Shown: one piece after another, positions 1 through 64,000 of the stretch | Position numbering within the stretch: the stretch's first letter is position 1 | How the letters are laid out: each line of letters begins with the position of its first letter | Origin: Anaerolineae bacterium | GTDB lineage: Bacteria; Chloroflexota; Anaerolineae; B4-G1; SLSP01 | NCBI GenBank assembly: GCA_034433375.1 | Contig: DAOUAQ010000116.1 | Location: forward strand, 16,442 to 80,441 | DNA length: 64,000 nt | Reading direction: 5' to 3' | Notes under the pieces: generated by a model | The model's database searches: none | What the model saw: only the letters and a program-made list of their open reading frames with translations | Told to the model about the DNA's origin: nothing | Translations under genes and position numbers: made by a program

Positions 1-837
1 ATCGTTGATAGAAGCGCCCGAGTTGTCCGTGAAGATGATGCGGATAGCAGTCTGTTGGGCAAGTCGGAACTGCCTTATAGCCGCTCTGCTATCACTTTGC
101 CGCTTCGTTCGCGCGGACAGATTCTCGGCGTCATCGAAGCGCACAGCTATCAACTCGATACTTTTGATGCGGAGAGTGTCATTGTTTTACAGACAATTGC
201 CGACCAGGTATCGGTAGCCGTTGATGGTTTACGCCTGTACGCCGAACGCCAGGAAGCAATGGAGAGTCTACAGCGCACCTACGGCGAAGCCACCCGCGCC
301 GCGTGGACTGCGCTATTGTTGGGCCGCGCCGCCGGAGCAGAAGGGTATCAGGTGGAGACCAAAGGTATGACCGCGTTGCCGCCCGCGCCGCCGGCTGCGT
401 GGCGCGCCGATGCCAGGGCGGCCTGGTCACAAGGGCGCGCCGTCGTAGATATGGAGGAGACCGGTGCAGCAGTTTTGGCGTTGCCGATTCGCTTGCGCGC
501 GGAGGTCATCGGTGTGGTTGATGTGAGCAAGCGCAAAGATGCCGGTGATTGGACGCCGGATGAGGTTTCCCAGCTAGAAGAACTCGTCGAGCAGTTGGGG
601 TTGACCCTGGAGAGTTCCCGGTTCTACCAGGAATCGCAACACGCCGCCGCGCGCGAACAACTCTTGCGTGAAATCTCGGAGCGCATTCGGGTTGCTGTTG
701 ACGTGGATTCGGTGATGCGCATTGCCGCCAAGGAAGTCGGGGACGTGCTGCAACGTCCTGTCTTCGTCTATATCGCGGATGAATCCGAAGGTTCAATGCC
801 TCCGGATCAGGTGCTGGGACCGGAAGCATGGTTATGA
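1..837 (+). CDS. 5'-truncated C-terminal part of a multi-GAF sensor protein; frame is open to the window edge
   Basis: Frame 1 is open from nt 1. GAF motifs 'LPYSRSAITLPLRSRGQILGVIEAHS' and 'VLQTIADQVSVAVDGLRLY' are present. It ends with the family tail 'AAREQLLREISERIRVAVDVDSVMRIAAKEVGDVL'. Confidence 0.7.
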   Translation: MVDRSARVVREDDADSSLLGKSELPYSRSAITLPLRSRGQILGVIEAHSYQLDTFDAESVIVLQTIADQVSVAVDGLRLYAERQEAMESLQRTYGEATRAAWTALLLGRAAGAEGYQVETKGMTALPPAPPAAWRADARAAWSQGRAVVDMEETGAAVLALPIRLRAEVIGVVDVSKRKDAGDWTPDEVSQLEELVEQLGLTLESSRFYQESQHAAAREQLLREISERIRVAVDVDSVMRIAAKEVGDVLQRPVFVYIADESEGSMPPDQVLGPEAWL

Positions 838-3704
838 AGGAAGATACAACGATGAGCGAAAACAACGAAATGGCCCGCTTGCTTGGCGCCGGGCAGCAGA
901 AAACCCGTCCCACGCTTGGTTTGCTCACGTATGGGCTTGTTGATACGATCAGTGAAGCGATGTGGCGCGGAGCGGAAGAGGCTGCGCGCGCGCATGACGT
1001 CAACCTGGTCTGCTTCTCCGGCGGCACACTGCGCGATTTTACCGGCGCTACGGTCTCCGCCAATGTGCTGTATGACTTTGTCAGCGCCGAACGTGTGGAT
1101 GGGCTGGTCATCTGGGTGGGGCTGCTGCACCATGTTGATCCCGAAACGGCCAGGGCTTTCTATCAACGCTATGCGCCTATTCCGCTGGTGAGCGTCGGAC
1201 TGCAACTCGAAGGCATCCCCACCGTGACGGTGGACAATTACGCGGGGATGTACAGTGCTGTAGAGCATCTGGTGGGGGGACACGGTTACTCTCGGATTGC
1301 CTTTATTCGCGGCCCCGAAGGCCATGAAGAGGCCGAGGAGCGTTATCTCGCTTATCGGGATGTTCTGGCAGCGCATGGCATTGCCTTTGACCCTGAACTG
1401 GTCACGCCGGGAAACAATCAGCGGTCAGGCGGGGTGAATGCGGTCAATCTATTGTTTGATGAACGGCGTTTGCGTCCGCAAGATGATGTCGAAGCGATTG
1501 TGGCCGCCAACGACAACATGGCTTTCGGCGCGGTGGAGGCGTTGCAGGCGCGGCAGGTTGCCGTCCCGCGCGAGGTCGCCGTGGTCGGCTTCGACGATTT
1601 TGCCGAGGGCCAATACGCGCTCCCCACGCTGACGACGGTTCCGTGGCCGGGATATGCCCAGGGGCGTCAGGCTGTCGAACTGTTAGTGGCGCTCCTGAGC
1701 CACGCCGACGTCCCCGCGTTGACGCGCGTTCCCACAACCGTGGTCATCCGCGAGTCGTGTGGCTGCCTGATCCCGGAGATGGTGCGGGCAGCGGAAGCGC
1801 CTGAACTGCGGCTTGCCGAACCGCGCGCGGCTGAGACTTTCGTCTCGGAGCGCGGTGCGCTGCTGGCCGAGATGACGCAGACCCTGGCGGCGCTTAAGGT
1901 TGACGACGCGCAGTTGGCCGGGCTGGTAGACGCTTTTATGGGCGAGATGGCCGTTTCTCCATCCAGGGGCTTTTTGCCGGCGCTGGAAGCGTTGTTGTGG
2001 CAGACTGTGATCGCGGGCGGCAATGTCAATGCCTGGCACGGCGTCGTATCTACTATGCGCCGCCATATTCTTCCTTATGTGCTGGACAACGGCGCGCGGT
2101 CTCGCGCGGAGAATCTCTGGCAGCAGGCCCGGACTATGATCAGCCATGAAGCGCAACGGGCGCAAGCGCGTCTGGGGTGGCAGGCAGAGAACCAGGCGAT
2201 GGCGCTGCGCTATTTTGCGCAAACATTGATCTCTGCCTCTGAATTGGATGATTTCGCCACCATGGTGCCGCAACAGATTCCATCCCTGGGAATCCCTGGC
2301 TGTTCCATTGCGCTGTTTGAAGACCCCGCAAAACCTGTCAACGCGCATTTGTTGGTGACCCGCGATGGAACGCGACCCCAGGCAGCATCCATTTTCCCCA
2401 CACGGTTGTTACTGCCGGACTCTGTGTGGAATCAGGAAAGCCGTTTCAGCTGTGTGCTCGAGGCGTTGTATATTCGGGAGGCGCAACTGGGGTACGTCCT
2501 TTTTGAAGCAGGGCCGCAGAATGGCAGCATTTACGTCACCCTGCGTGACCAAATTAGCAACGCCTTGCGCGGATTGCTGCTGGTGGAAGAGACCCGCCGC
2601 ACACAACTGGCGCTCCAAAAATCCTATGCCGAAGTGGAGCAACAAGTGGCGACGCGCACGGCTGAATTGCAGCGTGAAATCACCAGCCGCGAGAGCTTGT
2701 ATGAGCGCCGCGCCCTCCAGGTACAGACGAGCACGTTGATCTCCCAGGAAATCGCCGCCGCGCCGGCGTTGGATGAGTTATATCGCCGGGTGGTAACATT
2801 GGTCAAAGAACGCTTTGATTACTATCACGCGCAAATCTTCCGCTACGACCCGCAGTGGCACACCGTCCGCCTGGTCACCGGCTATGGTGAAGTGGGGCAG
2901 AAGATGCTTGAAGCCGGACATTCCATTGATGTGGGCATAGGTGTGGTGGGAACGGCGGCGGAGACCGGAGCAGCCGTCCTGGCAACCGATGTGACGCAGG
3001 ATAAGGAGTGGCGTCCTAATCCCAACTTGCCGGAGACCAAAGGCGAATTGGCGGTGCCCATCAAGTTGCGCGATCAGGTGTTTGGTATCCTGGATGTGCA
3101 GAGCAACCGCGCCAGGGCGCTCACCCTGGATGACCAACTGTTGTTGGAACAACTGTGCGGTCAAATCGCCATCGCTATTGAAAGCACACGCTTGCGCGAG
3201 GAGATGGAAGATCGTCTACAAATGTTGAACATGCTGCAAGCAGCTATGGCCCGCGAGGGGTGGGAGGTGCTGCGAGCCCAGCACCGCGGTCTCAAGGGCT
3301 ATGCGTATGATCAGGGTGTGGTGCAACCTTTGACTCAGGTTCCCTCCGGGGGATATACCGTTCCGGTTGCCGTGCAGCAGGATCAGGTCATCGGGCGCTT
3401 GGGCGTTCAAGAAGACCCGGCGCGGCCCCTCTCGTCAGAAGAACGCGCGCTCCTGGCATCCATATCAGAGCAGGTCGCGTCGTCCCTGGACAGAGCGCGC
3501 TTGTTCGAGGACACCCGCCGGAGCGCCGCGCGCGACCAGCTCATCGGTGAACTGAGCGCGCAGATGCGGGCTTCACTCGATGTTGAGCAAGTGCTGCAAA
3601 CTGCCGTGCGCGAAATGGTCAGCGCGTTGAACTTTGCCAGGGTGGAGGTGCGCCTGGGAACCGTGGAGGCCGAGGCGACTGCGGCGGAGGAGGTCGGCGC
3701 ATGA
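828..3704 (+). CDS. Cytoplasmic LacI/GalR-type PBP type-1 ligand-binding core (no HTH) fused to GAF domains and the family C-terminal tail
   Basis: 958-aa ORF. The N-terminus 'RPTLGLLTYGLVDTISEAMWRGAEEAARAHDVNLVCFSGG...VDNYAGMYSAVEHLVGGHGYSRIAFIRGPEGHEEAEERYLAYRDVL...VVGFDD' matches a LacI-family sugar-binding core. There is no signal peptide, TM segment or HTH. A GAF domain follows ('LVKERFDYYHAQIFRYD...NPNLPETKGELAVPIKLRDQVFGILDVQS'). The stop overlaps the next start (ATGA). Confidence 0.65.
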   Translation: MVMKEDTTMSENNEMARLLGAGQQKTRPTLGLLTYGLVDTISEAMWRGAEEAARAHDVNLVCFSGGTLRDFTGATVSANVLYDFVSAERVDGLVIWVGLLHHVDPETARAFYQRYAPIPLVSVGLQLEGIPTVTVDNYAGMYSAVEHLVGGHGYSRIAFIRGPEGHEEAEERYLAYRDVLAAHGIAFDPELVTPGNNQRSGGVNAVNLLFDERRLRPQDDVEAIVAANDNMAFGAVEALQARQVAVPREVAVVGFDDFAEGQYALPTLTTVPWPGYAQGRQAVELLVALLSHADVPALTRVPTTVVIRESCGCLIPEMVRAAEAPELRLAEPRAAETFVSERGALLAEMTQTLAALKVDDAQLAGLVDAFMGEMAVSPSRGFLPALEALLWQTVIAGGNVNAWHGVVSTMRRHILPYVLDNGARSRAENLWQQARTMISHEAQRAQARLGWQAENQAMALRYFAQTLISASELDDFATMVPQQIPSLGIPGCSIALFEDPAKPVNAHLLVTRDGTRPQAASIFPTRLLLPDSVWNQESRFSCVLEALYIREAQLGYVLFEAGPQNGSIYVTLRDQISNALRGLLLVEETRRTQLALQKSYAEVEQQVATRTAELQREITSRESLYERRALQVQTSTLISQEIAAAPALDELYRRVVTLVKERFDYYHAQIFRYDPQWHTVRLVTGYGEVGQKMLEAGHSIDVGIGVVGTAAETGAAVLATDVTQDKEWRPNPNLPETKGELAVPIKLRDQVFGILDVQSNRARALTLDDQLLLEQLCGQIAIAIESTRLREEMEDRLQMLNMLQAAMAREGWEVLRAQHRGLKGYAYDQGVVQPLTQVPSGGYTVPVAVQQDQVIGRLGVQEDPARPLSSEERALLASISEQVASSLDRARLFEDTRRSAARDQLIGELSAQMRASLDVEQVLQTAVREMVSALNFARVEVRLGTVEAEATAAEEVGA

Positions 3705-6655
3705 ACGCTCTGTTGACGAACGAGACTCTGCAAGGGCTGGCGTGGTTTGCCGGGTTGCTGGAGCTGGTCTTGGCTTTATATGTGCTGCTGCTTAACACCC
3801 GACACACGGCCAACCGTCACGTCAGCTTCCTGCTGTTCATCTTTGCCGTCAACAGCCTGGCCCTGGGCGCGTTGTTTGGCGCTACGCGTGTGGCGCAAGC
3901 TGTCCTGTCAACCCTGTTCTTGGCGGCGACTTCCGACCCGGCTAAAGTTGGCCTGCTCTTGACGGCCGTGATTCTGCTCAGCCCGCAATGGGTGCAGGGG
4001 CGCTGGCGCTGGCTAGGATGGCTATTGTATGGACTCGTCTTTTTACCGGTGGTTTTGACGGCTATTGATGCCGTCGGGCACACTGGCTTGTGGTACAGTG
4101 GCTTTGATGCAGCGAGTTATACCGGCGGCTACATCGCCGGTGGTTCTTACGAAGCAGGGCGGGTGGCGCACATCGTGCGGCCATTCTACGTGTATTTTCT
4201 CTCGTTATTGCCGTTTATACCGCCGCTGTGGGTCATTGCGCATCGGCAGACGCACCGCACGCTGCGCCAGTTAGCCTGGATGCTGTTGATTACACAGGTG
4301 ATCACCGTTGCTGTGCAGTTTGGGCTGCGTTCTTTCATCGGTTCGGGGGCAACGACCATTGTCACTTCAACCGCTTTTGCCTTGGGTTACGCCTACACCG
4401 CATTCCAGCAAATGCTTTCCGAACGCCGCGCCCAGCGCGGGCGCTTGCGGCCCCGTTTGACTGCGCTGACGTTGGTGATCGCCATTCCCATCCTGATCGC
4501 GCTCGTCGCCTTTATGCTCCTTCGCTCCTCCACGGTCATTGAAACTCAGACGGTCGAGACGTTGAGCGCGACCAACCGTCTGCTGGCGACCAGTACGCGA
4601 CAGTGGCTTGATTTCAACGTCAAAGCGTTGCGTCAATTGGTGATGCAGCCAGATATTCAGGGGATGGACGCTGTTCTACAAAAGCCGATCCTGGCAGCGA
4701 TGGATGCGGTTCACGAAAACATCTATCTGGTCAGCACGACCGATCTCAACGGTATGAATGTGGCGCGCAGTGATGACGCCGCGCTGACCGATTATAGCGA
4801 CCGTGCGTGGTTTCAGCAAGTACGGGACGGCGCTTCACTTGCGTATCAGGTCACGATCGGGCGTACAAGTGGAAAACCGGCGTTGATTGTCTCGCTGCCG
4901 ATTCTTGATCCGGCGGGGAATCTCGTCGGCGTCGGTATGTTTGCCTCCAACCTGGATCAACTGTCCAGCGAGATCGCCGTCACCCGTTTTGGGCAAACGG
5001 GCGTGACGTATGTGGTGGACGCGAAAGATCGCATTATCGCCCATCCCGACCCCGCGTTCTCTGCTTCTATCGTTGATATTCACGATTCCCCTGTGGCGCA
5101 GAAGTTGCGTGAGGGAGAGGCAAAGCAGTTCCGCTACATGGATGCTGCGGGCCGGCAGTGGCAGGCTTATGTGGATGTGTTGGACAACGGGTGGGGTATC
5201 ATCGCGCAGCAGGAATATGCGGAGTTGCGCAATCCACTTGAGCGCCTTGCCCGCATCGGCGTGCTCGCGTCGGTTCTGGGGGGGCTGTTGCTTGGCGGAT
5301 TGACCTTCTTGACGATGCGCCAGGCGCTTGCGCCCATTGATACCCTGACCGCAACCGTGACCGCGATTACGGAGGGCGATTTAACCCGCACTGCCCCGGT
5401 GGTGAGCGAGGACGAGTTCGGCGTTCTGGCGCGCACCTTCAACAGTATGACTGCGCAACTGCGTGAGTCCATTGACACGTTGGAGCAGCGTGTGGCTTCC
5501 CGCACCCTCGATCTGCAACGCCGTTCCGCCTATCTGGCAGCTTCGGCGGAGGTCAGCCGCGCGGCGGTCTCGATCTTGGACCCCGACGTGTTGATCCGCC
5601 AGGTGGTGGATTTGATCCGCGAGCGTTTTGATCTTTACTACGTCGGCCTGTTCCTGGTGGATGAAACGACGACCTGGGCCGAGTTGCGTTCCGGCACAGG
5701 CACGGCGGGGCAGGCCATGTTGGCGCGCCAGCACCGCATCCGCATCGGTGAAGGCATGATCGGGTGGAGCATCGCCAACGCCGAAGCGCGCGTCGCGTCG
5801 CGCGCCGAGGTTGACGAAGTGCGCCTCGTCAACCCGGAACTGCCGGATACGCGCTCTGAGGCAGCTTTGCCGTTGCGCTCGCGCGGGCAAGTGCTCGGCG
5901 CATTGTCCGTGCAGAGCACGCACCCAGACGCCTTCGATCCGGAGAGTGTGAGCGTGTTGCAGACGATGGTGGATCAGGTGGCGGTGGCCATTGACAACGC
6001 GCGCTTGCTGGCGCAGGCGCAGACCGCGCTGGAAGCAGAACGCCGCGCCTATGGCCTCGCTTCGCGCCAGGACTGGAGCCGCCTGGCCCGCGTCCGCGCC
6101 GAGTCGGGTTACATCGGTGTGCGCCAGGCCGTGGCTACAACCTCGGACGCCACGGAAGTGGCGCTGCTCGTGGCGCAGGGCGAATGGAGTCCCGAGATGC
6201 GCGTCGCGCAACGAACCCGGCAGAGCGTCACGGGGCAGCACGAGGGGATGCCGACGCTCGCCGTTCCTATTCTTGTGCGCGAGCAAGTGGTGGGCGTGTT
6301 GAATTTCAGCAAAAGTGAGCAGGCCACCGGTCTTACGCCAGGCGCGACCTGGACGCAGGAAGAAGTCACCCTCCTTGAGGCGCTCGCCGGGCAATTGGGG
6401 CAGGCGTTGGACGCCGCCCGGCTGTACCGCCAGACGCAGCTTCGCGCAGCCAGGGAAGGCGCTATCCGCGAAATCACGGATCAGATGCAGCGCGCGACGG
6501 ACATAACGGCGCTGATGCGCATCACAGCGCAAGCCTTGAATCAGACGCTCGGCGGTTCGCGCGTCTATGTGCGCCTGGGCGCTGATACGGGCGCCGGCAC
6601 GCGGACTGTCGCCAGTGAGCAGACGGATGGAGGAAACCATGGCGATGCGGAGTAA
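3701..6655 (+). CDS. Multi-TM membrane sensor: Cache-like periplasmic domain, HAMP, GAF domains and the family tail
   Basis: 984 aa. The N-terminal ~280 aa are hydrophobic. A Cache-like segment follows ('DRAWFQQVRDG...LIVSLPILDPAGNLVGVGMF...TYVVDAKDRIIAHPDP'), then HAMP ('TEGDLTRTAPVVSEDEFGVLARTFNSMTAQLRES'), then GAF ('LIRERFDLYYVGLFLVD...NPELPDTRSEAALPLRSRGQVLGALSVQS'). Confidence 0.7.
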   Translation: MNALLTNETLQGLAWFAGLLELVLALYVLLLNTRHTANRHVSFLLFIFAVNSLALGALFGATRVAQAVLSTLFLAATSDPAKVGLLLTAVILLSPQWVQGRWRWLGWLLYGLVFLPVVLTAIDAVGHTGLWYSGFDAASYTGGYIAGGSYEAGRVAHIVRPFYVYFLSLLPFIPPLWVIAHRQTHRTLRQLAWMLLITQVITVAVQFGLRSFIGSGATTIVTSTAFALGYAYTAFQQMLSERRAQRGRLRPRLTALTLVIAIPILIALVAFMLLRSSTVIETQTVETLSATNRLLATSTRQWLDFNVKALRQLVMQPDIQGMDAVLQKPILAAMDAVHENIYLVSTTDLNGMNVARSDDAALTDYSDRAWFQQVRDGASLAYQVTIGRTSGKPALIVSLPILDPAGNLVGVGMFASNLDQLSSEIAVTRFGQTGVTYVVDAKDRIIAHPDPAFSASIVDIHDSPVAQKLREGEAKQFRYMDAAGRQWQAYVDVLDNGWGIIAQQEYAELRNPLERLARIGVLASVLGGLLLGGLTFLTMRQALAPIDTLTATVTAITEGDLTRTAPVVSEDEFGVLARTFNSMTAQLRESIDTLEQRVASRTLDLQRRSAYLAASAEVSRAAVSILDPDVLIRQVVDLIRERFDLYYVGLFLVDETTTWAELRSGTGTAGQAMLARQHRIRIGEGMIGWSIANAEARVASRAEVDEVRLVNPELPDTRSEAALPLRSRGQVLGALSVQSTHPDAFDPESVSVLQTMVDQVAVAIDNARLLAQAQTALEAERRAYGLASRQDWSRLARVRAESGYIGVRQAVATTSDATEVALLVAQGEWSPEMRVAQRTRQSVTGQHEGMPTLAVPILVREQVVGVLNFSKSEQATGLTPGATWTQEEVTLLEALAGQLGQALDAARLYRQTQLRAAREGAIREITDQMQRATDITALMRITAQALNQTLGGSRVYVRLGADTGAGTRTVASEQTDGGNHGDAE

Positions 6656-9600
6656 GCGCGTGAAGAAGGCGCCGGCCGATACGGGAACATCTCGCCAGCA
6701 ACGGCCCACACTCGGCCTTTTCATTGACAGTTTGACGATGGGCTACCAGATTGCGCTGTTCCAGGGGGTTGACGCCCTGGCGCGCGAACGGGATGCCAAC
6801 CTACTGGTCTTTGTAGGAGGGGCGCTACCTCCCGCTGGATCACCCGCCCTTCTTGACAATGTGCTCTATGATCTACTGGGCGAAGACATCGTGGATGGGG
6901 TAATCCTATCCTCCGGGTCTGTAGGAACGGGAATCAGCCTCGGAGAAATGCAGGCGTTTTGCGAGCGTTTCCGTCCCCTGCCGCAGGCCAGCATCGCGTT
7001 GCCCTTGGCCGGCATACCGAGCGTGTTGATGGATAACTACGCGGGTATGCGCGCGGTGGTACAGCATCTCGTCGAAGTCCACGGCTACCGGCGCATTGCT
7101 TTCCTCCACAAACAAGAAGGCCACCCCGAAAACGACGCGCGTTACAACGCCTACGTTGATGTGTTAGCCGAACACGGCATCGCGGTTGACCCTGATCTGG
7201 TCATCCCTGGCGTTCACTACAACACCCCTGAAACCGGCTTGCGCTTGTTGTTTGATGAACGCCGGCTGCGACCGCGCATTGATGTCGAGGCGCTGGTAGC
7301 GGTTGATGATCGCGTGGGACTCCAGATATTGGACATCCTGCAAGCGCGCGGCGTCCGTGTGCCCGACGACGTGGCGTTGGTGGGATTTGATGATGTTGAG
7401 GATAGCCGGTACGTGACACCTTCTCTGACCACGGCGCGGCAACCGTTGCAGGCTCAGGGCCGCGGTGCGGCGGAATTGGTACTGGCGCAAATTCAGGGCG
7501 AGGCGGTGGCGCCACAGACAAGATTACAGGCCGATTTGGTCGTTCGCCGCTCCTGTGGCTGTTTGGATACGATTGTCCGGCAGGCGCACGTGGAACCGGT
7601 AGTGCGCGCGTCCGCGGATCCGGCTCTGCCCCTCGACGGAGCGTTGACGGCGCGCCGGGAAGACATCCTTGCCGATATAGTGGGAACCGTCGCCACCCGC
7701 GATGTGACTGACCATGCGCGCGCGCGCATCACCGAGCAAGTCGGGTGGCTTGTGGATGCTTTTGTCACCACGTTGAAGGCCATAGAAGCAGCCGTACCCT
7801 CGGAAATTTTCTTGTGGACACTGGATGAAATTCTACGGCAGACCGTGCTTGAGCAGCGCGACGTGACAGCGTGGCAAGATGGCCTCTCAGTGTTGCGCCG
7901 ACACGCCCTATCCTGCGCCTGCGCCGTCACGGTGCTTACCCAGGTTGAAAACCTGTTCCAGCAGGCGCGCGTGATGATCGGTGGGGCAGCGCAACAAGCG
8001 CAGGCCTCCCAACGGCTACAGGCCGGGCGACGTGACCAAACACTGCGCGAAGTGGGTCAGACTTTGATCACCGCAGCCAAAGTCGAAGAGTTGGCGGATG
8101 TGATCATCTCTGAGCTATCCAGATTGGATATTCCTAGCAGCTACCTTTCTCTCTACGTTGATCAACGCGCGCCCGCGACCGGCTCGAAGCTGCTGTTGGC
8201 TTATGACCGCGTCCGGGGCTTTGAGCAAAAATCAGCGATACATTTTCCCTCGCGCCAGCTCGTGCCAGAAGGATTCTTCCCAACAGACCGACGTTACAGC
8301 ATGGTGGTCATCCCCCTGTACTTCCTGAACGCGCAACTTGGACGCGCGCTCTTTGAAATTGGCCCCCGCGAGGGTTCGATCTACGATGCGCTGCGCGGAC
8401 AGATCAGCAGCGCCTTGCAGAATGTGCTACTCACCGAGCGGATGGCTGCCCGCGCCCTCCAACTGCAGACCGCCGCTGAAGTTGCGCGCGCCGCGAGTGG
8501 TATGCTTGATCCCGCTGCATTGGTGCAACAAGTGGTGACCCTGGTGCGCGAGCGGTTTCACCTCTATTATGCCGGCCTGTTCCTGGTGGAAGTGGATGCC
8601 GACAACCCCGAGCTGCAGTGGGCTGTATTGCGTGCGGGCACAGGCGAGGCTGGCGCGCAAATGGTGGCGCAAGGCCACCGGCTGTTGGTCGGCGGGACTT
8701 CGATGATCGGCTGGTGTGTCGCGCACCGTGAAGCGCGGGTGGCGTTGGACGTGGGCCTGGAGAAAGTCCGTCAACCCCATCCACTGCTGCCGGACACGCG
8801 CTCGGAACTGGCGTTGCCTTTGATCAGCCGTGGGCAGGTCATCGGCGCTTTAACGATTCAGAGTACTGTGCAAGCTGCCTTTAGCCAGGAAGACATCATT
8901 GTGCTGCAAACCCTGGCCGATCAGCTTGCCAATGCCATCGGGAACGCGCGACTGTATGAGGCGTTGGAATTCGAGCAGTACTTGATGGACACGCTGATGG
9001 ACAACACCCCCGATCATATCTACTTCAAAGATCGGGAGAGCCGGTTTATTCGCGCCAGTCGTTCGCAAACCGCACGCTTTGGTTTAGCCACTCCTCAGGA
9101 GATCGTTGGTAAGTCCGACTTCGATTTCTTCTCGGAGGCCCACGCCCGTCCTGCGTATGACGATGAGCAGCGCATTATCCGCACAGGCGAAGCGATGCCA
9201 GAAATCATGGAGCGGGAGACATGGCCCGATCAACCTGACACATGGGTTACTACGGTTAAGATGCCCATGCGCGACCGCGATGGCGCCATCATCGGCACTT
9301 TCGGCATTTCGCGGGATATCACGGAACGCAGACGCGCGGAGATACAGTTGGCTGCGGAACGCAACCTGCTGCGCACCCTCATTGACAACCTGCCGGACTA
9401 CATCTACATCAAGGATCGCCAGAGCCGCTTCCTGATTAACAACAGCGCGCACCTGCACGTGTTGGGCGCGAAGACGCAGGAAGAGGTGGCCGGAAAAACC
9501 GATTTCGACATCTTCCCCCCCGAACTGGCGATCCAGTACTACACCGACGAGCAGAAACTGATGGAGGCCGGTGAAACGTTGATTGACCGTGAAGAGCCGG

Positions 9601-10886
9601 TAGTGGATCAAACCAGCGGCGAAAGCCAGTGGGCATCCAGCACGAAAGTGCCACTACGGGATGAGAATGGTCAAATCACCGGTTTTGTGGGGCTGACGCG
9701 CGATATTACCGAACGCAAACGCACGGAAGCTGTGCTGCGTCGGCGCAACATGCAACTGCAAACCGTAGCCGAAGTGGCGCGCACAGCCGGCGGCGTTATG
9801 GACCTGGAGACGTTGATGCAGCAGTCCGTAGATTTGCTGCGCGCGCAACTCGACCTGTATTACGTCGGCCTCTTCCTCGTGGATGTGACGGTGGCGCCGG
9901 CTGAATTTGCCAGCGCCCGCCGCCAGCAATGGGCTGTGTTGCGCGCCGGGACCGGCGCGGCTGGCGCGCAGATGGTCGCGCGCGGCCATCGTCTTGAGGT
10001 CGGCGGAACCTCGATGATTGGGCAATGTGTGGCGACGGGGCAAGCGCGTATCGCGTTGGACGTAGGGGCTGAGGCGGTGCGCTTCGAGAATCCGTTGTTG
10101 CCTGATACGCGCTCGGAGCTGGCGCTGCCGCTCATCAGCCGCGGTGGAACAATCGGCGCGCTGAGCATCCAAAGCACAGAAGCATCCGCCTTTAGCGCGG
10201 AAGATGTCACCGTGCTGCAAGCTCTGGCCGACCAGTTAGCCAACGCCATAACGAACATCCGCTTGTTCGAACAAACACAAAGCGCCTTGCGCGATCTGGA
10301 AATGATTCAACACCAGTATTTGCGCGAAGCCTGGCGCGGGTATCAGGCCGCCGGGTTGCCCACCGATTATGAAGTGACGCGCCCAGGTGTGACACCTTTG
10401 CGCGACATAGGCGGCGCGCAGGCCGTGTTGCCAGAAATCCAGGCGGCGCTGGCCCGGCAGGGCGCGGTCGTGCTGTCGGAGCGTGAGGCGCACATCAACG
10501 ACTATGCCGCCCTCGTCGCTCCGATCACACAGCGCGGCGAGAGCATCGGCGCCTTGGGTATTCACGACGAAGATAGCGGGCGCGAGTGGACCGAAGACGA
10601 AATCGCCCTGCTTGAGACAGTCGCCGAGCGCATGGGCATCGTCGCCGAAACGCTGCGGTTGCTCGAAGAGACGCAGCGCACCGCCGGGCGCGAATACCTG
10701 ACCCGCCAGATCACCGACCAGATTCGCGGAGCGGTCACGGTGAATGAGGCCATCCAGCGCGCAATCCGGCAGTTGGGCGATGCGTTGGGCGCCGAGATGA
10801 TCGCGCACATTGATGTCGGACAGGGTGTGGCTTCTGGTGCGCCCGAGAAGGGGGAAAATGATGCAAACTCAGTCGTCGCCAGTTGA
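6627..10886 (+). CDS. LacI-type PBP core (no HTH), GAF, tandem PAS, GAF(s) and the family tail; large cytoplasmic sensor
   Basis: The ORF runs 6567..10886. Likely starts are ATG 6627 or 6639, where 'GGAGGAAACC' lies upstream of 6639. The N-terminus 'RPTLGLFIDSLTMGYQIALFQGVDALARERDANLLVFVGG...MDNYAGMRAVVQHLVEVHGYRRIAFLHKQEGHPENDARYNAYVDVL...LVGFDD' is paralogous to 828..3704. Two PAS modules are present ('LMDTLMDNTPDHIYFKDRESRFIRAS...GISRDITERRRAE' and 'LLRTLIDNLPDYIYIKDRQSRFLINN...GLTRDITERKRTE'). Two ~70% identical GAF copies flank them. Confidence 0.7.
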   Translation: MEETMAMRSKRVKKAPADTGTSRQQRPTLGLFIDSLTMGYQIALFQGVDALARERDANLLVFVGGALPPAGSPALLDNVLYDLLGEDIVDGVILSSGSVGTGISLGEMQAFCERFRPLPQASIALPLAGIPSVLMDNYAGMRAVVQHLVEVHGYRRIAFLHKQEGHPENDARYNAYVDVLAEHGIAVDPDLVIPGVHYNTPETGLRLLFDERRLRPRIDVEALVAVDDRVGLQILDILQARGVRVPDDVALVGFDDVEDSRYVTPSLTTARQPLQAQGRGAAELVLAQIQGEAVAPQTRLQADLVVRRSCGCLDTIVRQAHVEPVVRASADPALPLDGALTARREDILADIVGTVATRDVTDHARARITEQVGWLVDAFVTTLKAIEAAVPSEIFLWTLDEILRQTVLEQRDVTAWQDGLSVLRRHALSCACAVTVLTQVENLFQQARVMIGGAAQQAQASQRLQAGRRDQTLREVGQTLITAAKVEELADVIISELSRLDIPSSYLSLYVDQRAPATGSKLLLAYDRVRGFEQKSAIHFPSRQLVPEGFFPTDRRYSMVVIPLYFLNAQLGRALFEIGPREGSIYDALRGQISSALQNVLLTERMAARALQLQTAAEVARAASGMLDPAALVQQVVTLVRERFHLYYAGLFLVEVDADNPELQWAVLRAGTGEAGAQMVAQGHRLLVGGTSMIGWCVAHREARVALDVGLEKVRQPHPLLPDTRSELALPLISRGQVIGALTIQSTVQAAFSQEDIIVLQTLADQLANAIGNARLYEALEFEQYLMDTLMDNTPDHIYFKDRESRFIRASRSQTARFGLATPQEIVGKSDFDFFSEAHARPAYDDEQRIIRTGEAMPEIMERETWPDQPDTWVTTVKMPMRDRDGAIIGTFGISRDITERRRAEIQLAAERNLLRTLIDNLPDYIYIKDRQSRFLINNSAHLHVLGAKTQEEVAGKTDFDIFPPELAIQYYTDEQKLMEAGETLIDREEPVVDQTSGESQWASSTKVPLRDENGQITGFVGLTRDITERKRTEAVLRRRNMQLQTVAEVARTAGGVMDLETLMQQSVDLLRAQLDLYYVGLFLVDVTVAPAEFASARRQQWAVLRAGTGAAGAQMVARGHRLEVGGTSMIGQCVATGQARIALDVGAEAVRFENPLLPDTRSELALPLISRGGTIGALSIQSTEASAFSAEDVTVLQALADQLANAITNIRLFEQTQSALRDLEMIQHQYLREAWRGYQAAGLPTDYEVTRPGVTPLRDIGGAQAVLPEIQAALARQGAVVLSEREAHINDYAALVAPITQRGESIGALGIHDEDSGREWTEDEIALLETVAERMGIVAETLRLLEETQRTAGREYLTRQITDQIRGAVTVNEAIQRAIRQLGDALGAEMIAHIDVGQGVASGAPEKGENDANSVVAS

Positions 10887-12243
10887 GATGGATCAGGAAC
10901 AAGCCCGGCGCGTCCAGATGACTCGGGCAGTCATACAAGTTTCGACGGCCGCTGCGGCTGTGATCCTGATCGTTTTTGCGAATTTGTGGATCGCCGGATC
11001 CCAATTTGCGGGTCGGTACGTCGCAGTGGTGGCTCTGGGATTCCTCATGCTCGGTGGTATTAGTTTATGGCTGATTCGCCGCCGCCACTTGAATCCAGCT
11101 ATTACAGTTTACATATTTGCATTGATTGCCGGTCTGACGATGGCTATCTATCTCCTGGGTGGTGTGACCGGACCGGTAACAGTTGGTTTTGTGATGGCGG
11201 CGGTAATTGTTGGATTGATTGGCGGCGCCCGATCGTTGAGTCATGCCGCCATCACCATGGGGGTCATTTATTTGACGATGGCGATTCTGGAGGCTACCCA
11301 CGTGCTGCATCCGCCCCGGATACCCGATACGTCCGTCTGGTTGATCGAGATTGTTTTCTTTTTAGCGATATTTGTGGTGACAGCGTTGGTGGCGAGAACA
11401 TTTGTCAACCAGAGTGGGCGCGCTATGGCTGAGGAGCAGCAGCGCAGCCTTGAACTGGCTCAGGCCAGTCGCCAGGCCGAGGAATTGGCGCTGACCGAGC
11501 GCGAACTGCGTGAACGAGAGGCGCACTCGTCGGCGCACCTCCGCGAGACTGTCGCCGGCTATGCTGACTATCTGTCGCGTGTGGCTGCCGGAGATTTTGC
11601 GGCGCGCGTGGATGTGGGCATGTTGGAAGAGGACGTCGAAGGCGACCGTGAACTGCACGCGCTGGGTGAATATCTTAACTCGACAGTGGATGCGCTGGTT
11701 GCTGCACTGACCCAGGCCCAGGAAGCGCAGCGGCGCTATACAGAACAGGCATGGAAAACTTTCATAGAGTCGGGGCGTGTGCAGCCAGGATTTGCCTACC
11801 GGAAAAATCAAATCACACCGGACGCCGAGTGGCTACCGCAGATGACCCGGGCTGTGGACAGCGGAGCGCCCGTAGTGCAGGATGCGGGTGCGGGCGTGCC
11901 GTTGGTCGTCAACCGGCAGATCGTGGGCGCTATCGGCGGCCAGCACCCCGATGGACGGCCCTGGACCACAGAAGAGTTGGCTTTGATCGAAGATGTGACC
12001 GGGCAGCTCGCGCAGACGATTGAAAGCCTGCGGTTGTTCGACGACGTGCAGCGTCGCGCCGCCCAAGAGCAGGTGATCGGTGACGTGACGGCGCGGATGC
12101 GCGAGTCACTGGATATGGAGACCGTGCTCAGAACCGCGGTGGATGAGATGCGCCAGGCGCTAGGCCTGGAAGGCGTCATCGTGCAACTGGCAAGGCCAGA
12201 AACTGTGCGTGACGAGCTGGACACGCAGCAACCGCCGGTATAG
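10858..12243 (+). CDS. Membrane protein (4-5 TM), HAMP-like/coiled-coil region, short GAF-like domain and the family tail (type B)
   Basis: The ORF runs 10810..12243. The probable start is ATG 10858 ('MMQTQSSPVEM') with 'GAAGGGGGAA' upstream. It overlaps the preceding gene by 29 nt. Internal motif 'LGEYLNSTVDALVAALTQAQEAQRRY' is present. The tail is 'QRRAAQEQVIGDVTARMRESLDMETVLRTAVDEMRQALGLEGVIVQL'. It is paralogous to 31880..33283. Confidence 0.65.
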   Translation: MMQTQSSPVEMDQEQARRVQMTRAVIQVSTAAAAVILIVFANLWIAGSQFAGRYVAVVALGFLMLGGISLWLIRRRHLNPAITVYIFALIAGLTMAIYLLGGVTGPVTVGFVMAAVIVGLIGGARSLSHAAITMGVIYLTMAILEATHVLHPPRIPDTSVWLIEIVFFLAIFVVTALVARTFVNQSGRAMAEEQQRSLELAQASRQAEELALTERELREREAHSSAHLRETVAGYADYLSRVAAGDFAARVDVGMLEEDVEGDRELHALGEYLNSTVDALVAALTQAQEAQRRYTEQAWKTFIESGRVQPGFAYRKNQITPDAEWLPQMTRAVDSGAPVVQDAGAGVPLVVNRQIVGAIGGQHPDGRPWTTEELALIEDVTGQLAQTIESLRLFDDVQRRAAQEQVIGDVTARMRESLDMETVLRTAVDEMRQALGLEGVIVQLARPETVRDELDTQQPPV

Positions 12244-12261
12244 GTGAGGAGGAACGTGAGT

Positions 12262-14025
12262 ATGTGGATGCGCATCAGACAATTCCTTGCGCCGCCGGTG
12301 TTTGAAGGCGATGAGGATAAGACTCAGACTGCTGGCCTCGTCAACACGATCTTGCTGGCCGTCATCGTGTTGATCAGTGTGGCCTCACTCGTCGTTGTGC
12401 TCGTGCTGCGTATTTACGCGCTGATGGGCACACTTTACCTGAGCATGATGCTGCCTATGCTGGTGGCGCTGTGGCTATTGCGGCGCGGTCACGTAAGTGG
12501 CGCTGCTGCCATCATCGTCGGCGCCTTGTGGCTGGTGCTGGTCGTGTCGGGGGCGTTTATTGGTGGGATCATCAACGCCGGTTATACGACGGTTACACTG
12601 GTGATTATCATTGCTGCGTTGCTGCTAGGTGGGCGCGGCGGCATCATTGTCACCGTCGTCAGCATTGTGGCGATCACTATCGTCTACATCACAGAGATGA
12701 CCGGTATCCTGCCTTCTCCGGCGCGTCCAGACGATCCGACGAGTTTCTTCGTCAACCATATCCTTAATTATGGGATGTCCGGGGCCTTGCTGTATCTGGC
12801 GATGCGCAATCTGCGAATGGCGCTTCAGCGCGCCCGACGGCTGGCTGGCGAGTCAGAACTACAACGAGAGCAGTTACAATTGCTGGTGCAACAGCGTACC
12901 CATGACTTTGAGCGTAACGCCAATTACCTGCGGGCAACAACGGCTGTCACGCAAGAGTCCGTGGCGGCCATGGGTGATCCCCAAGAATTATATACTCGTG
13001 TCGTCAACATCATTCAAAATCAATTTGGCTATTACCATGTTGGTCTCTATTTGCTCGACGACAATGCCGAATGGGTTGAATTGCGCGCTGCCTCTGGCAT
13101 CGGTGCGGAACTGGCTACGCAAGGTTTCCGTCTACAGGCTGGTATTGAGGGTATGATTGGCGATGTGGCGCGCCGTGGAACCTACCGTTTAGCCGAAGAC
13201 GTTGGCGAAGATGCGCTGTATCTGTCGCAAGAACTCCTGCGCGACACGCGTTCCGAGTTGGTCCTGCCCTTGCAAACCCGCAATCAAATCATCGGCGTGT
13301 TGGATATACAAAGCGCCGCCGCGCGCGCATTTACTGCGCAGGACGTGCAGACCTTTCAGGCTCTGGCGGATCAAGTGGCGATGGCAATCAGTAACGCACG
13401 TCTGGTGGAACAGGTTCGCCAGGCGGCTGAAGTGGAGCGCCGGATCTATAGCGCGCAAACCGGTGAGGCGTGGCAAAATCTGCTGCGCGCCAGCGAACGA
13501 CTGGGCTTTTACAGCACCGAACAGGCAACCGCCCCAGCCGCCAATCTCTGGCAACCGGAGATGAAGACGGCTTTGCAGACCGGTGGAACGGTGCAGGCTC
13601 CCCAAGATACCCGGCGGTTAGCTGTGCCGGTCAAAGTGCGCGATGAAGTGATCGGGGTCATTGATTTTGCCAAGCCGGATGCCGGCAGCACGTGGACGGC
13701 GGAGGAAATCACCCTGGCGGAATCGCTCACCGAGCAGCTAGGAATAGCCCTGGACAGCGCCCGCTTGTATCAGGACTCGCAACGTCGCGCCACACGTGAG
13801 CGGATGATTGCCTCCGTCGGCGCGCGGGTGCGGGAAACGCTGGAATTGGAGACGATGTTGCAGGTGGCGGTGCAGGAGATTCGTCAGGCGCTGAATCTCG
13901 ACGATATGGTAGTGCGCTTGGCAACACCGGACATGCTGGATGAGCCATCGTCTACCGATAAAGCACCTGACTTCACTGAAAAAACCACCAAGTCGCCAAG
14001 AACGCCAAGGTTTTTTAATGGTTAG
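12262..14025 (+). CDS. Membrane-anchored GAF sensor (type A): N-terminal 'MWxxIRxFLxPPVFEGDED' motif, ~6 TM, two GAF domains and the family tail
   Basis: The ORF runs 12244..14025. The start at ATG 12262 ('MWMRIRQFLAPPVFEGDEDKTQTAGL') is preceded by 'GAGGAGG' at 12246-12252. GAF motifs 'FGYYHVGLYLLDDNAEWVELRAASG' and 'LLRDTRSELVLPLQTRNQIIGVLDIQS' are present. The tail is 'QRRATRERMIASVGARVRETLELETMLQVAVQEIRQALNLDDMVVRL'. Confidence 0.7.
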   Translation: MWMRIRQFLAPPVFEGDEDKTQTAGLVNTILLAVIVLISVASLVVVLVLRIYALMGTLYLSMMLPMLVALWLLRRGHVSGAAAIIVGALWLVLVVSGAFIGGIINAGYTTVTLVIIIAALLLGGRGGIIVTVVSIVAITIVYITEMTGILPSPARPDDPTSFFVNHILNYGMSGALLYLAMRNLRMALQRARRLAGESELQREQLQLLVQQRTHDFERNANYLRATTAVTQESVAAMGDPQELYTRVVNIIQNQFGYYHVGLYLLDDNAEWVELRAASGIGAELATQGFRLQAGIEGMIGDVARRGTYRLAEDVGEDALYLSQELLRDTRSELVLPLQTRNQIIGVLDIQSAAARAFTAQDVQTFQALADQVAMAISNARLVEQVRQAAEVERRIYSAQTGEAWQNLLRASERLGFYSTEQATAPAANLWQPEMKTALQTGGTVQAPQDTRRLAVPVKVRDEVIGVIDFAKPDAGSTWTAEEITLAESLTEQLGIALDSARLYQDSQRRATRERMIASVGARVRETLELETMLQVAVQEIRQALNLDDMVVRLATPDMLDEPSSTDKAPDFTEKTTKSPRTPRFFNG

Positions 14026-14086
14026 ATGAAGATAATTTGTGAAAACGGGTGAATCTCTTGAAATTATTCATCAATTATTCGATTTT

Positions 14087-14110
14087 CTTGGCGAACTTGG
14101 CGTCTTGGCG
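14087..14110. repeat. Three tandem CTTGGCG heptamers (spacings 9 and 8 bp) in the largest intergenic gap of the GAF array
   Basis: CTTGGCG occurs at 14087-14093, 14096-14102 and 14104-14110. A direct repeat 'GAAAGTGAAACGACGCA' / 'GAAGTGAAACGGCGCA' follows at 14146-14178. Together they sit 25-120 nt upstream of ATG 14204. Confidence 0.5.
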
Positions 14111-14203
14111 GTCAAGAAGGACTTTTTGCAGTAGACTCAGCACCTGAAAGTGAAACGACGCAGAAGTGAAACGGCGCATAGCAGGGATCGTGGAGGCTTC
14201 GGA

Positions 14204-16462
14204 ATGAAGAAAACTGGCTTAACGACGCTCGGCGGATTTGTAAGCATCGGTATGTTATTACTAGGGATGCTGACGTCCGCGTGGAAGATGCCGGTGTCTG
14301 CCCAGTCGCCACAGCGGCGAGTTTTGTACATTAACTCCTATCACCGTGGCTACAAATTTTCGGACGACATCACGCGCGGTATCGAAGCGTTGCTCAAAGC
14401 GCCGGGCATGAACGTTGACCTTCAAGTAGAGTATATGGATACCAAACGCATCGCCACCGAGGCATATCTCGAGCAACTCTATCAACTTTACAAGGTCAAG
14501 TTCCATGATAAAAAGTTTGATCTCGTCATCTCATCCGACGACGCCGCATTGAACTTTCTCTTTAAGCATGGCGACGACCTGTTTCCGCACACACCGGTGG
14601 TCTTCTGCGGCGCGAACTTCTTTGATGTGACCCGGCTGGCCGGCCGCGAACTGTACACCGGCGTGAGCGAGTTGGCAGACATCAAAGGGACGTTGGGCCT
14701 GGCGCTCCAACTGCACCCGGCGACACAGCGCATCATCGTCATCAACGATACCTCGGTGACCGGCCAGCGGATCCATGACCGGCTGATGCAGATCATCCCG
14801 GACTATCCCAACGTCGAGTTCACCTTACTTGAAGATGTTTCGATGGCCGAAATACGCGAGAAGGTCAGCACCTTGCCGCCCGATAGTTTAGTCTATTTCA
14901 CCATCTTTTTCACCGATAGTGTTGGCGGATATTATGAGTACGACGTGGGGATGCAGCAAGTGGCCGGCGCCAGCGTCGTGCCGGTTTACGGGACGTGGGA
15001 TTTCAGCCTGGGCTTTGGCATCGTCGGCGGGAAACTCACCAGCGGCTATACCGAGGGCGAACGCGTCGCGCAACTCGCCGTGCGCATCCTCAACGGCGAG
15101 CGCCCCCAAGACATTCCGGTGGTACAAGAAATCGTCAGCCGTTATATGTTTGACTATGAGCAACTGCGGCGTTGGAATATCCCTGAAGCGGCGTTACCCG
15201 AAGATAGCTACATTCTCAACAAACCTTTCTCTTTTTACGAAACCTATCGTGAACTGGTGTGGAGTGTGGGCTTCAGCCTCGTCGTGCTCGGTGTCGCCGT
15301 AGGCATCCTGTCGGTTAGCGTTGTGCGACGGCGGCGAACGGAAACCGTCCTGCGGGACCGCAACCAGGAGCTGCAGGAGATTCGCACCTCACTGGAACAG
15401 CGCGTCGAAGAACGCACGGCAGCCTATGTCCAGCGGGCAACCCTGTTGCAGGCGGCGACGGAAGTATCGCAGACAACCACCGAGATCGCCGAACTCTCCA
15501 TCTTGCTACCGCGTGTGGTGGAACTGGTGCGTGAGCGGTTTAACCTGTATTACGCCGGGCTGTTCCTGGTGGACGAAGAAGGGCGTTGGGCCACATTGCG
15601 CGCCGGCACCGGGGCAGCCGGCCAGCAGATGTTAGCGCAGAACTGGCGTTTGGAAGTGGGCGGGCGCTCCATGATTGGGCGCTGCGTGGCGACGGGACGC
15701 GCCGATATCCAGTTGGATGTGGGTGAAGCGGCGGTGCGTTTTGACAACCCCTTCTTGCCGCAGACGCGCTCCGAGATGGCGCTGCCTTTGCGCGCGCGTG
15801 ACCAGGTCATCGGCGCGATGACCATCCAGAGTGATCGCCCGGCCGCTTTTAGCGATGACGATATCCGCACCATGCAGACTATGGCGGACCAAATTGCCAT
15901 CGCCATCAGCAACGCGCGGCTCTTTGAGCAAGTCCAAGAACGGTTCGCAGCTGAGCGGCGGATGTATGGCGAACGCACCGGCGCGGCGTGGCGCACACTG
16001 GCGCAGACAGAATCCGGTCTGGGATACCTGAGTGATCGCCGCCGGATTGTCCCGGCGGGTGATCTGTGGCGTCCGGAGATGCGCGCGGCTTTACGTTCTG
16101 GACAGATGAGCACTGGCGAGCAGGGCAACACCGTGGCGATGCCGTTGACCGTGCGCGATCAGGTGGTCGGCGTGATTGACGGAACCAAGCCGAATGGCGC
16201 GGTGTGGACCGAGGAAGAAATCAGTTTGTTCACGGCCATGATTGACCAATTGAACGTCGCTCTGGAAGGCGCGCAACTCTACCGCGAATCCCAACGCGCG
16301 GCAGTCCGTGAACAACTATTCAGCCAGGTCAGTGGGCGCATCCGGCAGGAACTTGATCTCGAAGCCGTACTCAAAACCACGGTTGATCAAATCCAAGAAG
16401 TTCTCGGACTTGATCGAGCCACGATTCGCCTGGTGCATGACGTGGATCAAGATAAGGGATAA
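14204..16462 (+). CDS. COG2984/ABC_sub_bind-type periplasmic binding domain, TM, GAF x2 and the family tail
   Basis: The ORF runs 14150..16462. The likely start is ATG 14204 ('MKKTGLTTLGGFVSIGMLLLG', signal-like) with 'GTGGAGG' upstream. Periplasmic domain 'RRVLYINSYHRGYKFSDDITRGIEALL...FDLVISSDDAALNFLFKHGDDLFPHTPVVFCGAN' resembles ABC-transporter substrate-binding-like sensor domains. A TM segment follows ('VWSVGFSLVVLGVAVGILSV'). GAF motifs are 'LVRERFNLYYAGLFLVDEEG' and 'NPFLPQTRSEMALPLRARDQVIGAMTIQS'. Confidence 0.65.
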   Translation: MKKTGLTTLGGFVSIGMLLLGMLTSAWKMPVSAQSPQRRVLYINSYHRGYKFSDDITRGIEALLKAPGMNVDLQVEYMDTKRIATEAYLEQLYQLYKVKFHDKKFDLVISSDDAALNFLFKHGDDLFPHTPVVFCGANFFDVTRLAGRELYTGVSELADIKGTLGLALQLHPATQRIIVINDTSVTGQRIHDRLMQIIPDYPNVEFTLLEDVSMAEIREKVSTLPPDSLVYFTIFFTDSVGGYYEYDVGMQQVAGASVVPVYGTWDFSLGFGIVGGKLTSGYTEGERVAQLAVRILNGERPQDIPVVQEIVSRYMFDYEQLRRWNIPEAALPEDSYILNKPFSFYETYRELVWSVGFSLVVLGVAVGILSVSVVRRRRTETVLRDRNQELQEIRTSLEQRVEERTAAYVQRATLLQAATEVSQTTTEIAELSILLPRVVELVRERFNLYYAGLFLVDEEGRWATLRAGTGAAGQQMLAQNWRLEVGGRSMIGRCVATGRADIQLDVGEAAVRFDNPFLPQTRSEMALPLRARDQVIGAMTIQSDRPAAFSDDDIRTMQTMADQIAIAISNARLFEQVQERFAAERRMYGERTGAAWRTLAQTESGLGYLSDRRRIVPAGDLWRPEMRAALRSGQMSTGEQGNTVAMPLTVRDQVVGVIDGTKPNGAVWTEEEISLFTAMIDQLNVALEGAQLYRESQRAAVREQLFSQVSGRIRQELDLEAVLKTTVDQIQEVLGLDRATIRLVHDVDQDKG

Positions 16463-16478
16463 CAGGTGGGAGAGCGTT

Positions 16479-18218
16479 ATGGCCGAATCAAGTAATAGAG
16501 ACAACACAAACATCGCTGAAAACCAGGACATTCATGCCTGGCAGCAGCAACTCATTCGTGGTGTGTTGCTGGCGCTGGTTATAGCTGGCCCTCTGGCAAT
16601 CTTGGCTGGCTCGTATTATGCGTATGTGACCAATACCCTGTGGTTCATCCCTGGTTATCTGATCGCCTATGGTCTCTTGGTGGCGGCTTCATTCTGGCGG
16701 CGCGGTCCTTACCTGGTGCGGGTCGGTATTTTTCTAACATTCATCTACATCATTGGAGTTCTTGACTTCTTTCAGGATGGACGTGGGGGCAGTGGGCGGA
16801 TTTTCTTGCTAGGTTTGGTCGGCATGGCGAGCTTGTTTCTGAACCGTCGTGGGCGGGTGCTGGTCTCGCTTCTTGTTTTAGCCACTATGATATTATTAAC
16901 GATTGCCTTTTCTTCGGGCTGGGTCAGTATCCTCCCGCAGAACGAGGTGAATTCGACCGATTGGGTTGGGTGGGTGACTAACACCGTGGTTTTGCTGTTG
17001 ATCATGGTTTTGTTACAGGCGGGAAGCGGTTACCTGGTTCCCAACATGATGGCCGCTTTGGAGCAGGGTCGGCGTTTGACGCGCGAGTTGGAGGCGCAGC
17101 GCGCCGCTTTGGAGCGCACGGTCGCCGAGCGGACTGAAGCCCTGACACGGCGCGCGCGTTACCTGGAAGCGACGGCGGATGTGGCGCGCGGTGTCTCGGC
17201 GGTGTTGGAGATTGGCGATTTACTGTCAACGTCAGTGCGTTTGATTAGCGCGCGGATGGGCTTTTATCACACCGGCCTCTTTTTCATTGACCCCGCCGGC
17301 GAGTGGGCGGAACTGCAGGCGGCTTCCAGTGTGGGGGGGCAGCGTATGCTGGCGCGTGGGCATCGTCTGCGCGTTGGCGAGCAAGGCATTGTCGGCGATG
17401 TGGCAGCGCGCGGCAAACCGCGTATTGCCCTCGACGTAGGGCAAGATGCCGTTTTCTTCAACAATCCCGACTTGCCGGAGACGCGCTCCGAGATAGCCCT
17501 GCCGCTTCGCGCGCGCGGACAAGTCTTTGGAGTGTTGGACGTGCAGAGTACGGAACGCGAGGCGTTCACTCAGGAGGATGCCAATGTGCTACAAACCCTG
17601 GCCGACCAGGTGGCGTTGGCGATTAGCAACGCGCGTTTGTTCTACGAAGCGCAAGAAAGCCTGGCAGCTCAACAACGTTTGTATGCTCAGATAAGCGGTG
17701 AGGCCTGGCATACACTGCTGAGCGAACAAGGTGCGTTAGGCTTCGTCAAGCAAAAAGGCGCTCTGCTGCCGGCCGCGGACGCATGGAGTCAAGAGGCTGT
17801 TCAGGCGTTGAAAACTGGGCAGGTAATGCAGGGCGATCGCACCGCGGGGACGCCGACGCCGACGCTGGCCGTACCCATCAAGAGCGGCGACAGGGTGATC
17901 GCGGTGCTTGATGCGCAACTGCCCACCGGGACTACCGCGTGGACACCGGATCAGATTGCGTTGCTGCAATCGTTGTCCGAGCAGGTGGCGCAAGCCATGG
18001 AACGCGCGCGGCTCTACCGGGACACGCAGCGCCGCGCCGCGCGCGAACGTCTGGTCGGCGAAGCAACCGGGCGCATCCGCGAGTCACTTGATATTGAAAC
18101 CGTACTCAAGACGACGGCGAGTGAGATCCGTCAGGCGCTCGATCTGGACACTCTGGTGATCCGCTTGGTAACGCCCGAGACGGACGCCGTCCCCCGGCCT
18201 GGCGCAGAAAGGACATAA
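16479..18218 (+). CDS. Membrane-anchored GAF sensor (type A) with the family tail
   Basis: The ORF runs 16308..18218. The likely start is ATG 16479 ('MAESSNRDNT') with 'GGTGGGAGAG' upstream. ~6 TM segments are present. GAF motif 'FYHTGLFFIDPAGEWAELQAASSVGGQRMLARGHRLRVGEQGIVGDVAARG...NPDLPETRSEIALPLRARGQVFGVLDVQS' is present. The tail is 'QRRAARERLVGEATGRIRESLDIETVLKTTASEIRQALDLDTLVIRL'. Confidence 0.7.
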   Translation: MAESSNRDNTNIAENQDIHAWQQQLIRGVLLALVIAGPLAILAGSYYAYVTNTLWFIPGYLIAYGLLVAASFWRRGPYLVRVGIFLTFIYIIGVLDFFQDGRGGSGRIFLLGLVGMASLFLNRRGRVLVSLLVLATMILLTIAFSSGWVSILPQNEVNSTDWVGWVTNTVVLLLIMVLLQAGSGYLVPNMMAALEQGRRLTRELEAQRAALERTVAERTEALTRRARYLEATADVARGVSAVLEIGDLLSTSVRLISARMGFYHTGLFFIDPAGEWAELQAASSVGGQRMLARGHRLRVGEQGIVGDVAARGKPRIALDVGQDAVFFNNPDLPETRSEIALPLRARGQVFGVLDVQSTEREAFTQEDANVLQTLADQVALAISNARLFYEAQESLAAQQRLYAQISGEAWHTLLSEQGALGFVKQKGALLPAADAWSQEAVQALKTGQVMQGDRTAGTPTPTLAVPIKSGDRVIAVLDAQLPTGTTAWTPDQIALLQSLSEQVAQAMERARLYRDTQRRAARERLVGEATGRIRESLDIETVLKTTASEIRQALDLDTLVIRLVTPETDAVPRPGAERT

Positions 18219-18220
18219 GT

Positions 18221-19939
18221 ATGTGGAATAACATCAAGCGATGGCTGTCCCCACCGGTCTTTGCCGGGGATGAAGAAAAAACGCGCGTAGCGGCTTTGCT
18301 CAATGCCATACTGTGGATTTTCGTTAGCATCTGCGTTGCTGCTGCGCTCTTCTTTCTCTTTCTACCCAATCCGGAACTGTCTTTGTCTCTCGTAGGTGGA
18401 TTCACTCTCGTCAACGCCGGCTTGCTGTGGCTGATGCGTCGAGGGCGCGTGTTTGCCGCCAGTTTGCTGTTTCTGGTCATATTTTGGCTTTTAATGACCA
18501 CCGTATGTCTCTTTTTAGGCGGCACATATTCGGCGACTTACTGGAGTTTCATTGTCATTGTTGTTGTCGCCGGCCAATTGCTGGGTGGACGCGGGGGAAT
18601 CATCTTTGCCGGGCTGAGTGTGCTGGCTACGCTAGGGATTACCCTGGCTCAGACTGCCGGCATATTGCCTGCTACACTCGGCGTCAGATCGCCTATGGAG
18701 CAATGGTGGCCACTGAGCCTGTTTGTGATGGTTACGGCGGGGCTGCTCAACCTGGCATCGCGTAGCTTGAGCGACGCTCTTCAGCGCGCGCGTCGCTACT
18801 CTGCTGAATTGGAGGAACAGCGCGCTGGATTGGAAGTGACTGTGCAAGAGCGCACCTACGATTTGGCGCGCCGCACCCGTTATCTGGAAGTCACGGCTGC
18901 CATCGCGCGTGAGGCCACTTCGGAACTGGAATTGAGTGCACTGATGACCAACGTTGTTAATTCGCTCAGCCAACAATTCGGTTTTTACCACACCGGTTTG
19001 TTCCTGATTGACAGCGCGGGTGAATGGGCCGAACTAAAAGCCGCATCCAGCGAGGGTGGGCAAAGGATGCTGGCGCATGCTCATCGGCTGCGTGTGGGCG
19101 AGCAGGGCATGGTCGGTTACGTGGCCCAACGCGGTGAGTCGCGTATCGCGCTGGACACGGGCAGCGATCGGGTCTTTTTCAATAACCCTGATTTGCCTGA
19201 GACGCGGTCAGAGGCGACGTTGCCATTGCGCGCGCGTGGACAGGTGATCGGTGTGCTGGACGTGCAGAGCACCGAGCCTGAAGCCTTTACACAGGAAGAC
19301 GTCACCGTATTACAGACGTTGGCGGACCAGGTCGCTACCGCCATCAACAACGCGCGCTTGTTCCAGAGGGTTGAGGAAAGCGTCGAGGCCGAACGGCGCG
19401 CTTTTGGTGAGTTGTCGGGACAGGCGTGGTCCACCATGCTCGGTGTACAGACCAATCTCGGTTTTGTAAGTAATCGTCAAACCGTCGCGCCGGTTGGCGG
19501 CACATGGACGCCACAAATGCAGACGGCGTTAGCGAAAGGTCAGGTTGCCGCCGACACCGATAGCGCAGCATTAGCCATTCCGATCAAAGTCCGTGATCGG
19601 GTTATTGGCGTGATTGACGGACACAAGCGAGCTGGCAGTGGCCGGTGGACGCCGGAAGAAGTCACATTGATGCAGACACTTGCCGAGCAGTCAGCGCTGG
19701 CGCTGGAAAGCGCGCGTCTGTACCAGGACACCCAACGCCGTGCGGCGCGTGAGCGCTTAGTGGGTGAAGTGACAGGGCATATTCGTGAGACATTGGACGT
19801 GGAGGCTGTGGTTAAAACGGCCGCCGACGAGATCCGTCGGGCACTGCAACTGGAACGTCTGGTCGTGCGCCTGGGCGCGCCGGATGAGGCTGCCGTTCAG
19901 CGTGGCGGGAAAGGACACAGCGATGTGGAAAAAGATTAA
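18221..19939 (+). CDS. Membrane-anchored GAF sensor (type A) with N-terminal 'MWNNIKRWLSPPVFAGDEEKTRVAALL' motif and the family tail
   Basis: 572 aa. It starts 2 nt after the previous stop. It is a close paralog of 16479..18218 and 19923..21626 ('FYHTGLFLIDSAGEWAELKAASSEGGQRMLAHAHRLRVGEQGMVGYVAQRG...NPDLPETRSEATLPLRARGQVIGVLDVQS'). Confidence 0.7.
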   Translation: MWNNIKRWLSPPVFAGDEEKTRVAALLNAILWIFVSICVAAALFFLFLPNPELSLSLVGGFTLVNAGLLWLMRRGRVFAASLLFLVIFWLLMTTVCLFLGGTYSATYWSFIVIVVVAGQLLGGRGGIIFAGLSVLATLGITLAQTAGILPATLGVRSPMEQWWPLSLFVMVTAGLLNLASRSLSDALQRARRYSAELEEQRAGLEVTVQERTYDLARRTRYLEVTAAIAREATSELELSALMTNVVNSLSQQFGFYHTGLFLIDSAGEWAELKAASSEGGQRMLAHAHRLRVGEQGMVGYVAQRGESRIALDTGSDRVFFNNPDLPETRSEATLPLRARGQVIGVLDVQSTEPEAFTQEDVTVLQTLADQVATAINNARLFQRVEESVEAERRAFGELSGQAWSTMLGVQTNLGFVSNRQTVAPVGGTWTPQMQTALAKGQVAADTDSAALAIPIKVRDRVIGVIDGHKRAGSGRWTPEEVTLMQTLAEQSALALESARLYQDTQRRAARERLVGEVTGHIRETLDVEAVVKTAADEIRRALQLERLVVRLGAPDEAAVQRGGKGHSDVEKD

Positions 19940-21626
19940 GCAGTTTCTCGCGGCGCCCGTCTTTGCCGCTGACGAAGAGAAGACGCGCGTTGCGTCACTG
20001 CTCACCCCCCTGATATGGAGCCTGTTCGTGGCGGATGCGCTTGGCGTGTTGGCGACCATCTTTGTCTTCGCCGAAAAATTAGGCAGTGGCGTTGCTGTCG
20101 CGCTCCTGTTCGTGATTGCGATTGCAGCTAAGCTACTAATGCAGCGTGGGTATGTGCGCGCAGCCGGTTTATTGCTCATTATCGGCACAGGGCTTCCCAT
20201 TATCGCTATCTTTTTACTTTCAGGTCAACGCAGTTTCGCCGGCATGACCTTGTTAAGTATTACCGTAATCGCCGGCCTGGTTTTGGGGCAGCGGGCTGCA
20301 CTCATTGTCGCTGCGCTCAGCAGTTTTGCGTCGTTGGCAGCACTCATCGCGGCCAACCTGGGGTACCCACTGCCGAACATTTTTCCTTCACCCCAGTCGG
20401 CCAACTGGGTCATGTTCACTATCGGTCTGGCGATGGCCGTTGCTCCGCTGAACCTGGCGCTGCGCAGTCTGCGCGATGCACTGGCGCGCGCGCGCGCGTA
20501 TGCGGCTGAGACGGAAGACCAACGCCGCCGGCTAGAGACACTGGCGCGTGAACGTACAACCGAACTGAACCGCCGCGCCGCCTATCTGGGGGCGACGACC
20601 GCTATCGCCAGTGAGTTGTCCTTTGTGCAGCACGACGTACAAGCGCTGTTCTCGCGGGTTGTGAACGTTGTTGCCGAGCAATTCGGTTTTTATCATGCCG
20701 CTCTCTTTTTGTTAGACGAACGTGAGGAATGGGCGGTGTTGCAAGCCGCTTCCAGCGCTGGCGGGCAGCGGATGTTGGAGCGAGGCCATCGCTTGCGGGT
20801 GGGCGCAGAAGGCATTGTGGGCAGCGTCGCGGGGCGGGGACTGTCTCGCGTGGCGCAGGATGTGGGCGCGGATGCGATCTTCTTCGGTAATCCTGACTTG
20901 CCTGAAACGCGCTCGGAAGCAGCGCTGCCCTTGCGCGTGCGTGGTGTGACCTTCGGGGTGCTCGACGTACAAAGCAATGCGGCAGATGCATTTAGCGCGG
21001 AAGATGTGACGGTGCTGCAAGCTCTGGCCGATCAAGTGGCGGTCGCCATTGATAGCGCGCGGCTTTTCCAACACGTGCAGGAACGCCTGACCGCTGAACG
21101 TCGCGCCTTTGGCGAATCAGCTCGCGCAGCGTGGCAGGAGTTGCTGCGTGCGCGCCCTGACCTGTCTTTTGCCAGCGATGCAGAAGGTATCGTCCCGTTT
21201 AAGGCTTGGGAGCCGCAAATGCAAGCCGCAGCGCAAACCGGCCAGGTCGTCGGCGGTACTGACGCGCCTAATGTGCTGGCAATCCCCCTCCGCGTGCGCG
21301 AACAAGTCATTGGCGTGATTGATGGACGCAAACCCGATGGTACAGCGTGGACGCAGGATGAGATTGATCTGTTGCAAACGTTGGCCGGACAATTGAGCGT
21401 GGCTCTGGAAGGCGCGCAACTTTACGCGGACACGCAACGCCGCGCCGCCCGCGAGCAATTGGCGCGCGAGATCACCGACAAGATGCGCGGCACGGTGAGC
21501 TGGGACGAATTGATGCGGACGGCCATCCAACAGATGGCAGACGCCGTGGGGGTCTCGCGTTCCTTCGTGCACTGGCTGCCGCCGGAGGTGCTGAAACCTG
21601 AAGAAGAAGGAGATCACCGTGCGTAA
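19923..21626 (+). CDS. Membrane-anchored GAF sensor (type A) with N-terminal 'MWKKIKQFLAAPVFAADEEKTRVASLL' motif and the family tail
   Basis: The ORF runs 19785..21626. The paralog-consistent start is ATG 19923, which overlaps the upstream stop by 17 nt. GAF motif 'FYHAALFLLDEREEWAVLQAASSAGGQRMLERGHRLRVGAEGIVGSVAGRG...NPDLPETRSEAALPLRVRGVTFGVLDVQS' is present. The tail is 'QRRAAREQLAREITDKMRGTVSWDELMRTAIQQMADAVGVSRSFVHW'. Confidence 0.7.
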   Translation: MWKKIKQFLAAPVFAADEEKTRVASLLTPLIWSLFVADALGVLATIFVFAEKLGSGVAVALLFVIAIAAKLLMQRGYVRAAGLLLIIGTGLPIIAIFLLSGQRSFAGMTLLSITVIAGLVLGQRAALIVAALSSFASLAALIAANLGYPLPNIFPSPQSANWVMFTIGLAMAVAPLNLALRSLRDALARARAYAAETEDQRRRLETLARERTTELNRRAAYLGATTAIASELSFVQHDVQALFSRVVNVVAEQFGFYHAALFLLDEREEWAVLQAASSAGGQRMLERGHRLRVGAEGIVGSVAGRGLSRVAQDVGADAIFFGNPDLPETRSEAALPLRVRGVTFGVLDVQSNAADAFSAEDVTVLQALADQVAVAIDSARLFQHVQERLTAERRAFGESARAAWQELLRARPDLSFASDAEGIVPFKAWEPQMQAAAQTGQVVGGTDAPNVLAIPLRVREQVIGVIDGRKPDGTAWTQDEIDLLQTLAGQLSVALEGAQLYADTQRRAAREQLAREITDKMRGTVSWDELMRTAIQQMADAVGVSRSFVHWLPPEVLKPEEEGDHRA

Positions 21627-21704
21627 CCAATACCACAGGCAGCTTCGCGCCGCATGTGAGCCGTCAGCGGGCGAGGTGGCTGTACTATGTAAGGTGGGGA
21701 AGGA

Positions 21705-24419
21705 ATGGCTGCGATGACGGAAAGCAAGAAAGAAAACTTGGCAATCCAGGGGGCTGGCAATCCTAAGCGCGACACGCGGGTAAAGTTTGAGCGCCGGATG
21801 TTATTGGCAGCTATTACAGCGGCAGTTGTGGGTATTGTCTATCTGGCTATGGCCTGGTACGAACGCAACTGGCAAATTTGGGCCATCACCATCGTGACGT
21901 GGCTCATTGCCGGAGCAAGCGGCGTCGCTTATCTTATCGCCCGGCGCGGCAAGACTGCGCTGGCTGCCAATGTCATGATTGTGGCGCTGATTATCCTGTT
22001 GCCGGCCTATGGTCTGTTTATGGAAGGCGCTTTCTGGCAACTCGCGCTGGCGGTCATCACCTTCCCTCTCTATATCGCCGATCTGCTATGGCCGGCAGTA
22101 TCTCGCGGCAGGATCTGGAGACTGAGCGCATTGGGACTCGCGCTCACACTGATTTTTGAACTGCTCAAACCTTTTCCCCGCTACAGCGAGATCCAGTCGT
22201 GGATCTTGCAGGTACTTTTGTTTGCTATGCTGGCGCTCGGCGTGTTCATGCTGGTTATGGCGCTCGTGCGTGCCTATCGTCGCGTCACCGCCATTCGTAC
22301 CCGCTTGACATTTATGGCCGTGATGATCGTGCTGGTGCTTGCCGGGGCCTTCAGCGTCAGTTCGCTGCTGATGAGCGTCTCGAATGCGCAAAGCCAGGTG
22401 TCCGACCAGTTGCGCTCAGTAGCGGCGTTGAAAAAGACCACTATCAGGATTTGGGTTAACAGTCTGCAATCCAGCCTGGATACGTTGCTTGCTGAAGGAT
22501 ACGAGTTGAATCACGCGCGTGTATTGATGATGCCTATGGCGGGCGAGACGCAGCTCGTCGAAGCGCGCAGTGCGCTGAACGCGCTCTTCCAAACGTTTAT
22601 TGCGGGAACGCCGCAATTTGTCGAGATATTCTTATTGAATCCAGAAGGACGGGTACTGCTTTCTTCGGATACTAACCAGACCGGTAAATGGTATCGAGCA
22701 GCAGATTTTTTGCAGTGTGGAGTGCAAGCGTTTTGCCTGAGCGCTCCGTATGTGTCTAGATTAGGTCACATATCCATTTTTGCCGCGCGTCCGGTGATTG
22801 GTCAATCCGACCAGGTTATCGGCGTGTTGGCAGGTCGCATCAACATAGGACAATTGAGCCTTATTGTATCGGAAACTCCGTTGGATGATACGAGCGAGAC
22901 TTACCTGGTCGCGGCGAACCATGCCACCATCGGCCGGCGGCAATTCAGTGACGGCAATTATGCCTACAGTGAAGGCGTTGACCTCGCTTTGGGCTTACAG
23001 CAAACCAGTCTGCGTACCGGAACATACAAAAACTATAGCGCGACTCCTGTTTTGGGGGTCTACACCTGGGTGCCGGAACTCCAGATGGCCCTGCTATCCG
23101 AGGTGGAACAATCCGAAGTCTTCCGCGGAGCGTGGAATACGGCCCTCATCAACGGTGGCGTTGCGCTTGTCGCGTTGATATTAGCTGCTGTGGTGGCCTA
23201 CTACTTTTCGCGCAATATCTCTGCGGACATCACCGAACTGGCCGATACTGCGACGCGGATTGCGGGCGGTGAGCGTGACCTGGTGGCGCGGGTGGCGCGT
23301 AACGATGAAATCGGCGTGCTGGCGCAAGCCTTCAACAGCATGACCGAGCAACTGCGCGTATTCATCGGCAGCCTGGAACGTCGCGTTGAAGAGCGCACTC
23401 GGGGGTTGGAGGCCGTCGCAGAAGTCTCGCGCGCCACGACCTCGGTGCTTGATCCAGACCGGTTGCTGCCGCGAGTTGTGAATTTGGTCCAGGAGCGCTT
23501 TAGCTTCTACTACGTCGGACTGTTTCTCGTTGATGAGGCGCGCCGCTATGCCGTGCTGCGCGCCGGTACGGGCGAGGCCGGTCGCGCCATGCTCGCGCAG
23601 GGCTGGCAACTGGCTGTGGGGATGGGCTCTATGATCGGTCAGTGTGTCGCCAGCGGCAAGCCCATGATCCGCCAGAGAACCGGCGATACCGTCGCGCGTT
23701 TCGAGAATCCCTTCTTGCCCGATACGCGCTCTGAGATGGCTTTACCTTTACGTTATGGCGGTCGCGTCATTGGCGCGATGACCGTGCAGAGTGTGGAAGA
23801 AGCCGCTTTTGACGAGGCATCCATTGCTATCTTGCAGAACATGGCCGATCAAGTGGCTGTTGCCGTAGAAAACGCCCGGCTCTTCACCGAAACGCACGTG
23901 GCGCTCGAACGCGCCCAAGAAGTGCAGCGCCGTTATCAAGGCCAGGCGTGGCGTGATTATCTGAAGTCTCGCCCGGCGCGTGGTTACGAATGGCGCGGCG
24001 GCGCCCTGCTGACGCTGGGCAACGAACTACCTCCCGGCGCGCAGCAAGTCCTCCAGCAACGCGCGGCAGCGATAGATGAGAAGACACTCCTGCTTCCAAT
24101 TGTCCAGGGTGATCAGGTGATTGGCCTCCTGGGATTTGAGAGTGAAGATGGACGGAAAACGTGGAGCGCCGATGAAGTCGCCTTGATCGAATCGCTCTCT
24201 GAACAACTGATGTTAGCGGCAGAGACCCAACGCCTCCTCGACGAAACGCAACGTCGCGCCGCGCGTGAGCAATTGAGCCGCGAAGTCACGGCAGAAATGC
24301 GCCGTTCGTTGGATGTCACCACCGTATTGCGGACGGCGATTCGCCAACTTCAAGAATCGCTGAATCTTACCGAAGCCGAGGTATGGATCGAGACCGCTAC
24401 CTCCGGCGGTGAAGGGTAG
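21705..24419 (+). CDS. Multi-TM membrane sensor: Cache-like periplasmic domain, HAMP, GAF x2 and the family tail
   Basis: 904 aa. ~6 N-terminal TM segments are present. A Cache-like segment follows ('FLLNPEGRVLLSSDTNQTGKWYRAADF...AARPVIGQSDQVIGVLAGRINIGQLS'). A second TM precedes HAMP ('RNISADITELADTATRIAGGERDLVARVARNDEIGVLAQAFNSMTEQLR'). GAF motif 'FSFYYVGLFLVDEARRYAVLRAGTGEAG...NPFLPDTRSEMALPLRYGGRVIGAMTVQS' is present. The tail is 'QRRAAREQLSREVTAEMRRSLDVTTVLRTAIRQLQESLNLTEAEVWI'. Confidence 0.7.
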   Translation: MAAMTESKKENLAIQGAGNPKRDTRVKFERRMLLAAITAAVVGIVYLAMAWYERNWQIWAITIVTWLIAGASGVAYLIARRGKTALAANVMIVALIILLPAYGLFMEGAFWQLALAVITFPLYIADLLWPAVSRGRIWRLSALGLALTLIFELLKPFPRYSEIQSWILQVLLFAMLALGVFMLVMALVRAYRRVTAIRTRLTFMAVMIVLVLAGAFSVSSLLMSVSNAQSQVSDQLRSVAALKKTTIRIWVNSLQSSLDTLLAEGYELNHARVLMMPMAGETQLVEARSALNALFQTFIAGTPQFVEIFLLNPEGRVLLSSDTNQTGKWYRAADFLQCGVQAFCLSAPYVSRLGHISIFAARPVIGQSDQVIGVLAGRINIGQLSLIVSETPLDDTSETYLVAANHATIGRRQFSDGNYAYSEGVDLALGLQQTSLRTGTYKNYSATPVLGVYTWVPELQMALLSEVEQSEVFRGAWNTALINGGVALVALILAAVVAYYFSRNISADITELADTATRIAGGERDLVARVARNDEIGVLAQAFNSMTEQLRVFIGSLERRVEERTRGLEAVAEVSRATTSVLDPDRLLPRVVNLVQERFSFYYVGLFLVDEARRYAVLRAGTGEAGRAMLAQGWQLAVGMGSMIGQCVASGKPMIRQRTGDTVARFENPFLPDTRSEMALPLRYGGRVIGAMTVQSVEEAAFDEASIAILQNMADQVAVAVENARLFTETHVALERAQEVQRRYQGQAWRDYLKSRPARGYEWRGGALLTLGNELPPGAQQVLQQRAAAIDEKTLLLPIVQGDQVIGLLGFESEDGRKTWSADEVALIESLSEQLMLAAETQRLLDETQRRAAREQLSREVTAEMRRSLDVTTVLRTAIRQLQESLNLTEAEVWIETATSGGEG

Positions 24420-24428
24420 AGGGCCAAT

Positions 24429-26234
24429 ATGTGGACGCGGATTAAACGCTACTTTACATTGCCGGTTTTTGAGGATGAAGAGAAGTCCCGGGTTGCGCGC
24501 CTGCTTATCACGATCCTCATCACGTTATCCATCATAGTCGTGGTCGTGGATGTGCTTATGATCGCGCTTTATGGTCTCCCAAAGCGCTTGGCAGATACCA
24601 GTCCGTTTATCGGTCTTATCGTGATCGTCGGTTCGACGATAGGGGCTTTTGCGCTCATCCGCAGAGGGCGCACCAGCGGATTGGCGATCATGATCGTGTC
24701 GCTCATGTGGTTGCTGATTACTTATTGGATCTGGACTGTGGAGGGCTTAGGCGGCGGACACACCAGTTATGTCTACGCCCTCATTATTGTCCTTGCCGGT
24801 CTGCTGTTAGGCGCGCGCAGCGCCATCGTATTTACCGGCTTGGGGTTTCTGGCGGTGGTTGTCGCGTACTTTATCGAGCACGGAGGAGGGCTTCCAGTAG
24901 GCGTGCCGGTCTCATTTTTGGATTTGATCATCATCCTCGTTGTTTTTGCATTGATCGGCGTCTTCTTAAGATATGCGATAAAAAGTATGCAAGGTGCTAT
25001 TGATCGCGCCCGACATTTTGCCCAGGCGCAGGCTGCGGCGAACCGCGAATTGGATGCGATCCGCGTCTCGTTGGAGCAGCGGGTGGCGGAGCGCACTGAA
25101 GATTTGGAGCGTCGCTCGATCCAACTACAGGCTGCGGCTGAAGTGGGCCGCGCCGCGGCGGCGCTGCGCGACCTCGAGGTGTTGTTGGTCGAGGTTGCCA
25201 AAATGATCGGAGAAAGCCTGAATTTCTATCACGTGGGCATTTTTCTGCTGGAAGAGAATAGCCGCTACGCCGTTTTGCGCGCCGCGAGTAGCCCGGAAGG
25301 GAGGCAAATGCTGGCGCATGGCTATTCTGTGGCCGTTGGGACGCCCGACATCATCGGCGTGGCGACGGCGAATCGTGAACTACGCATCGCTTCAGACACC
25401 GGCGAGAACGCCGTTTCCTTCGCCGGTTCCTTGCTCTCGCGTACACGCGCGGAATTGGCATTGCCGTTGGCTGCTGGCGACCGTTTGATCGGCGTATTGG
25501 ACTTGCACAGCCTGGATCCCGCGGCTTTCACCGAGCAAACCATCTCCGTGATGCAGTTGCTGGCCGATCAAGTTGCCATCGCCATTGAGAACGCGCAGTT
25601 GTTTGCGCAACGTGAAGAATCGCTGGAAGCCGAACGCCGGGCCTATGGTCAGATCAGCCGCGCAGCCTGGCAGCAAATCTCACGTGTGGAAGGCGCGCTG
25701 CGTTTCGTCGTGGATACGCCGGGGTCAGTGCGTCCCGCTGCCGGCGAAACGCCGCCGGCCATGCTCCAGGCGCGACAGACTGGCCAGTTGATCACCGAAG
25801 AAGCGTCCACATTGGCCGTGCCGATTCAACTGCGCGAGGGAGTGAGTATCGGCGCGCTGCGCCTGCGTAAACCGGAGTGGGCGGCAGACGAGGTTACGTT
25901 GGTAGAAACGCTGACCGAACAGCTCGGCGCGGCTCTGGAAAGCGCGCGGCTCTATCAGGAAACCCAACGCCGCGAGGCGCGCGAGCGTATCACCCGTGAG
26001 ATCACCGAAGACATACGCCGTTCCGTGGATATCGAAATGATTCTGCAATCCGCCGTAACCAGCCTGGGGGAAGCCCTGGGTGTGCCGCGCACCTATGTAC
26101 GCTTGATGTTGGAAGAAGCGGATTTACCATCCGCCGAACGCGCCGCCCTGGAATCAACTCCGGCGCTGGATCTCGCCGCGGATGTCAACGGCGCCGCCAG
26201 TGTGGGGCAAGGAGAAGAACACCATGAGTCGTGA
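24429..26234 (+). CDS. Membrane-anchored GAF sensor (type A) with N-terminal 'MWTRIKRYFTLPVFEDEEKSRVARLL' motif and the family tail
   Basis: 601 aa. ~6 TM segments are present. GAF motif 'LNFYHVGIFLLEENSRYAVLRAASSPEGRQMLAHGYSVAVGTPDIIGVATAN...LSRTRAELALPLAAGDRLIGVLDLHS' is present. The tail is 'QRREARERITREITEDIRRSVDIEMILQSAVTSLGEALGVPRTYVRL'. Confidence 0.7.
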   Translation: MWTRIKRYFTLPVFEDEEKSRVARLLITILITLSIIVVVVDVLMIALYGLPKRLADTSPFIGLIVIVGSTIGAFALIRRGRTSGLAIMIVSLMWLLITYWIWTVEGLGGGHTSYVYALIIVLAGLLLGARSAIVFTGLGFLAVVVAYFIEHGGGLPVGVPVSFLDLIIILVVFALIGVFLRYAIKSMQGAIDRARHFAQAQAAANRELDAIRVSLEQRVAERTEDLERRSIQLQAAAEVGRAAAALRDLEVLLVEVAKMIGESLNFYHVGIFLLEENSRYAVLRAASSPEGRQMLAHGYSVAVGTPDIIGVATANRELRIASDTGENAVSFAGSLLSRTRAELALPLAAGDRLIGVLDLHSLDPAAFTEQTISVMQLLADQVAIAIENAQLFAQREESLEAERRAYGQISRAAWQQISRVEGALRFVVDTPGSVRPAAGETPPAMLQARQTGQLITEEASTLAVPIQLREGVSIGALRLRKPEWAADEVTLVETLTEQLGAALESARLYQETQRREARERITREITEDIRRSVDIEMILQSAVTSLGEALGVPRTYVRLMLEEADLPSAERAALESTPALDLAADVNGAASVGQGEEHHES

Positions 26235-28743
26235 CAAATCAACGCAAGCCGGCGCGCCGCCAGACTCCATGCGCGAGGAAGCGGCTGCCCCGCTTCAACC
26301 GCAGGACCTTGAGGCGCGTTGCGCTTTCTTGCAACACTTGTTGGACCTCAACCCTAACTTCTTCTTCGTGCGCGACCGCGAAGGCCGCTTTGTCTTCGTC
26401 AACAAGGCGCTGGCCGACGCCTATGGCACCACCGTGGAGGCCATGATCGGGAAAACTGACGCCGATTTCAACGTGAATCCGAAGGAAGTGGACGCGATCC
26501 GGCGGGGCGATCTTGAGGTGATGGAGTCTTTACAGAACAGATTTATCCCTGAAAGTCCCATCTTGCGTCACGGGCGTTGGGTTCAGACGACCAAATTGCC
26601 GATTGTGGATGCGAATGGAGTGGCGCAGCAGGTGCTTGGCATCTCCAGCGACATCACCGAACGCATCCAGATGGAGGAGGCCATTCAGGCGTCGCTGGAA
26701 CGGCGCGGGCGTCAGGTGCAGACCTCCGCTGAAGTGGCCCAGGAAATCGCCGCAGCCACGGCGCTGGATGAACTGCTCCGGCGCGTCGTCACCCTGGTCA
26801 AAGAGCGTTTTGGCTACTATCACGCGCAAATCTTCCGCTATGATGCTGCCGCGCGGGTGATGCGCCTGGTGATCGGTTACGGCCTCGTCGGGCAGCGTAT
26901 GTTGGCGGCCGGCCATCACGTCGCCATGGGCCGGGGCGTAGTCGGCGCCGCCGCCGCGACCGGACAGCCTGTGCTGGCGACCGACGTCACCCGCGACCCC
27001 GACTGGGTTCCCAACACCTTCTTGCCGGGCACGCGCGGTGAATTGGCCGTCCCGATCAAACTGCGCGACCAGATTCTCGGTATTCTCGACGTGCAGAGCA
27101 ACATCACCAACGCCCTGACGACCGAAGACCAACTGCTGCTCGAAGGCTTGTGCGGGCAAATTGCCATCGCCATGCAAAGCACTCAACTGCTCGAATCGGC
27201 CAACACCTTCCGCCAGGTCATCGAATCCTCTGGACAGGGCATCTGTATGGCGACGTGGGGCGGGGCGCTGACCTATGCCAATCCGGCATACTGCGCCTTG
27301 CTCGGCGAGACCGATCTGGAGGCGCTGCTAGGCCAATCCTTCTTCGCCCATTATCCTGAAACTGTGCAGGCGCGACTGCGTGAAGAGATCATGCCCGTGG
27401 TGTTGGAGAAAGGGCAATGGCAGGGTGAACTGGCCTTACTCTCGGTCACGGGCAACGTGATCCCTACGCTTGAGATTCTGACCCTCGTATGTAACGAACA
27501 GGATGAGCCGCGTTATCTGACGCGCCAGGTCACCGATATTACCGCGCGCAAGGCGATGGAAGACGCCCTGACGATGGAACGCCAGTTACTCCACGCGCTG
27601 CTCGACAGCGTGCCGGATCACATCTACTTCAAGGATATGGAAAGCCGTTTCATTCGCATCAGCAGCGCCAACGCCGGCTGGCTCAGTCTCGCTGACCCGT
27701 CTCAGGCGGTAGGCAAGACAGACTTCGACTATTTTGGCGCCGAACATGCCGAGAAAGCCTACGCTGACGAACGGCTTATCCTTGTCTCCGGCCAACCTAT
27801 GCTCGACATGGAAGAAAAGGAGGTTTGGCCGGACGGCCACGAGACGTGGGTTTCTACCTCCAAGATGCCGCTGCGCGACGCCGAAGGGCGCATCATCGGC
27901 ACGTTCGGCATCTCGACCGACATCACGGCGCGCAAACTCGCCGAAATGGAGCGTGATCGGGCCTTGCGCGATATGGAGGTGCAGGCGCAGCAATTGACCG
28001 GCGTCGTGAACGACATGACACTCATCCAGAAGACAATGGCGGCTCTGACCGCGGCGCTTACGTTTGAGGAAGCCGTCCAGATCCTGTTGTCCTCCGTCGT
28101 CGCGGCAGTGGAGGCCGATCGGGTCAGCATGTTCCTGATTGACAACGAGCAGATGATTCGCGTCGGTTTGTATCCCTTCGATGAAACCCAACGCGCGCAG
28201 ATCGGCGAAGTGACGCCGCTGTCGAATTTCCCTTTGACCCGGCAGGTGGTTGAGACGCGCCGCCCCCTCGTCGTTGCCGGCGACGCGCCGCAACTTCAGG
28301 AGCACGCCCGGCGGGCTTTTGCCGCTTTTGGGATTGTCGCCCACGCGACTATCCCCTTGATCGGGCGCGCGGGCGTCTTGGGGACTTTGTCGGTCAATCT
28401 CATCACCTCTAAAAGCGCCTTCACCGATCACGATGTGCGGATGCTGCAAATGTTGGCCGATCAAACCGCCCTTGCCATCGAGAATATCCGGTTGTTGGAA
28501 CAGACGCGCGTGCGCGCTGAACGCGAGCGGCTGGTGCGCACAATCACCGACCGGATTCGGCGCGGCACCGACCGTGATGTGATTGTGCGCGCGACGCTGC
28601 AAGAACTGGTGCAGATGCTCGACGCTTCCAAGGCGGTGCTGCGTCTGGGCAACCGCGAGCGGCTGATGTCTGTGTTGGAAATGGACGCGTCGCCAGATGA
28701 ACATCTGATGCAGGGTGTGACGCCTGCGCTGGATGAAAACTGA
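26224..28743 (+). CDS. Soluble PAS, GAF, PAS, PAS, GAF sensor with a family-tail variant
   Basis: The ORF runs 26182..28743. The likely start is ATG 26224 ('MSRDKSTQ') with 'AAGGAGAAG' upstream. It overlaps the previous gene by 11 nt. PAS segments are 'LLDLNPNFFFVRDREGRFVFVNKALADAYG...GISSDITERIQMEEA' and 'LLHALLDSVPDHIYFKDMESRFIRISS...GISTDITARKLAE'. GAF motif 'LVKERFGYYHAQIFRYDAAARVMRLVIGYG...NTFLPGTRGELAVPIKLRDQILGILDVQS' is present. The tail is 'RAERERLVRTITDRIRRGTDRDVIVRATLQELVQMLDASKAVLRL'. Confidence 0.7.
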   Translation: MSRDKSTQAGAPPDSMREEAAAPLQPQDLEARCAFLQHLLDLNPNFFFVRDREGRFVFVNKALADAYGTTVEAMIGKTDADFNVNPKEVDAIRRGDLEVMESLQNRFIPESPILRHGRWVQTTKLPIVDANGVAQQVLGISSDITERIQMEEAIQASLERRGRQVQTSAEVAQEIAAATALDELLRRVVTLVKERFGYYHAQIFRYDAAARVMRLVIGYGLVGQRMLAAGHHVAMGRGVVGAAAATGQPVLATDVTRDPDWVPNTFLPGTRGELAVPIKLRDQILGILDVQSNITNALTTEDQLLLEGLCGQIAIAMQSTQLLESANTFRQVIESSGQGICMATWGGALTYANPAYCALLGETDLEALLGQSFFAHYPETVQARLREEIMPVVLEKGQWQGELALLSVTGNVIPTLEILTLVCNEQDEPRYLTRQVTDITARKAMEDALTMERQLLHALLDSVPDHIYFKDMESRFIRISSANAGWLSLADPSQAVGKTDFDYFGAEHAEKAYADERLILVSGQPMLDMEEKEVWPDGHETWVSTSKMPLRDAEGRIIGTFGISTDITARKLAEMERDRALRDMEVQAQQLTGVVNDMTLIQKTMAALTAALTFEEAVQILLSSVVAAVEADRVSMFLIDNEQMIRVGLYPFDETQRAQIGEVTPLSNFPLTRQVVETRRPLVVAGDAPQLQEHARRAFAAFGIVAHATIPLIGRAGVLGTLSVNLITSKSAFTDHDVRMLQMLADQTALAIENIRLLEQTRVRAERERLVRTITDRIRRGTDRDVIVRATLQELVQMLDASKAVLRLGNRERLMSVLEMDASPDEHLMQGVTPALDEN

Positions 28744-28779
28744 TGAGAAGTTTGTGGAGATACAGCAAGGAGACCTCCG

Positions 28780-29139
28780 ATGCCCTATCAAATGCAGATG
28801 CGTGAAGACGGTATTTTGCAGATCAGGTTTATTGGTGTGTTGGAAAGCGCCGATTTACCACAATTCATCAGCGAATTCAATCGCTACCTGGAAGCTGCCA
28901 CCCCAGAAAAACCACTGCGTACCTTGTCCAAGGCAGATCAGCCCGGCATGAAGTACTCTCCGGCGGTGCGCAAAGCCTTTGCCGACATGAATTCTGATCC
29001 GCGTTTGGGAAAGTCCGCGACTATTGGCGTGGATCGGTATACGCGCGTGCTGGCAGGATTTGTGTTGAAAGCGACCGGACGCGAAAACATCCGTTTTTTT
29101 GACGCTGAAGAACTGGCGGTGGCTTGGTTGTTATCCTAG
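28780..29139 (+). CDS. Small SpoIIAA-like/STAS-like (DUF3478-type) protein, first of a tandem pair
   Basis: 119 aa. RBS 'AAGGAGA' lies upstream. The sequence is 'GILQIRFIGVLESADLPQFISEF...ATIGVDRYTRVLAGFVLKATGRENIRFFDAEELAVAWL'. The C-terminal '...RFF-aEE-A--WL' ending is typical of SpoIIAA-like family members as I recall them. This is a family-level guess. Confidence 0.5.
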   Translation: MPYQMQMREDGILQIRFIGVLESADLPQFISEFNRYLEAATPEKPLRTLSKADQPGMKYSPAVRKAFADMNSDPRLGKSATIGVDRYTRVLAGFVLKATGRENIRFFDAEELAVAWLLS

Positions 29140-29147
29140 GGGGGACT

Positions 29148-29504
29148 ATGGCGCACCAATTGGGAATGGGTAGTGATGGCATTCTGCGGCTGATGTTCAT
29201 CGGCGATACGGACAAACTGGGCGCTGAAGCCTTGATCGCGGATTTTGGGCCATATCTGGCGCACGCGACGGCGGAGAACCCTCTGTGCATCTTGTGGGAC
29301 GATACCCGTGGCGGCAAAGCCTCTTCAGAAGTGCGTAAATTCTATGCCGACCTCAACCGTGATCCCCGTATAGGAAAAGTCGCCATTTTTGGCGCGAAAA
29401 ACTATGGCCGGGTCTTGGGTGAGTTTATCCTGAAATTCACCGGGCGCGACAATATCCGCTTCTTTAACGCGCAGGAACAGGCGCTTAGTTGGCTAAAAGA
29501 ATGA
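29148..29504 (+). CDS. Small SpoIIAA-like/STAS-like protein, second of the tandem pair (paralog of 28780..29139)
   Basis: The ORF runs 29124..29504. The paralog-consistent start is ATG 29148 ('MAHQLGMGSDGILRLMFIGDTD'). The sequence continues '...VAIFGAKNYGRVLGEFILKFTGRDNIRFFNAQEQALSWL'. It is ~40% identical to the upstream gene. Confidence 0.5.
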   Translation: MAHQLGMGSDGILRLMFIGDTDKLGAEALIADFGPYLAHATAENPLCILWDDTRGGKASSEVRKFYADLNRDPRIGKVAIFGAKNYGRVLGEFILKFTGRDNIRFFNAQEQALSWLKE

Positions 29505-29544
29505 CGGGCGTGCTTTTTGCGGGTGCAGAAAAAAAGGACTCTCT

Positions 29545-31890
29545 ATGACAGAGATCACATTGGAAGAATATAAGCAACTGGTCGAAACACAGGGGCATCA
29601 ACTCCTCACCGGCGTGCGTTCTGCGGCGATGGGCGACATGGATGTGGCGTGGGAAGTCCCTGAAGGCGTGCCCATACTCACTGCCCTGGCCGTCGGGATC
29701 GGGATGCTCATTGACGACATCCGCGACATGCGCGCCGTGCAGGAGCAGGCGCGTATGGTGGAGAACCAGAGTCGCGCATTGTTAGCCGTCGTGCAATCCG
29801 CAGCCCTGGGCGACTTTGATGTGGTTGTCGAAGTGCCCGAAGGCGTTGAGGAATTGTCGGAATTGGCCGTGGGCATTGATATGATGCTCGACGACATCCG
29901 TGACATGCTCGAAGCGCAGGAGCGTGCGCGCGCCGAGATCGAAATCTCCAAACAGCAACTCGAGGCGGCATTGGAAGAGATGCGCGCTACCCAACGCCGC
30001 TATATCCAACAAGAGTGGGCAGGTTACGCGGCGGCGGAGTCGGGTTACGCTTACGTCAGAGGCGTAGAGGAATTGCAGCCGGTCACAGATGATGCTCAGG
30101 CGCTGCGGTCAACGGCGCTTACGGACGCAGTGGCCCAGCGCGCCACGGTCGTCACGGAAGATGTCGCCGAAGGGCAGACACTCGCGTTGCCCATCGCATG
30201 GGCCGGTGAAACCATCGGCGTGCTCGGCCTCACCCGTCCGGCCGCCCACCCGTGGGGTGCCGACGAAATTGCGGCGGTCGAAGAAATCGTCGAGCAAGCC
30301 GGCTGGGCCTTGGAAAACCAACGACTCTTCGATGAAACGCAGCGCGCCCGCGCCCTTCTGAGCAAACAAATCCGCGAATTGGACTGTCTCAACGACATTG
30401 GCCGCCGGATCGCCGAATTTCCGGCGATCCCTGACCTGTTGCAATGGACGGCAGAACGGCTTCCCGCAGCTATGCAATACGCGGATGTGTGCGTCACGGC
30501 CATTGAATATGCCGGACGGTTTTATGGCACCATTGAAGCCATTGACCAGGCGCGCCAGATGGTCAGCGGCCTCCGCCTCGGTGATGAGCAAGTCGGTCGT
30601 ATTGTCGTAGCATACACTGAGGAGCACACATTTCTCGACGGGGAGAGCGCCCTGTTGGGTGATGTGAGCCGGCGTCTTACCGGCTACATCGAGAACCGCC
30701 AACTCCTTGAGCAGGCCGAGACGCGCGCTGTGCAGGAGCAAGCGTTGCTTGAAATCGCCGGCAAAATCGGGACGAGTGAAGACATGGAGGGCTTATTAAC
30801 CGTTCTTCCTGAAATTATCCCGCCGCTGCGTCATCTGGCTCCGGTGGATTTGATGTCGGTAGCGACGTATACCCCCGGCGAATCATCGTTAACGGTCTTT
30901 GCCGTGGCGGTGGAAACCGATGTCGCGCACTTCAGCCCGGCGGGAACGCGCCTGCCATTGGAAGGTTCCGCGCCCGGCTGGGTTATCACGCACAAACGAC
31001 CCTGGCTAGAAGCAGACATGCGGCGTAGGGTAACCTTCCCTGAGGATGCAGACTTGATAGCGGAAGGGGTCGTCTCGCGGCTTATTGTGCCCCTGCAATT
31101 CGGCGATCAACTGGTTGGTACGCTGAATATGGCGAGCCGGCAGCCGCGCGCATTCACTCAGGAGCGCATGGCGCTGTTAGGACAGGTCGCCAACCAATTG
31201 GCCCAAGCTATGGAACGCGCCCGTTTGCTGCAAAACACCCGCGCGGCGCTGGCGGCCGAAGCTGAAACGCGCCGCAGTTACGAGCGTCGGGAGTGGCAAA
31301 CATACCTGCAAGAGAACCGCAGACTTCGTCGGAATGCTTTCGTCTATGATGCCGCGACGAAATCAGGGGGGGGCCAGGGCCGGGTGGTTGTCCAGCCTGA
31401 TTTCTGGCGCCCGGAGATGCTGAAATCTTTACGCGAGTCCACCTTGGCGACGACTCACGATGTGGCAGACGATGCCGCGCCGACACACGGACAGCAGGCG
31501 GCCGCCACACCTCCAGCTGGAAAACGGATCGGAATGGCCGTTCCCATCGAGATGCGTGGTCAGGTGATCGGGGTGCTGGGCGTCGAAGACCCCGAAGGCA
31601 TGTGGCGCAGTTCTGCGGATCAGTTGGCCTTGATCCAATCTGTTGCGCAGCAGTTAGGCCAGGCGTTGGAAAGCGCGCGCTTGCTCGAGGCCACCCAACG
31701 CCGCGCCGCCCGCGAACAGCGCGCGCGCGAAATCACCGACACCATTCGCGCCGCGTCCACCATCGAGGATGCCGTGAAACGCGCCGTGCAGGAAATCGCG
31801 CGCGTTTTGAACGCCTCCGAAATGGTCGCCCGTCTGGGACCGGAAAACCTGTTGACGCCGCGTGAGGAGGGAGAGGCTAATGAACAATAG
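29545..31890 (+). CDS. Soluble tandem HAMP repeats, GAF domains and the family tail
   Basis: 781 aa. The N-terminus carries two ~50-aa repeats: 'AAMGDMDVAWEVPEGVPILTALAVGIGMLIDDIRDMRAVQEQAR' and 'AALGDFDVVVEVPEGVEELSELAVGIDMMLDDIRDMLEAQERAR'. GAF-like segments follow ('TLALPIAWAGETIGVLGLTRPAAHPWGADEIAAVEEIVEQAGWALENQRLFDETQRA'). The tail is 'QRRAAREQRAREITDTIRAASTIEDAVKRAVQEIARVLNASEMVARL'. Confidence 0.65.
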   Translation: MTEITLEEYKQLVETQGHQLLTGVRSAAMGDMDVAWEVPEGVPILTALAVGIGMLIDDIRDMRAVQEQARMVENQSRALLAVVQSAALGDFDVVVEVPEGVEELSELAVGIDMMLDDIRDMLEAQERARAEIEISKQQLEAALEEMRATQRRYIQQEWAGYAAAESGYAYVRGVEELQPVTDDAQALRSTALTDAVAQRATVVTEDVAEGQTLALPIAWAGETIGVLGLTRPAAHPWGADEIAAVEEIVEQAGWALENQRLFDETQRARALLSKQIRELDCLNDIGRRIAEFPAIPDLLQWTAERLPAAMQYADVCVTAIEYAGRFYGTIEAIDQARQMVSGLRLGDEQVGRIVVAYTEEHTFLDGESALLGDVSRRLTGYIENRQLLEQAETRAVQEQALLEIAGKIGTSEDMEGLLTVLPEIIPPLRHLAPVDLMSVATYTPGESSLTVFAVAVETDVAHFSPAGTRLPLEGSAPGWVITHKRPWLEADMRRRVTFPEDADLIAEGVVSRLIVPLQFGDQLVGTLNMASRQPRAFTQERMALLGQVANQLAQAMERARLLQNTRAALAAEAETRRSYERREWQTYLQENRRLRRNAFVYDAATKSGGGQGRVVVQPDFWRPEMLKSLRESTLATTHDVADDAAPTHGQQAAATPPAGKRIGMAVPIEMRGQVIGVLGVEDPEGMWRSSADQLALIQSVAQQLGQALESARLLEATQRRAAREQRAREITDTIRAASTIEDAVKRAVQEIARVLNASEMVARLGPENLLTPREEGEANEQ

Positions 31891-33283
31891 GGTACGAGAA
31901 TCAACCACCAATGTGCTCACGGGTAGCGTGTTGCTTGAAGATCAGTCGCGGCGCACTCGTCTTTTGCGCACTGTGGCATGGGTTGTTTTGCTGGCGTGTT
32001 CTGTGGCGCTGCTTGGTTATCTCATTGCTTTGTTTTCCATTCCCCACCTGCCCATTTCCGCGCTTGTTGCTGATGTGCTGGCGATACTGTCTATGCTCGC
32101 CGTGCTTGCCTTGCTCGCGCGCGGACACTTCGAGCGGGCGCTGCCACTCGCCATCGTGAGTTTGACCGTGCTTCTGTTTGTCGCCATGTATTTTCTCAAC
32201 GGGACGCGGGGCCCGGCGCTTTTACTGTCGCCGCTGATTATGCTCATTGCCGGTATCGTTGGTGAGCGACGCTATGCTCAACCTACCACCATCGTTCACG
32301 TCCTCGTGTATGTGATCTTTGTAATCCTGGAGGCTCTCGGCGTACTCACGCCTTATCAGATGTCGCCACAGAGTTCACGATTAGTCTGGATTGGGGTTTT
32401 CATTCTGACCGCTGCCATAATGGTCATGATTAACCGGCAATTTATCGCTTATCTGGCATTGGCCCTCTCTGCATCGCTGAAGCGCGAGGAATCATTGGCG
32501 GAAATGAGCCGGCGCGCGCAAGCGTTGGCTGACGCCGAGCGTGTAGCGCAAACGCAAGCGCAAGAAAACGCGCGGCAGCTTCAAGAAGTGGCGCAAGAAT
32601 ACGCCGCTTTCCTGGAGCGCATCGCCACCGGTGACTATAGTGCGTCGCTGAACCTGGGTTCGTTAGCCGAACGGCCCAACTTGCCGCAAGCGTTAATTAG
32701 TTTGGGAGAATACATCAATACGACGGTTGCCAGTCTGGTATCGGCGTTGGATGAAGCGCGGAGTGCCCAGCAGACCTACATGCGCCAATCCTGGCAGAGT
32801 TTGATGGAAACCGGGCGCGCACCCGGCGGGTATCGTTATCACGTGGATGAGGAGACTGAAACGTCGCGCCTGGAGATCGCCGAAAACGCCTGGCTGCCGC
32901 CGATGACCCAGGCGGTGCAATCCAAGCAGATCGCAGTCGGCAAGGAGGAGTTGGCGCTCCCCATCGCTTCAGGCACGCGGGCGCAACTCATCGGTGCGTT
33001 AGGGGTGCGCCGTACCCGGCAGGAAGAATGGAGCGAGGACGAACTGGCGCTGGTGACAACGGTGACTGACCAACTGGCGCAAACTCTGGAGAACCTGCGC
33101 CTGCTCGACGAGACAACGCGCCGCGCGGCGCGTGAACAGATGGCCGGTGAAATTACCGGCCACATCCGCGAAGCGGTGGAGATCGAAGAAGTTTTGGAGC
33201 GCGCGTTGAGCGAACTTGGACGCGCTCTGGCTGTCGAGCGCGGCGCGGTATATCTGACGCTGCAAGAACAGGGAAAAGTCTGA
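31880..33283 (+). CDS. Membrane protein (type B): TM segments, HAMP-like/coiled-coil region, short GAF-like domain and the family tail; paralog of 10858..12243
   Basis: The ORF runs 31862..33283. The likely start is ATG 31880 ('MNNRVRES') with 'GAGGAGGGAGAGG' upstream. It overlaps the previous gene by 11 nt. Shared motif 'LGEYINTTVASLVSALDEARSAQQTY' is present. The tail is 'TRRAAREQMAGEITGHIREAVEIEEVLERALSELGRALAVERGAVYL'. Confidence 0.65.
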   Translation: MNNRVRESTTNVLTGSVLLEDQSRRTRLLRTVAWVVLLACSVALLGYLIALFSIPHLPISALVADVLAILSMLAVLALLARGHFERALPLAIVSLTVLLFVAMYFLNGTRGPALLLSPLIMLIAGIVGERRYAQPTTIVHVLVYVIFVILEALGVLTPYQMSPQSSRLVWIGVFILTAAIMVMINRQFIAYLALALSASLKREESLAEMSRRAQALADAERVAQTQAQENARQLQEVAQEYAAFLERIATGDYSASLNLGSLAERPNLPQALISLGEYINTTVASLVSALDEARSAQQTYMRQSWQSLMETGRAPGGYRYHVDEETETSRLEIAENAWLPPMTQAVQSKQIAVGKEELALPIASGTRAQLIGALGVRRTRQEEWSEDELALVTTVTDQLAQTLENLRLLDETTRRAAREQMAGEITGHIREAVEIEEVLERALSELGRALAVERGAVYLTLQEQGKV

Positions 33284-33338
33284 GCTAAGCGACAATTTCG
33301 ATCTTGGCGCTAATAATGAGTGTGATAAGGATGCAACT

Positions 33339-35123
33339 ATGGTGAAATCGAAGACTGAACGACAGGCGGCTATAGCGGCAGCGTGGGAACGCTTTTTGAC
33401 CGTCAACGTCCCTGATGAAGAAGAGGCGCGACTGGGACGGCTGTTCTGCGTCATGATGGTACTGACGTTCGCGCTGTCGCTGTCACTCGTGTTGATCTTG
33501 GTGATTGCCACCTTGCGCGATCTGTTTCCTAGCCGGTTGATGGGCTGGTCGGCAACAGCCTTCCCGATGGTCTTCATCCCCCTGTCCATCTTTAGTTTTG
33601 CCCGCGCCAAACAAGGCTACGTCTCTTCCGTGGCCCAGTCATTTGTGTGGATCAACTTCATCGGCATAGCCCTGGCTGCGTTGATCTTTGATGGGATGAA
33701 CTCCCCAGGGTGGTTGCTCTTCTTCTGGCCGGTAACGTTAGCCGGGATGTTTTTAAGGCCGGTGAGTGGGCTACGCATGGCGTTCGGCGTGTTGATCTTT
33801 TACGGCGTGCTCGCGTTCCTGTGGACTACCGTCTTCAAGATCACGGTGCCCAGCTTTTCCTTTGATCTTTTTTACTTTCTGACCCGCGCCTTTGCCTTGT
33901 TGATGCTGGTAGCGACGGGCGGCTTTGTCAACTACCTGAACCTTCATAGTTCCTACCAAACCTTGAACCGTTCACGGCTTGTCAGCCAGGATTTACGCGG
34001 GACACAGCGCATGTTGGAGCGCCGGGTTGCCGAGCGCACCGACGAACTGGCGAAACGCGCCGGACAGTTTCGGACGATTGCTGAACTTAACCACGCCATC
34101 GCGTCCATTTCGGACATGCAATTACTGCTCGATACTGCCGTGAGTTTGATTGCCCAACGCTTGGGGTACGATCATGTGGGAATTTTCTTCGTTGATCCGC
34201 ACGGCGAGTGGGCTGTGCTGCGCGCCGCCTCCTCGGTGGGCGGACAGCGTATGCTGGCGCGCGGTCATCGGTTGCGCGTAGGCCGCCAGGGTATTGTGGG
34301 CTACGTCGCCGAGACGGGCCTGCCCCGGCTGGCCTTTAGCGTGGGCGAGGACGCCGTCTGGTTCAACAACCCCGATCTGCCGGATACCCAGTCAGAGGTG
34401 AGCTTGCCGTTGATTGCCCGTGGGCAGACGGTCCTCGGCGTGCTGGATATCCAGACGCACGTCAAAGCTGCCTTCACAGAGGAAGACGTGACCGTGCTGC
34501 GCATCCTGGCCGATGGGATCGCCGTTGCCGTGGCGAACTCGCTCTCTCTGGAAGAGACGACCCATGCGCTGGCGCGTCTGGAGCGTTATCAAGAACAGGA
34601 TGCCCTGCGCGCATGGCGTCAGGCATTGGCCCGGCGGCAGATGCGCGTAGGGTATGGCCTCGAATCTGGCTTTGTTTATCCGGCGGATGTGGAAGCCGCG
34701 TCGGAGATTGAGGCTGGTGAGTTGAGCGAAGTGACGACCCGCCTGACCGATGATGGGCGGCATCTCTTGCTGGCGCCAATTCGCGTCCAGAACCGCAATG
34801 TAGGCGTACTTTCCTTTGAGAAAACAGCGCCGTGGGCCGAGGACCAGCTTCAACTGGCGCAGTTCGTGGTTGAGCAATTGGACCTGGCGCTCGATAACGC
34901 GCGTCTGCTGGAAGAGACGCGGCTGCGCGCGAATCAAGAGCGCGCCCGGAGCGACATCGTGGGCCGCATCCGCGCGATGACCAGCACCGATGCGATTTTG
35001 CGGAACGCCGCGCGTGAGTTGGGTCTGGCGCTGCAAGTCGAACGCAGCCGCATCCAACTGCTGCCGCCGGGCGAGGGACGCCTGGGAAGTCCAGAGACGC
35101 CGCTGGCGCAGGGAGAGGCATAG
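33339..35123 (+). CDS. Membrane-anchored GAF sensor (type A) with the family tail
   Basis: 594 aa. ~6 TM segments are present. GAF motif 'LGYDHVGIFFVDPHGEWAVLRAASSVGGQRMLARGHRLRVGRQGIVGYVAETG...NPDLPDTQSEVSLPLIARGQTVLGVLDIQT' is present. The tail is 'RLRANQERARSDIVGRIRAMTSTDAILRNAARELGLALQVERSRIQL'. Confidence 0.7.
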   Translation: MVKSKTERQAAIAAAWERFLTVNVPDEEEARLGRLFCVMMVLTFALSLSLVLILVIATLRDLFPSRLMGWSATAFPMVFIPLSIFSFARAKQGYVSSVAQSFVWINFIGIALAALIFDGMNSPGWLLFFWPVTLAGMFLRPVSGLRMAFGVLIFYGVLAFLWTTVFKITVPSFSFDLFYFLTRAFALLMLVATGGFVNYLNLHSSYQTLNRSRLVSQDLRGTQRMLERRVAERTDELAKRAGQFRTIAELNHAIASISDMQLLLDTAVSLIAQRLGYDHVGIFFVDPHGEWAVLRAASSVGGQRMLARGHRLRVGRQGIVGYVAETGLPRLAFSVGEDAVWFNNPDLPDTQSEVSLPLIARGQTVLGVLDIQTHVKAAFTEEDVTVLRILADGIAVAVANSLSLEETTHALARLERYQEQDALRAWRQALARRQMRVGYGLESGFVYPADVEAASEIEAGELSEVTTRLTDDGRHLLLAPIRVQNRNVGVLSFEKTAPWAEDQLQLAQFVVEQLDLALDNARLLEETRLRANQERARSDIVGRIRAMTSTDAILRNAARELGLALQVERSRIQLLPPGEGRLGSPETPLAQGEA

Positions 35124-35128
35124 ACGAA

Positions 35129-36217
35129 TTGCGTATGATGAAACGTTGGCGTTTGTGGGGATTGATTGTCCTGTTGTCCTGCGTGGCGGCCTGCCAGCCG
35201 GCGCAGAATGTCGCCTGGCCTACGCCAGCGCCGATCGCGCCCGCGCGCGCTAAGCTGCGGGTGTTCTGGGTCAACAGCTACACCGAGGACGACTTCTGGT
35301 CGCAGCAGGTGCGCATCGGGGTCCTGGAGACGTTAGCGCGTCGGGGATATACGAGTGTTGACGGTACACTGGAAATGGAAACCTTCCACATGGGGATGCG
35401 GCAGGTCGCAGTGATTGAGGACGTAAGGCCGGCAGCGCTCCTGGCCGTTGAGCGGCTCGCAGATTTTCAGCCGGACATCGTCATTGTTTCTGGCGACGAA
35501 GCGACACGCACCATCATTCCGTTGTATTTTGATCCCACCTTGCCTTTCGTTTTCTGTGGTGTGAACAGTGACCTGCGCCAGTACGGGTTGGATCTACTGA
35601 ACGTCACCGGTGTTTTGGAAGCCCTGCATCCCGTACAAACTGTAGCGATGGCCTATGCTTTTGTCGAAGACGCGCAGCAGTATATGGTCCTCGGCGACGG
35701 CTCCGTGTCGGGCAAGGCCCGCGCCCTGGCGGCTTATGCCGCTCTGCAAAACAGTGCGTACGGCACGCCGGCGCCGCTGTTCCGCTTGGCGGGAACCTGG
35801 TCTCGTTGGCAAACGACGGTGCTGGAAGATGCGCGCGCGGCGGATTTCATCTTGCTGGCGAGCCATCAGGGTATCGTTGATGACAGTGGAAATCCCATTG
35901 ATGAGCAAGAGGTTATCGCGTGGATGCTGGAAAACTCTCCCGTGCCGGTTTTTGCTCTATCTAACGTTGCGATCATCAACGGCGCAGTGGGTGGCCTGGT
36001 CTCGTATGGGTATGAAGAAGGCGTTTCGGTCGGAGAAATCGTGGTGCGGCTGGCTGCCGGCGAGTCGCCGGCCGATATCGAAATTCGCGGCCCGGCGCGC
36101 AATCTGCTCGCGGTCAATCTGGCGGCCTCACGCCGCTGGAATTTGCGCATACCCGTTATGTTCCCGATCGCGGCACGCATCTACGGAACCTTGCCCGTTG
36201 CAGAAGGAGGTCATTAA
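35129..36217 (+). CDS. Stand-alone COG2984/ABC_sub_bind-type periplasmic binding lipoprotein (paralog of the N-terminal domain of 14204..16462)
   Basis: 362 aa. A lipoprotein-like signal is present ('MRMMKRWRLWGLIVLLSCVAAC'). The body is 'LRVFWVNSYTEDDFWSQQVRIGVLETL...PDIVIVSGDEATRTIIPLYFDPTLPFVFCGVN'. Its stop overlaps the ATG of the next gene (TAATG). Confidence 0.6.
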   Translation: MRMMKRWRLWGLIVLLSCVAACQPAQNVAWPTPAPIAPARAKLRVFWVNSYTEDDFWSQQVRIGVLETLARRGYTSVDGTLEMETFHMGMRQVAVIEDVRPAALLAVERLADFQPDIVIVSGDEATRTIIPLYFDPTLPFVFCGVNSDLRQYGLDLLNVTGVLEALHPVQTVAMAYAFVEDAQQYMVLGDGSVSGKARALAAYAALQNSAYGTPAPLFRLAGTWSRWQTTVLEDARAADFILLASHQGIVDDSGNPIDEQEVIAWMLENSPVPVFALSNVAIINGAVGGLVSYGYEEGVSVGEIVVRLAAGESPADIEIRGPARNLLAVNLAASRRWNLRIPVMFPIAARIYGTLPVAEGGH

Positions 36218-39200
36218 TGTCACAGAAGGGCATGAGCCTGCGCTGGCGCATGATTCTGATCATTGCCGGAATCCCCATGTTACTGCTGGTCCCGGTCTTC
36301 ATCTACTTGAGCAACCAGTACCGGAACGCCTATCGGCAGGCCTACTGGGGCAAAGCCGAGTTAATCACCATCCAACTGCAACAAACGCTCGAAACCGTCG
36401 CGCCCTACGTCGAGACGTTCCAGGATGCGCCAGGGCTGGCGACGCTTTTGCAAAAAGTGGTGGAGGGCAGCACAGAGTTCGACTTCGTCGCTTTGGTTGA
36501 CAGCGCGGGTAAAGCCATTGAACACTCTACCCCCGGACTCAAAAATGTGACGGTCGCGGAGTTGGCCGGCCTGGACAGCGCCAAACCGATTGAGCTGCGT
36601 GAATTATCGTACTTTGGTTCGGTCTATCTCATCTCGCGCGCGGTCCCTATGCCCGGCGACGCGAAACAACGCCTGTATATCGTCGTAGGAGAGCGGGCGG
36701 AGGTCGTTGATCCTCCGATGATGGCATTGCTGATCGTTGGTATACTCAGCGGGGTGGGGTTGATCGCGTTGCTGTACTTTTCCACGCAGGGGCTTGTGCT
36801 GCGACCGCTCACCCGTCTGGCAGAAGGGGCGCGAATTATCGGCGGCGGCGACCTGGCGCACACGATCCCGGTTGACAGGGAAGACGAAATCGGCGTGGTT
36901 GCGCAGTCGTTCAATGGGATGGCAGCTCGTCTGCGCGAAATGGTTTCGGGGCTGGAACAACGCATTACCGAGCGCACGGCGGCGCTGGAGCGCAAATCAC
37001 TGCAACTGGAAACCATCAGCCTGGTGAGTAAAGAAGCGGCCCAGGTGCGTAATGTCATTTTGCTCCTGGAAACAACCGTCCAGGCCGTATCGGATAAATT
37101 CGGTTTCTACCATGTGGGGATTTTCATCCTGGATGACGCCAGGGTGTGGGCGATACTGCGCGCGGCCTCTTCGGAGGGCGGTCAGCGGATGTTGGCGCGC
37201 GGGCACCGTCTGCGGGTTGGACAGACGGGCATCGTGGGTCTCGTGGCGAGCACCGGTAAACCGCGCATCGTTTTCAACGTCGGCGAGGATGCGGCCTGGT
37301 TCAATAACCCCGATCTGCCCGACACGCGCTCGGAAATGGCGTTGCCGCTGCTGGTGGAAAGTGGGGTAATCGGCATCCTGGACGTGCAAAGCGACGTGCC
37401 CAAAGCCTTCACCGACGAGGATATCAGCACCCTGCAATTGTTGGCCGACCAGTTAGCGGTGGCGCTCAACAACGCGCGCGCGCTTGAGCAGATGGAAAGC
37501 GCACTGGCTGAAGTTCACAATCTTCAGGTCGAGTACAGCCGTCAGGGGTGGGCGCGTATCGCGGCGCAGACGCGCCCTCTGGCCTATGAATATGACCGTG
37601 TGGACGTGAACCCTGTCCCGCCGCTTCCCGTGCCCCCGGATCTGCGCGAAGGGCGGGTGCAGCGCGCTCAATTGATGGATGGCGGCGTGCCGGTCGTCAT
37701 GGAAACCTTGCGGGCCGGCGACCGCGTGTTGGGCTACCTGGGTCTCGCCGATTCGCAGCGCACCTGGTCCCCAGAAGAACTGTCACTGGTCGAAAGCGTC
37801 AGCGAACAGGTTGCCCTCGCCCTGGAAAACGCCCGGCTCTTCGAGGAGTCGCAGCAGAGCCAACGCCAACAGACCCTTATCAGTAACGTCTTGCAGGTAT
37901 CCTCCAACCCCGACCTGAGCTTTGAGGACGTATTGGCTGAAATCGCCCGAATTCTAGCGCAGGCGTTGGGGATGGCCGTGGGGATTTACACTTTCCCGAC
38001 GCCCGACTTCCCGCGCGTACAGCCCCATGCTGTTCTCGATCCCTTCGGGGAGCGTCTACCATTCCCCACCGAACCAATCGCGTTGAGCGATGAACATCTC
38101 ACCTTCTTCCGGGGGCTGCGCCGTGCAGAATTAGGCCCGCTGCTGCCGCTGCTCGGTGGCGTCGAACTGGCGCCGGAGAACCGCGACCGGCTGGCGGCTT
38201 ACGAACTCAGGCGCGTATTCTACGTTCCCCTGGGCAGCAGCGGTTCGCAGCATGGGTTTATCGTCATGCTCCAATCTCGAGACAACGCGCTGCCCCTCGA
38301 CCCCGAAACGCGGGACCTCATTCAACGCCTGGCGAACCAGATTGAAGTGGTTTTGGATAACCTGACGTTGACGGAGGAGACCCAGCAGCGTTCCGAAGAA
38401 CTGCGTTCACTTTACAGCATCTCGTTGGTCTTGAGCGAACTGCTCGAACCGGCGGATGTGTTGGCTGCCATCGTGTCCCAAGGGGAAACACTGCTCAATG
38501 CAGATAGCAGCGGATTCTTTGAGTATGATGTTGAAACCGACGGGTTGATTTTAGCGTTGGGGCCTCCGGATGGTTCACTGGGACAGGTCGGACTGCGTCT
38601 ACGACGGGGTGAGGGATTGGCGGGCGAAGCCCTGGTCAAACAACAAACGCTCTTTGTCGAGGATTACGAGGTGTGGGACAGAAGTGTGCCCGCACTCCGT
38701 AGCTCGCGCTTTCATGCGATCATGGCTGTGCCTATGATCGGGCGGTTTGGTCCGCAGGGTGTGTTGGTGCTGCGCGCAGAGGAGATCGCTGCCTTTGGTG
38801 ATCGAGAAGTACGCCTGGCTAACCTCTTCGCCCAGCAAGCTGCTGCCGCGCTCGATAACGCGCGGTTGAACAAAGACGCGCAACGCCGCGCCGAGGAATT
38901 CTCGCTGCTCTCCCAGGCCGGCATTGACTTGCTGCCGATCCGGGATATGCAGCAGCTTCTCGCCCGCGCTGCCGATTGGACGCGGCGCATCTTCGACGTT
39001 CCGCGCGCCGTCATCTTCTTGCGCGACGCCGACGCCGGCATCTTCTTGTCGGGTCACAGTGTGGATGCGGCAGCGCACTTCTTGACGGAGCGCGATGACG
39101 ATCAGCCTAGCCCCGGTGGTTTGACAGCGTCCATTATGGAAACGCGCAAGGGTATCCTCATCCTGGATACCCGCAAAGATGACCGCGCAAGCAGCCAACG

Positions 39201-40698
39201 TCTGGCCGAGATCGGCTTGCTATCACGGATGGGCGTGCCATTGCGTGTCGGCGACGAAGTGTTGGGCGCGGTGCTCATCTCCGGGATTGAAGCCAGCCAG
39301 TTCAACGAACGTGAACTGAACCTGTTGGAATTCCTGGCGACGCAGGTCTCCTCGGCGATCCAGAATGCGCTGCAATTTGGTCGCACCGAAGCCGCGTTGG
39401 GTGTGGTGCGGCGGCAAGCGCGCTATCAGGCCAATGTCTCGCAGGCGGCGGCTTTGCTCACCGAGCGGGGCACCGAGGCGGTATCCGATGTGCTGCGTTT
39501 GCTCGGTGAGGCGTCCAACGCTCACGGCGTGCTCTATCTGGAGTACCACGCGGCCGAAGACGCTGCCGTTACGGATGACGGGACGGAGGACGTTGTGGGC
39601 GACTCGCATTGGCAGTCGCGCGCTCTGTGGATGGCGGCAGAGCTTCCCGCCGGCCAGTTCGATGCTGCGCTGTTGCAGCACATCGCGCTGGAACGGATGC
39701 AACCCTGGGCCGATCAGCTTATCGGCAGACCGTACCTGGCATTCCAACCCGATACCCTTCCCGCTGGGGAACGCGAATTGATGCGGGCGCTCGGTTTTAA
39801 CACGCTGTTACTGTTGACCGTGCGGGGCGAAGCCCTCTATCCCAACATCATCCTGCTAGGCCGCGCCGACGCCGAAAATGCCTGGTTGGAGGAGGAAATT
39901 GTGGCTATGCAGACTGCGGCTGCCACCCTTTCCAACACCATCGCGCGCGAGCGGGTCTTCCAGGAAGTGCAGGCGTCGCGTACCGAGACCGAGGCGCTGT
40001 ATCGCGGAAGCGCCGAGTTGAATCTCGCGCAGACCTACGATGGCATCCTGAACGTGCTGCGCACTCATACCATCCTGGGGCAGGGCGCGCATCACATGAC
40101 GCTACAACTCTTCGACCGCCCCTGGACGGACGAGAACGAGCCGCAATATGCCGAAGTTGTAGCGCACTGGACGACGACAAACACGAACGCGCTGCGCCAG
40201 CGTTACTGGGTCGCCGACTTCCCCACATCGCCGGAACTGATCCGCAACACCGGGGTGATTCTGCTCGATGACCTTGAACACAACCCGCTGCTGTCGCGTC
40301 GGAACCGCGCCTTGTTCTCCCGTGTCTACGGCGCGAAGACGGTCGTCTTGGTGCCGCTGATTGCCAGCGGTCAGCGGATCGGCTTCTTGCACGCGATGTA
40401 CCCCCAGGCCGTGACGTTCTCCGAGCAGGAGCGCCGCCGTTTGGAGAGCTTGACGCAGCAGGCCGCCATCGCCGCGCAGAACCGCCTGCAACTGCTGACC
40501 ATTGAAGCGCGCGTCAATCGGGAACGGATGATCCGTGAAATCACCGAGCGCATCCAGGCCGCGCCGGACGTGCAAGGGGTGCTGCAAGCCGCCGTGCGCG
40601 AATTGGGGCGGGCTTTCGGAACCTCGCGTAACAGAATACAATTCCGACCGCCCGGTGAATCTACAGATATCAAGACCAACGGAGAAAAAGAGCCTTAA
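36217..40698 (+). CDS. Membrane sensor: 2 TM with a periplasmic loop, HAMP, ~7 GAF domains and the family tail
   Basis: 1493 aa. The first TM is 'LIIAGIPMLLLVPVFIY'. A periplasmic region of ~150 aa follows, then a second TM. HAMP is 'LTRLAEGARIIGGGDLAHTIPVDREDEIGVVAQSFNGMAARLRE'. Multiple GAFs follow ('FGFYHVGIFILDDARVWAILRAASSEGGQRMLARGHRLRVGQTGIVGLVASTG...NPDLPDTRSEMALPLLVESGVIGILDVQS' and others). The tail is 'RVNRERMIREITERIQAAPDVQGVLQAAVRELGRAFGTSRNRIQF'. Confidence 0.7.
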   Translation: MSQKGMSLRWRMILIIAGIPMLLLVPVFIYLSNQYRNAYRQAYWGKAELITIQLQQTLETVAPYVETFQDAPGLATLLQKVVEGSTEFDFVALVDSAGKAIEHSTPGLKNVTVAELAGLDSAKPIELRELSYFGSVYLISRAVPMPGDAKQRLYIVVGERAEVVDPPMMALLIVGILSGVGLIALLYFSTQGLVLRPLTRLAEGARIIGGGDLAHTIPVDREDEIGVVAQSFNGMAARLREMVSGLEQRITERTAALERKSLQLETISLVSKEAAQVRNVILLLETTVQAVSDKFGFYHVGIFILDDARVWAILRAASSEGGQRMLARGHRLRVGQTGIVGLVASTGKPRIVFNVGEDAAWFNNPDLPDTRSEMALPLLVESGVIGILDVQSDVPKAFTDEDISTLQLLADQLAVALNNARALEQMESALAEVHNLQVEYSRQGWARIAAQTRPLAYEYDRVDVNPVPPLPVPPDLREGRVQRAQLMDGGVPVVMETLRAGDRVLGYLGLADSQRTWSPEELSLVESVSEQVALALENARLFEESQQSQRQQTLISNVLQVSSNPDLSFEDVLAEIARILAQALGMAVGIYTFPTPDFPRVQPHAVLDPFGERLPFPTEPIALSDEHLTFFRGLRRAELGPLLPLLGGVELAPENRDRLAAYELRRVFYVPLGSSGSQHGFIVMLQSRDNALPLDPETRDLIQRLANQIEVVLDNLTLTEETQQRSEELRSLYSISLVLSELLEPADVLAAIVSQGETLLNADSSGFFEYDVETDGLILALGPPDGSLGQVGLRLRRGEGLAGEALVKQQTLFVEDYEVWDRSVPALRSSRFHAIMAVPMIGRFGPQGVLVLRAEEIAAFGDREVRLANLFAQQAAAALDNARLNKDAQRRAEEFSLLSQAGIDLLPIRDMQQLLARAADWTRRIFDVPRAVIFLRDADAGIFLSGHSVDAAAHFLTERDDDQPSPGGLTASIMETRKGILILDTRKDDRASSQRLAEIGLLSRMGVPLRVGDEVLGAVLISGIEASQFNERELNLLEFLATQVSSAIQNALQFGRTEAALGVVRRQARYQANVSQAAALLTERGTEAVSDVLRLLGEASNAHGVLYLEYHAAEDAAVTDDGTEDVVGDSHWQSRALWMAAELPAGQFDAALLQHIALERMQPWADQLIGRPYLAFQPDTLPAGERELMRALGFNTLLLLTVRGEALYPNIILLGRADAENAWLEEEIVAMQTAAATLSNTIARERVFQEVQASRTETEALYRGSAELNLAQTYDGILNVLRTHTILGQGAHHMTLQLFDRPWTDENEPQYAEVVAHWTTTNTNALRQRYWVADFPTSPELIRNTGVILLDDLEHNPLLSRRNRALFSRVYGAKTVVLVPLIASGQRIGFLHAMYPQAVTFSEQERRRLESLTQQAAIAAQNRLQLLTIEARVNRERMIREITERIQAAPDVQGVLQAAVRELGRAFGTSRNRIQFRPPGESTDIKTNGEKEP

Positions 40699-40796
40699 GG
40701 TGGAGGACCGGAAACCGGCTGGACAGCGCGTCGCAGTGGTTCTCTGGCAGGATTTGAGTGTATTCGATCCGCTGGTTATGGGAAAGGTTATGTAAC

Positions 40797-43700
40797 ATGA
40801 CGATGATGGACACAGAAAAAAGTAAGGACCACGGGACTCAGGGGGTGGGGGCCTTGCGCCAACAGATGACCGCGCTATCACGCAAGGATGGGGGGATTTT
40901 CCTCCAATCTATGTTGGACGCCATCCCTAACCCGATTTTCTACAAGGATATGGCGGGCGTTTATCGCGCCTGCAATCGCGCCTTTGCCGAGGACGTTCTC
41001 GGCGTGCCGGGTGAACGTATCATCGGGCGGACTGTCTATGACCTGGCGGAATCTATGCCTCAAGCCCTGGTGGAAACCGATCATCCCAAAGACCTGTTGC
41101 TGCTGCGCGCGGCTGGCTCTGACGTTTACGAGACGGCGTTATGTTACGCGGACGGCATTTTCCACGACGTCGTCATCCACAAAACCACCCTGGCCGCGTC
41201 AGATGGTCGCATTGACGGTGTGGTGAGTGTGCTGCTCGATGTCACCGACTTCAACAAGTCGGAAGAAAAGAGCACGATGCTGCTTGAGTTGACCCAGGCC
41301 GCCATCGCCGAAACCGAGGTGCTCTATCACCTGAGCAGTTCCCTCATCGCTTTTGACGATCTGACGGGCCTTTTGCGGGCCGTGGTGGATGGCGTAGCGG
41401 ATATGCTGCTGGCGAACCAGGTGATATTGACGACGGTGGACCTTGAGCAGCGCAAAGTCATCCACTTCGTCAAGGGAGGCGTCGGCGTTGCCGGCGTTGC
41501 GCCGGAGATGTCCTTCGATGAACTGTGGAATGGTTTGAGCGGCGCGGCGTTGCGCAGCCTGAAGCCGATCCTCTCTACCAAGAGCACCCCCGACCCGCGC
41601 GAAAGCCCTGAAATCCAACGGCAGCTTGGCGAAGCGAGCATCGGCTCCGTGGTGGTCGTTCCCTTGCGGTACCAGGAGCGGACGTTGGGCACGTTAGCGG
41701 CTGTCAATCGTCTGGAAGACCCGGATTTCACGAAGAAGGATGTGAGCTTGATGGTGGCGATGGCGAACCAGGTCGCGGCTGCCGTCGAAAGCGGACATCT
41801 CTTCGCCAAATTGCAGCATACGGCGACAACTATGAGCACCGCTGCGGAAATCTCACAGGCGTCCTCGTCAATTTTGGATCTGGACGAATTGCTGCCGCAA
41901 GCCGTGGATCTCATCCGCCAACGCTTTAACCTGTACTACGCGGGCATTTTCCTGGTGGATGACAGCGGCGAGTGGGCCGTCCTTAGCGCGGGAACCGGCG
42001 CGGCGGGACGCGCCATGTTGGCTGAAGAGTACCGTGTGAAGGTAGGCGGCGAGTCGTTGATCGGCGCTTGTGTGGCGACCGCCTCGCCCTGCATGGCTCA
42101 GGATACGACATCAGCGCAGCGACGCATGGCGCTTGTGTATTTGCCGCACACACAGTCGGAGTTGGCGCTGCCGATGATTAGCCGTGACGCGACGATCGGC
42201 GCGATGACCGTGCAATCGGTGCTGGCAGGCGCTTTCACCGCCGAGGACGTCACGGCGCTGCAAATCATGGCGAACCAATTGGCGAACGCCATCCAGAACA
42301 TCCGGCTGCTGGAGAAAGTACGCACTTCCCTGGCGGAGACCGAGGCGCTCTATCAAACAGCGCGCGCGATCAGCGGCGCGCGCTCCTTCGAGGACATCCT
42401 TGAGGGGCTTTTTGACACAATCACGTTTATGCCTCTGAGCGAGGCGGTCTTGCACGTCATTGTCGCGCGCGATCCCCTCAAGGTGAACTCGTACACGACG
42501 ACCCGCGTCGGCGGTGAGCGACAGACGCACGTGACTTACACGACGTCCGTTGACGATGTCGCGCCACTGCTGGATGATCCGCAGCAGTTCGTCTTCTATG
42601 GCGACCCAAAAGATGAAGACGCCGCCATACCTGAACCGGCGCGCGCGCGCATGGCGCAGATGGGCTATCGTTCGACGCTGACCACCGGCTTGACGGCGCA
42701 CGGCGAACTGGTGGGGTTCCTCACGTTTAGCAGCGCCGCGTCGCAGCACATCATCGCGGCGCGCGCGGTGCAGGGCGCAGTGCGCGCTTTGGCCGATCAG
42801 ATCGGGGTTGTGCTGGATAACTTCCTGCTTGGCGAGCAGACACGCCTGCGCGCTGAACAACTCGAAACATTAAGCGTGATCGAATCCGCGCTTTCGGAGA
42901 CCAACACCGAGGCCGAGATACTGGACGTGTTTGTCCTGGCTGTGCGCGCTACTGCCACCCTCACGGCCTGGCTGGTGTACACCGACTCCGCCGCCGACGG
43001 CGTGGTGACGACGCAGATTGTGGCTTCCTGGCATAATGGGGCCATTCAGCCCGCTGACCCGCTGCTCAACCGCTCGCTTTCCCCGAACACTTTCCCTATG
43101 TCGCGTCTGTGGATGGGCGATCTGGATCAAATTTCTTACACCTATGATCTACACCAGGACAGCCCGATTGACGCCAGGGCGCGTGAATGGGCCATTGAGC
43201 ATGGCTTTGTGTCGGTGATGGTGCTGCCGATGTTGAGCGGCGGACACTTGCAAGGGGTCATCGTGCTCAACTGGGCTGAACCCTACGTTTTGTCTAGCAC
43301 CGAACAATTCCTCTTGCGGCGTCTGGTGCGCCCGACTGTGGCGTTGCTCTCGCGGCGACGCGCTTACCTTGCCGAGGAGGCTGCGCGCGCCGAAAATGAG
43401 CGCCGCGCGATGCAGTTCCAGACCGCGGCAGAAGTGGCCCACGCCGCCTCCTCCATCATTGACCTGGATGAATTGTTGCCTCATGCCGTGAATTTGCTCC
43501 GTGAGCGTTTCGACCTCTACTACGTTGGTGTTTTTCTGGTTGATGAAACCAGAGAATGGGTCGCGTTGCGCGCTGGTACGGGCGAGGCTGGCCGCATTAT
43601 GTTGGAACGCCAGCATGGTTTTACCGTCGGCGGCGGTTCGATGATCGGGCGGTGTGTGGCTGAGGCCACGCCGCAGATCCCCGAAAGCGTAGATACTGCG

Positions 43701-46700
43701 GTGCGTTACGTCAACCCGCTCTTGCCCAACACGACGGCGGAAATCGCTTTGCCGCTGGTCAGCCGCAACCAGATGATCGGGGCCATGTCAATCCAGTCCA
43801 GCAAAGTGCGCGCCTTCTCCGAGACCGACATCACCATCTTGCAGACAGTGGCTGACCAGTTAGCCAACGCGATTCAGAACGCCCGGCTGTTCGATCAACT
43901 GAATACCTCGCTGACCGAAAGCGAAATGCAGACAGAAGTGAGTCTGGCGATCAACGAAGCGCAATCGGTTGAAGAGATCGTGCGCGCGGCGGCGCAGGTA
44001 GGTGAGTTTATCGGCATGGCCGGCGTCTCCTTGCGCCATTTCACGCGCTGGGATGAGGCCGGGCGGCCTGTGAGCCAGGATGTTTACAGTTTGTTGACCC
44101 GTGAAGCCGGCGAAGAATTCCGCGTTATGGAGAACATCGTGATTAACCAGGAGCTTTTAGTCTGGATCCTCGCCGACACACGCCGGATGCATGTCAGCAG
44201 AGATTTGGTCACCGACATGGCCTTGCCTGAGGCTATTCGCGCCAGCTTGCTTGCGCAGGGCTATAACAGTATGATCTGCACGCCGCTCGGCACGCGGAAC
44301 CGTTTGTTGGGATTCCTGGTCCTGTTTGATACACGTCCGGTGGAGGAGTTCCCAGCCCGCTATATCCAGGTTTTTGTGCGGACGCTCATTGATCAGGTTT
44401 CGACGGGATTGGATCGCTACACGCTGCTCCGCGAAAGCGAACGGCGCGCCGCGCGAATGGAGACGGCTTCTGGAATCGCCCGCCATGCCGCGTCAATTCT
44501 GGATCAAGAGACTTTGCTCTCCGAAGTTGCCGGACTGATTCGTGAGCGTTTCAACTTATATCACGTGGGCATGTACATGGTGGACGATTCCGGACAGTGG
44601 GCGGTCTTGCACGCTGCTTCCGGCGACATTGGCCGCGCGCTGCTGGCGCAAGGCCAGCGCTTGCAGGTAGGCGCGGGTTCACTGGTGGGCGCGTGTGTGT
44701 CCGCCGCTGCCCCATACAGCGTCTTGAATCTGGACGAGGCATCACGCCGTCTCTATGCCGACGCCGTCACCGCTACCGGCTCGGCCATCGTGTTGCCGCT
44801 GATCAGCCAGAACGTCGTCATCGGTGCGGTGGCTATGCATTCGCAGGAAGCGGCCGCTTATTCTAAAGAGGACATCACCATCTTCCAGACGATGGCCGAC
44901 CAACTGGCGACGGCTATCGGCAACGCGCGCCTCTTTGCGCAGTCACAGACCAGCCTTGAAGAGTTGCAGCGGGTGCAGCAACGCTATGCCGTGGAAATGT
45001 GGGATGGCTACGTCGAGCAGCGGGACGTTTTCGGCTATACCTACGATCTGAACGAAGTCGCTCCATTGCCTGTTGAGCAATCCAGTGCCCCGGCTGATCT
45101 TTGGGGCGGCAAGCTCTTCATGCGCAGCGGTGAAGAGGATGGCGATGGCGCGCTGTTGGTCGCGCCTTTCGATGTCAGGAGCGAGCCGGTGGGCTTCCTG
45201 AGTTTTGAGGAACCCGGCGCGTCGCGGACGTGGACCGAAGACAATGTCGCCGTCATCGAGGCCGTCCGCGAGCAGCTTGCCCTGGCCCTGGAGAACCGTT
45301 TGTTGATTGACCAATCCCAAAATGCACTGCGTGAAGCCCGGCAGCGTGAGCGCGAAGTTCGCTTCCTCCAGGGGGTCGCCGCCTTCCTCAATGCGACGGA
45401 GAGCATCGTGGCCTCTCAAAACGAATTGCGGGAGCACCTGCAGGCATTCATCCCGGTGGACTCGCTTTCTATCACCGGGTATGACGCCAATCGTATGTTG
45501 CACTTTTTGGGGGAGCAGACCGGCAACGTGCTCAACCTGGAGAATTGGGCGGGGGTCGAATTGGGAAAAGGAACGGGATACACACTGGCGGCTGAGACGG
45601 GCGAACCTTTGCTGCACGATGACATCCGCCAGACCCCGCGTTTCTGGGAAGATGAGCACTTGATTGTGGCGGGAATGGTCGCGCGCGCTGTCATGCCCTT
45701 GCGGTTAGGCGCGCGCATCCTGGGGACGTTGAACCTGGAGAGCCGCCAACCTGGCACATTCTCACGGCCTGAGCTGATGCCCATCCTCTCGCAGGTGACG
45801 GCGCAAGTCGCCTCGGCGATGGAGCGCGCCAACCTGCTGCAACGCGCCCAAGAGAGCGCCGGCGAGTCGCGCACCCTCTACGAAGCCACCAGCGCGCTGG
45901 CCGAAGCTACCAGCTACGAGACCGTGCTGCGCGCCATCGTCGGACACACCATTCTGTCGGAGTATGCCTGGGCCGAGATTGCGATGTTCATTGTTGATCC
46001 CGAAACCGGCGCAGAACAGAGTTTGTTGGAAGTCGTCAGTTCGTGGAGCAGTCAGTCCTCTCTTGCGCCCCTGGAAGTCGGGCGGCGGATGTCGGTCGCG
46101 GAGTTCCCGGCGCTGCAACGCCTCGCGCCGGGGCAACAACTGTACATCTGCGAGGACATCAATATGGCGCTGGACATGGATCCGTCGGTCCGCAACTTCT
46201 ATCTTGAGCAGGGCGTGCAGGCATTTGTGATGGCGCGCCTTTCTGCAGTCGGCGTCACCAGCGGCGGCGGAATCGGCGTGCTCCAGATTCGATTCTCGGA
46301 GCCATACCACCCATCGGAACAGGACGTGCGTCTCTACAACAACATCGCCGATCAGGCCGCTGTCGTGCTCTCTAACCAGAAGCTGCTGCGGCTGTCTGAG
46401 GCGCGCACCGAGCAGTTGACCGCCGCCGTGGACTTCGCGAACCTCGCCACGGCCCTCTCGGAGCGCGAAGATTTGCTCAAGCGATCGGTAGATTTCTTTA
46501 AGACGCGCTTTGGTTTCTACTATGTGGGCATTTCGATGCTGGACGAGCAAGGGGAGTGGGCCGTCTTGCAGGCCGGCACCGGCGATGTCGCGGAGACGCT
46601 GCTGCGTATGGGGACGCGTGTGCGTGTTAATGCCAGCTCGATGGTCGGTTGGAGCATCGTCAACGACCGACCACGCATCGCCCAGGATGTAACGCGCGAC

Positions 46701-49454
46701 CCGCTATACTTTGGAAACCCCTTGCTGCCGGGCGTGCAATCGTCCATTGCGTTGCCCCTCAAGAGCCGTGGGCAGGTCAACGGCGTCCTCACCATCGAGA
46801 GCGACCGGCGCTTCGCGTTTACCGGCGAAATCGTCTCGACACTCGAACTTATGGCGACGCAACTGGCGAATATGATCGAAAGCGCCGACCTGTACGACCG
46901 TTCGCAAAGCTCGCTGGCCGAGACGCGGATGCTCTATCGCATCGCGCAGCAGATTACCGACGCGCTCACGGTCGAGAACGTCTTCAAGGCTGCGGTCGAA
47001 GGTATCTCGCAGCGTCCTGAACCGGATTGGATCGTCGCCGCGCAACTCGAACCGCGTCAGTCGCCGACGCACCTGCGCATCGTGTGGTCGTGGAGCCGCG
47101 ACGGCGCGCCCATCCCCTTTGAGGCGTATCCACTCGCTCAGTTCCCTCGGCTGGCGGCCGTGTTGCGAGATGACGAGAGTTATGTCACCCCCGATGTGAC
47201 CCAAGACCCTCAGGTGGACGAATTCTTCCGCACCGTCTTCGGACAACTGGGGCTGCGGGCGATGGCGGCTTTCCAGTTGCGCATCTATGGCGTGCAATAT
47301 GGCGCGGTGATGATTCACAGCCGCAAAGCGCGGGAGTTTTCCAACACGGAATTGCGCTTCTACGAAAACGTATCTCGCCAGGCTTTCGTGGCCTTGCAGA
47401 ACATCAACCTCGTCGAAGAGACGCGCGAGCAGGCGGAACGGCGTGACATCCTCAATGAGGTGCTGCGGACTGCCTCAAGTTCGCTGGACAGGCTCTCGTT
47501 GATGCGCGACGTCGGCAGAGTGATCGCCACCCGTCTTGATCGCCCTCTTATGATGTGGAACTGGGATAATCAACTGCTCACCTCTGTATCGGTGCATGAA
47601 GCAGGGGGAAAGCTGGTCGGAGGCGGCGATATGACGCCACCCTTGACCCGCGTTGACGCTCCTTTGCTCTACCAGGTGATTGATAAGATGGCCCCGGTTT
47701 CCCTTGACTTTGCAGACGACCGTGGCCTGATGCTGAAGCGCACGTTGACTTACTTCAGCCAACCCCTTGTGGAAGGCTACGCAGTGCCGTTGCGGGTGCG
47801 CGGGACGATTTTTGGCATTATGGTTCTGGGACGCCAGGAAGAACATGCTTCCTTCAACGAAGAGATCAAGGACTTCATGCGCACCGCCGGCGTCAACGTC
47901 AGTGTGGCATTGCAGACGGCGGTTCTTTACCAGGAGGCGCAAGACACAGCCATCAAACTCCAGGAAGTTGATAAGCTCAAAAACCAGTTCATGGCGAACA
48001 TGTCCCATGAACTGCGTACCCCGCTCAACTCCATCATCGGGTTCTCACGGGTGATTTTGAAGGGCATTGATGGCCCGTTGACCGAAATGCAAAAGACGGA
48101 TCTGACGGCGATCTACGACAGCGGACGTAACCTGCTGGAATTGATCAACGACATTCTGGACATTTCCAAAATTGACGCCGGTAAGATGGAAATGGTTTTC
48201 GAGCCGACCGATTTGCAGGAAATCGTGCGCGGCGTCGTCACCACGATAGCCGGGCAATTGAAGGGCAGCCCTGTAGAGCTTTTGACGGATCTGCCCGATC
48301 AGTTGCCGGTGGTTCTGGCCGATGGTCGCCGCATTCGCCAGGTGTTGACCAACATGGTGGGCAACGCGGTGAAGTTCACCGAACACGGCTACATCAAGAT
48401 CGCGGCTTCGTATGACAGCTATCAGGTTGTGATGAGCGTCGAAGACACCGGCATCGGCATCCCCTACGATCGTCGTCACGCCGTTTTTGAAAAATTCGAG
48501 CAGGTGGACTCTTCTTCGACGCGGCGTTATGGCGGCACCGGCCTGGGTTTGCCTCTCAGCCGTGAGTTTGTCAGACTCCACGGCGGGGATATGGATTTTG
48601 AGAGCGTCGTTGGCGAAGGCTCGCGGTTCTACTTTTGGATTCCCATCGGCGGGCCGTCCTCCAAACGCGAAGAGGAAGACAAGACTGTACAATCACCTGA
48701 CACCCATACCATTCTCACCGTTGATGATGATGAAGGCGTCATCACCCTCTTCCAGCGTTACCTGGAAAAGCAGGGCTATAAGGTCGCCGGTATGACGACC
48801 GGCGAGGGCGTTGTCGAAACGGCCAAGCGCCTGAAGCCCTATGCCATCACGCTGGATGTGATTATGCCCGGCAAGGACGGCTGGCAGATCATCCAGGAAT
48901 TGCGCGCCGATCCAGAAACCCGCGACATTCCCATAATCGTGTGTTCCATCATGAGTGATGCGGACAAGGGACTGAGCATGGGCGTTGCCGATTACCTGGT
49001 AAAACCGGTCACAGAGCAGGATTTGCTCGACGCGCTCGTGCATCTGGAGCATCCAGGTGCCGCAGGTCATGTGTTGATCGTGGATGATAACGCGGATGAC
49101 CGTAAACTGCTGCGGCGCATCCTTGAAGATGCCGGCTACAAGGTCGAGGAAGTGACGGGCGGCGCGGAAGCCATCAACGCCATCCATACAAATCCACCCA
49201 ACCTGATCATCTTGGACTTGATGATGCCGGACGTAGATGGCTTTGCGGTCTTGGAGAATCTCAAGATGACGCCGTTGACCCGCGATATTCCCGTGGTCGT
49301 GGTGACGGCTAAAGAATTGGGTAAATCTGAACGTGAGCGCCTGCAACAGCGCGTCGAGGCGTTGCTGCAGAAGGGCCTGTTTGACCAGAACCAATTGCTC
49401 AACGATGTGCTCTCTGCCCTCGAACGTTTGAAGGAGACCAAACACGCGCGCTAA
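40797..49454 (+). CDS. Giant hybrid sensor histidine kinase: PAS, ~11 GAF domains, HisKA, HATPase_c and two receiver (REC) domains
   Basis: The ORF runs 40758..49454, 2898 aa. The likely start is ATG 40797 ('MTMMDTEKSK'). The N-terminal PAS is 'LQSMLDAIPNPIFYKDMAGVYRACNRAFAE'. Many GAF units are present ('LIRQRFNLYYAGIFLVDDSGEWAVLSAGTG', 'LLRERFDLYYVGVFLVDETREWVALRAGTG' and others). The H-box is 'MSHELRTPLNSIIGFS'. The ATPase region is 'VGNAVKFTEHGYIKI...EDTGIGIP...GGTGLGLPLSREFVRLHGG'. REC1 is 'ILTVDDDEGVITLF...AITLDVIMPGKDGW'. REC2 is 'VLIVDDNADDRKLL...LIILDLMMPDVDGF'. Confidence 0.8.
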   Translation: MTMMDTEKSKDHGTQGVGALRQQMTALSRKDGGIFLQSMLDAIPNPIFYKDMAGVYRACNRAFAEDVLGVPGERIIGRTVYDLAESMPQALVETDHPKDLLLLRAAGSDVYETALCYADGIFHDVVIHKTTLAASDGRIDGVVSVLLDVTDFNKSEEKSTMLLELTQAAIAETEVLYHLSSSLIAFDDLTGLLRAVVDGVADMLLANQVILTTVDLEQRKVIHFVKGGVGVAGVAPEMSFDELWNGLSGAALRSLKPILSTKSTPDPRESPEIQRQLGEASIGSVVVVPLRYQERTLGTLAAVNRLEDPDFTKKDVSLMVAMANQVAAAVESGHLFAKLQHTATTMSTAAEISQASSSILDLDELLPQAVDLIRQRFNLYYAGIFLVDDSGEWAVLSAGTGAAGRAMLAEEYRVKVGGESLIGACVATASPCMAQDTTSAQRRMALVYLPHTQSELALPMISRDATIGAMTVQSVLAGAFTAEDVTALQIMANQLANAIQNIRLLEKVRTSLAETEALYQTARAISGARSFEDILEGLFDTITFMPLSEAVLHVIVARDPLKVNSYTTTRVGGERQTHVTYTTSVDDVAPLLDDPQQFVFYGDPKDEDAAIPEPARARMAQMGYRSTLTTGLTAHGELVGFLTFSSAASQHIIAARAVQGAVRALADQIGVVLDNFLLGEQTRLRAEQLETLSVIESALSETNTEAEILDVFVLAVRATATLTAWLVYTDSAADGVVTTQIVASWHNGAIQPADPLLNRSLSPNTFPMSRLWMGDLDQISYTYDLHQDSPIDARAREWAIEHGFVSVMVLPMLSGGHLQGVIVLNWAEPYVLSSTEQFLLRRLVRPTVALLSRRRAYLAEEAARAENERRAMQFQTAAEVAHAASSIIDLDELLPHAVNLLRERFDLYYVGVFLVDETREWVALRAGTGEAGRIMLERQHGFTVGGGSMIGRCVAEATPQIPESVDTAVRYVNPLLPNTTAEIALPLVSRNQMIGAMSIQSSKVRAFSETDITILQTVADQLANAIQNARLFDQLNTSLTESEMQTEVSLAINEAQSVEEIVRAAAQVGEFIGMAGVSLRHFTRWDEAGRPVSQDVYSLLTREAGEEFRVMENIVINQELLVWILADTRRMHVSRDLVTDMALPEAIRASLLAQGYNSMICTPLGTRNRLLGFLVLFDTRPVEEFPARYIQVFVRTLIDQVSTGLDRYTLLRESERRAARMETASGIARHAASILDQETLLSEVAGLIRERFNLYHVGMYMVDDSGQWAVLHAASGDIGRALLAQGQRLQVGAGSLVGACVSAAAPYSVLNLDEASRRLYADAVTATGSAIVLPLISQNVVIGAVAMHSQEAAAYSKEDITIFQTMADQLATAIGNARLFAQSQTSLEELQRVQQRYAVEMWDGYVEQRDVFGYTYDLNEVAPLPVEQSSAPADLWGGKLFMRSGEEDGDGALLVAPFDVRSEPVGFLSFEEPGASRTWTEDNVAVIEAVREQLALALENRLLIDQSQNALREARQREREVRFLQGVAAFLNATESIVASQNELREHLQAFIPVDSLSITGYDANRMLHFLGEQTGNVLNLENWAGVELGKGTGYTLAAETGEPLLHDDIRQTPRFWEDEHLIVAGMVARAVMPLRLGARILGTLNLESRQPGTFSRPELMPILSQVTAQVASAMERANLLQRAQESAGESRTLYEATSALAEATSYETVLRAIVGHTILSEYAWAEIAMFIVDPETGAEQSLLEVVSSWSSQSSLAPLEVGRRMSVAEFPALQRLAPGQQLYICEDINMALDMDPSVRNFYLEQGVQAFVMARLSAVGVTSGGGIGVLQIRFSEPYHPSEQDVRLYNNIADQAAVVLSNQKLLRLSEARTEQLTAAVDFANLATALSEREDLLKRSVDFFKTRFGFYYVGISMLDEQGEWAVLQAGTGDVAETLLRMGTRVRVNASSMVGWSIVNDRPRIAQDVTRDPLYFGNPLLPGVQSSIALPLKSRGQVNGVLTIESDRRFAFTGEIVSTLELMATQLANMIESADLYDRSQSSLAETRMLYRIAQQITDALTVENVFKAAVEGISQRPEPDWIVAAQLEPRQSPTHLRIVWSWSRDGAPIPFEAYPLAQFPRLAAVLRDDESYVTPDVTQDPQVDEFFRTVFGQLGLRAMAAFQLRIYGVQYGAVMIHSRKAREFSNTELRFYENVSRQAFVALQNINLVEETREQAERRDILNEVLRTASSSLDRLSLMRDVGRVIATRLDRPLMMWNWDNQLLTSVSVHEAGGKLVGGGDMTPPLTRVDAPLLYQVIDKMAPVSLDFADDRGLMLKRTLTYFSQPLVEGYAVPLRVRGTIFGIMVLGRQEEHASFNEEIKDFMRTAGVNVSVALQTAVLYQEAQDTAIKLQEVDKLKNQFMANMSHELRTPLNSIIGFSRVILKGIDGPLTEMQKTDLTAIYDSGRNLLELINDILDISKIDAGKMEMVFEPTDLQEIVRGVVTTIAGQLKGSPVELLTDLPDQLPVVLADGRRIRQVLTNMVGNAVKFTEHGYIKIAASYDSYQVVMSVEDTGIGIPYDRRHAVFEKFEQVDSSSTRRYGGTGLGLPLSREFVRLHGGDMDFESVVGEGSRFYFWIPIGGPSSKREEEDKTVQSPDTHTILTVDDDEGVITLFQRYLEKQGYKVAGMTTGEGVVETAKRLKPYAITLDVIMPGKDGWQIIQELRADPETRDIPIIVCSIMSDADKGLSMGVADYLVKPVTEQDLLDALVHLEHPGAAGHVLIVDDNADDRKLLRRILEDAGYKVEEVTGGAEAINAIHTNPPNLIILDLMMPDVDGFAVLENLKMTPLTRDIPVVVVTAKELGKSERERLQQRVEALLQKGLFDQNQLLNDVLSALERLKETKHAR

Positions 49455-49468
49455 ACTGGATGAATTGC

Positions 49469-49496
49469 TTGACAGTTTATCTCTCAGGTGTACAAT
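49469..49496 (+). promoter_or_regulatory. Candidate sigma70-like promoter for the ferredoxin gene (TTGACA-N16-TACAAT)
   Basis: TTGACA lies at 49469-49474 and TACAAT at 49491-49496. RBS AGGAGG at 49544-49549 precedes ATG 49559. Confidence 0.45.
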
Positions 49497-49558
49497 AAAA
49501 TCCGTTAATCAAGAGTATTTCCTATTCTATACCACTTTTTTGAACAGGAGGTTGTGCT

Positions 49559-49819
49559 ATGGCTTACGTAATTACCGACATTTGTGAGCGCGCTGGCGTT
49601 TGTGTTGATGTATGTCCCACGGACTCGATTCATGCTGTAGAAGGCGACGTCAAGTGGCCTACATACTACATCAACCCTGATTCTTGCATTAACTGTGGCG
49701 CGTGCGCTGCGGAATGCCCCAACGAGGCCATCTTCGACGAGGCTGACGCTGAGGCCGCCGATTTCGTGCAGAAGAACGCCGATTTCTTCACCAAAGGCCC
49801 CGGCAAAGATCTGATATAA
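49559..49819 (+). CDS. Small 4Fe-4S ferredoxin
   Basis: 86 aa. Cys motifs are 'CERAGVCVDVCP' and 'CINCGACAAECP'. A strong RBS is present. Confidence 0.8.
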   Translation: MAYVITDICERAGVCVDVCPTDSIHAVEGDVKWPTYYINPDSCINCGACAAECPNEAIFDEADAEAADFVQKNADFFTKGPGKDLI

Positions 49820-49856
49820 GCAATTCTACCTGAGTTGCCGATACTCTGGAACGTGA

Positions 49857-49889
49857 AACGTGAAACGTAAAAACTACGTTTCACGTTTT
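49857..49889 (+). terminator. Rho-independent terminator-like hairpin after the ferredoxin gene (12-bp perfect stem plus TTTT)
   Basis: 'aacgtgaaacgt' (49857-49868) pairs with 'acgtttcacgtt' (49876-49887). The loop is 'aaaaact'. The stem is followed by T's to 49889. Confidence 0.6.
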
Positions 49890-49891
49890 GC

Positions 49892-50989
49892 TTATATGAT
49901 GTAGATAGGGCTTGAAAAGATCCACCCTACTTTTCGCCCTTGAAACTGGCGATACACCTCGACGCGATGAATGCCCGGCTCTGCCGACGTGTGCCGCAAT
50001 TGCGTTCCCTGCACTTGCAGAATACGTTTCCCATCCCGTAACAAGTGGATTTCCCCTTCCGCCGGCAGATCAATCTCGATGTTGCTGGCCCCCAACCGGC
50101 GCAACTCTTCGCCCATCGTGGCCTGCGCCGCGCCGCTCCGGGCGACGAAGCGAAATCCGCGCGTGGGGTGGGGGAGATCGTAGCCGACCCAGGTGCGCCC
50201 CGCTCGCAGCGCTTCGTAGATCAGGGCTTTGTCAGCCGTCACCTCACCCGACAAGGCGTTTCGAGTCAAAATGTGTGTGTTGACGCAACGGAAAAGGTAC
50301 TCGTAAGGCAGCCCCGCATGGCCGAACAACCGCCATTTCTGGGACGGGCCATGCGCATTGGCGCCCCCTAGCGCCGCGAGTCGCTGCCCGTTGCGGAGCA
50401 GTTCATCCCACAAGCGCAGTGTGGCCTTGTGCGGCCCCAGTATCCCCCATGCGGGACGCCGGGCGTAAATTGCGGCGACCCATCTTGCCCACAGCAAGCC
50501 TTTGAACTCTGACATATAATCCCACAATTCTATGCCGGTGATCCCCTGCATAGGCCAGTCAACCCAGGGCATTGCTCGCCAATCCGGTTTCAGCCGGCTG
50601 CGCCGATCCATGGGATGTGCGATGTAGCAAAATCCGCCTCGCGCCTGGATGGTTTGGATGAGCGTCTGCGTACTGCCGAAGGAGTACGGCGCGACCTCCT
50701 GTTCCGTCCCGTAGACGAGGAGATGGCTAACCGGGGGATGGCGGCAGACGTTGTGGACTTCTTCTCCCACCAACAGCAGCGTCCGCCCATAATAGCCCTC
50801 CAGACCATTGGCATGGAGATTGTGATCCGTAACGATGACGAAATTGAGGCTCGTGGCGGCGGCTGCCTCGGCAATCTCCTTGTGCGCGGCTGCTCCATCG
50901 GAGTACACCGAATGAACGTGTGGGTTGCCGATATATTCACGGTAGGTTTCCATAGCTTGAAATGTTATCGGGAACGTTGGATTTGTCAA
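49892..50989 (-). CDS. Stand-alone PHP-domain metal-dependent phosphoesterase
   Basis: 365-aa ORF. The alternative start 'METYREY' is 12 codons downstream of the first Met. PHP motifs are 'NPHVHSVYSDG' and 'FVIVTDHN'. Confidence 0.6.
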   Translation of the reverse strand: MTNPTFPITFQAMETYREYIGNPHVHSVYSDGAAAHKEIAEAAAATSLNFVIVTDHNLHANGLEGYYGRTLLLVGEEVHNVCRHPPVSHLLVYGTEQEVAPYSFGSTQTLIQTIQARGGFCYIAHPMDRRSRLKPDWRAMPWVDWPMQGITGIELWDYMSEFKGLLWARWVAAIYARRPAWGILGPHKATLRLWDELLRNGQRLAALGGANAHGPSQKWRLFGHAGLPYEYLFRCVNTHILTRNALSGEVTADKALIYEALRAGRTWVGYDLPHPTRGFRFVARSGAAQATMGEELRRLGASNIEIDLPAEGEIHLLRDGKRILQVQGTQLRHTSAEPGIHRVEVYRQFQGRKVGWIFSSPIYII

Positions 50990-51056
50990 ACCAACAGGTG
51001 TTCTGCTAAATCAAAAACAAATTTTAAGGTTGATGGAGAAATTTGTTGCGGAAAAT

Positions 51057-51085
51057 TTGCACCTTCTGTCGAACGTGTTTATAAT
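51057..51085 (+). promoter_or_regulatory. Candidate promoter for the PolX gene (TTGCAC-N17-TATAAT)
   Basis: TTGCAC lies at 51057-51062 and TATAAT at 51080-51085, in an AT-rich intergenic region ~50 nt upstream of ATG 51138. Confidence 0.35.
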
Positions 51086-51137
51086 AAAAGTGCGACACTC
51101 TAGTATGCGCTGTGACTGACACGAAAGGCAGGCGACC

Positions 51138-52913
51138 ATGAGCGAGCAGAGCAGAGAATTAGCCGCGATTTTCGAAGCGATTGCCAACGGGCTGGATATC
51201 CAGGGTGAGAACTATCATCGTATTCTGGCTTACCGGCGCGCCGCAGACAATCTGCGCGCTTTGGGTGAACCGTTGGAACAGGTCTGGCAGGAGGGGCGGC
51301 TGGACTCTATCCCCGGCATCGGTGAGATTCTGGCGGCCAAGATTGACGAATATCTGCGCACCGGGGAGGTGAAGGCATTCACGAAGCTCCAGGATCAAAT
51401 CCCGCTAGGACTGCTGACCATCCTGAAAATTCCAGGGATGGGACCCCGGCGCACCCGGCTGTTGTGGCAGGAACTCGGTATCACCTCCGTTGAGGACCTG
51501 GAAGGGGCTGCCAGCGCCGGACAATTGCACCACGTCAAGGGCATTGGTCCGGCGACGGAGCAGAAGATTCTGGAGGGCATCCGCGCCTGGCAACGCCAGA
51601 GCGGCGAGCGCATCCCGCTGGGCGTCGCCTGGCCCCTGGTGACAGAAATCCTCAACGCGCTGCGCGAGGTTCCCGGCGTCCACGCGGCTGAACCGGTGGG
51701 CAGCCTGCGCCGTATGCGCGAAACCCTCGGCGACCTGGACTTGCTGGCTGCCGCGGATGCCCCGGAGCCGGTGATGACCTGCTTCCGCACACTACCGATG
51801 GTTGAGGAAGTGCTGTCAGCCGGAACGACCCGCTCTGCCATCCGCACCATTGACGGGATACAGGTTGATCTGCGCGTCGTGCCACCGGAGCGTTGGGGAT
51901 CGGCGTTGTATTATTTCACTGGCAGCCAGGCGCATACCTTGCACATACGCGCACTGGCGCGCGAACGCGGACTGGCGCCCAACGAATACGGCTTCCGCCG
52001 TCTTGCCGACGAAACTGCCTCCGGCGAAATCTGTGTGCCGGGCGCGCCGGAAATCGTCTGCGCCGACGAGGCGTGTGTCTACGCGACCGTGGGCCTGCCG
52101 TGGATACCGCCGGAATTGCGCGAGGATCGCGGCGAGATTGCGGCGGCGCAGGAAGGCAGCCTGCCGCACCTCATAACGCGCCGCGACCTTTTGGGTGATT
52201 TCCAATGCCACACGACATTCTCGGATGGCGACTGTAGCCTGGCAGAGATGGCGCAGGCGGCTCACGCAGCCGGGCTGCGCTACATCGTGGTGAGCGACCA
52301 GGCCGGGCGCGATGGTGTGCAGCGTGACGCGATCCCTCAAGTTCTGGCCGAAATCGCGCGGGTCAACCGGTTGTTCGACGGGAATTTTCGTGTGATTGCG
52401 GGCGTCGAGGTCGGCATCCAGCCCGACGGTGCGCTGGATTGGCCGGATGAAGCGTTGGCGCAGATGGAATTCGTCATCGCGTCTTTCCATACCGACTTTG
52501 GACTTCCTCAGGCCCAGATGACCGGGCGGCTGCTCGCGGCAATGCGCAACCCTTACGTGGATATGATCGGCCATCCTAGAGGTCGCTGGCTCGGAAAACG
52601 AGAGAGTGTTGATCTGGATATGGAAGCCGTCTTCAAAGCGGCATTGGACTACAACGTGACGCTTGAGGTGAACGCCTGGCCCCAACGTCTTGACCTGAAC
52701 GACACTGATGTGCGGCGGGCGGTGACATTGGGCGTTCCGTTGGCGATCAGCTCCTCAGCCCATGACCAAGACGGATTTGCTGTATTGGAGTACGGTGTGG
52801 CGATGGCGCGCCGAGGTTGGGCTGAACCGCATCATCTGCTGAACACACTCTCAGCAGATGACATCCTTGACCGGCGTAAACGACGCTTGCGCCAGCGCAG
52901 TATGGAGGTGTAG
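51138..52913 (+). CDS. polX: Family X DNA polymerase (PolX) with C-terminal PHP domain
   Basis: 591 aa. HhH motifs are 'IPGIGEILAAKI' and 'IPGMGPRRTRLLWQELGITSVEDL'. The pol-beta nucleotidyltransferase motif is 'VGSLRRMRETLGDLDLL'. The C-terminal PHP region is 'FQCHTTFSDGDCSL...HTDFGLP'. Confidence 0.75.
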   Translation: MSEQSRELAAIFEAIANGLDIQGENYHRILAYRRAADNLRALGEPLEQVWQEGRLDSIPGIGEILAAKIDEYLRTGEVKAFTKLQDQIPLGLLTILKIPGMGPRRTRLLWQELGITSVEDLEGAASAGQLHHVKGIGPATEQKILEGIRAWQRQSGERIPLGVAWPLVTEILNALREVPGVHAAEPVGSLRRMRETLGDLDLLAAADAPEPVMTCFRTLPMVEEVLSAGTTRSAIRTIDGIQVDLRVVPPERWGSALYYFTGSQAHTLHIRALARERGLAPNEYGFRRLADETASGEICVPGAPEIVCADEACVYATVGLPWIPPELREDRGEIAAAQEGSLPHLITRRDLLGDFQCHTTFSDGDCSLAEMAQAAHAAGLRYIVVSDQAGRDGVQRDAIPQVLAEIARVNRLFDGNFRVIAGVEVGIQPDGALDWPDEALAQMEFVIASFHTDFGLPQAQMTGRLLAAMRNPYVDMIGHPRGRWLGKRESVDLDMEAVFKAALDYNVTLEVNAWPQRLDLNDTDVRRAVTLGVPLAISSSAHDQDGFAVLEYGVAMARRGWAEPHHLLNTLSADDILDRRKRRLRQRSMEV

Positions 52914-52916
52914 AAG

Positions 52917-53873
52917 ATGCCCTTGCGTTTTATCGCTGTCGTCTTGAACAGGACTGACCTTCAGGCAACCCGCTATACGATTGACGGCGTGCAGGAAGCG
53001 CGGGTGTCGCTGCGCAATGACGCTTATGATGGCCCGGAGGCCGGGCTGCGCCGGATACGCTCCGCCATTCGCCAGGTATGGCCGCTGCAAGATCAGATTA
53101 CGGCGGTCGGCCTGTCGGCGCCAGGATTGGTGGATTACAGGCGCGGCGTGTTGCGTTCGCTTCCGGGATTTCCCGCATGGGTGGATGTCCCTCTGCGTGA
53201 GACTCTGGTTGAAGCGTTGGGCGTGCCTGTGTTCGTCGGGAAAGCTGCGGACACCGCCGCATTGGGCGAGCATCGTTTTGGCGCGGGCCGCGACGTTGAC
53301 GATCTGGTTTACCTGGCCGTGAACGAGAGCCTGGAATACGGGACGATTTATCACAACCAGCTTTTCACCGGCGGCAATGGCCTGGGCGGCGAGTTGGGCT
53401 TCGTCGCGGTCGAAATGCCAGGGGCGCAGTCGGCAAATCCCGATATGACCTACCTGGAGACATTGATCTCCGGCGAGGCGGTGCTGCGGCGCGCTCGTGA
53501 GCGAATGGTGGGCGGGGCAGCCTCATCGCTGGCAGAAGAATTCGGTTTTGATCCTGTCGTCTTGACCGCCGAAGCGGTATGCGTGGCGGCGCGGCAGGGC
53601 GATGCCCTGGCTCAGGCGACCTTGCAGGAGACCGGCGTCTATCTGGGATTGATGATGGTCAGTCTGATGCGCATAGTGAACCCTTCATTGTTCGTGCTCG
53701 ATGGACTGGTGCGCCTGGCGGGCGACGCGCTGCTCGATCCGCTGCGCAAAGTGATCGCTGCTCGCGCCCCGACTATCTATCGCGAACATACCCGCATCGC
53801 TCTGGCGCAATTGGGAAACGATGTTAGACTGTGGGGCGCATTGGCGTTGTGTCTGACTGAACTGGGTCTATAA
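52917..53873 (+). CDS. ROK-family-like sugar kinase/regulator homolog; the zinc-binding Cys motif appears absent
   Basis: 318 aa. It starts 4 nt after the polX stop. The motif 'YLAVNESLEYGTIYHNQLFTGGNGLGGELGFVAV' resembles the ROK signature. No CxCGxxGC-type motif is seen. Confidence 0.45.
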   Translation: MPLRFIAVVLNRTDLQATRYTIDGVQEARVSLRNDAYDGPEAGLRRIRSAIRQVWPLQDQITAVGLSAPGLVDYRRGVLRSLPGFPAWVDVPLRETLVEALGVPVFVGKAADTAALGEHRFGAGRDVDDLVYLAVNESLEYGTIYHNQLFTGGNGLGGELGFVAVEMPGAQSANPDMTYLETLISGEAVLRRARERMVGGAASSLAEEFGFDPVVLTAEAVCVAARQGDALAQATLQETGVYLGLMMVSLMRIVNPSLFVLDGLVRLAGDALLDPLRKVIAARAPTIYREHTRIALAQLGNDVRLWGALALCLTELGL

Positions 53874-53880
53874 GCATAAA

Positions 53881-53929
53881 ACGTAAAGCATAAAACGCGA
53901 GGTGTACCCTTACGTTTTACGCTTTACGT
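53881..53929. repeat. Imperfect 17-bp-arm inverted repeat with 15-nt loop, built from AAAACGTAAAG units
   Basis: 'acgtaaagcataaaacg' (53881-53897) pairs with 'cgttttacgctttacgt' (53913-53929), with 1 mismatch. It lies in the ROK-VanW intergenic region. Confidence 0.5.
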
Positions 53930-53943
53930 CATAGGAAACGATA

Positions 53944-55749
53944 ATGTCACGTTTATTGATTATCTTGACAGTAGCTTTACTGGCGGCGGTCATGGTAGTG
54001 GGGTGGGTTCTGGGGCCGGGGATGGATCAGCGGTTGGTGCCCGGTGTGTGGATTTGGAACGCCCCACTCGGCGGTATGGCGCTCTCCGACGCGGCGACGC
54101 ACCTTCAGGCCTCACTGCCGTTGCACCAGCCGAACGTGGTGATTGTGGGGCCAGAGGGGCAGCGGTGGGCGCTTTCTCCGGCGGATTTGGGTATGATGGT
54201 GGATGCGCAAGCGACGTTAGCCCGCGCCTACGCTGTAGGGCACGAAACAAAGGGTAGCCGGATGTTCTCCGAGCGTCTGGAGATCATGCTGGACGGCGTT
54301 ATGCTGCCGCCTGTGTTGGCCTGGAATGAACAGCAAACCTTGCAAGTCTTGCAGGCCATCGCCGCCGAATTAGAGCGCTCGCCTCAGGATGCGCGGGTAC
54401 GCCTCGAAGGCACAGACCTGCGCCTGGAGCCGGGCATTGAGGGACGGCAGATGGACATTTCGACGACCCTACAAGTGCTGCTGCCCCATCTTTACGCGCT
54501 GGAGTCGGTGGAAATTGTACCGCCGCTCATCAAAGTGACCCCGCAGATCACCGACGACAAAGCCGAGCAAGCATTGGGCATCGCCCGCAACGTCCTGGCA
54601 GAGCCGCTCACCCTCGTTGTCGCTAACCCGCGCGCAGGCGATCCCGGCCCGTGGACGATGACGCCGGACGTTATGGCGACAATGTTATCCCTCCACATCG
54701 GTGCGGAGGGCGTCGCCGTCGGTTTGGACGAAGCCGCGTTGGCGCAGTTCCTTGGCCCGCTGGCGCTGGCGCTGGCGCGCGAACCGGTCAACGCGACTTT
54801 TAGCTTTGACGCTGCCGCCATCACCTTGACGCCCGAAACACCGAGTGTGATGGGCCGCGAGATGGACGTGACCGCGTCGCTCAAATACATCAACACGATG
54901 CTGCAAGAAGGCCAGCACTTTGTGCCCCTCGTGTTGATCGAAACGCCTCCCGATTATCCCGATACGGTGACAGCCGCCGATTTGGGTATCCGCGAGGTTG
55001 TGGCGGTGGGTGAATCCTACTTTACCGGCTCCTCCTCTGCCCGCGACAAGAACATTCGTCTGGGCGCGTCCAAATTTGACGGGATCATCATTGTGCCTGG
55101 GCAGACATTCTCTTTCAACCAATACCTGGGTGACGTGACATCTGAGGCCGGGTACGACCAATCCTACGTGATCATCGGCAATCGCACGGTGCTTGGGGTG
55201 GGGGGCGGCATCTGCCAGGTGGCAACGACGGCCTTCCGCGCGGCCTATTTCGGCGGCTATTCCATCGTCGAACGGTGGCCGCACGCCTATCGTGTGGGTT
55301 ACTATGAGCTGGGCGGCTTTGGGCCGGGCTTCGACGCGACGGTTTATTCCCCGTTGGTTGATCTGCGGTTCACCAACGACACGCCGTATCACATCTTAGT
55401 CAAGACCGAGATGGATGCTGCGCGGGCGCGGTTGCGATTTATCTTCTACAGCACCAATACCGGGCGCGTGGTCGAACAGGTCGGGCCGACGTGGGGCGCT
55501 CCCATCCCGTCAACAAAATCTGTCTATGAATACGATCCCAAACTGCCGGCCGGCACCGCCGTCCAGGATGAACGTCCTCACGACGGATTGAAAGCCACCC
55601 TGGGGCGTATTGTGCGCGATGCCGACGGTAAAGTGCTTTACGAGGACACCTTCTTTAGCAATTTCATCCCCTGGCCGGCGCGGTATCGCTATGGACCGGG
55701 CTACACGCCGCCGGAGGGGGCGGAAGTTGTTTCCACGCCTACGCCCTAA
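53944..55749 (+). CDS. VanW-like domain protein with N-terminal TM anchor
   Basis: 601 aa. The N-terminal TM is 'LIILTVALLAAVMVVGWVLG'. The VanW-like core is 'GGGICQVATTAFRAAYFGGYSIVERWPHAYRVGYY'. Confidence 0.55.
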   Translation: MSRLLIILTVALLAAVMVVGWVLGPGMDQRLVPGVWIWNAPLGGMALSDAATHLQASLPLHQPNVVIVGPEGQRWALSPADLGMMVDAQATLARAYAVGHETKGSRMFSERLEIMLDGVMLPPVLAWNEQQTLQVLQAIAAELERSPQDARVRLEGTDLRLEPGIEGRQMDISTTLQVLLPHLYALESVEIVPPLIKVTPQITDDKAEQALGIARNVLAEPLTLVVANPRAGDPGPWTMTPDVMATMLSLHIGAEGVAVGLDEAALAQFLGPLALALAREPVNATFSFDAAAITLTPETPSVMGREMDVTASLKYINTMLQEGQHFVPLVLIETPPDYPDTVTAADLGIREVVAVGESYFTGSSSARDKNIRLGASKFDGIIIVPGQTFSFNQYLGDVTSEAGYDQSYVIIGNRTVLGVGGGICQVATTAFRAAYFGGYSIVERWPHAYRVGYYELGGFGPGFDATVYSPLVDLRFTNDTPYHILVKTEMDAARARLRFIFYSTNTGRVVEQVGPTWGAPIPSTKSVYEYDPKLPAGTAVQDERPHDGLKATLGRIVRDADGKVLYEDTFFSNFIPWPARYRYGPGYTPPEGAEVVSTPTP

Positions 55750-55791
55750 CCGGGCTGTTAGTGAATGGTAAATTTGTGAAATGTGATGCGG

Positions 55792-55855
55792 AAAACGTAA
55801 AAAACCGCTTACGTTTTATGACAAAAACACCCTCGCCTGTGTAAGGCGAGGGTGT
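55792..55855. terminator. Two adjacent hairpins between convergent genes; the distal one is a terminator for the minus-strand gene (stem plus TTTTTG on the minus strand)
   Basis: Hairpin 1 pairs 'aaaacgtaa' (55792-55800) with 'ttacgtttt' (55809-55817). Hairpin 2 pairs 'acaccctcgcc' (55827-55837) with 'ggcgagggtgt' (55845-55855) around loop 'tgtgtaa'. On the minus strand hairpin 2 is followed by 'ttttgtcat'. Confidence 0.55.
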
Positions 55856-55880
55856 TAATTGATGAAGTTGTGTTCTGGGA

Positions 55881-56987
55881 TTATTCGAGCTGCTTTACCC
55901 ACGCGCGCAACTCAAATGTGACCTTCTGGAAGAAGCTGTTGGGCGGGAAATTCCCCTGCGCGTATTCCAACTCTGTGATGCGCGCTTTGACGCGCAGCGC
56001 CGTTGTGTCCAGCGTGACCTCCATACCGGGGCGAATCTCCTGCAGGTCGTCCCCCTCGCGTTTGGGCTGAATCTTTTCGATCAACCCGGGATCCTCGAAG
56101 GCGTATTCGCTGGCAAGTACCGTGGTGACGGTGCGGATGTCGCTCTTGTCGAAGAGCCAGGTTTCAAAGGCGGTAACCTTCTTGGGATCGCCTGCGCCAA
56201 GCGTCTCTGAAATGCCGATGCCGCACTCGCCAAAGAAATCAGCGCCGATTTCGATGCTGAATGAGGGATCGAAGTAATCATCGCCCAGGACGTAGGTGTA
56301 CATCTTCACCGAGGAGGGTTCGGCCTCTCCCGCACCGACAACAACGCCGACGGGCGCTGCCATTCCCGGCGCAGTTACGGCAGCCGTCGGCGCGGGCTGC
56401 GCCGCCTGTTTCTTGCGTCCGACGAAGAGGAACCATAGCGCCGCCGCAACTAGAACGATCAGGAGAAGCCCTGCCAACAGGCGGATGAGCGTATTGAACA
56501 GCCCTCCCGCTGCCGATTCTGCTGCCGCCTCTTCGGCCTTCCAGGCGTTCAGCATCCCCGGTAGGTCCTGTTGCAGACGCTTGAGGGAGACAAGTTTATC
56601 TCCGAGGTTAAATCGCCCGGCCTCCGCGTATTTAACGGCGGTATCGAGGTCGCTCTTCAAAACATTGGGATCTTTGCGCCAGGGGATGGTGCGAACCGGC
56701 GGCAAATCCATGCCCATGCCTAGCTTTTCGCGCACCGCGCGGATGTCGTTAGTCCGTGCATAATCTTCGGCGACACCGGCAAGGTAAACCGAGCGGAAAT
56801 CCGCCCGCAGTTTGCCCGGATTGGCATCTTCCCATTGCACCGGGAACACGCCCCAACCGAGGACCAGGCCGATGGCGACACCGAGGGCAAGCGAAATCAA
56901 GAGCTTATACTTATCCCAGATGGGTTGAATTTTGACCATAACCTGCGCAAAAATCGTAAAAGCTTTAGCAAGCAATGTATCGAACAT
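55881..56987 (-). CDS. Hypothetical N-terminally membrane-anchored protein of unknown function
   Basis: 368 aa. One TM is present ('ISLALGVAIGLVLGWGVF'), and a second hydrophobic segment ('LLAGLLLIVLVAAALWFLFV'). I recognise no family. It lies downstream of, and co-directional with, the GH94 gene. Confidence 0.5.
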   Translation of the reverse strand: MFDTLLAKAFTIFAQVMVKIQPIWDKYKLLISLALGVAIGLVLGWGVFPVQWEDANPGKLRADFRSVYLAGVAEDYARTNDIRAVREKLGMGMDLPPVRTIPWRKDPNVLKSDLDTAVKYAEAGRFNLGDKLVSLKRLQQDLPGMLNAWKAEEAAAESAAGGLFNTLIRLLAGLLLIVLVAAALWFLFVGRKKQAAQPAPTAAVTAPGMAAPVGVVVGAGEAEPSSVKMYTYVLGDDYFDPSFSIEIGADFFGECGIGISETLGAGDPKKVTAFETWLFDKSDIRTVTTVLASEYAFEDPGLIEKIQPKREGDDLQEIRPGMEVTLDTTALRVKARITELEYAQGNFPPNSFFQKVTFELRAWVKQLE

Positions 56988-57030
56988 AGGTCACTCCCTT
57001 CAGGTTAAGATGAGGTCATCTCCAATCAAG

Positions 57031-57051
57031 ATTATCATAAATAATGATAAT
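57031..57051. promoter_or_regulatory. Perfect 8-bp-arm palindrome ATTATCAT-aaata-ATGATAAT upstream of the hypothetical gene; candidate operator
   Basis: It lies in an AT-rich 190-nt intergenic region between the GH94 gene and the 55881..56987 gene, ~45 nt upstream of that gene's start codon. Confidence 0.4.
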
Positions 57052-57177
57052 CACAATCCTACAAAGTGCAACCCACGCAACATCAAAATCATAATATCAC
57101 GAAACAAAAATAAACACAACTGAAGCGCATTGCAGATGTGTTTTTCTCTATTTCGTTCGCGTTTTATTGAGTGGTGT

Positions 57178-59574
57178 CTACCCTAAGATCACCACGACGC
57201 GGTTTTCCGTACTCAGCCGATCCGCCGGGACGAGGTTGCCGGGCAGGACTTCGCCGTTCAGCGTGAGCGCGTGGACGCCGCGACAGACGCCGTGGGGATT
57301 CTTGACCTCGATATGCACAGTGCGGCCCCGGAAGCGGCGCGTGGCGGTGAAGCCGGGCCACGTCGAAGGGATGCACGGGGCAATACGCAGGCCGTCCAGC
57401 TCCGGGCGGATGCCCAGGATGTACTGTGTGGCGCTGAAGTAAGCCCACGCCGCCGCCCCGGTGAGCCACGAGGTGCGTGTGTTGCCCGCGCGTGGCGAGA
57501 AGGTGGAGTAGGTTGTCTGCGCCTGGACGTAAGGCTCGCACTGGCGGATTTCGGCGCGGTTGTTGTAGGCTGCCGGCATGAAGTCCCGGTAGTATTGGTG
57601 CGCCTGGTCGCCGTGGCCGAGTAGACATTCCGCCATCACGCCCCAGCCCTGGGTGTGGTTGAAGATGCCGGCATTCTCCTTGATGCCGGGATTGAAGACC
57701 AACGCGCGCATCACATCCACCGGCATATTGACGAAGGCCGGCGCGCAGAGCATCAGGCCGTAGGGGGTCGCCAGGTGCTCCTTGACGGTTTGCATACAGC
57801 GTTCCGCCTGTTCCGGCGTCGCGCTCCCACTGATGACCGACCAGACCTGGGTGTTCAGATAGACTTTGCCTTCCGGGGATTCCTTGGTGCCGTACACCGT
57901 GCCGTCATCCCCGATGGCCCAGATGAACCAGTCGCCGTCCCAGGCGCACTTCTGGATGTTGGCCTCCAATGTCTCGTGTTGCGCCCGCGCCCAGGCCGCT
58001 TCTTCCGGTCTACCGAGCCTCTCGGCGATTTCGGCGTAAATCGTCAGGCCAAGCTGCACCTGGAAGGCGACGAACAGGCTTTCGCCGTAGTAGCCGAGTT
58101 TGAGGCAATCGTTCCAGTCGGCGTGCAGGCCGCAGGGCAGACCGTGCGCGCCGGTGCGCTCCAGGTTGAACTCCAACGCGCGGCGCAAATGGCCGAACAC
58201 CGTCGCCTCGCCCTTATCGGCGTAGGGCAGCACTTTGTCGTAGAAGCTCAGATCGCCGGTTTCGCCCACCATCAGCGGGACGACGTTGAAGAACCACAGG
58301 CAGTCGTCGGAGCGATAATACTCGTCGGGGGGCGGGCTTTCGTGGCCGGGGCGATGGTCGAACGGCTGGATTACGGGGATCGCGCCGCCGCTGGACACCT
58401 GCCCGGTTAGCATCAATTCGAGGCGCGCCTGAGCCTCTTCTGGAATGGCAGCCGCTACGCCCAGAATGTCCTGCACCGAGTCGCGGAATCCCAGGCCATC
58501 GCGCTCGCCGTTGTAGACCAGGCTGGCGGCCCGCGACCAGGCGAAGGTGATGAGGCAGTTGTAGAGGCCCCACACGTTGACCGTGTGATTGAAGTCTTCG
58601 TCCGGCGTCTCGGCCATCAGACTGCCCAGGCGGGCGTGCCAAGCATCTTGCAGCTTTTGCAGCTCGACGGCTGCGCGTTCCACCGAGCCGTACTCCGCCA
58701 CGGTGCGCTTGCCCACCACACGCGCGTCACCGATGCCGAGCATCACCAGCACCGCGCGGCTTTCGCCGGGTTGAAGGGTCAACGTGGTGTGCAGCGTCCC
58801 GCAAGCGTTGTCGCCGTAGGCGTGGCTGTTGCTGCACTGCCCCTTTTCCACTGCCAACGGGTTGTGGTAGTTGCGGTACGGGCCGAGGAACGCCTCGCGG
58901 CTGGTGTCGTACCCGGTGAGCGGCGCGCCGACCAGCGTCATCCACGTCTGGTTGATTTTGTGGTGCAGCAGCGTCTCCTCATCGCGGGGCGTCAGGTTGT
59001 CCTCAATCGCAATCCGCAGCAGATTGTCGTCGGTGAGCGTGCCGCGCACGATGAAGAGCGAGTATTGCAGGTTCACCTGATCCTGGAACGTCATCCACTG
59101 GTTGGTGAATTCGCAGTACGTGAACAGCGAGATTTCGCGCGGGTGGTCGCTCTCGTTGGTGACTTTGAGCTGCCAGTACTCGAAGGTCTGTCCCAGGGGG
59201 ACGAAGTACGTGGCTTCGGTCGCAATGCCGGCGTAGCGCGACTCGAAAACGGAGTAGGCTGTGCCGTGGCGACACGTTGACTGATACTGGTCAAGCGGCT
59301 TGCCCACCGGCTGCCACGACGCCGACCAATAATCGCCGTTGGCGTTGTCGCGCAGGTAGAAGTAACGTCCCGGCTGATCCATCGGGATGCTGTTGAAGAA
59401 CAGGCGCATAAAGCGTCCCCGCGCGCCGGATTTGTAGAAGCCGTAACCGCCGGCGTTGTTGGTGATGATCGCGCCGTATTCGGTCGAACCCAGATAATTG
59501 CTCCACGATTGTGGCGTGTCGGGTCGTGTAATCACATATTCTTTTGCGTTATCATCAAAGTAACCGTATTGCAT
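57178..59574 (-). CDS. Glycoside hydrolase family 94 cellobiose/cellodextrin phosphorylase-like enzyme
   Basis: 798 aa. The N-terminus 'MQYGYFDDNAKEYVITRPDTPQSWSNYLGSTEYGAIITNNAGGYGFYKSGARGRFMRLFFNSIPMDQPGRYFYLRDN' closely resembles cellobiose phosphorylase N-termini that I know ('MKFGFFDD..KEYVIT..TP.PWINYLG...SNTAGGYSFY'). The length matches GH94. Confidence 0.75.
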   Translation of the reverse strand: MQYGYFDDNAKEYVITRPDTPQSWSNYLGSTEYGAIITNNAGGYGFYKSGARGRFMRLFFNSIPMDQPGRYFYLRDNANGDYWSASWQPVGKPLDQYQSTCRHGTAYSVFESRYAGIATEATYFVPLGQTFEYWQLKVTNESDHPREISLFTYCEFTNQWMTFQDQVNLQYSLFIVRGTLTDDNLLRIAIEDNLTPRDEETLLHHKINQTWMTLVGAPLTGYDTSREAFLGPYRNYHNPLAVEKGQCSNSHAYGDNACGTLHTTLTLQPGESRAVLVMLGIGDARVVGKRTVAEYGSVERAAVELQKLQDAWHARLGSLMAETPDEDFNHTVNVWGLYNCLITFAWSRAASLVYNGERDGLGFRDSVQDILGVAAAIPEEAQARLELMLTGQVSSGGAIPVIQPFDHRPGHESPPPDEYYRSDDCLWFFNVVPLMVGETGDLSFYDKVLPYADKGEATVFGHLRRALEFNLERTGAHGLPCGLHADWNDCLKLGYYGESLFVAFQVQLGLTIYAEIAERLGRPEEAAWARAQHETLEANIQKCAWDGDWFIWAIGDDGTVYGTKESPEGKVYLNTQVWSVISGSATPEQAERCMQTVKEHLATPYGLMLCAPAFVNMPVDVMRALVFNPGIKENAGIFNHTQGWGVMAECLLGHGDQAHQYYRDFMPAAYNNRAEIRQCEPYVQAQTTYSTFSPRAGNTRTSWLTGAAAWAYFSATQYILGIRPELDGLRIAPCIPSTWPGFTATRRFRGRTVHIEVKNPHGVCRGVHALTLNGEVLPGNLVPADRLSTENRVVVILG

Positions 59575-59672
59575 AATAAATCCCCTTTCGGAAAATAATA
59601 GTGTGGCGCGGAGGTCTCGCCTGCGCTACTTGTTGATTGTGCTGCGATAAGTATACGCGAAACACGCGCGCG

Positions 59673-60122
59673 TCAACCCGATCGGCGTTCACTGGCGACC
59701 GCAAACGGATTTTGCACGCGCACGCCCTCATACGTTTGCCCGTGGTTGAGGTCTTCTGACCAGAGGACGGCGCAGCCAAGTCGGGCCGCGCTCCAGACGA
59801 TCATCGCGTCCCAGAAGGAGAGCTGGTAGCGTTGCTGTACGCGGATCGCGTTCACTACATCGTGAGGTACGGGCGCATGTACCGTCCAATCAGACAAGTC
59901 ACGGATGATTTGCGTTGCGGTCGCTATGTCCACAGGCGTCACAATCTTCTGCGTGATATTCACATAGAACTCTTGCAAGACTTGAAGGCTGAGACACCCG
60001 GTTTGTGTGCGCCACAAGTCATTCATCAACGCTCGCGCAGTGTGGTGTTTTGCGCCGGCATGAATATCGTAAGCGTAGATGACGATGTTCGTATCGGCAA
60101 ATTGACCCGGCTCAACGTTCAT
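59673..60122 (-). CDS. vapC: PIN-domain toxin (VapC-like) of a type II toxin-antitoxin pair
   Basis: 149 aa. It begins 'ADTNIVIYAYD' with an acidic Asp near the N-terminus. A later 'SFWDAMIVWSAARLGCAVLWSEDLNHGQ' region fits the PIN fold. It overlaps the upstream small gene by ~11 nt. Confidence 0.6.
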   Translation of the reverse strand: MNVEPGQFADTNIVIYAYDIHAGAKHHTARALMNDLWRTQTGCLSLQVLQEFYVNITQKIVTPVDIATATQIIRDLSDWTVHAPVPHDVVNAIRVQQRYQLSFWDAMIVWSAARLGCAVLWSEDLNHGQTYEGVRVQNPFAVASERRSG

Positions 60123-60366
60123 GGAGAGAATCTCGGGTCCAGGTGATTTGACCGCCGGTACCCAGATCCAAGCCGGCTTCCATCAGGGCGATCTGGCGTT
60201 GTTGCGCCAGTTGGTAGCGCGAACGACGTTCGATCAACTCTCGCAACATCTGTGTCATTAATCCGGACATTGATTGTCCTTCTTCGACTGCGATCAGTTT
60301 GATCTCCCTTAGCACGTCTTTGGGAAGCGACAGTGTTACATTTTGGGTTTCCATAGCGGTAGTCAT
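60112..60366 (-). CDS. vapB: Ribbon-helix-helix-type antitoxin (VapB/CopG-like)
   Basis: The ORF runs 60112..60396. The likely start is Met 60366 ('MTTAMETQNVTLSLPKDVLREIKLIAVEEGQSMSGLMTQMLRELIERR'), with RBS 'GGAGGTGGAG' 5 nt upstream on the minus strand. Confidence 0.55.
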   Translation of the reverse strand: MTTAMETQNVTLSLPKDVLREIKLIAVEEGQSMSGLMTQMLRELIERRSRYQLAQQRQIALMEAGLDLGTGGQITWTRDSLHER

Positions 60367-60376
60367 ACTCCACCTC

Positions 60377-60407
60377 CACGTATTTAAGTGTATCACGTAA
60401 ATACGTG
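60377..60407. promoter_or_regulatory. 10-bp-arm inverted repeat CACGTATTTA-N11-TAAATACGTG upstream of the antitoxin gene; candidate TA autoregulatory operator
   Basis: Arms lie at 60377-60386 and 60398-60407. The site sits just upstream of the RBS of the minus-strand antitoxin gene. Confidence 0.45.
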
Positions 60408-60428
60408 AAGGTCAACTTCAATTGAGTC

Positions 60429-60456
60429 TTGACGCGCGTTTGCGGGCGGGTATAAT
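60429..60456 (+). promoter_or_regulatory. Candidate promoter TTGACG-N16-TATAAT for the O-antigen-ligase-like gene
   Basis: TTGACG lies at 60429-60434 and TATAAT at 60451-60456. ATG 60474 follows with an AGAGG RBS-like sequence. Confidence 0.4.
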
Positions 60457-60473
60457 GACCCGCCAGAGGCACA

Positions 60474-61964
60474 ATGACAAACTGGCGCACAACCATTCAG
60501 GATTTGCTCGAAAACAGCGCGCTGCGGCCGCTGATCTTTAACCGCCACCGCTGGCTGTTGGTCGTCATCGCGGTGCTGCTGACGATTGGCGTGAGCGTGG
60601 GCGGTGGCTGGCTCATCGTCGAAGTGGGCGCGCTGGCGGTGATCGCCTTGTTAGTCGGCCTGGGCTTGTTCGCCTGGATCGTACGCGACATCGAGATCGC
60701 TTACGCTGGCGTGATCGGCATTATCACGCTCTTGCCCTTTGCCTCGCTGCCCTTCAGCATTGGCTTCAAGCCGACTTTTTTGGATCTGGCGTTGGGTGGG
60801 CTGTTCTTTGTCTGGCTGGTACCCTATCTGTTGGGTGAGGAGCAACGTTTTGACGCCACACCTCTGGGTGCGCCGGTGTTGGTATTCGCGTTTCTCGCCA
60901 TCGGTACGTTCGTCGCCGGTTTGGGCCACGCGGCATTGACCGTGACCTTGATCCGCCGTTTCGCGGAGACACTGTTGAGCCTCGCCCTCTTCTACCTCGT
61001 CGTCAACACGGTGCGCGACGTCGGGCGTCTGGGGCGGCTGATGCGTTGGTTGATTTTGGGGGCGACGGGGGCGGCGGCGCTTGGGATTGTCTTATACTTT
61101 CTGCCCGACAACCTGACGATTCGGGCGCTTTCTGCGCTAGGCCGTCTGGGTTATCCCGCCGGGGTAGGGGTGTTGCGGTACATTCGCGACGATCCTAGCC
61201 TGATGCAGCGCGCTACGTCCACATCTATTGATCCCAACGTCCTCGGCAGTCTGCTGAATCTTGCGCTGGCGATGACCCTTCCGCAGCTTTTCGCCCAACG
61301 CCCGCTGCTGCCCCGCTGGCTCATCGTGGCGTGTATCGGCGTGATGGGGGTATGTTTGGGGCTGACCATTTCACGCGGGTCTATGGTTGCTGTGGCGCTG
61401 GCGATTTTGGTCGTGAGTGTGCTGCGCTACCGTAAGCTGCTGCCCTGGTTTGCGGTGGCTTTCGTTTTGATACTGATTTTGCCCTGGACGCAGGCATACA
61501 TTGGGCACTTCGTCGAAGGCGTGCAGCTTCAGGATTTGTCAATGAAGATGCGTCTGGGCGAATATAAAGATGCCTTTATTCTCATCGGGCGTTATCCTTT
61601 GCTGGGCGTTGGATTTGCCGGCGCACCGGACATTGATATTTACACCGCCGTCGCCAGCGTCTATCTGACCATCGCTGGGCGGATGGGGTTGATTGGCCTG
61701 GCGGTCTTTCTGGTGATTGCCGCGGTGCTGCTCGCGCGCTTTTGGCGCTGGCGCAAGGCGGCGGAGGCATCGCCAGAGCTGGAACCGCTGTGGTATGGCA
61801 TCCACGCGGCCATTATCGGCGGATTAATCGCCGGTTTGTCGGATCGTTACTTCTTCAGCCTGGATTTTCACCATTCGGTGACGCTGTTTTGGCTGATGGT
61901 CGGCCTGGCCACCGCTGCCGTCCAAATCGCCAGCGCGTCAACCAGAATGAAGCGCAAAACGTAA
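60474..61964 (+). CDS. O-antigen ligase/polymerase (Wzy_C)-like polytopic membrane protein
   Basis: 496 aa with ~11 TM segments. The central loop 'LTISRGSMVAVALAILV' is Wzy_C-like. Confidence 0.5.
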   Translation: MTNWRTTIQDLLENSALRPLIFNRHRWLLVVIAVLLTIGVSVGGGWLIVEVGALAVIALLVGLGLFAWIVRDIEIAYAGVIGIITLLPFASLPFSIGFKPTFLDLALGGLFFVWLVPYLLGEEQRFDATPLGAPVLVFAFLAIGTFVAGLGHAALTVTLIRRFAETLLSLALFYLVVNTVRDVGRLGRLMRWLILGATGAAALGIVLYFLPDNLTIRALSALGRLGYPAGVGVLRYIRDDPSLMQRATSTSIDPNVLGSLLNLALAMTLPQLFAQRPLLPRWLIVACIGVMGVCLGLTISRGSMVAVALAILVVSVLRYRKLLPWFAVAFVLILILPWTQAYIGHFVEGVQLQDLSMKMRLGEYKDAFILIGRYPLLGVGFAGAPDIDIYTAVASVYLTIAGRMGLIGLAVFLVIAAVLLARFWRWRKAAEASPELEPLWYGIHAAIIGGLIAGLSDRYFFSLDFHHSVTLFWLMVGLATAAVQIASASTRMKRKT

Positions 61965-61974
61965 AAGGCGGTTC

Positions 61975-62002
61975 TTGCCGTTTCAAGAGCTTCGAGTATA
62001 CT
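61975..62002 (+). promoter_or_regulatory. Candidate dnaN promoter TTGCCG-N16-TATACT
   Basis: TTGCCG lies at 61975-61980 and TATACT at 61997-62002. RBS AGGAGG lies at 62033-62038. Confidence 0.35.
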
Positions 62003-62044
62003 GGATGTAATGAAACCAAAACACAACGTCTCAGGAGGTCCTCA

Positions 62045-63163
62045 ATGAAACTTTCTTGCTTGCAGGAAAATCTGTCAAAGGGATTGAGTATTGTTGGGCG
62101 GGCGGTTCCATCCCGCACGACGATGCCAATTTTGGGGAACATTTTATTGGCGACAGATCATGGGCAGCTCAAACTGGCGGCTACCAATCTGGAGCTGAGT
62201 GTGGTGCATTGGGTTGGAGCGCGCGTCGAAACCGACGGCGCGCTGACCGTTCCTGCGCGCAATTTCATTGATCTGGTAAACTCATTGCCGCCGGATCAGG
62301 TGGACCTGGCGATGGACGACCAAACGCTTTCCCTGGCGTTGAACTGCGGCACGGTGAAGGCCAGCTTCCGCGGCATCTCCGCCGAGGAGTTCCCGGTGGT
62401 GCCGGAGCCGGAGCAAGGGGATGGTTTCGCCGTCGAAGCTGCCGACCTGCGCGCGGGCCTGGTGCAGGTCACGTTCGCGGCCTCCACCGACGAGAGCCAT
62501 CCGGTACTCACCGGCGTCCTGGCAGAATTTGAGGGCAGCACGCTCACGTTAGCCGCCGCCGATGGCTTCCGCCTGTCCATGCGCCAGATTCCGCTGATCC
62601 ATCCGGTTCCTACGCCGTTCAGCGTCATCATCCCGGCGCGGGCGCTCTCTGAGCTGATGCGCATCATCGGCAGCCAGGAAGAGCCGGTGAACATCTCGAC
62701 GACGCACCCGCACAACCAGATCCTCTTCAAGCTGACGGACACGGTGCTCAATTCGCAACTGATTGATGGCAACTTCCCCGACGTGCGGCGCATCATCCCC
62801 GCTTCGTCCAGGACGCGGGTTGTGTTGGGCCGCGAGGAAATCCTGCAAGCCTGCAAGCGCGCGGCCATCTTCGCCCGCGACGTTGCCAACATCGTCACGC
62901 TCTCCATCGAAGCGGGTGAAATCGTGGTGTCGGCGGATTCCGCCGAATCGGGACAAGGCTCCACGCGCTTGATGGCGAATGTGGAAGGTGACGGCCTGGA
63001 AATAGCGTTCAACGTGCGCTTCCTGATTGATGTTTTCTCGGCATTGGATACGCCGCAGGTTGCGCTCGAACTTAACGCGCCCACTAATCCCGGCGTTATC
63101 AAGGCGGTCGGGGACGACGCTTTCGTTCACGTCGTGATGCCGATGCATCTGGGGCGGCGCTAG
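62045..63163 (+). CDS. dnaN: DNA polymerase III beta subunit (sliding clamp)
   Basis: 372 aa from ATG 62045 with an AGGAGG RBS. The sequence 'MKLSCLQENLSKGLSIVGRAVPSRTTMPILGNILLATDHGQLKLAATNLELS...VEGDGLEIAFNVRFLIDVFSAL' has typical DnaN N- and C-terminal motifs. The longer upstream-extended ORF 61742.. overlaps the previous gene and is rejected. Confidence 0.85.
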   Translation: MKLSCLQENLSKGLSIVGRAVPSRTTMPILGNILLATDHGQLKLAATNLELSVVHWVGARVETDGALTVPARNFIDLVNSLPPDQVDLAMDDQTLSLALNCGTVKASFRGISAEEFPVVPEPEQGDGFAVEAADLRAGLVQVTFAASTDESHPVLTGVLAEFEGSTLTLAAADGFRLSMRQIPLIHPVPTPFSVIIPARALSELMRIIGSQEEPVNISTTHPHNQILFKLTDTVLNSQLIDGNFPDVRRIIPASSRTRVVLGREEILQACKRAAIFARDVANIVTLSIEAGEIVVSADSAESGQGSTRLMANVEGDGLEIAFNVRFLIDVFSALDTPQVALELNAPTNPGVIKAVGDDAFVHVVMPMHLGRR

Positions 63164-63262
63164 ACAAGCCTTCAGTTATCAGCAATCGGCTATCAGCACA
63201 TAGAACCAAAGGCCGAAAGCTGACCGCTGATCGCTCGTGGTTAATCGCGGGACCAAGAATGG

Positions 63263-63283
63263 GGTCGTGGCGACCTTGTTTTT
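63263..63283 (+). terminator. Terminator-like hairpin after dnaN (ggtcg-tgg-cgacc plus TTGTTTTT)
   Basis: Stem 63263-63267 pairs with 63271-63275 and is followed by 'ttgttttt'. It is embedded in a larger imperfect palindrome 'ggaccaa...ttggtcc'. Confidence 0.4.
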
Positions 63284-63324
63284 GGTCCTGTTTTACGTAA
63301 TGATATGGGTTGGTGATACAAGCT

Positions 63325-64000
63325 ATGGAGAAAATAGAACGACATGCGCGGGAACTTCCCTCGGCGGCGCTCTATCGCGCCTGTGATCCGGGGAGGTTTC
63401 CATTCACGGCAACCGACGCGTTGCCTTATGTCCCGATGATTATTGGACAGGATCGGGCTGTGGAAGCCATCCACTTTGGATTGGACATCCAGAGTCCCGG
63501 TTTTAACGTTTTCGTGATGGGGCCGGTTGGAACAGGCCGACGCTCAATTTTGGGACGCATCGTGCGCGAGCAGGCGGCGCGGGCTGAAACACCGAGCGAT
63601 TGGGTATACGTCAACCACTTCGCCGATCCGGGAACGCCCAGAGCCATCAGTCTGCCGCCGGGCCGGGGCAGCGAGCTGCGCGCCGACATGGAACGCTTCA
63701 ACAGTGGCTTGATGGATCGTCTGCTTCAGGCCTTCGAGACCGACCAGTATGCCGAGGCGCGCGAGAAATTAGAGCAGCAGTTCCGCGAAATGCAGCAAGG
63801 GGAACTTTCCTCGGTGGATATGGCCTGCCGGGAGCGGGGCTTCGCGCTGGTGCGGTCGCCTTCCGGGCTGTACATCTCCCCGGTGCGCGACGGTGAATTG
63901 CTGACCCCGGAAGCGTTCAGCCAACTGCAAGCCGATGACCGCGCCTATGTGGAGCAGAACCTGAATCTGCTGGAAGATATGCTCGGCAGCGCGATGCGCC
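63325..64000 (+). CDS. 3'-truncated AAA+ ATPase of the Lon-like (LonB-type) protease family
   Basis: ATG 63325. The sequence is 'MEKIERHARELP...ALPYVPMIIGQDRAVEAIHFGLDIQSPGFNVFVMGPVGTGRRSILGRIV'. It has a Walker-A-like GPVGTGR. The frame is open to the window end. Confidence 0.55.
   Translation, partial: MEKIERHARELPSAALYRACDPGRFPFTATDALPYVPMIIGQDRAVEAIHFGLDIQSPGFNVFVMGPVGTGRRSILGRIVREQAARAETPSDWVYVNHFADPGTPRAISLPPGRGSELRADMERFNSGLMDRLLQAFETDQYAEAREKLEQQFREMQQGELSSVDMACRERGFALVRSPSGLYISPVRDGELLTPEAFSQLQADDRAYVEQNLNLLEDMLGSAMR

Follow-up and report, generated by a model that had tools for sequence, protein, structure and literature searches.

A single-strand row of output-less GAF sensor genes bracketed by histidine kinases in uncultured Chloroflexota

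By comparing a 21-gene series from an Anaerolineae bacterium with related loci in other assemblies, we found a layout that is widespread in uncultured Chloroflexota: a row of sensor genes without output domains, all on one strand and bracketed by kinases. The window, by which we mean the whole stretch of DNA analysed, comprises 64,000 nt of assembly GCA_034433375.1 (contig DAOUAQ010000116.1, 16,442-80,441, forward strand) and holds most of one copy of such an array, whose 5' end falls outside. Wastewater, anammox, sediment and hot-spring communities all contain Anaerolineae and related bacteria in abundance, most of them uncultured; to our knowledge, next to nothing has been established about their environmental sensing.

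Between positions 1 and 49454, the ORF listing and Pfam give a series of 21 genes without a break, all on the + strand. An earlier note on this DNA, made from the sequence, had the strand right for every gene up to 49454 but counted 22 genes and 19 GAF proteins, where we find 21 and 18. The 18 are 17 output-less GAF proteins (g01-g16 and g18) and the terminal g19; a stand-alone binding protein (g17) and two STAS-like proteins (s1 and s2) make up the rest. We refer to the 17 tail-bearing GAF sensors without an output domain as T proteins, and to the GAF subtype 'LYYVGLFLVD...LPDTRSE...' as GAFa. The features are:

1..837, +: g01, 3' part of a T protein, cut at the window edge (open ORF, Pfam GAF); C-terminal module and tail 607-789 (+)
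828..3704, +: g02, cytoplasmic LacI-type PBP core, GAFa, reduced GAF, tail (Peripla_BP_1/3, GAF), without a TM segment; tail 3486-3677 (+)
3701..6655, +: g03, multi-TM, dCache_1, HAMP, GAFa, reduced GAF, tail; tail 6407-6589 (+)
6567..10886, +: g04, LacI-type PBP, GAFa, two PAS, GAFa, reduced GAF, tail; likely start 6639; tail 10647-10826 (+)
10810..12243, +: g05, minimal T protein without GAFa: 5-TM N-terminal module, coiled region, reduced GAF, tail; tail 12019-12204 (+)
12244..14025, +: g06, shared multi-TM module (3 TM by hydropathy), GAFa, reduced GAF, tail; tail 13750-13932 (+)
14150..16462, +: g07, extracytoplasmic ABC_sub_bind PBP, TM, GAFa, reduced GAF, tail; tail 16262-16441 (+)
16308..18218, +: g08, MASE11 membrane module, GAFa, reduced GAF, tail; likely start 16479; tail 17997-18191 (+)
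18221..19939, +: g09, reference T protein (AF2 models): multi-TM, GAFa, reduced GAF, tail; tail 19703-19900 (+)
19785..21626, +: g10, T protein, architecture as g09; likely start 19923; tail 21405-21587 (+)
21705..24419, +: g11, multi-TM, dCache_1, HAMP, GAFa, reduced GAF, tail; tail 24222-24398 (+)
24429..26234, +: g12, T protein, architecture as g09; tail 25935-26120 (+)
26182..28743, +: g13, soluble T protein: PAS, GAFa, two PAS, GAF, tail; tail 28480-28659 (+)
28747..29139, +: s1, small STAS/SpoIIAA-like protein (PF11964, 22.8 bits, below the 25-bit cut-off)
29109..29504, +: s2, small STAS/SpoIIAA-like protein (PF11964, 26.6 bits); likely start 29148
29545..31890, +: g14, soluble T protein: two-copy N-terminal repeat of ~58 aa, divergent GAFs, tail; tail 31669-31845 (+)
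31862..33283, +: g15, minimal T protein, g05 paralogue; tail 33089-33271 (+)
33339..35123, +: g16, multi-TM, GAFa, reduced GAF, tail; tail 34893-35075 (+)
35129..36217, +: g17, stand-alone secreted binding protein (PF04392, ABC_sub_bind, 23.8 bits, weak)
36217..40698, +: g18, large T protein: TM, periplasmic loop, TM, HAMP, about six GAFs, tail; tail 40477-40659 (+)
40758..49454, +: g19, hybrid histidine kinase of 2898 aa, 3' terminal

With its first ORF still open at the window edge, the array spans 49.5 kb or more; relatives of g01 were found on short contigs only, with no orthologue on a long contig. At 14 of the 20 gene junctions the neighbours overlap or are separated by 20 nt at most, in agreement with the tight packing noted earlier (most genes overlapping or under 20 nt apart), and the widest intergenic gap is 124 nt. 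Were orientation random, 21 co-directional genes would have a probability of about 1e-6. Every minus-strand ORF in the array lies inside a + strand gene that carries domains, and these were treated as shadow ORFs. The spacing suggests that the series is an operon. Counts from scans for internal promoters and terminators, which are uncalibrated for this phylum and uninformative, equalled the shuffled expectation, and the locus contains no structured RNAs or tRNAs. A defence system was rejected, PADLOC giving no match, and recent amplification or gene conversion was rejected on the grounds that the DNA repeats among paralogues are just 60-80% identical and limited to conserved motifs.

What the T proteins have in common is not the GAFa subtype, as had been supposed, but a C-terminal module consisting of a reduced GAF and a tail of ~55 aa, in which all of them (17/17) finish. 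GAFa itself is full-length in 13 of the 17 and occurs in four copies in g19 (local profile); it is absent from g05 and g15, whose sole GAF is the C-terminal reduced one, gives partial matches only in g14, and was not judged in g01, which is cut at the window edge. Ahead of the module we found LacI-type PBP, ABC_sub_bind, dCache with HAMP, PAS, MASE11 (g08) and unassigned multi-TM inputs, and most T proteins are membrane-anchored. This bears out the previous description of one paralogous family with shuffled inputs, including the first four of these input types, except for the poly-HAMP input ascribed to g14; neither Pfam nor a local HAMP profile supports the latter, and a repeat in two copies stands in its place. 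These input domains are of nutrient-binding kinds that occur in chemoreceptors too.

The proteins ahead of g19 had been described as lacking any recognisable output, and the search that might have contradicted this revealed none: Pfam, NCBIfam and PADLOC find no output domain in g01-g18. The Pfam and NCBIfam scans detect neither a HisKA, HisKA_3 or HWE phosphoacceptor nor HATPase_c in the T proteins, no Hpt domain or receiver with an effector domain was seen, and a regular-expression search of 18 GAFa domains returned no NKFDE cNMP motif. The 17 tails, when scanned alone against Pfam at E up to 10, also match no output domain and no known family.

Canonical outputs are found in g19, as the earlier note had stated for this 2898-aa protein. 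It contains a PAS domain, eight GAF stretches by Pfam (13 by the local profile), HisKA (PF00512, 70.5 bits, residues 2408-2475, with the H-box MSHELRTPL readable in the sequence), HATPase_c (PF02518, 93.5 bits) and two receivers (PF00072, 144.7 bits over two stretches), and is by its domains a hybrid two-component histidine kinase. The STAS-like pair and the stand-alone binding proteins are conserved array components, which the earlier note had left out of its reading. The proteins s1 and s2 (both ~120 aa, 49% identical) are kept at the same position in related arrays of the narrow subclade to which the pair is confined, with the g14 orthologues always after them; 31 homologues of s2 were found (53-94% identity), under the name STAS/SEC14 domain-containing protein. 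The binding protein g17 shares 25% identity with the PBP portion of g07 and has no GAF; equivalents are found in related arrays, and g17 is probably the ligand-binding partner of g18.

To compare the window with other genomes, we used 71 related loci of 20 kb from Anaerolineae and Thermoflexia MAGs and metagenome assemblies. Among these loci, which are the best matches to g09-like proteins, so that distant solitary T genes would escape, all tail-bearing ORFs are co-directional (451/451), with a median of eight per locus, and the tail ends no more than 40 residues from the stop in 96% of the 451. Every visible 5' boundary (8/8) has a GAF-HisKA-HATPase kinase, preceded in three of the eight by two REC genes, and every visible 3' boundary (3/3; the window, L038 and L064) has a hybrid kinase; the kinases in these loci are of the HisKA type. 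An independent test anchored on the 5' receiver, in metagenome contigs, covered 37 informative loci and found a co-directional kinase and/or T/GAF gene downstream at 36 of them (at 35, a T or GAF gene), with upstream genes in mixed orientation and, in some arrays, no kinase directly after the receivers. The idea of a single kinase is thus too narrow, given that the arrays of relatives have two receiver genes and a HAMP-GAF kinase at the start and a hybrid kinase at the end. Homologous genes are not scattered, which the earlier note had named as a finding that would count against it, but stay clustered, co-directional and attached to kinases, and its suggestion of an undescribed system type agrees with our finding no description of such arrays in the open-access papers searched.

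The two AF2 models of g09 (pLDDT 87 and 84) have inter-domain helices of 44, 52 and 46 residues and a reduced GAF of five short strands and one helix. Their best structural matches are the tandem GAFs of PDE2A, PDE5A and CyaB2 (1mc0, 3ibj, 3lfv, 1ykd) and bacteriophytochromes, all of them dimeric spine regulators. At a level of confidence slightly below even, we favour the reading that T proteins are co-sensors which, on a dimeric helical spine, modulate the flanking kinases; the domains and layout are those observed, and the contact is what this reading would add. Since the T proteins carry no catalytic domain, we propose that they act by protein-protein contact. Arrays of this probable operon type start with two single-domain receivers that resemble CheY, followed by a HAMP-GAF histidine kinase of the membrane (which some starts lack), continue with a row of T proteins that join shuffled inputs to an invariant C-terminal transmitter, and end, where the end is visible, in a multi-GAF hybrid histidine kinase. 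The transmitter consists of a full GAF, a long helix, the reduced GAF, a second long helix, a short helical cap and an unpaired beta1-like segment. T proteins may be parallel dimers in which one helical spine runs through without a break, as it does in phytochromes and tandem-GAF regulators, with ligand binding at the variable input sending a signal down the spine. The conserved GAF-plus-tail end might then contact the kinases of both array ends, and possibly other T proteins, and the contact with the kinases, if the signal runs in that direction, would tune phosphorylation of the two receivers. Stand-alone binding proteins may deliver ligands to adjacent T proteins. Taken this way, the arrays probably feed many nutrient signals into one phosphorelay. 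Genomic association and shared domain subtypes are what speaks for such funnelling into the kinases, as for the GAF-GAF hetero-oligomerisation that the earlier note had put forward as another possibility.

Several known systems resemble the arrays in part. PDE2A, PDE5A and PDE6, CyaB2 and phytochrome GAF-PHY modules, like the T proteins, place two GAF-type domains on long helices, but there a catalytic output (phosphodiesterase, cyclase, kinase or GGDEF) always comes next in the chain, whereas the T-protein chain stops after the junction helix and cap, leaving a predicted spine with no catalytic domain. The T proteins differ from cNMP-binding tandem GAFs in lacking the NKFDE motif and in having a reduced second GAF. 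The MCP-CheA-CheY system shares with the arrays paralogous sensors with shuffled inputs (dCache, PBP partners, PAS, HAMP) and one non-enzymatic signalling end, encoded with a histidine kinase and CheY-like single-domain receivers. However, the locus contains no MCPsignal (PF00015), CheA, CheW, CheB or CheR, the conserved end is GAF-based rather than a coiled-coil hairpin, and the kinases are ordinary HisKA kinases bearing their own sensor domains. In the stressosome (RsbR paralogues, RsbS and RsbT), control of a single kinase is ascribed to a joint assembly of several sensor paralogues, which vary at the N-terminus and share a conserved C-terminal domain; the array, too, encodes small STAS-like proteins, with PF11964 scores near threshold (22.8 and 26.6 against 25). 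The conserved end of the T proteins is nevertheless GAF-plus-tail and not STAS, most of them are in the membrane, and the window has no RsbT-type or HATPase_c_2 kinase. RetS and LadS, acting on GacS, are sensors that do not themselves phosphorylate a regulator and modulate a bona fide kinase by contact; RetS-type proteins retain DHp and CA domains and pair via DHp, while the T proteins have neither, and up to 17 or more co-sensors are found per array. By analogy, T proteins would stand to the flanking kinases as chemoreceptors do to CheA, or as RsbR paralogues do in the stressosome, and appear to be chemoreceptor- or stressosome-like in role without being members of those families.

A more specific form of this reading, possible but on the whole doubtful, is that a membrane-associated supramolecular sensory complex, specific to Anaerolineae and Thermoflexia, unites the T proteins with both receivers and the kinases that flank the array. 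It would correspond, on a GAF spine, to chemoreceptor arrays or the stressosome: dozens of catalytically silent sensors would co-assemble via their GAF-plus-tail ends, where the unpaired beta1-like segment would dock in trans, and would jointly set the activity of one phosphorelay.

Alternatively, each T protein may be an independent sensor that serves its own partner or binds a small molecule via its GAF, with the row and its kinases arising by tandem duplication of an ancestral GAF kinase gene, which we think unlikely. Array content does differ between close relatives (L001 has no counterparts of g04-g08), as would suit independent sensors, and the conserved GAFa loop NPxLPDTRSE, as read from sequence, could be a common ligand or partner site. 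In a tree of GAFa domains, those of the 3' hybrid kinases, g19 included, interleave with those of T proteins, while the 5'-kinase GAFa domains form a clade apart; the interleaving supports the co-sensor reading, and the separate clade fits independent sensors and disfavours simple GAFa-GAFa pairing with the 5' kinase. Against independence, co-directionality and tight packing last despite identities of 31-49% between each window paralogue and its best paralogue, every visible boundary has a kinase or receiver, and the receiver-anchored search gives arrays at 36/37 informative loci. Established work on the insulation of kinase paralogues leads one to expect that independent paralogues diverge, and insulated T proteins should do so at the transmitter end, which is instead conserved. 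The paralogues, at these identities, are old. For most of them, other MAGs carry orthologues (63-85% identity) in unchanged order, so each is individually maintained; g01, g02 and g16-g19 have weaker best matches (36-52%).

It is improbable that the C-terminal module is a new effector, its basic QRRAARE helix binding nucleic acid or a second messenger and the T proteins being one-component regulators. The tail, whose end lies 3-37 residues short of the stop codon in the 17 T proteins, is their most conserved stretch (mean column identity 50%, against 33% for the whole module) and matches no known family. Direct-coupling analysis of 392 sequences (effective number 322) makes it a compact, self-folding helix-helix-extended unit that couples to itself alone and not to the reduced-GAF sheet. 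These properties would suit an effector, and the conservation of the tail also fits the co-sensor reading. The tail is composed, however, of an inter-GAF junction helix followed by the first helix and strand of a GAF: it aligns to the first 40 positions of the GAF profile, whereas the reduced GAF aligns to the last two thirds only. The same sequence recurs internally, up to 13 times, as the inter-GAF junction of giant multi-GAF proteins, aligns with solved GAFs of the phytochrome/cyanobacteriochrome type at their N-terminal helix and beta1, and is homologous to the GAFa start of g19, all of which points to a structural junction rather than a dedicated effector; membrane anchoring of most T proteins would also be awkward for DNA binding. 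With solved phytochrome-type members, just the N-terminal helix/beta1 and C-terminal elements align. Other identities for the tail were considered and rejected. A circularly permuted GAF, with the tail supplying the missing alpha1-beta1 in cis, disagrees with the AF2 models, which leave the tail segment unpaired as a strand, and with the couplings above. A degenerate DHp or H-box gives no HisKA match at E up to 10, the likeness of [ST]xx[IL]Rx[ST]L to an H-box being superficial and eight residues out of register with real kinases, and ANTAR, HTH or another effector is without a Pfam match.

That the T genes are pseudogene-like debris of decayed or truncated histidine kinase or multi-GAF genes is scarcely credible and effectively refuted by the pattern of conservation, for although the proteins terminate ~35 residues into an apparent further GAF and their GAF-to-output junction helix is similar to that of kinases, 468 intact ORFs (451 elsewhere and 17 here) share one stop point, the tail is strongly conserved with no broken frames seen, and most window paralogues have the orthologues across MAGs described above.

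If the co-sensor reading is true, the arrays would join chemoreceptor arrays and the stressosome as a third solution, based on another fold, to the task of connecting a single kinase with numerous exchangeable sensors. Sensor engineering could draw on them as a natural collection of plug-in input domains that share one transmitter, and they would explain the abundance of output-less sensors in these genomes. At least 5,772 clusters at 50% identity bear the tail and more than 4600 clusters at 90% identity are g09-like homologues, both annotated merely as 'GAF domain-containing protein'.

The ORF listing and Pfam scans place 21 genes on the + strand between base 1 and 49454 of the window (g01-g19, s1 and s2), with unrelated genes on both strands beyond; the reading frame of g01 runs off the window edge, which puts the length of the array above 49.5 kb. 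With 14 of 20 gene junctions overlapping or at most 20 nt apart, the co-directional, mostly tightly packed series of GAF sensors described in an earlier note stands; its counts of 22 genes and 19 GAF proteins were each one too many. Most starts carry a Shine-Dalgarno-like motif, and the putative operon status of the array is read from gene spacing only. Two pairs, g05-g06 (one stop codon between, window 12241-12246) and g13-s1 (one stop and one sense codon between, window 28741-28749), share a reading frame, which is probably mere tight packing, as translation likely begins a few codons further on. No output domain (kinase, cyclase, GGDEF/EAL, HD-GYP, HTH or other) was found by Pfam, NCBIfam or PADLOC in 17 GAF proteins, g01-g16 and g18, for which the earlier description as output-less therefore holds. 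The kinase and receiver outputs ascribed to the terminal protein were likewise recovered by Pfam.

Other genes of the array
35129-36217, + strand: g17, stand-alone binding protein, weak ABC_sub_bind match
28747-29504, + strand: s1 and s2, SpoIIAA-like/STAS proteins of ~120 aa, scores near the Pfam threshold
+ strand, terminal: g19, 2898 aa, with PAS, GAFs (8 stretches by Pfam, 13 by local profile), HisKA, HATPase_c and two receivers

Iterated local profile searches and alignment showed that all 17 output-less proteins, here called T proteins, end in a reduced GAF followed by a ~55-aa tail, which finishes 3-37 residues before the stop codon and has the commonest residues TQRRAAREQLxxEITxxIRxSLDxExVLxTAVxExxxALxLxRxxVRL. 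This C-terminal module is the constant part, rather than the 'LYYVGLFLVD' GAF subtype (GAFa) previously taken as the shared element: in g05 and g15, which have no GAFa, nothing but a membrane module and a coiled region precedes the C-terminal module. Inputs are shuffled upon this constant end.

Inputs of the T proteins
g02, g04: cytoplasmic LacI-type binding-protein core
g07: extracytoplasmic ABC_sub_bind domain
g03, g11: dCache+HAMP
g04, g13: PAS
g08: MASE11
g05, g06, g09, g10, g12, g15, g16: common multi-TM module without assigned family

The N-terminus of g14 (window 29545-29960) holds two copies of a ~58-aa repeat (…GDxDVxxEVPEGVxxLxxLAVGIxMxxDDIRDM…) that recalls the latter half of a HAMP domain without being recognised by Pfam HAMP or by a local HAMP profile. 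The earlier 'poly-HAMP' call for g14 is not confirmed.

More than 4,600 clusters at 90% identity are homologous to g09, their sole name being 'GAF domain-containing protein [Anaerolineae bacterium]', and one orthologue at 79% identity sits in a like array, STAS pair included. Scanning species-representative genomes for the C-terminal module gave 68 loci. They come from about 45 MAGs, assigned to Anaerolineae, Thermoflexales/Thermoflexia or unclassified Chloroflexota, and were mapped by local profiles together with three further loci. The synteny looked for in related genomes was present, since arrays were kept co-directional: in these 71 loci, a sample favouring g09-like proteins, all 451 tail-bearing ORFs lie on the anchor strand, with 5-10 (median 8) per locus of at least 19 kb, and in 96% the tail ends at most 40 residues before the stop. 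Array ends seldom fall within the 20-kb loci, but all 8 visible starts have a GAF-HisKA-HATPase kinase, preceded in three (L041, L050, L053) by two single-domain receivers, and a hybrid kinase stands at each of the 3 visible ends (L038, L064 and the window). In an independent metagenome scan anchored on the first receiver, the receiver pair was followed by a co-directional kinase, T/GAF gene or both in 36 of the 37 loci with at least 2.5 kb downstream, and by a T or GAF gene in 35; upstream genes are mixed in orientation, so the pair marks the array start. The conserved layout is two receivers and a kinase, n T proteins with partner binding proteins, then a hybrid kinase, with the STAS pair in one subclade.

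Recent amplification was rejected: the best paralogue of each window member has 31-49% identity to it, other MAGs hold orthologues of most members at 63-85% in conserved order, and repeats shared by paralogues at the DNA level reach only 60-80% identity. The array is therefore ancient, with each member maintained. One array-bearing contig (L067, JAGPEO010000064.1) is labelled a Phycisphaerae MAG, all others being Chloroflexota, which could be mis-binning or horizontal transfer. On the 204-kb contig DAOUGD010000126.1, segments L008 and L062 lie 24 kb apart (89.7-155 kb), which implies either a single array of about 65 kb or two adjacent arrays. In several MAGs two or three contigs carry arrays, so that a genome may hold tens of T genes.

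Given the conserved layout and the T proteins' lack of output domains, the best-supported reading of these sequences is a functional link between T proteins and the flanking two-component proteins. We propose that T proteins are dimeric co-sensors that would pass signals along a helical spine, the conserved GAF-plus-tail end contacting the flanking kinases and so setting phosphorylation of the two CheY-like receivers. GAFa of the 3' hybrid kinases interleaves with that of T proteins, in favour of co-sensing; GAFa of the 5' kinases forms a separate clade, and neither an Hpt nor an effector-bearing regulator was seen, both of which count against it. There is an appreciable minority chance that the sensors are independent and their clustering only historical. 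Established work on paralogue insulation in kinases suggests otherwise, as the tail is the best-conserved part across these old paralogues (mean column identity 50%, against 33% for the whole module), which points to a shared partner and not to insulated pathways.

That the C-terminal module is itself a new effector we consider unlikely. Pfam gives no match to the tail at E up to 10. The tail profile, run against 1.84 billion representative proteins, matched 13,159 at E<=1e-3 and 5,772 at E<=1e-10, the best being giant multi-GAF proteins in which the tail sequence recurs internally, as a junction, up to 13 times. Against PDB sequences it aligns with the N-terminal helix and first strand of phytochrome/cyanobacteriochrome-type GAFs and with the junction between two GAFs in 6oap. 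By sequence, then, the tail combines an inter-GAF junction helix with the initial ~35 residues of a GAF, here serving as the chain terminus. That T genes are decayed kinase remnants is contradicted by the conservation pattern and highly improbable.

AF2 predicts the tail (pLDDT 87 and 84) as a long helix, a short helix and an extended unpaired segment, and direct-coupling analysis of 392 sequences couples it to itself only; circular permutation, with the tail completing the reduced GAF, was rejected on both grounds. The modelled cytoplasmic part of g09 resembles beads on a spine: a helix of 44 residues precedes GAFa, one of 52 residues joins GAFa to the reduced GAF (five short strands and a single helix), and one of 46 residues leads on to a cap helix. 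In structure this part is closest to phytochrome modules and to the tandem GAFs of PDE2A, PDE5A and CyaB2, all dimeric regulators with catalytic output. T proteins would structurally be of this tandem-GAF spine kind, but PDEs, cyclases and phytochromes are defined by a catalytic domain, which T proteins lack, as they do the NKFDE motif. In its proposed working the array would resemble chemoreceptor-CheA-CheY systems, the stressosome and RetS-type co-sensors, but it lacks defining features of each: the window genes include no MCPsignal, CheA or CheW as in the first, the T-protein sensors carry neither the STAS of stressosome sensors nor the DHp of RetS-type proteins, and no RsbT was found. No description of such arrays was found in the open-access literature searched; they would amount to two-component signalling with a large array of putative GAF-based co-sensors, apparently an operon by spacing. 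The earlier overall interpretation is partly supported and has been sharpened, its output-less sensors and their clustering in relatives being supported and GAFa as common element not.

The STAS-like proteins s1 and s2 (49% identical) lie mid-array between g13, a PAS-rich soluble T protein, and g14, and the block g13-s1-s2-g14 is found again in related MAGs, among them a Thermoflexus sp. bin (L058); with only 31 homologues found (53-94% identity), the pair is an accessory of a narrow subclade. Most of the other genes within arrays encode secreted binding proteins that stand alone (ABC_sub_bind, Peripla_BP_6, NMT1) and are placed just upstream of a membrane T protein or of the terminal kinase; g17 and g18 together resemble the fused PBP-sensor g07 in split form.

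Loci with such binding proteins
Window: 35129-40698
L016: 16091-17125
L064: 10632-11894
L050: 14884-16803

Occasional unrelated insertions in arrays of other MAGs leave co-directionality intact (L038 12103-12756; L025 13180-13980; L054 14863-16106); among the inserted genes are those for a Uma2-family endonuclease, a ParA/MinD-like ATPase, a VTT-domain membrane protein and a methyltransferase.

Beyond the array, dnaN (window 61742-63163) has an O-antigen-ligase-like gene upstream of it instead of dnaA; when the 64 kb are divided into 32 2-kb bins, 30 show positive GC skew, and as the cumulative skew rises without a switch no replication origin is evident in the window. Directly after g19 stands a near-consensus promoter-like site (TTGACA-16-TACAAT, 49469-49496), followed by AGGAGG, an 86-codon ORF (49560-49820) that, from its CxxCxxCxxxCP motif, probably encodes a small 4Fe-4S ferredoxin, and an inverted repeat at about 49852-49888; 49469-49890 is the lowest-GC stretch of the window.

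Follow-up and report, generated by a model that had tools for sequence, protein, structure and literature searches.

The window analysed here, a 64,000-nucleotide stretch of a contig from an Anaerolineae bacterium, contains a ~49-kb row of sensor genes, which consists of an array and the kinase gene that closes it (Table 1). The array extends past the left edge of the window, with its upstream continuation in L001; neither an Rfam nor a tRNA scan of the window gave a match. Two array genes, encoding protein 1 and protein 2 (numbered from nt 828 and nt 6567, respectively), are the subject of this analysis. The first-pass annotation had described both ORFs correctly, every peptide that it quoted being present in the translation, and had called the two genes paralogous, as is evident from their N-terminal modules (41% identity over 607 aa, E 4e-125). 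The closest genome relatives are Anaerolineae MAGs, at 71-73% identity.

Table 1. Coordinates of the array, the two LacI-core genes and associated features in the window.
Feature	Position (nt)	Strand	Basis or remark
Array	55..40698	+	17 same-strand genes in succession; all have a variable sensor, one or more GAFs and, at the end, a CTM
Protein 1 gene	828..3704	+	958 aa from ATG 828; gene callers: ATG 852, 950 aa (P0001)
Protein 1 LacI/GalR-type type-I PBP core (aa 28-312)	909..1763	+	Pfam, PDB 9nt3, alignment to E. coli LacI/RbsR/PurR/RbsB
R-x-S-C-G-C motif (aa 308-313), junction of PBP core and helical region	1749..1766	+	Family hallmark
Helical region of middle domain (aa ~336-468)	1833..2231	+	AF2
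Cryptic GAF-fold domain, Pfam-invisible (aa ~473-560)	2244..2507	+	AF2 and Foldseek
Long signalling helix (aa ~567-644), running into canonical GAF	2526..2759	+	AF2, helix 253-330 of model
Protein 1 canonical GAF (aa 648-785)	2769..3182	+	Pfam GAF_2, 2.7e-22
Protein 1 CTM (aa 799-953)	3222..3686	+	CTM HMM, 136 bits
Protein 2 longest ORF	6567..10886	+	1439 aa
Protein 2 gene	6639..10886	+	1415 aa from gene callers' ATG 6639
Protein 2 LacI/GalR-type PBP core, R-x-SCGC at end	6699..7562	+	Pfam and alignments
Protein 2 middle domain (helical region, cryptic GAF, helix)	7563..8483	+	Alignment to protein 1
Protein 2 GAF	8508-8939	+	Pfam
Protein 2 PAS	9009-9326	+	Pfam
Protein 2 PAS	9384-9722	+	Pfam
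Protein 2 GAF	9801-10250	+	Pfam
Protein 2 CTM	10293..10826	+	CTM HMM, 174 bits
SpoIIAA-like (STAS-fold) ORF, inside array	28780..29139	+	119 aa; PF11964 E 1.2e-4, 23.2 bits, just under the 25-bit cut-off
SpoIIAA-like (STAS-fold) ORF, inside array	29124..29504	+	126 aa; PF11964 E 9.2e-6, 26.8 bits
Hybrid histidine kinase, PAS-8xGAF-HisKA-HATPase-REC-REC	40758..49454	+	2,898 aa; Pfam; closes array

Under none of the candidate starts of either gene (including nt 6627, a further in-frame ATG of the protein 2 gene that the first-pass annotation had used) would an HTH fit: at most 28 residues precede the core in protein 1 and at most 45 in protein 2, and the DNA upstream of both genes is filled by preceding genes. 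Neither protein contains a transmembrane segment or a signal peptide, the maximal 19-residue Kyte-Doolittle mean being 1.42 in both, compared with 2.4-3.4 in membrane-bound neighbours. Both are predicted from these sequences to be soluble, cytoplasmic sensor proteins, as had been proposed; the same hydropathy maximum, with no hydrophobic N-terminus, led us to reject an RbsB-like periplasmic solute-binding protein of an ABC transporter.

The N-terminal portion of both proteins is a LacI/GalR-type core, an assignment made from the letters alone that database searches bear out. In protein 1 both PBP subdomains are present, and three Pfam families match: Peripla_BP_3 (aa 146-311, E 1.4e-31), Peripla_BP_1 (aa 29-302, E 1.4e-22) and Peripla_BP_4 (aa 34-291, E 4.3e-15); in protein 2, Peripla_BP_3 matches aa 165-330 (E 4.8e-30). 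The top PDB match is 9nt3, an ancestral LacI core, residues 5-269 of 280 of which align with aa 28-311 (E 3.4e-35), and AscG, CcpA, RbsR, PurR and LacI rank after it; the match to RbsB is weak (5.6e-8). In an alignment with the E. coli proteins LacI, RbsR and PurR, proteins 1 and 2 begin at the start of the LacI core, at about residue 60, and nothing in them corresponds to the HTH and hinge of LacI (residues 1-60). The reported lack of an HTH holds up: Pfam detects no HTH family (including the LacI-type PF00356) in the whole proteins at E ≤ 0.01, and no family of any kind in the N-terminal peptides ahead of the core even at E ≤ 10. At the latter threshold Pfam finds no cryptic HTH in the middle domains or the C-terminal module (CTM) either, and neither such an HTH nor an unrelated fold emerged from the Pfam and PDB searches. 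Scores against the NCBIfam LacI/GalR-family models are 70-104 bits versus cut-offs of 340-557 (at best 103.5 versus 340, for PRK09526), far below the cut-off for every equivalog model.

The ligand pocket was examined in 24 columns, which we take to be the inducer contacts in LacI structures and which were transferred to the family solely through sequence alignment. Residues matching LacI R197, N246/D247 and D274 are retained (R172, N228/D229 and D256); where LacI has the acidic D149 (RbsB D89), almost every family member has Gly or Ala, and the pocket is therefore not a textbook sugar site. Conservation of the pocket columns exceeds the domain average among the 24 orthologues of protein 1 (0.88 versus 0.81, with 13 columns invariant) and falls short of it among the other 93 family members (0.55 versus 0.65); protein 2 departs from protein 1 at four pocket positions. 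That the pocket is kept among orthologues and diverges from one subfamily to the next speaks for genuine ligand binding; a sugar or sugar-like ligand is plausible, but a guess. Alternatively, the core could act in dimerisation or as a scaffold only, binding no small molecule and leaving the GAF and PAS domains as the real inputs, a reading favoured by the family-wide loss of the D149-equivalent acidic residue, by the lack of a nameable ligand and by the fact that LacI-type cores are obligate dimers. We nevertheless consider it distinctly unlikely, given that the R197, N246 and D274 equivalents are kept and that the pocket conservation pattern fits specific, diversifying ligand sites rather than a scaffold.

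The motif R-x-SCGC, present in 114/119 and 103/132 family members, occupies near-invariant columns of the family alignment and is conserved above most pocket positions. Together with the CcpA cores among the PDB matches, this conservation would suit a core that senses something other than a metabolite: a protein partner (HPr-Ser-P is bound by CcpA), or redox state or a metal via a C-G-C pair contributed by two subunits. However, the CGC lies at the domain junction, outside the cleft, where its role may be structural alone; none of the annotated ORFs of the window is HPr-like (small ORFs being read in 28650..29650 only), and such sensing, which seems to us improbable, leaves the pocket conservation pattern to be explained.

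The cores had been described as fused to GAF domains. The GAF domains are present, but AF2 and Foldseek reveal ~300 conserved residues in between that had been overlooked. In the AF2 model of this middle domain (pLDDT 91.4), the helical region is made up of four short helices and one 48-residue helix; the GAF-like fold that follows matches, in Foldseek searches of the PDB, the PtsP GAF 3ci6 (E 1.2e-4, target-normalised TM 0.58) and, after it, KdpD and phytochrome GAFs. The middle domains of both proteins have no Pfam match at E ≤ 10. Judged by its predicted fold, the ~300-aa stretch separating the PBP core from the first GAF is a conserved domain, not a linker. The first ~640 residues make up one conserved, portable input module: core, R-x-SCGC, helical region, divergent GAF and long helix. 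Beyond the core, protein 2 has three GAF stretches and two PAS domains; in neither protein does Pfam find HisKA or HATPase_c, or any other recognisable catalytic or DNA-binding output domain.

Matches spanning 88-100% of protein 1 aa 1-641 number 427, and the middle domain alone retrieves 1,910, 1,034 and 186 cluster representatives (at 50% identity) at E ≤ 1e-3, 1e-10 and 1e-30, respectively; most of the 150 middle-domain matches listed begin at residue ~300-390 and are thus preceded by ~300 or more residues. Because of the 427 near-full-length matches and these match positions, the PBP core and middle domain are regarded as one unit, always inherited together. A manual count of Pfam strings in the best 120 of the 427 gave ~53 proteins with GAF only, ~25 with HisKA/HATPase, ~22 with STAS, 6 each with MCPsignal and SpoIIE, and one each with GGDEF and sigma54-AAA+/HTH_8. 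The same module precedes HisKA/HATPase, STAS, SpoIIE, MCPsignal, GGDEF and sigma54-AAA+ domains in hundreds of Chloroflexota proteins (many genomes encode ~1,200-aa PBP-middle-HisKA-HATPase-REC-REC kinases), and it also occurs in a few other phyla. Since the module swaps outputs across Chloroflexota and its middle domain forms ~1,000 clusters, the architecture is recurrent. The first-pass annotation had called the architecture unusual, but it is no one-off; its view of a recruited sensor module holds up. The PBP core and middle domain appear to be a true input module. These relatives are predicted proteins throughout, nearly all from MAGs or metagenomes; NCBI labels them 'substrate-binding domain-containing protein', and JGI 'DNA-binding LacI/PurR family transcriptional regulator/...', a misleading name that reflects the PBP core only. 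Literature searches found no paper describing the module or the arrays.

The non-enzymatic CTM (~175 aa) lies at the extreme C-terminus of all 17 array genes, with full-length HMM matches of 127-220 bits, and also ends the genes of 4-9-gene arrays in other Anaerolineae and in Thermoflexales MAGs. Stand-alone versions of ~215 aa exist and are adjoined in other arrays by DUF6272, for which no solved relative was found by sequence; homologue searches with the CTM alone and with a profile were limited by the word prefilter to 5 and 21 proteins. The AF2 model (pLDDT 85.7) consists of a helix, a 4-strand half-GAF, a 46-residue helix, another helix and a tail whose strand is unpaired in the monomer. 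By hhalign the CTM resembles the last hairpin and helix of GAF (E 1.7e-14), with no similarity to GAF in its first part; Foldseek gives no significant fold match in the PDB (best E 0.075), and no His, Asp or Cys is invariant. The tail aligns locally with helix 1 and strand 1 of GAF in the matching register, like the start of a GAF cut short (E 0.0036, probability 9%), which is a hint and not a finding; half-GAF and tail might together make up a circularly permuted or domain-swapped GAF. The CTM also carries a conserved Arg-rich helix (TQRRAARE), without assigned function, and this helix and the JGI name could be read as signs of transcription or RNA-binding regulators in which the CTM is a new nucleic-acid-binding domain. 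That is very improbable: Pfam detects neither HTH nor ANTAR nor any further nucleic-acid-binding family at E ≤ 10 (at which threshold an RNA-binding output of the Arg-rich tail, ANTAR or otherwise, was rejected), the sole fold resemblance of the CTM is to GAF junction regions, the name stems from the PBP core only, and 17 paralogues sharing one 'DNA-binding' domain in an operon-like array would be odd.

Within the array the two SpoIIAA-like ORFs lie in tandem; a SpoIIAA-like ORF has a weak PDB match to 3bl4 (E 0.032), and a search of the 28.7-29.6 kb gap turned up no sigma70-like promoter. The giant kinase also ends the array in the syntenic metagenome contig L084, which is a close relative (88% nucleotide identity) and hence not independent evidence for the kinase link. 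Gene order in L056 and L072 is REC, GAF-HK, PBP-middle-GAF and then CTM genes; L020 starts with two REC genes, and in L076 there is no REC, and a GAF gene follows an HK that itself has no GAF match. The kinase cores of these four are the nearest to that of the giant kinase (E 1e-64 to 1e-70 versus 1e-6 to 1e-54 for others), and kinase adjacency is seen in two arrangements only. SpoIIE and DUF6272 were seen in other arrays only. The array genes (at least 17), the two STAS-fold proteins and the kinase may form one multi-input signalling assembly, with the CTM as a new docking or oligomerisation domain, its half-GAF being completed in trans, as one possibility, by the GAF-like tail of a partner. 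We regard this as rather unlikely; if true, ~20 sensors, including the two LacI-core sensors, converge on a single phosphorelay, in what would be a GAF-built equivalent of stressosomes or chemoreceptor arrays.

We hypothesize, as the reading that is probably correct, that proteins 1 and 2 are cytoplasmic metabolite sensors with an HTH-less LacI-core input module. A small cytoplasmic metabolite would bind in the cleft that the PBP subdomains enclose, with different ligands for the two paralogues, and cleft closure would be relayed from the C-terminal end of the core, the end opposite to that at which the N-terminal head of LacI sits. The relay would pass through the helical region, the cryptic GAF and the helix to the GAF of protein 1 or the GAF-PAS-PAS-GAF of protein 2. 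That the CTM is the output we purely infer; speculatively, it might act by protein-protein contact with array members, the SpoIIAA-like proteins and/or the hybrid kinase, and the PBP proteins might inform a many-input phosphorelay about metabolites in the cytoplasm.

The LacI-core and middle-domain input module appears, from predicted proteins, to be widespread, and it is unstudied. It would represent a large class of cytoplasmic receptors that reuse the LacI core, the best-understood allosteric ligand-binding fold in bacteria, and in which the signal leaves the other end of the core towards kinases, phosphatases, and chemoreceptor, c-di-GMP and sigma54 outputs. For annotation, the middle domain merits its own family model, and the 'DNA-binding LacI/PurR regulator' label is wrong. 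How Anaerolineae, which abound in sludge, sediments and digesters, sense metabolites is poorly understood, and the module supplies receptors that can be put to the test. Engineers would find a ready-made biosensor chassis in a LacI-type pocket that nature has already coupled to a histidine kinase or diguanylate cyclase. The ~20-sensor array with a common CTM is a question of its own, possibly of greater importance.

Among known systems, the LacI/GalR repressors (LacI, PurR, RbsR, CcpA, GalR, CytR) have a core that is homologous from end to end (E 1e-20 to 1e-35). Proteins 1 and 2 differ from them, and are not counted among them, in lacking the HTH and hinge helix (and in scoring below the NCBIfam cut-offs), in carrying downstream domains on the C-terminal end of the core, in having Gly/Ala at the D149 equivalent and in the added R-x-SCGC. 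E. coli XylR, an AraC-family protein with an N-terminal PBP/LacI-like ligand domain and a C-terminal DNA-binding domain, resembles them in having a cytoplasmic N-terminal PBP-type sugar-binding core with the output at its C-terminal end; its output is an AraC-type HTH, in place of which proteins 1 and 2 have a ~300-aa helical and GAF transmitter. AmiC of Pseudomonas aeruginosa, a cytoplasmic PBP-type amide sensor that contacts AmiR, likewise has a soluble type-I PBP fold without a DNA-binding domain and signals by protein-protein interaction, but it is stand-alone, LivJ-like rather than LacI-like, and without GAF/PAS fusion. In the Bacillus stressosome, RsbR paralogues combine varied N-terminal sensors with one conserved non-enzymatic C-terminal domain. 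By analogy only, the array has many sensor paralogues, a common C-terminal module and small STAS-fold proteins encoded next to them, and fusions to STAS or PP2C are found among relatives of the input module. By contrast with the stressosome, the CTM is not STAS and no RsbT-type kinase was identified; membership of a stressosome or partner-switching system was rejected, there being no STAS in proteins 1 and 2 or the CTM and two small SpoIIAA-like ORFs only. Nor are the two proteins sensor histidine kinases: HisKA and HATPase_c are absent from them, and both are present in many relatives of the input module and in the last gene of the array. The Bacteroides hybrid two-component system BT1754 has an extracytoplasmic PBP sensor. 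LuxP/LuxQ, TorT/TorS and ChvE/VirA have fused or partnered periplasmic PBP sensors (PMC8050422). All four resemble the present module in that the PBP fold is a phosphorelay input, whereas their sensors are extracytoplasmic and the module here is cytoplasmic, with its own helical and GAF transmitter. A census of c-di-GMP enzymes lists 'Periplas_BP' among putative sensory domains of unknown function, with diverse solutes, including sugars, as possible ligands (PMC8846402). It thus recognises LacI-like PBP domains in signalling proteins, but as a remark only, and describes neither the conserved middle domain and R-x-SCGC nor the exchange of outputs and the arrays. Both proteins described here class as GAF-domain signalling proteins (on GAF_2 in protein 1 and three GAF stretches in protein 2), and both combine the PBP core and R-x-SCGC with the ~300-aa helical/GAF-fold domain.

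Proteins 1 and 2, the two products of the window with a LacI-type sensor core, are encoded by real ORFs, and all the peptides quoted from them in the first-pass annotation were found in the translations. The solved structures closest to their N-terminal domain are LacI-family cores throughout, led by an ancestral LacI core (9nt3, E 3.4e-35, aa 28-311) and followed by AscG, CcpA, RbsR, PurR and LacI. Alignment with E. coli LacI, RbsR, PurR and RbsB places the start of both proteins at the start of the LacI core, at about LacI residue 60, and gives no counterpart of the LacI HTH and hinge in either; their short N-terminal peptides matched no Pfam family, even at E<=10. Neither protein has a hydrophobic segment, the maximum 19-residue hydropathy being 1.42 in both, versus 2.4-3.4 in membrane-bound neighbours, and their N-terminal regions of ~600 residues are 41% identical (E 4e-125). 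The Pfam matches, structures, alignment, hydropathy and identity bear out the earlier description of a soluble LacI-type core without an HTH, present in two paralogs, and the N-terminus showed neither an unrelated fold nor a cryptic HTH. Against the NCBIfam LacI-type models the proteins score 70-104 bits, far under the cut-offs of 340-557, so that the domain is shared with the repressor families but the proteins are not members. Lacking the defining HTH, proteins 1 and 2 are not LacI-family proteins; they belong to an unnamed family of considerable size, whose members are cytoplasmic receptors with the LacI core as their basis. The first-pass reading of the core was right but incomplete, as it missed the middle domain behind the core, the recurrent and portable module that the two form, and the gene array with its common C-terminal module. 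No sugar-utilisation operon adjoins the LacI-core genes, and the genes downstream of the array are unrelated in content.

Features of the window (nucleotide positions refer to the window, aa positions to protein 1)
Feature	Position	Strand	Description
Gene array	55..40698	+	17 consecutive, tightly packed genes; different N-terminal sensors, same C-terminal module
Protein 1 gene	828..3704	+	958 aa; gene callers start at 852 (950 aa)
Protein 1 Peripla_BP_3	aa 146-311		Pfam, E 1.4e-31
Protein 1 Peripla_BP_1	aa 29-302		Pfam, E 1.4e-22
Protein 1 Peripla_BP_4			Pfam, E 4.3e-15
Protein 1 GAF_2	aa 648-785		Pfam, E 2.7e-22
R-x-S-C-G-C motif, protein 1	1749..1766		Junction of core and helical region; R308-C313
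Protein 2 gene	6567 or 6639..10886	+	Pfam: Peripla_BP_3 (E 4.8e-30), three GAF stretches, two PAS
R-x-S-C-G-C motif, protein 2	7545..7562		Junction of core and helical region
Array member with ABC_sub_bind (PF04392) sensor	14150..16462	+	Sensor behind N-terminal hydrophobic segment
SpoIIAA-like (STAS-fold) ORF, tandem paralogue	28780..29139	+	119 aa; Pfam E 1.2e-4
SpoIIAA-like (STAS-fold) ORF, tandem paralogue	29124..29504	+	126 aa; Pfam E 9.2e-6
Non-GAF gene in array	35129..36217	+	362 aa; weak ABC_sub_bind match
Giant kinase	40758..49454	+	2,898 aa; PAS-8xGAF-HisKA-HATPase-REC-REC; closes array
Genes 3' of array	49892..63163		PHP-domain protein (-), PolX-type DNA polymerase, ROK-family, VanW/PG_binding_4 protein, GH94 cellobiose/chitobiose-phosphorylase-type enzyme (-), O-antigen-ligase-like protein

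The ligand pocket was examined at 24 positions, which we take to be the inducer contacts of the LacI-IPTG structures and which were transferred to the family by alignment alone. Equivalents of LacI R197, N246/D247 and D274 are kept (R172, N228/D229 and D256 in protein 1), and where LacI has D149 (RbsB D89), almost every family member has Gly or Ala. Among 24 orthologues of protein 1 (51-100% identity), conservation of the pocket columns is 0.88 versus a domain average of 0.81, with 13 of the 24 columns invariant, including W96, E168, N197, W273 and G275; the pocket of the remaining 93 family members is less conserved than the average (0.55 versus 0.65). At four pocket positions protein 2 has another residue than protein 1: Y at 197, D at 228, Q at 273 and L at 275. 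Conserved inside the orthologue group and diversified between groups, the pocket looks, by its sequence pattern, like a working, specificity-determining ligand site, and the idea that the periplasmic-binding-protein (PBP) core serves only as a scaffold fits less well. We hypothesize that a metabolite would bind the PBP cleft and that the two paralogues would sense different ligands; two Trp and the retained Arg/Asn/Asp triad are compatible with, though no proof of, a carbohydrate-like ligand.

Behind the core, aa ~315-645 of protein 1 have no Pfam or NCBIfam match despite strong conservation. An AlphaFold2 model of this middle domain (50-sequence alignment, mean pLDDT 91.4) consists of four short helices, a 48-residue helix, a five-stranded alpha/beta domain and a 78-residue helix leading into the canonical GAF, and a Foldseek search against the PDB recognised a GAF fold in the alpha/beta part (top match the PtsP GAF 3ci6, E 1.2e-4, target-normalised TM 0.58, followed by GAFs of KdpD, MCP and phytochromes). 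At the junction of core and helical region the R-x-S-C-G-C motif is near-invariant (114 of 119 close matches, 103 of 132 family representatives), and it may form a metal or redox site between subunits. The core as a whole might accordingly be a sensor of redox state or metal, or of a protein partner, a reading that fits less well than metabolite binding in the cleft. From a ligand-bound cleft, the signal would leave by the C-terminal end of the core and reach the downstream GAF/PAS domains by way of the CGC junction, the helices, the cryptic GAF and, last, the signalling helix.

The PBP core and middle domain travel together, since a search with aa 1-641 returned 427 proteins at E<=1e-5 with a query coverage of 88-100%. 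Among 1.84 billion cluster representatives, the middle domain alone (aa 335-591) matched 1,910, 1,034 and 186 proteins at E<=1e-3, 1e-10 and 1e-30, respectively; in most of the 150 matches listed it starts at residue ~300-390, with a PBP-sized N-terminus ahead. In a count from the Pfam strings of the top 120 among the 427 matches, the outputs behind the module are GAF-only (~53), HisKA/HATPase (~25) and STAS (~22), and more rarely MCPsignal (6), SpoIIE (PP2C; 6), GGDEF (1) and sigma54 AAA+ with HTH_8 (1). With each species represented by one genome, a scan located 137 loci, the majority in Chloroflexota (Anaerolineae, Caldilineaceae, Thermoflexales, Promineifilaceae, Ardenticatenaceae and Aggregatilineales) and a few in Moduliflexus, Polyangiaceae and Spirochaetia/Treponemataceae; many encode PBP-middle-HisKA-HATPase-REC-REC hybrid kinases of ~1,200 aa. 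Given its many taxa and swapped outputs, the architecture is recurrent and modular, not peculiar to the window.

Proteins 1 and 2 are cytoplasmic, have the core, middle domain and GAF domains in that order, and carry no catalytic or DNA-binding output domain, in whose place relatives of the module have kinase and other outputs. Both end, behind the canonical GAF(s), in a segment of ~175 aa common to all their neighbours: an HMM built from its 17 copies in the array matches every one of the 17 genes at full length (127-220 bits), and none of the matches ends more than ~30 residues ahead of the stop codon. An AF2 model of this C-terminal module (pLDDT 85.7) comprises a long helix, a four-stranded sheet, a 46-residue helix, a further helix and an unpaired tail. 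In profile-profile comparison the sheet and helix align with the last hairpin and helix of GAF (E 1.7e-14), and the tail is weakly in register with the first GAF helix and strand (E 0.0036, probability 9%); Foldseek gave no significant structural relative (best E 0.075, GAF junction regions of PDE6, PDE2 and phytochromes). The 17 copies share no invariant His, Asp or Cys, and their best-conserved motif is TQRRAARE. The module might be a cryptic nucleic-acid-binding one, which fits less well than a role in protein contact; stand-alone proteins of ~215 aa, a coiled coil plus the module, also exist. Speculatively, it would be the output, by contact with array members, STAS-fold proteins or the giant kinase.

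The sensors of the array include the two LacI-core modules, at least two dCache-HAMP, an ABC_sub_bind-like domain, MASE11, multi-TM regions, PAS domains and a HAMP accompanied by five GAFs; the gene truncated at the left end of the window encodes a dCache-HAMP-GAF protein, and one more gene lies upstream. With its ABC_sub_bind sensor the array makes use of binding-protein folds on either side of the membrane. The non-GAF gene product starts like a protein with a signal or lipoprotein leader (…LIVLLSCVAAC…) and may, as a binding protein, be the partner of the membrane HAMP-GAF sensor encoded next to it; NMT1-type binding-protein genes occur at comparable positions in the arrays L085 and L087. 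The SpoIIAA-like ORFs occupy the only large gap of the array, and a 200-aa ORF cut-off easily misses both.

Syntenic arrays, with both LacI-core paralogues as separate genes, are found in four related MAGs (L002-L005), and a metagenome contig of 88% nucleotide identity (L084) is syntenic up to and including the giant kinase. More distant Anaerolineae/Thermoflexales MAGs have arrays of 4-9 genes with the C-terminal module (L011, L016, L023, L033, L064, L073, L074 and L076). At the loci L056 and L072, a REC gene comes first, followed by GAF-HK, PBP-middle-GAF and genes with the module; L020 begins with two REC genes, and in L076, which lacks a REC, a GAF gene follows the HK. The kinase cores of these four loci are the closest relatives of that of the giant kinase (E 1e-64 to 1e-70). 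That the array is a multi-sensor assembly converging on one phosphorelay seems to us rather unlikely. Stand-alone module proteins adjoin STAS-like ORFs of 114-116 aa and DUF6272 proteins (L085 5184..8651; L087 6041..8639), and a GAF-SpoIIE phosphatase is also adjacent in L085; these STAS, DUF6272 and SpoIIE neighbours hint at a tie between the arrays and partner-switching.

In public databases the family goes by generic or misleading names. NCBI uses 'substrate-binding domain-containing protein', and JGI calls HTH-less members 'DNA-binding LacI/PurR family transcriptional regulator/...' and some members without a SpoIIE domain 'sigma-B regulation protein RsbU', a systematic over-annotation (P0008, P0027, P0041 and others). 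We found no paper on the PBP-middle input module, which appears to be uncharacterised so far; a review of c-di-GMP enzymes merely lists 'Periplas_BP' as a putative sensory domain of unknown function (PMC8846402). The array with its common C-terminal module is a more surprising object than the LacI-core proteins themselves.

Follow-up and report, generated by a model that had tools for sequence, protein, structure and literature searches.

Judged by its sequence, the tail shared by the sensor proteins of this array is the N-terminal helix-helix-strand (α1-α2-β1) of a GAF domain that is cut after the first strand, and this tail is independent of the GAF-like core that precedes it. We denote the element the GAF stub and propose, with about even confidence, that it is a self-packing α-α-β unit that ends the helix of the sensor and takes the place of an output domain by offering a surface for dimerisation or contact with partners. 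All long + strand ORFs of the window (the whole 64,000-nucleotide stretch of DNA that was analysed) were translated and their last 115 residues aligned with MAFFT. In this alignment, all 17 of the 17 consecutive + strand GAF proteins (window 1..40698), from gene 1..837 to gene 36217..40698, carry a colinear 49-aa tail at the C-terminus, without gaps except for one residue in G04, and 8-42 poorly conserved residues separate the tail from the stop. The original prediction was right in its count of 17 tail-bearing proteins, in the tail consensus and in the claim that the chains stop within 5-40 residues. The tail profile (HMM) gives each of the 17 tails 58-82 bits, which identifies them as paralogous and takes chance similarity out of consideration. 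The identity of the other array tails to that of G09 is 29-71%, so that these are no homogenised DNA copies; concerted evolution as the source of the similarity was dropped for the same reason.

In G09 (ORF 18221..19939, 572 aa), the C-terminal 79 residues correspond to window positions 19700..19939, and the tail proper occupies aa 503-551 (19727..19873, + strand; 80 bits with the tail HMM): DTQRRAARERLVGEVTGHIRETLDVEAVVKTAADEIRRALQLERLVVRL. Its parts are α1' (approximately aa 503-525), α2' (approximately 527-542) and a β1'-like VVRL segment (approximately 544-551). Ahead of the stub lies the core (19376..19726, +; aa 386-502), a compact GAF-like domain that has its own α1, β1-β5 and α5 and is without α2. 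Behind it comes a post-stub extension (19874..19936, +; 21 aa) of low complexity and poor conservation, with an AF2 pLDDT of 52-62, within which falls ATG 19923, the likely start of G10. A search of public assemblies for a sequence identical to G09 returned no record, and an Rfam scan of the window matched no RNA family.

The input modules of the 17 proteins differ, including Peripla_BP, dCache-HAMP, PAS, ABC_sub_bind and MASE-type membrane domains, and none of the proteins has an output domain; in databases they are labelled 'GAF domain-containing protein', with no output assigned. The stubs, all on the + strand, are found in the Peripla_BP proteins G02 (3510..3656; gene 828..3704, Peripla_BP-GAF) and G04 (10668..10811, 48 aa; gene 6567..10886, Peripla_BP-GAF-PAS-PAS-GAF), in the dCache-HAMP-GAF proteins G03 (6431..6577; gene 3701..6655) and G11 (24243..24389; gene 21705..24419), in G07 (16286..16432; gene 14150..16462, ABC_sub_bind-GAF), in G08 (18021..18167; gene 16308..18218, MASE11-GAF), in G17 (40498..40644; gene 36217..40698, HAMP and five GAFs), and in G05 (12043..12189; gene 10810..12243) and G15 (33110..33256; gene 31862..33283), which are membrane proteins with only core and stub. 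In G13 (28501..28647; gene 26182..28743, PAS-GAF-PAS-PAS-GAF), a full GAF and no core stands ahead of the stub. The other stubs are those of G01 (631..777, placed by the alignment in an ORF cut by the window start), G06 (13774..13920; gene 12244..14025), G10 (21429..21575; gene end 21626, probable start 19923), G12 (25959..26105; gene 24429..26234), G14 (31690..31836; gene 29545..31890) and G16 (34914..35060; gene 33339..35123). The 18th gene, G18 (40758..49454, +), at the end of the array, encodes a 2898-aa multi-GAF hybrid histidine kinase with PAS, about 8 GAFs, HisKA-HATPase_c and two receiver domains; it has no terminal stub, and none of the other array proteins has an enzymatic output.

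The homology of the tail is evident from profile comparisons. With hhalign, tail positions 3-47 align to positions 11-55 of the full-GAF profile of the window (E 3e-4), and among solved structures the tail profile hits the N-termini of cyanobacteriochrome-class GAF domains over 40-47 residues with E 3e-11 to 3e-7, the best match being 6OAP residues 138-182 (E 3e-11), followed by 2LB5, 6OZA, 6BHN and 3OOV. A search with the tail profile retrieved 10,452 cluster representatives at E<=1e-3, headed by giant multi-GAF proteins, in each of which 5-22 internal stretches are tail-like; in the multi-GAF relatives these stretches have a median spacing of 181 aa, and the rest of a GAF domain follows each of them. 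The hhalign alignment, the solved-GAF matches and the internal repeats of about 180 aa bear out the initial suggestion of a half-GAF, that is, a GAF N-terminus cut off. An internal precedent for the untruncated arrangement exists in G14 (29968..30498, +), where a core is followed by a tail-like α1-α2-β1 that runs on into a complete GAF (module HMM positions 2-165 match ORF aa 158-334), and in G17 (37501..37977, +) a core and a tail-like segment again precede a full GAF (module HMM positions 2-160 match ORF aa 496-654). The complete GAF fold is a 5-6-stranded antiparallel sheet with flanking helices, about 130-170 aa in size. The stub is homologous to the GAF families (PF01590/PF13185/PF13492, clan CL0161) over the N-terminal third only; it has only 49 aa (α1-α2-β1) and a short disordered end, and according to both AF2 and coevolution the rest of its GAF domain is missing in cis. 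A Pfam scan of the 17 tails alone yielded 2/17 at E 0.012 and 0/17 at the gathering score, and no dedicated family for the tail was found in Pfam or NCBIfam with whole proteins and tails; whether the tail is an annotated domain, a question raised with the original prediction, is thus answered for Pfam, in which no family covers the tail alone. Literature searches on truncated, partial or split GAF domains and output-less Chloroflexi GAF proteins, and on MASE11 and cyanobacteriochrome helices, turned up nothing relevant.

The GAF N-termini of cyanobacteriochromes and phytochromes (6OAP 138-182, 2LB5, 6OZA, 6BHN, 3W2Z) share with the stub the colinear pattern RE..l...It..IR.sLdle.iL.ttv.evr..L..drv.vy and the succession of a helix, a second, capped helix and a strand. 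In those proteins, however, a complete domain of about 170 aa begins with this segment as its first third, and the strand is central in the sheet, whereas in the stub the chain stops 8-42 residues past the strand, D-R is lost and one face of the strand is polar. Cyanobacteriochrome GAF domains hold a bilin pocket with a conserved Cys in their middle and C-terminal part, and this bilin-binding region is missing from the stub. Similarly, in the tandem-GAF proteins PDE2A (1MC0), CyaB2 (1YKD) and PDE5 (3MF0), a whole second GAF comes after the linker helix, whereas only the first ~45 residues of a second GAF are present in the stub.

Our best explanation derives the stub from a cyanobacteriochrome-like GAF subtype, used in tandem arrays by this Chloroflexota clade, of which the N-terminal third (linker helix α1', helix α2' and strand β1') was left after the loss of the other two thirds. 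The last helix of the core, α5, would continue straight into α1', the conserved N-cap (L-D) would turn the chain, and α2' together with the short VxVRL segment would pack back on α1', resulting in a small self-contained α-α-β unit, and one face of the former central strand has turned polar. Because GAF sensors normally are dimers along the α5/α1 helical spine, two stubs would close this spine as a four-helix cap, DHp-bundle-like in topology and unlike it in ancestry, that would serve dimerisation and partner contact in place of the output domain. If the cap does replace the output domain, the 17 differing input modules would signal by protein-protein contact, with no enzymatic reaction. The stub is probably a dimerisation or docking surface where the output domain would be; a role in dimerisation and signal relay would explain how arrays with varied inputs can work without kinase, cyclase or DNA-binding parts, and the stub would be a domain fragment that has become a module in its own right.

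The fold-back geometry is where this proposal meets its most serious competitor, namely, that the tail simply prolongs α5 into a long helix (a dimeric coiled coil) that is disordered at its end, a reading that we consider unlikely, as we do its corollary that the GAF likeness is merely historical and that the tail has no tertiary fold. Both AF2 monomer models agree with it, showing one continuous helix α5-α1'-α2' (pLDDT 81-96) with the VVRL segment as coil; these models favour a plain helical extension and count against a self-packing cap, which also does not account for couplings of i+7 to i+9 inside α2' and of i+5 to i+7 in β1'. AF2, though, often predicts a long helix with high confidence for an amphipathic segment that has no partner. 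The mfDCA of 600 modules has a depth of about 500 effective sequences (Meff 501), and many of these are paralogues that share an array; of its 170 strongest couplings, 108 connect positions within the tail, a share that could be inflated by subfamily structure of the tails or by their shuffling as units. The couplings 137-159, 137-163, 142-166, 129-165 and 140-162 link tail positions separated by 16-36 residues, which is incompatible with one straight helix, and the α2'/β1' pairs 142-166, 150-162, 153-161 and 154-159 are in antiparallel register. Split-half replication holds for 137-159, 137-163, 141-159 and 149-161, in halves that are not fully independent of each other, and 137-159 is matched by 20-42 in full tail-type GAFs (274 units, Meff 265; too shallow beyond qualitative comparison). 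In a continuous helix, the pairs 137-159, 137-163, 141-159, 149-161, 142-166 and 129-165 would be 24-54 Å apart. Furthermore, position 141, flanked by L140 and V145, shows a conserved N-cap spectrum (D/E/N/S/T/G), position 158 a conserved C-cap spectrum (G/D/N), and the alternating V-x-V-R-L pattern is strongly conserved in the stubs. The long-range couplings and the capping spectra contradict the single straight helix of AF2. The suggestion, made along with the original prediction, of a shared signalling helix that replaces an output domain thus fares ambiguously, being favoured by the AF2 monomer models and opposed by the long-range couplings and the conserved capping positions.

The same tension is apparent when the stub is compared with the S-helix, reportedly the signalling helix described by Anantharaman, Balaji and Aravind in 2006. 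Both are helical and located directly downstream of a sensor domain. The S-helix, however, is one uninterrupted helix that joins two domains; the AF2 models of the stub agree with an uninterrupted helix whereas the couplings and the capping disagree, and the stub is terminal, with no domain after it, with capping signatures, a strand-like end and GAF N-termini as relatives. The array proteins do have genuine S-helices, of the ERT type, ahead of their first GAF. The DHp (HisKA) hairpin occupies the same place as the stub, at the end of the signalling helix of the sensor, and the likeness would be topological, in that the helix-turn-helix proposed here might form a four-helix bundle at the end of a dimer, with a strand coming after it. 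The tails have no HisKA profile match and no conserved His in any column (column 134 is A/G/D/S); with neither the profile match nor a phospho-acceptor histidine, an assignment of the tail to HisKA/DHp was rejected.

Another possibility, also raised with the original prediction, is docking or complementation in trans, whereby the stub would insert into a second array protein and many sensors would be wired to one output. We consider this rather improbable, and the same holds for its candidate partners, a GAF of G18, the α2-less core of another paralogue and two STAS-like proteins (28780..29139 and 29124..29504); in its specific form, with the stubs as trans-acting plugs that dock the 17 output-less sensors onto a shared partner (a G18 GAF or the STAS-like pair), the idea is decidedly improbable. 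The layout of the array is suggestive of such wiring: 0/17 proteins have an output domain, a single hybrid kinase with about 8 GAFs closes the array, a conserved SpoIIAA-like gene pair is embedded in it, and same-strand GAF kinases are found in 15 of 132 related 20-kb loci. The cores lack α2, a hydrophobic pattern is kept on one face of β1', and TQRRAxRE is nearly invariant, as a shared interface would predict. However, no GAF without its own β1 was found. The cores and the other GAFs all have β1, so that strand-swapping into a neighbouring GAF, as suggested with the original prediction, gains no support, and within each core the first strand pairs with the last. Besides, variable positions of the stub covary among themselves, whereas a common partner would require fixed ones. 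Stubs come after a GAF-like core in ~89% of cases and after a full GAF in ~11%, and the latter leave no fixed 1:1 donor/acceptor logic. Should the stubs prove to be plugs, the 50-kb array would be a many-sensors-to-one-kinase integrator built on fragment-to-domain recognition; we know of no description of such fragment-to-domain wiring in bacterial signalling.

Could the tail instead complete the core of its own chain? Under this circular permutation scenario, the core lacks its N-terminal elements, the tail folds back, and the two make one permuted GAF. The Pfam match to the core is restricted to GAF profile positions 89-133, such truncated-looking cores precede 89% of the stubs, and when the tail is moved ahead of the core, one full-length GAF match (positions 1-133) appears in 4 of 4 proteins, with a gain of 4-10 bits. 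This gain, however, shows only that the tail resembles GAF positions 1-30, and with the window's own full-GAF profile the real tail brings no more than a shuffled or reversed one. In neither AF2 model does the tail come back to the core, and neither AF2 nor DCA brings its strand or helix into contact with the core sheet and α5. According to the top mfDCA coupling, 32-82, and to 34-78 and 32-81, the first strand of the core (30-34) is adjacent to the last strand of that core, whereas no tail-core coupling occurs within the top 168 pairs, the best one among the 600 modules ranking 169 of 13,695, and no such pair is replicated in the split halves. In full GAFs, by contrast, α2 and β1 positions couple mainly to α5, β2 and β5, and α2-α5 and β1-β5 couplings are prominent under the same analysis. 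The same core also precedes a complete GAF (G14, G17), and stubs also come after complete GAFs (G13). Completion in cis is therefore very unlikely, and the circularly permuted GAF was rejected on the lack of own-profile gain, of AF2 fold-back and of tail-core coupling; the scenario by which the original prediction would have failed, a tail that completes the GAF of the same chain, was run with AF2 and coevolution and was not found.

Beyond the window, 132 related loci of 20 kb from Anaerolineae and Thermoflexales, sought from a 10-sequence alignment, contain 649 terminal stubs, for the most part with 5-10 such genes in each 20 kb; the stub copies at one locus number 5-17. Together with the window, this amounts to 666 terminal stubs vs 22 internal tail-like stretches, and the median length of chain behind a terminal stub is 13 aa. 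The stub appears, from its pattern of conservation, to be kept under purifying selection of its own in hundreds of output-less sensor proteins. As an unannotated, sharply bounded, strongly conserved module, it marks a large output-less sensor family in Anaerolineae and Thermoflexales. A dedicated stub profile would part terminal stubs from true GAF starts, improving the annotation of Chloroflexota signalling proteins. That the tail is a decaying, non-functional leftover of a lost GAF domain, spread by array duplication, is exceedingly improbable because, even though the stub arose by truncation and the canonical ADR motif has decayed in it, the 666 terminal copies, from many MAGs, are conserved with the same end point, the stub holds the most conserved columns of the module (Q120, R122, A123, E126 and R137) and has gained constraints of its own, and decay is seen in the residues right after it. 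In the 16 best cross-genome matches, stub identity is at least that of both flanks in 9, and in 12 the lowest conservation is that of the post-stub extension. Compared with the internal copies, the stubs have lost the canonical A-D-R ahead of β1 and gained TQRR and VRL, and the hydrophobic share drops from 82% to 57% at strand position 46 and from 68% to 9% at position 48.

Seventeen consecutive genes on the + strand of the window, from G01 (1..837, cut by the window edge) through G17 (36217..40698), encode GAF proteins that share a 49-aa C-terminal segment, the tail or stub. In an alignment of the last 115 residues this segment is gap-free in 17/17 proteins, save for one residue in G04; every copy scores 58-82 bits against the tail profile, and the stop codon follows 8-42 residues beyond it, so that the shared C-terminal tail of the original prediction is borne out. 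The reference copy, in G09 (18221..19939, +), spans aa 503-551 (nt 19727..19873, +; DTQRRAARERLVGEVTGHIRETLDVEAVVKTAADEIRRALQLERLVVRL). Identity to this copy is 29-71%; the tails are diverged paralogues rather than homogenised DNA.

The tail is what remains of a GAF domain truncated to its N-terminal part. Its positions 3-47 align to positions 11-55 of a profile of 19 full GAFs from the window, which takes in the preceding linker helix (hhalign, E 3e-4), and among all PDB sequences the tail profile matches the N-termini of GAFs of the cyanobacteriochrome/phytochrome class (6OAP residues 138-182, E 3e-11; 2LB5, E 1.5e-8; 6OZA, 6BHN and 3OOV). A search of 1.84 billion cluster representatives yields 10,452 proteins at E<=1e-3, the best being giant multi-GAF proteins, in each of which as many as 22 tail-like stretches recur (median spacing 181 aa), every stretch followed by the rest of a GAF. 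The same order, core, tail-like segment and complete GAF, occurs inside G14 (nt 29968..30498) and G17 (nt 37501..37977). Given these profile matches and internal copies that continue into GAFs, the tail corresponds to helices a1 and a2 and strand b1 of the GAF subtype that the clade itself uses, truncated after the first strand; the half-GAF interpretation thus holds. When the tails were searched for an annotated domain, as had been proposed, no Pfam model was found to cover the tail alone, and the literature searched contains no description of terminal GAF stubs. Among known elements, the N-terminal segment found in GAFs of the cyanobacteriochrome class comes closest, and the stub matches it in sequence; the stub does not comprise a complete GAF fold and is therefore a fragment of the GAF family, not a member domain.

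The stub always lies at the very end of sensors devoid of an output domain. According to Pfam, input modules differ widely among the 17 proteins, with LacI-type periplasmic-binding domains in G02 and G04, dCache_1-HAMP in G03 and G11, PAS in G04 and G13, and ABC_sub_bind in G07; MASE11-like or other membrane domains are present in G05, G06, G08-G10, G12, G15 and G16. At least one GAF lies downstream of the input module in most of the proteins, G05 and G15 consisting of core and stub only, and Pfam detects kinase, cyclase, phosphodiesterase or DNA-binding domains in 0/17.

What could such a stub do? The best explanation, with perhaps an even chance of being correct, is that it forms a self-packing cap. 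Mean-field DCA of 600 non-identical modules, i.e. core plus stub (Meff 501; module position + 385 gives the G09 residue, so that the tail is module 118-166), places 108 of the 170 strongest couplings inside the tail, to which only 8.6% of all pairs belong; there are many paralogues among the ~500 effective sequences, however, and this signal could be inflated by subtypes of the tail. Of the 100 highest-ranking pairs, 26 recur in both halves of the data, where 0.7 would be expected by chance. Many of the intra-tail couplings are long-range (137-159, 137-163, 142-166, 129-165, 140-162, 134-160), and there is an antiparallel register between the second helix and the strand of the stub, a2' and b1' (142-166, 150-162, 153-161, 154-159). 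Because pair 137-159 is the counterpart of 20-42 in full tail-type GAFs, local GAF-like packing is suggested to be kept. Column 141, flanked by L140 and V145, shows the residue composition of a helix N-cap (D 446, E 41, N 32, S 30, T 21, G 14 of 600), and column 158 that of a C-cap (G/D/N). Relative to internal copies, the stubs lack the A-D-R motif before b1 and have acquired T-Q-R-R at the start and V-R-L at the end, and the hydrophobic share at strand positions 46/48 drops from 82%/68% to 57%/9%, as expected if the GAF-facing side of the strand is now exposed to solvent. We envisage that a5 of the preceding domain runs on into the first stub helix, a1', that the L-D cap marks a turn in the chain, and that a2', together with the VxVRL segment, packs back onto a1'. 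In a dimer of the usual GAF kind, a pair of stubs would then form a four-helix cap over the helical spine, and the proteins could dimerise or contact partners through this cap instead of an output domain. A DHp hairpin resembles the stub in this proposed topology only; neither HisKA matches in the stub proteins or tails nor a conserved histidine in the tail were found.

It is unlikely, though worth weighing, that the stub is a plain signalling helix. Both AF2 monomer models draw a5, a1' and a2' as one straight helix (pLDDT 81-96), under which the long-range intra-tail couplings would span 24-54 A. In our view the couplings and capping signatures outweigh the modelled helix. The i+7 to i+9 couplings within a2' (146-154, 144-153, 143-151; module 141-155) and the i+5 to i+7 couplings in the strand region (161-167, 163-169; module 160-169) of the 600-sequence alignment are at odds with the straight helix and with a simple hairpin alike; they may represent inter-chain contacts of a homo-oligomer.

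Slightly less probable again is docking of the stub in trans, to the GAFs of G18, to other cores or to a STAS-like pair. G18 (40758..49454, +), a 2898-aa multi-GAF hybrid histidine kinase, directly follows the 17 genes and closes the array; its domains are PAS, ~8 GAFs, HisKA-HATPase_c and two receivers. Within the array, HisKA-HATPase_c and the receivers occur in G18 only, and G18 carries no terminal copy of the tail. GAF histidine kinases lie on the same strand in 15 of 132 related 20-kb loci.

Completion in cis, whereby the tail would supply a missing part of the preceding domain, is very improbable. Ahead of the tail, most of the 17 proteins have a stretch, the core, in which Pfam recognises no more than the final third of its GAF model (positions 88-133 of 133); exceptions are G13, in which the tail comes after a full GAF, and G02 and G14, where the core (in G14 that of the terminal copy) fits the module profile in part only. 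Moving the tail ahead of the core gives a single full-length Pfam match, with a gain of 4-10 bits, in 4/4 proteins. With the window's own GAF profile, the real tail gave no gain over shuffled or reversed tails. Among DCA pairs that link the tail (126-167) with the core (<=112), the highest stands at rank 169 of 13,695, and tail-core pairs neither cluster nor replicate in split halves; in full GAFs, the same analysis couples a2 and b1 mainly to a5, b2 and b5 (40-166, 33-170, 52-72 and 52-142 in one set; 23-168, 42-143 and 16-162 in another). A circular permutation, suspected first, was rejected on these grounds, and the outcome named as adverse to the original prediction, a tail that completes the preceding GAF of its own chain, was not found. 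With ~115 aa (in G09 aa 386-502, nt 19376..19726; likewise in most paralogues), the core is a minimal GAF in which a1 runs directly into b1, without a2, with the N-terminal signature E-x-RR-A/Y-x-E...W...L...GY/F. As the strongest coupling of all, 32-82, together with 34-78 and 32-81, indicates, its own first strand adjoins its last, in the b1 position; 69-78, 67-79, 48-106, 45-108 and 11-113 are further plausible contacts. The core is thus a small GAF complete but for a2, seemingly an unannotated subtype in its own right, and the stub is independent of it.

That the stub is a decaying remnant is hardly credible; it is under selection of its own, being at least as conserved as both flanking regions in 9 of the 16 best cross-genome matches; in 12 of these 16, conservation is lowest in the extension beyond it. 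Pattern scans recovered 64 genome loci, all from Chloroflexota MAGs (Anaerolineae, Anaerolineales, Thermoflexales and others), and 68 metagenome loci, typically with 5-10 stub genes per 20 kb. Together with the window, these 132 loci hold 666 terminal stubs (649 without the window's 17) against 22 internal tail-like stretches; a median of 13 residues follow the stub, and a core-type domain precedes 89% of stubs, another GAF the remainder. Among the best 150 of the 10,452 cluster representatives, 31 have a terminal stub.

Several minor observations concern individual genes. G08 (16308..18218) and its best cross-genome match are 76% identical over the 100 aa before the stub and only 39% in the stub, where the BLAST alignment ends, whereas most other pairs are best conserved in the stub itself; from this comparison, stubs may be exchanged as units. 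Among the membrane-domain proteins, G08 matches MASE11, and G06 (~12262), G09 (18221), G10 (19923) and G12 (24429) share the conserved N-terminal motif MWxxIKxFLxxPVFxxDE(E/D)K(T/S)RxAxLL upstream of the first transmembrane helix. The ORF listing starts G10 at GTG 19785, and the homologous N-terminus MWKKIKQFLAAPVFAADEEKTRV starts at ATG 19923; from the latter start, G10 shares its first 17 nt with the end of G09 (19923..19939), which suggests translational coupling of the two genes, and several other array pairs likewise abut or overlap. The sole large gap of the array is occupied by two small tandem paralogous ORFs (28780..29139 and 29124..29504, +; 119 and 126 aa) with near-threshold matches to Pfam SpoIIAA-like (STAS fold, PF11964; 23.2 and 26.8 bits, cut-off 25). 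Of the 132 related loci, 11 have homologues on the same strand; these form a tandem pair in 8 loci and mostly lie ~7 kb downstream of the G09-like gene. The pair is a possible partner-switching component of the array. Finally, a 362-aa lipoprotein-like ORF (35129..36217, +), which has neither GAF nor stub, breaks up the array; its weak ABC_sub_bind match (23.8 bits) accompanies kinship to the N-terminal half of G07.
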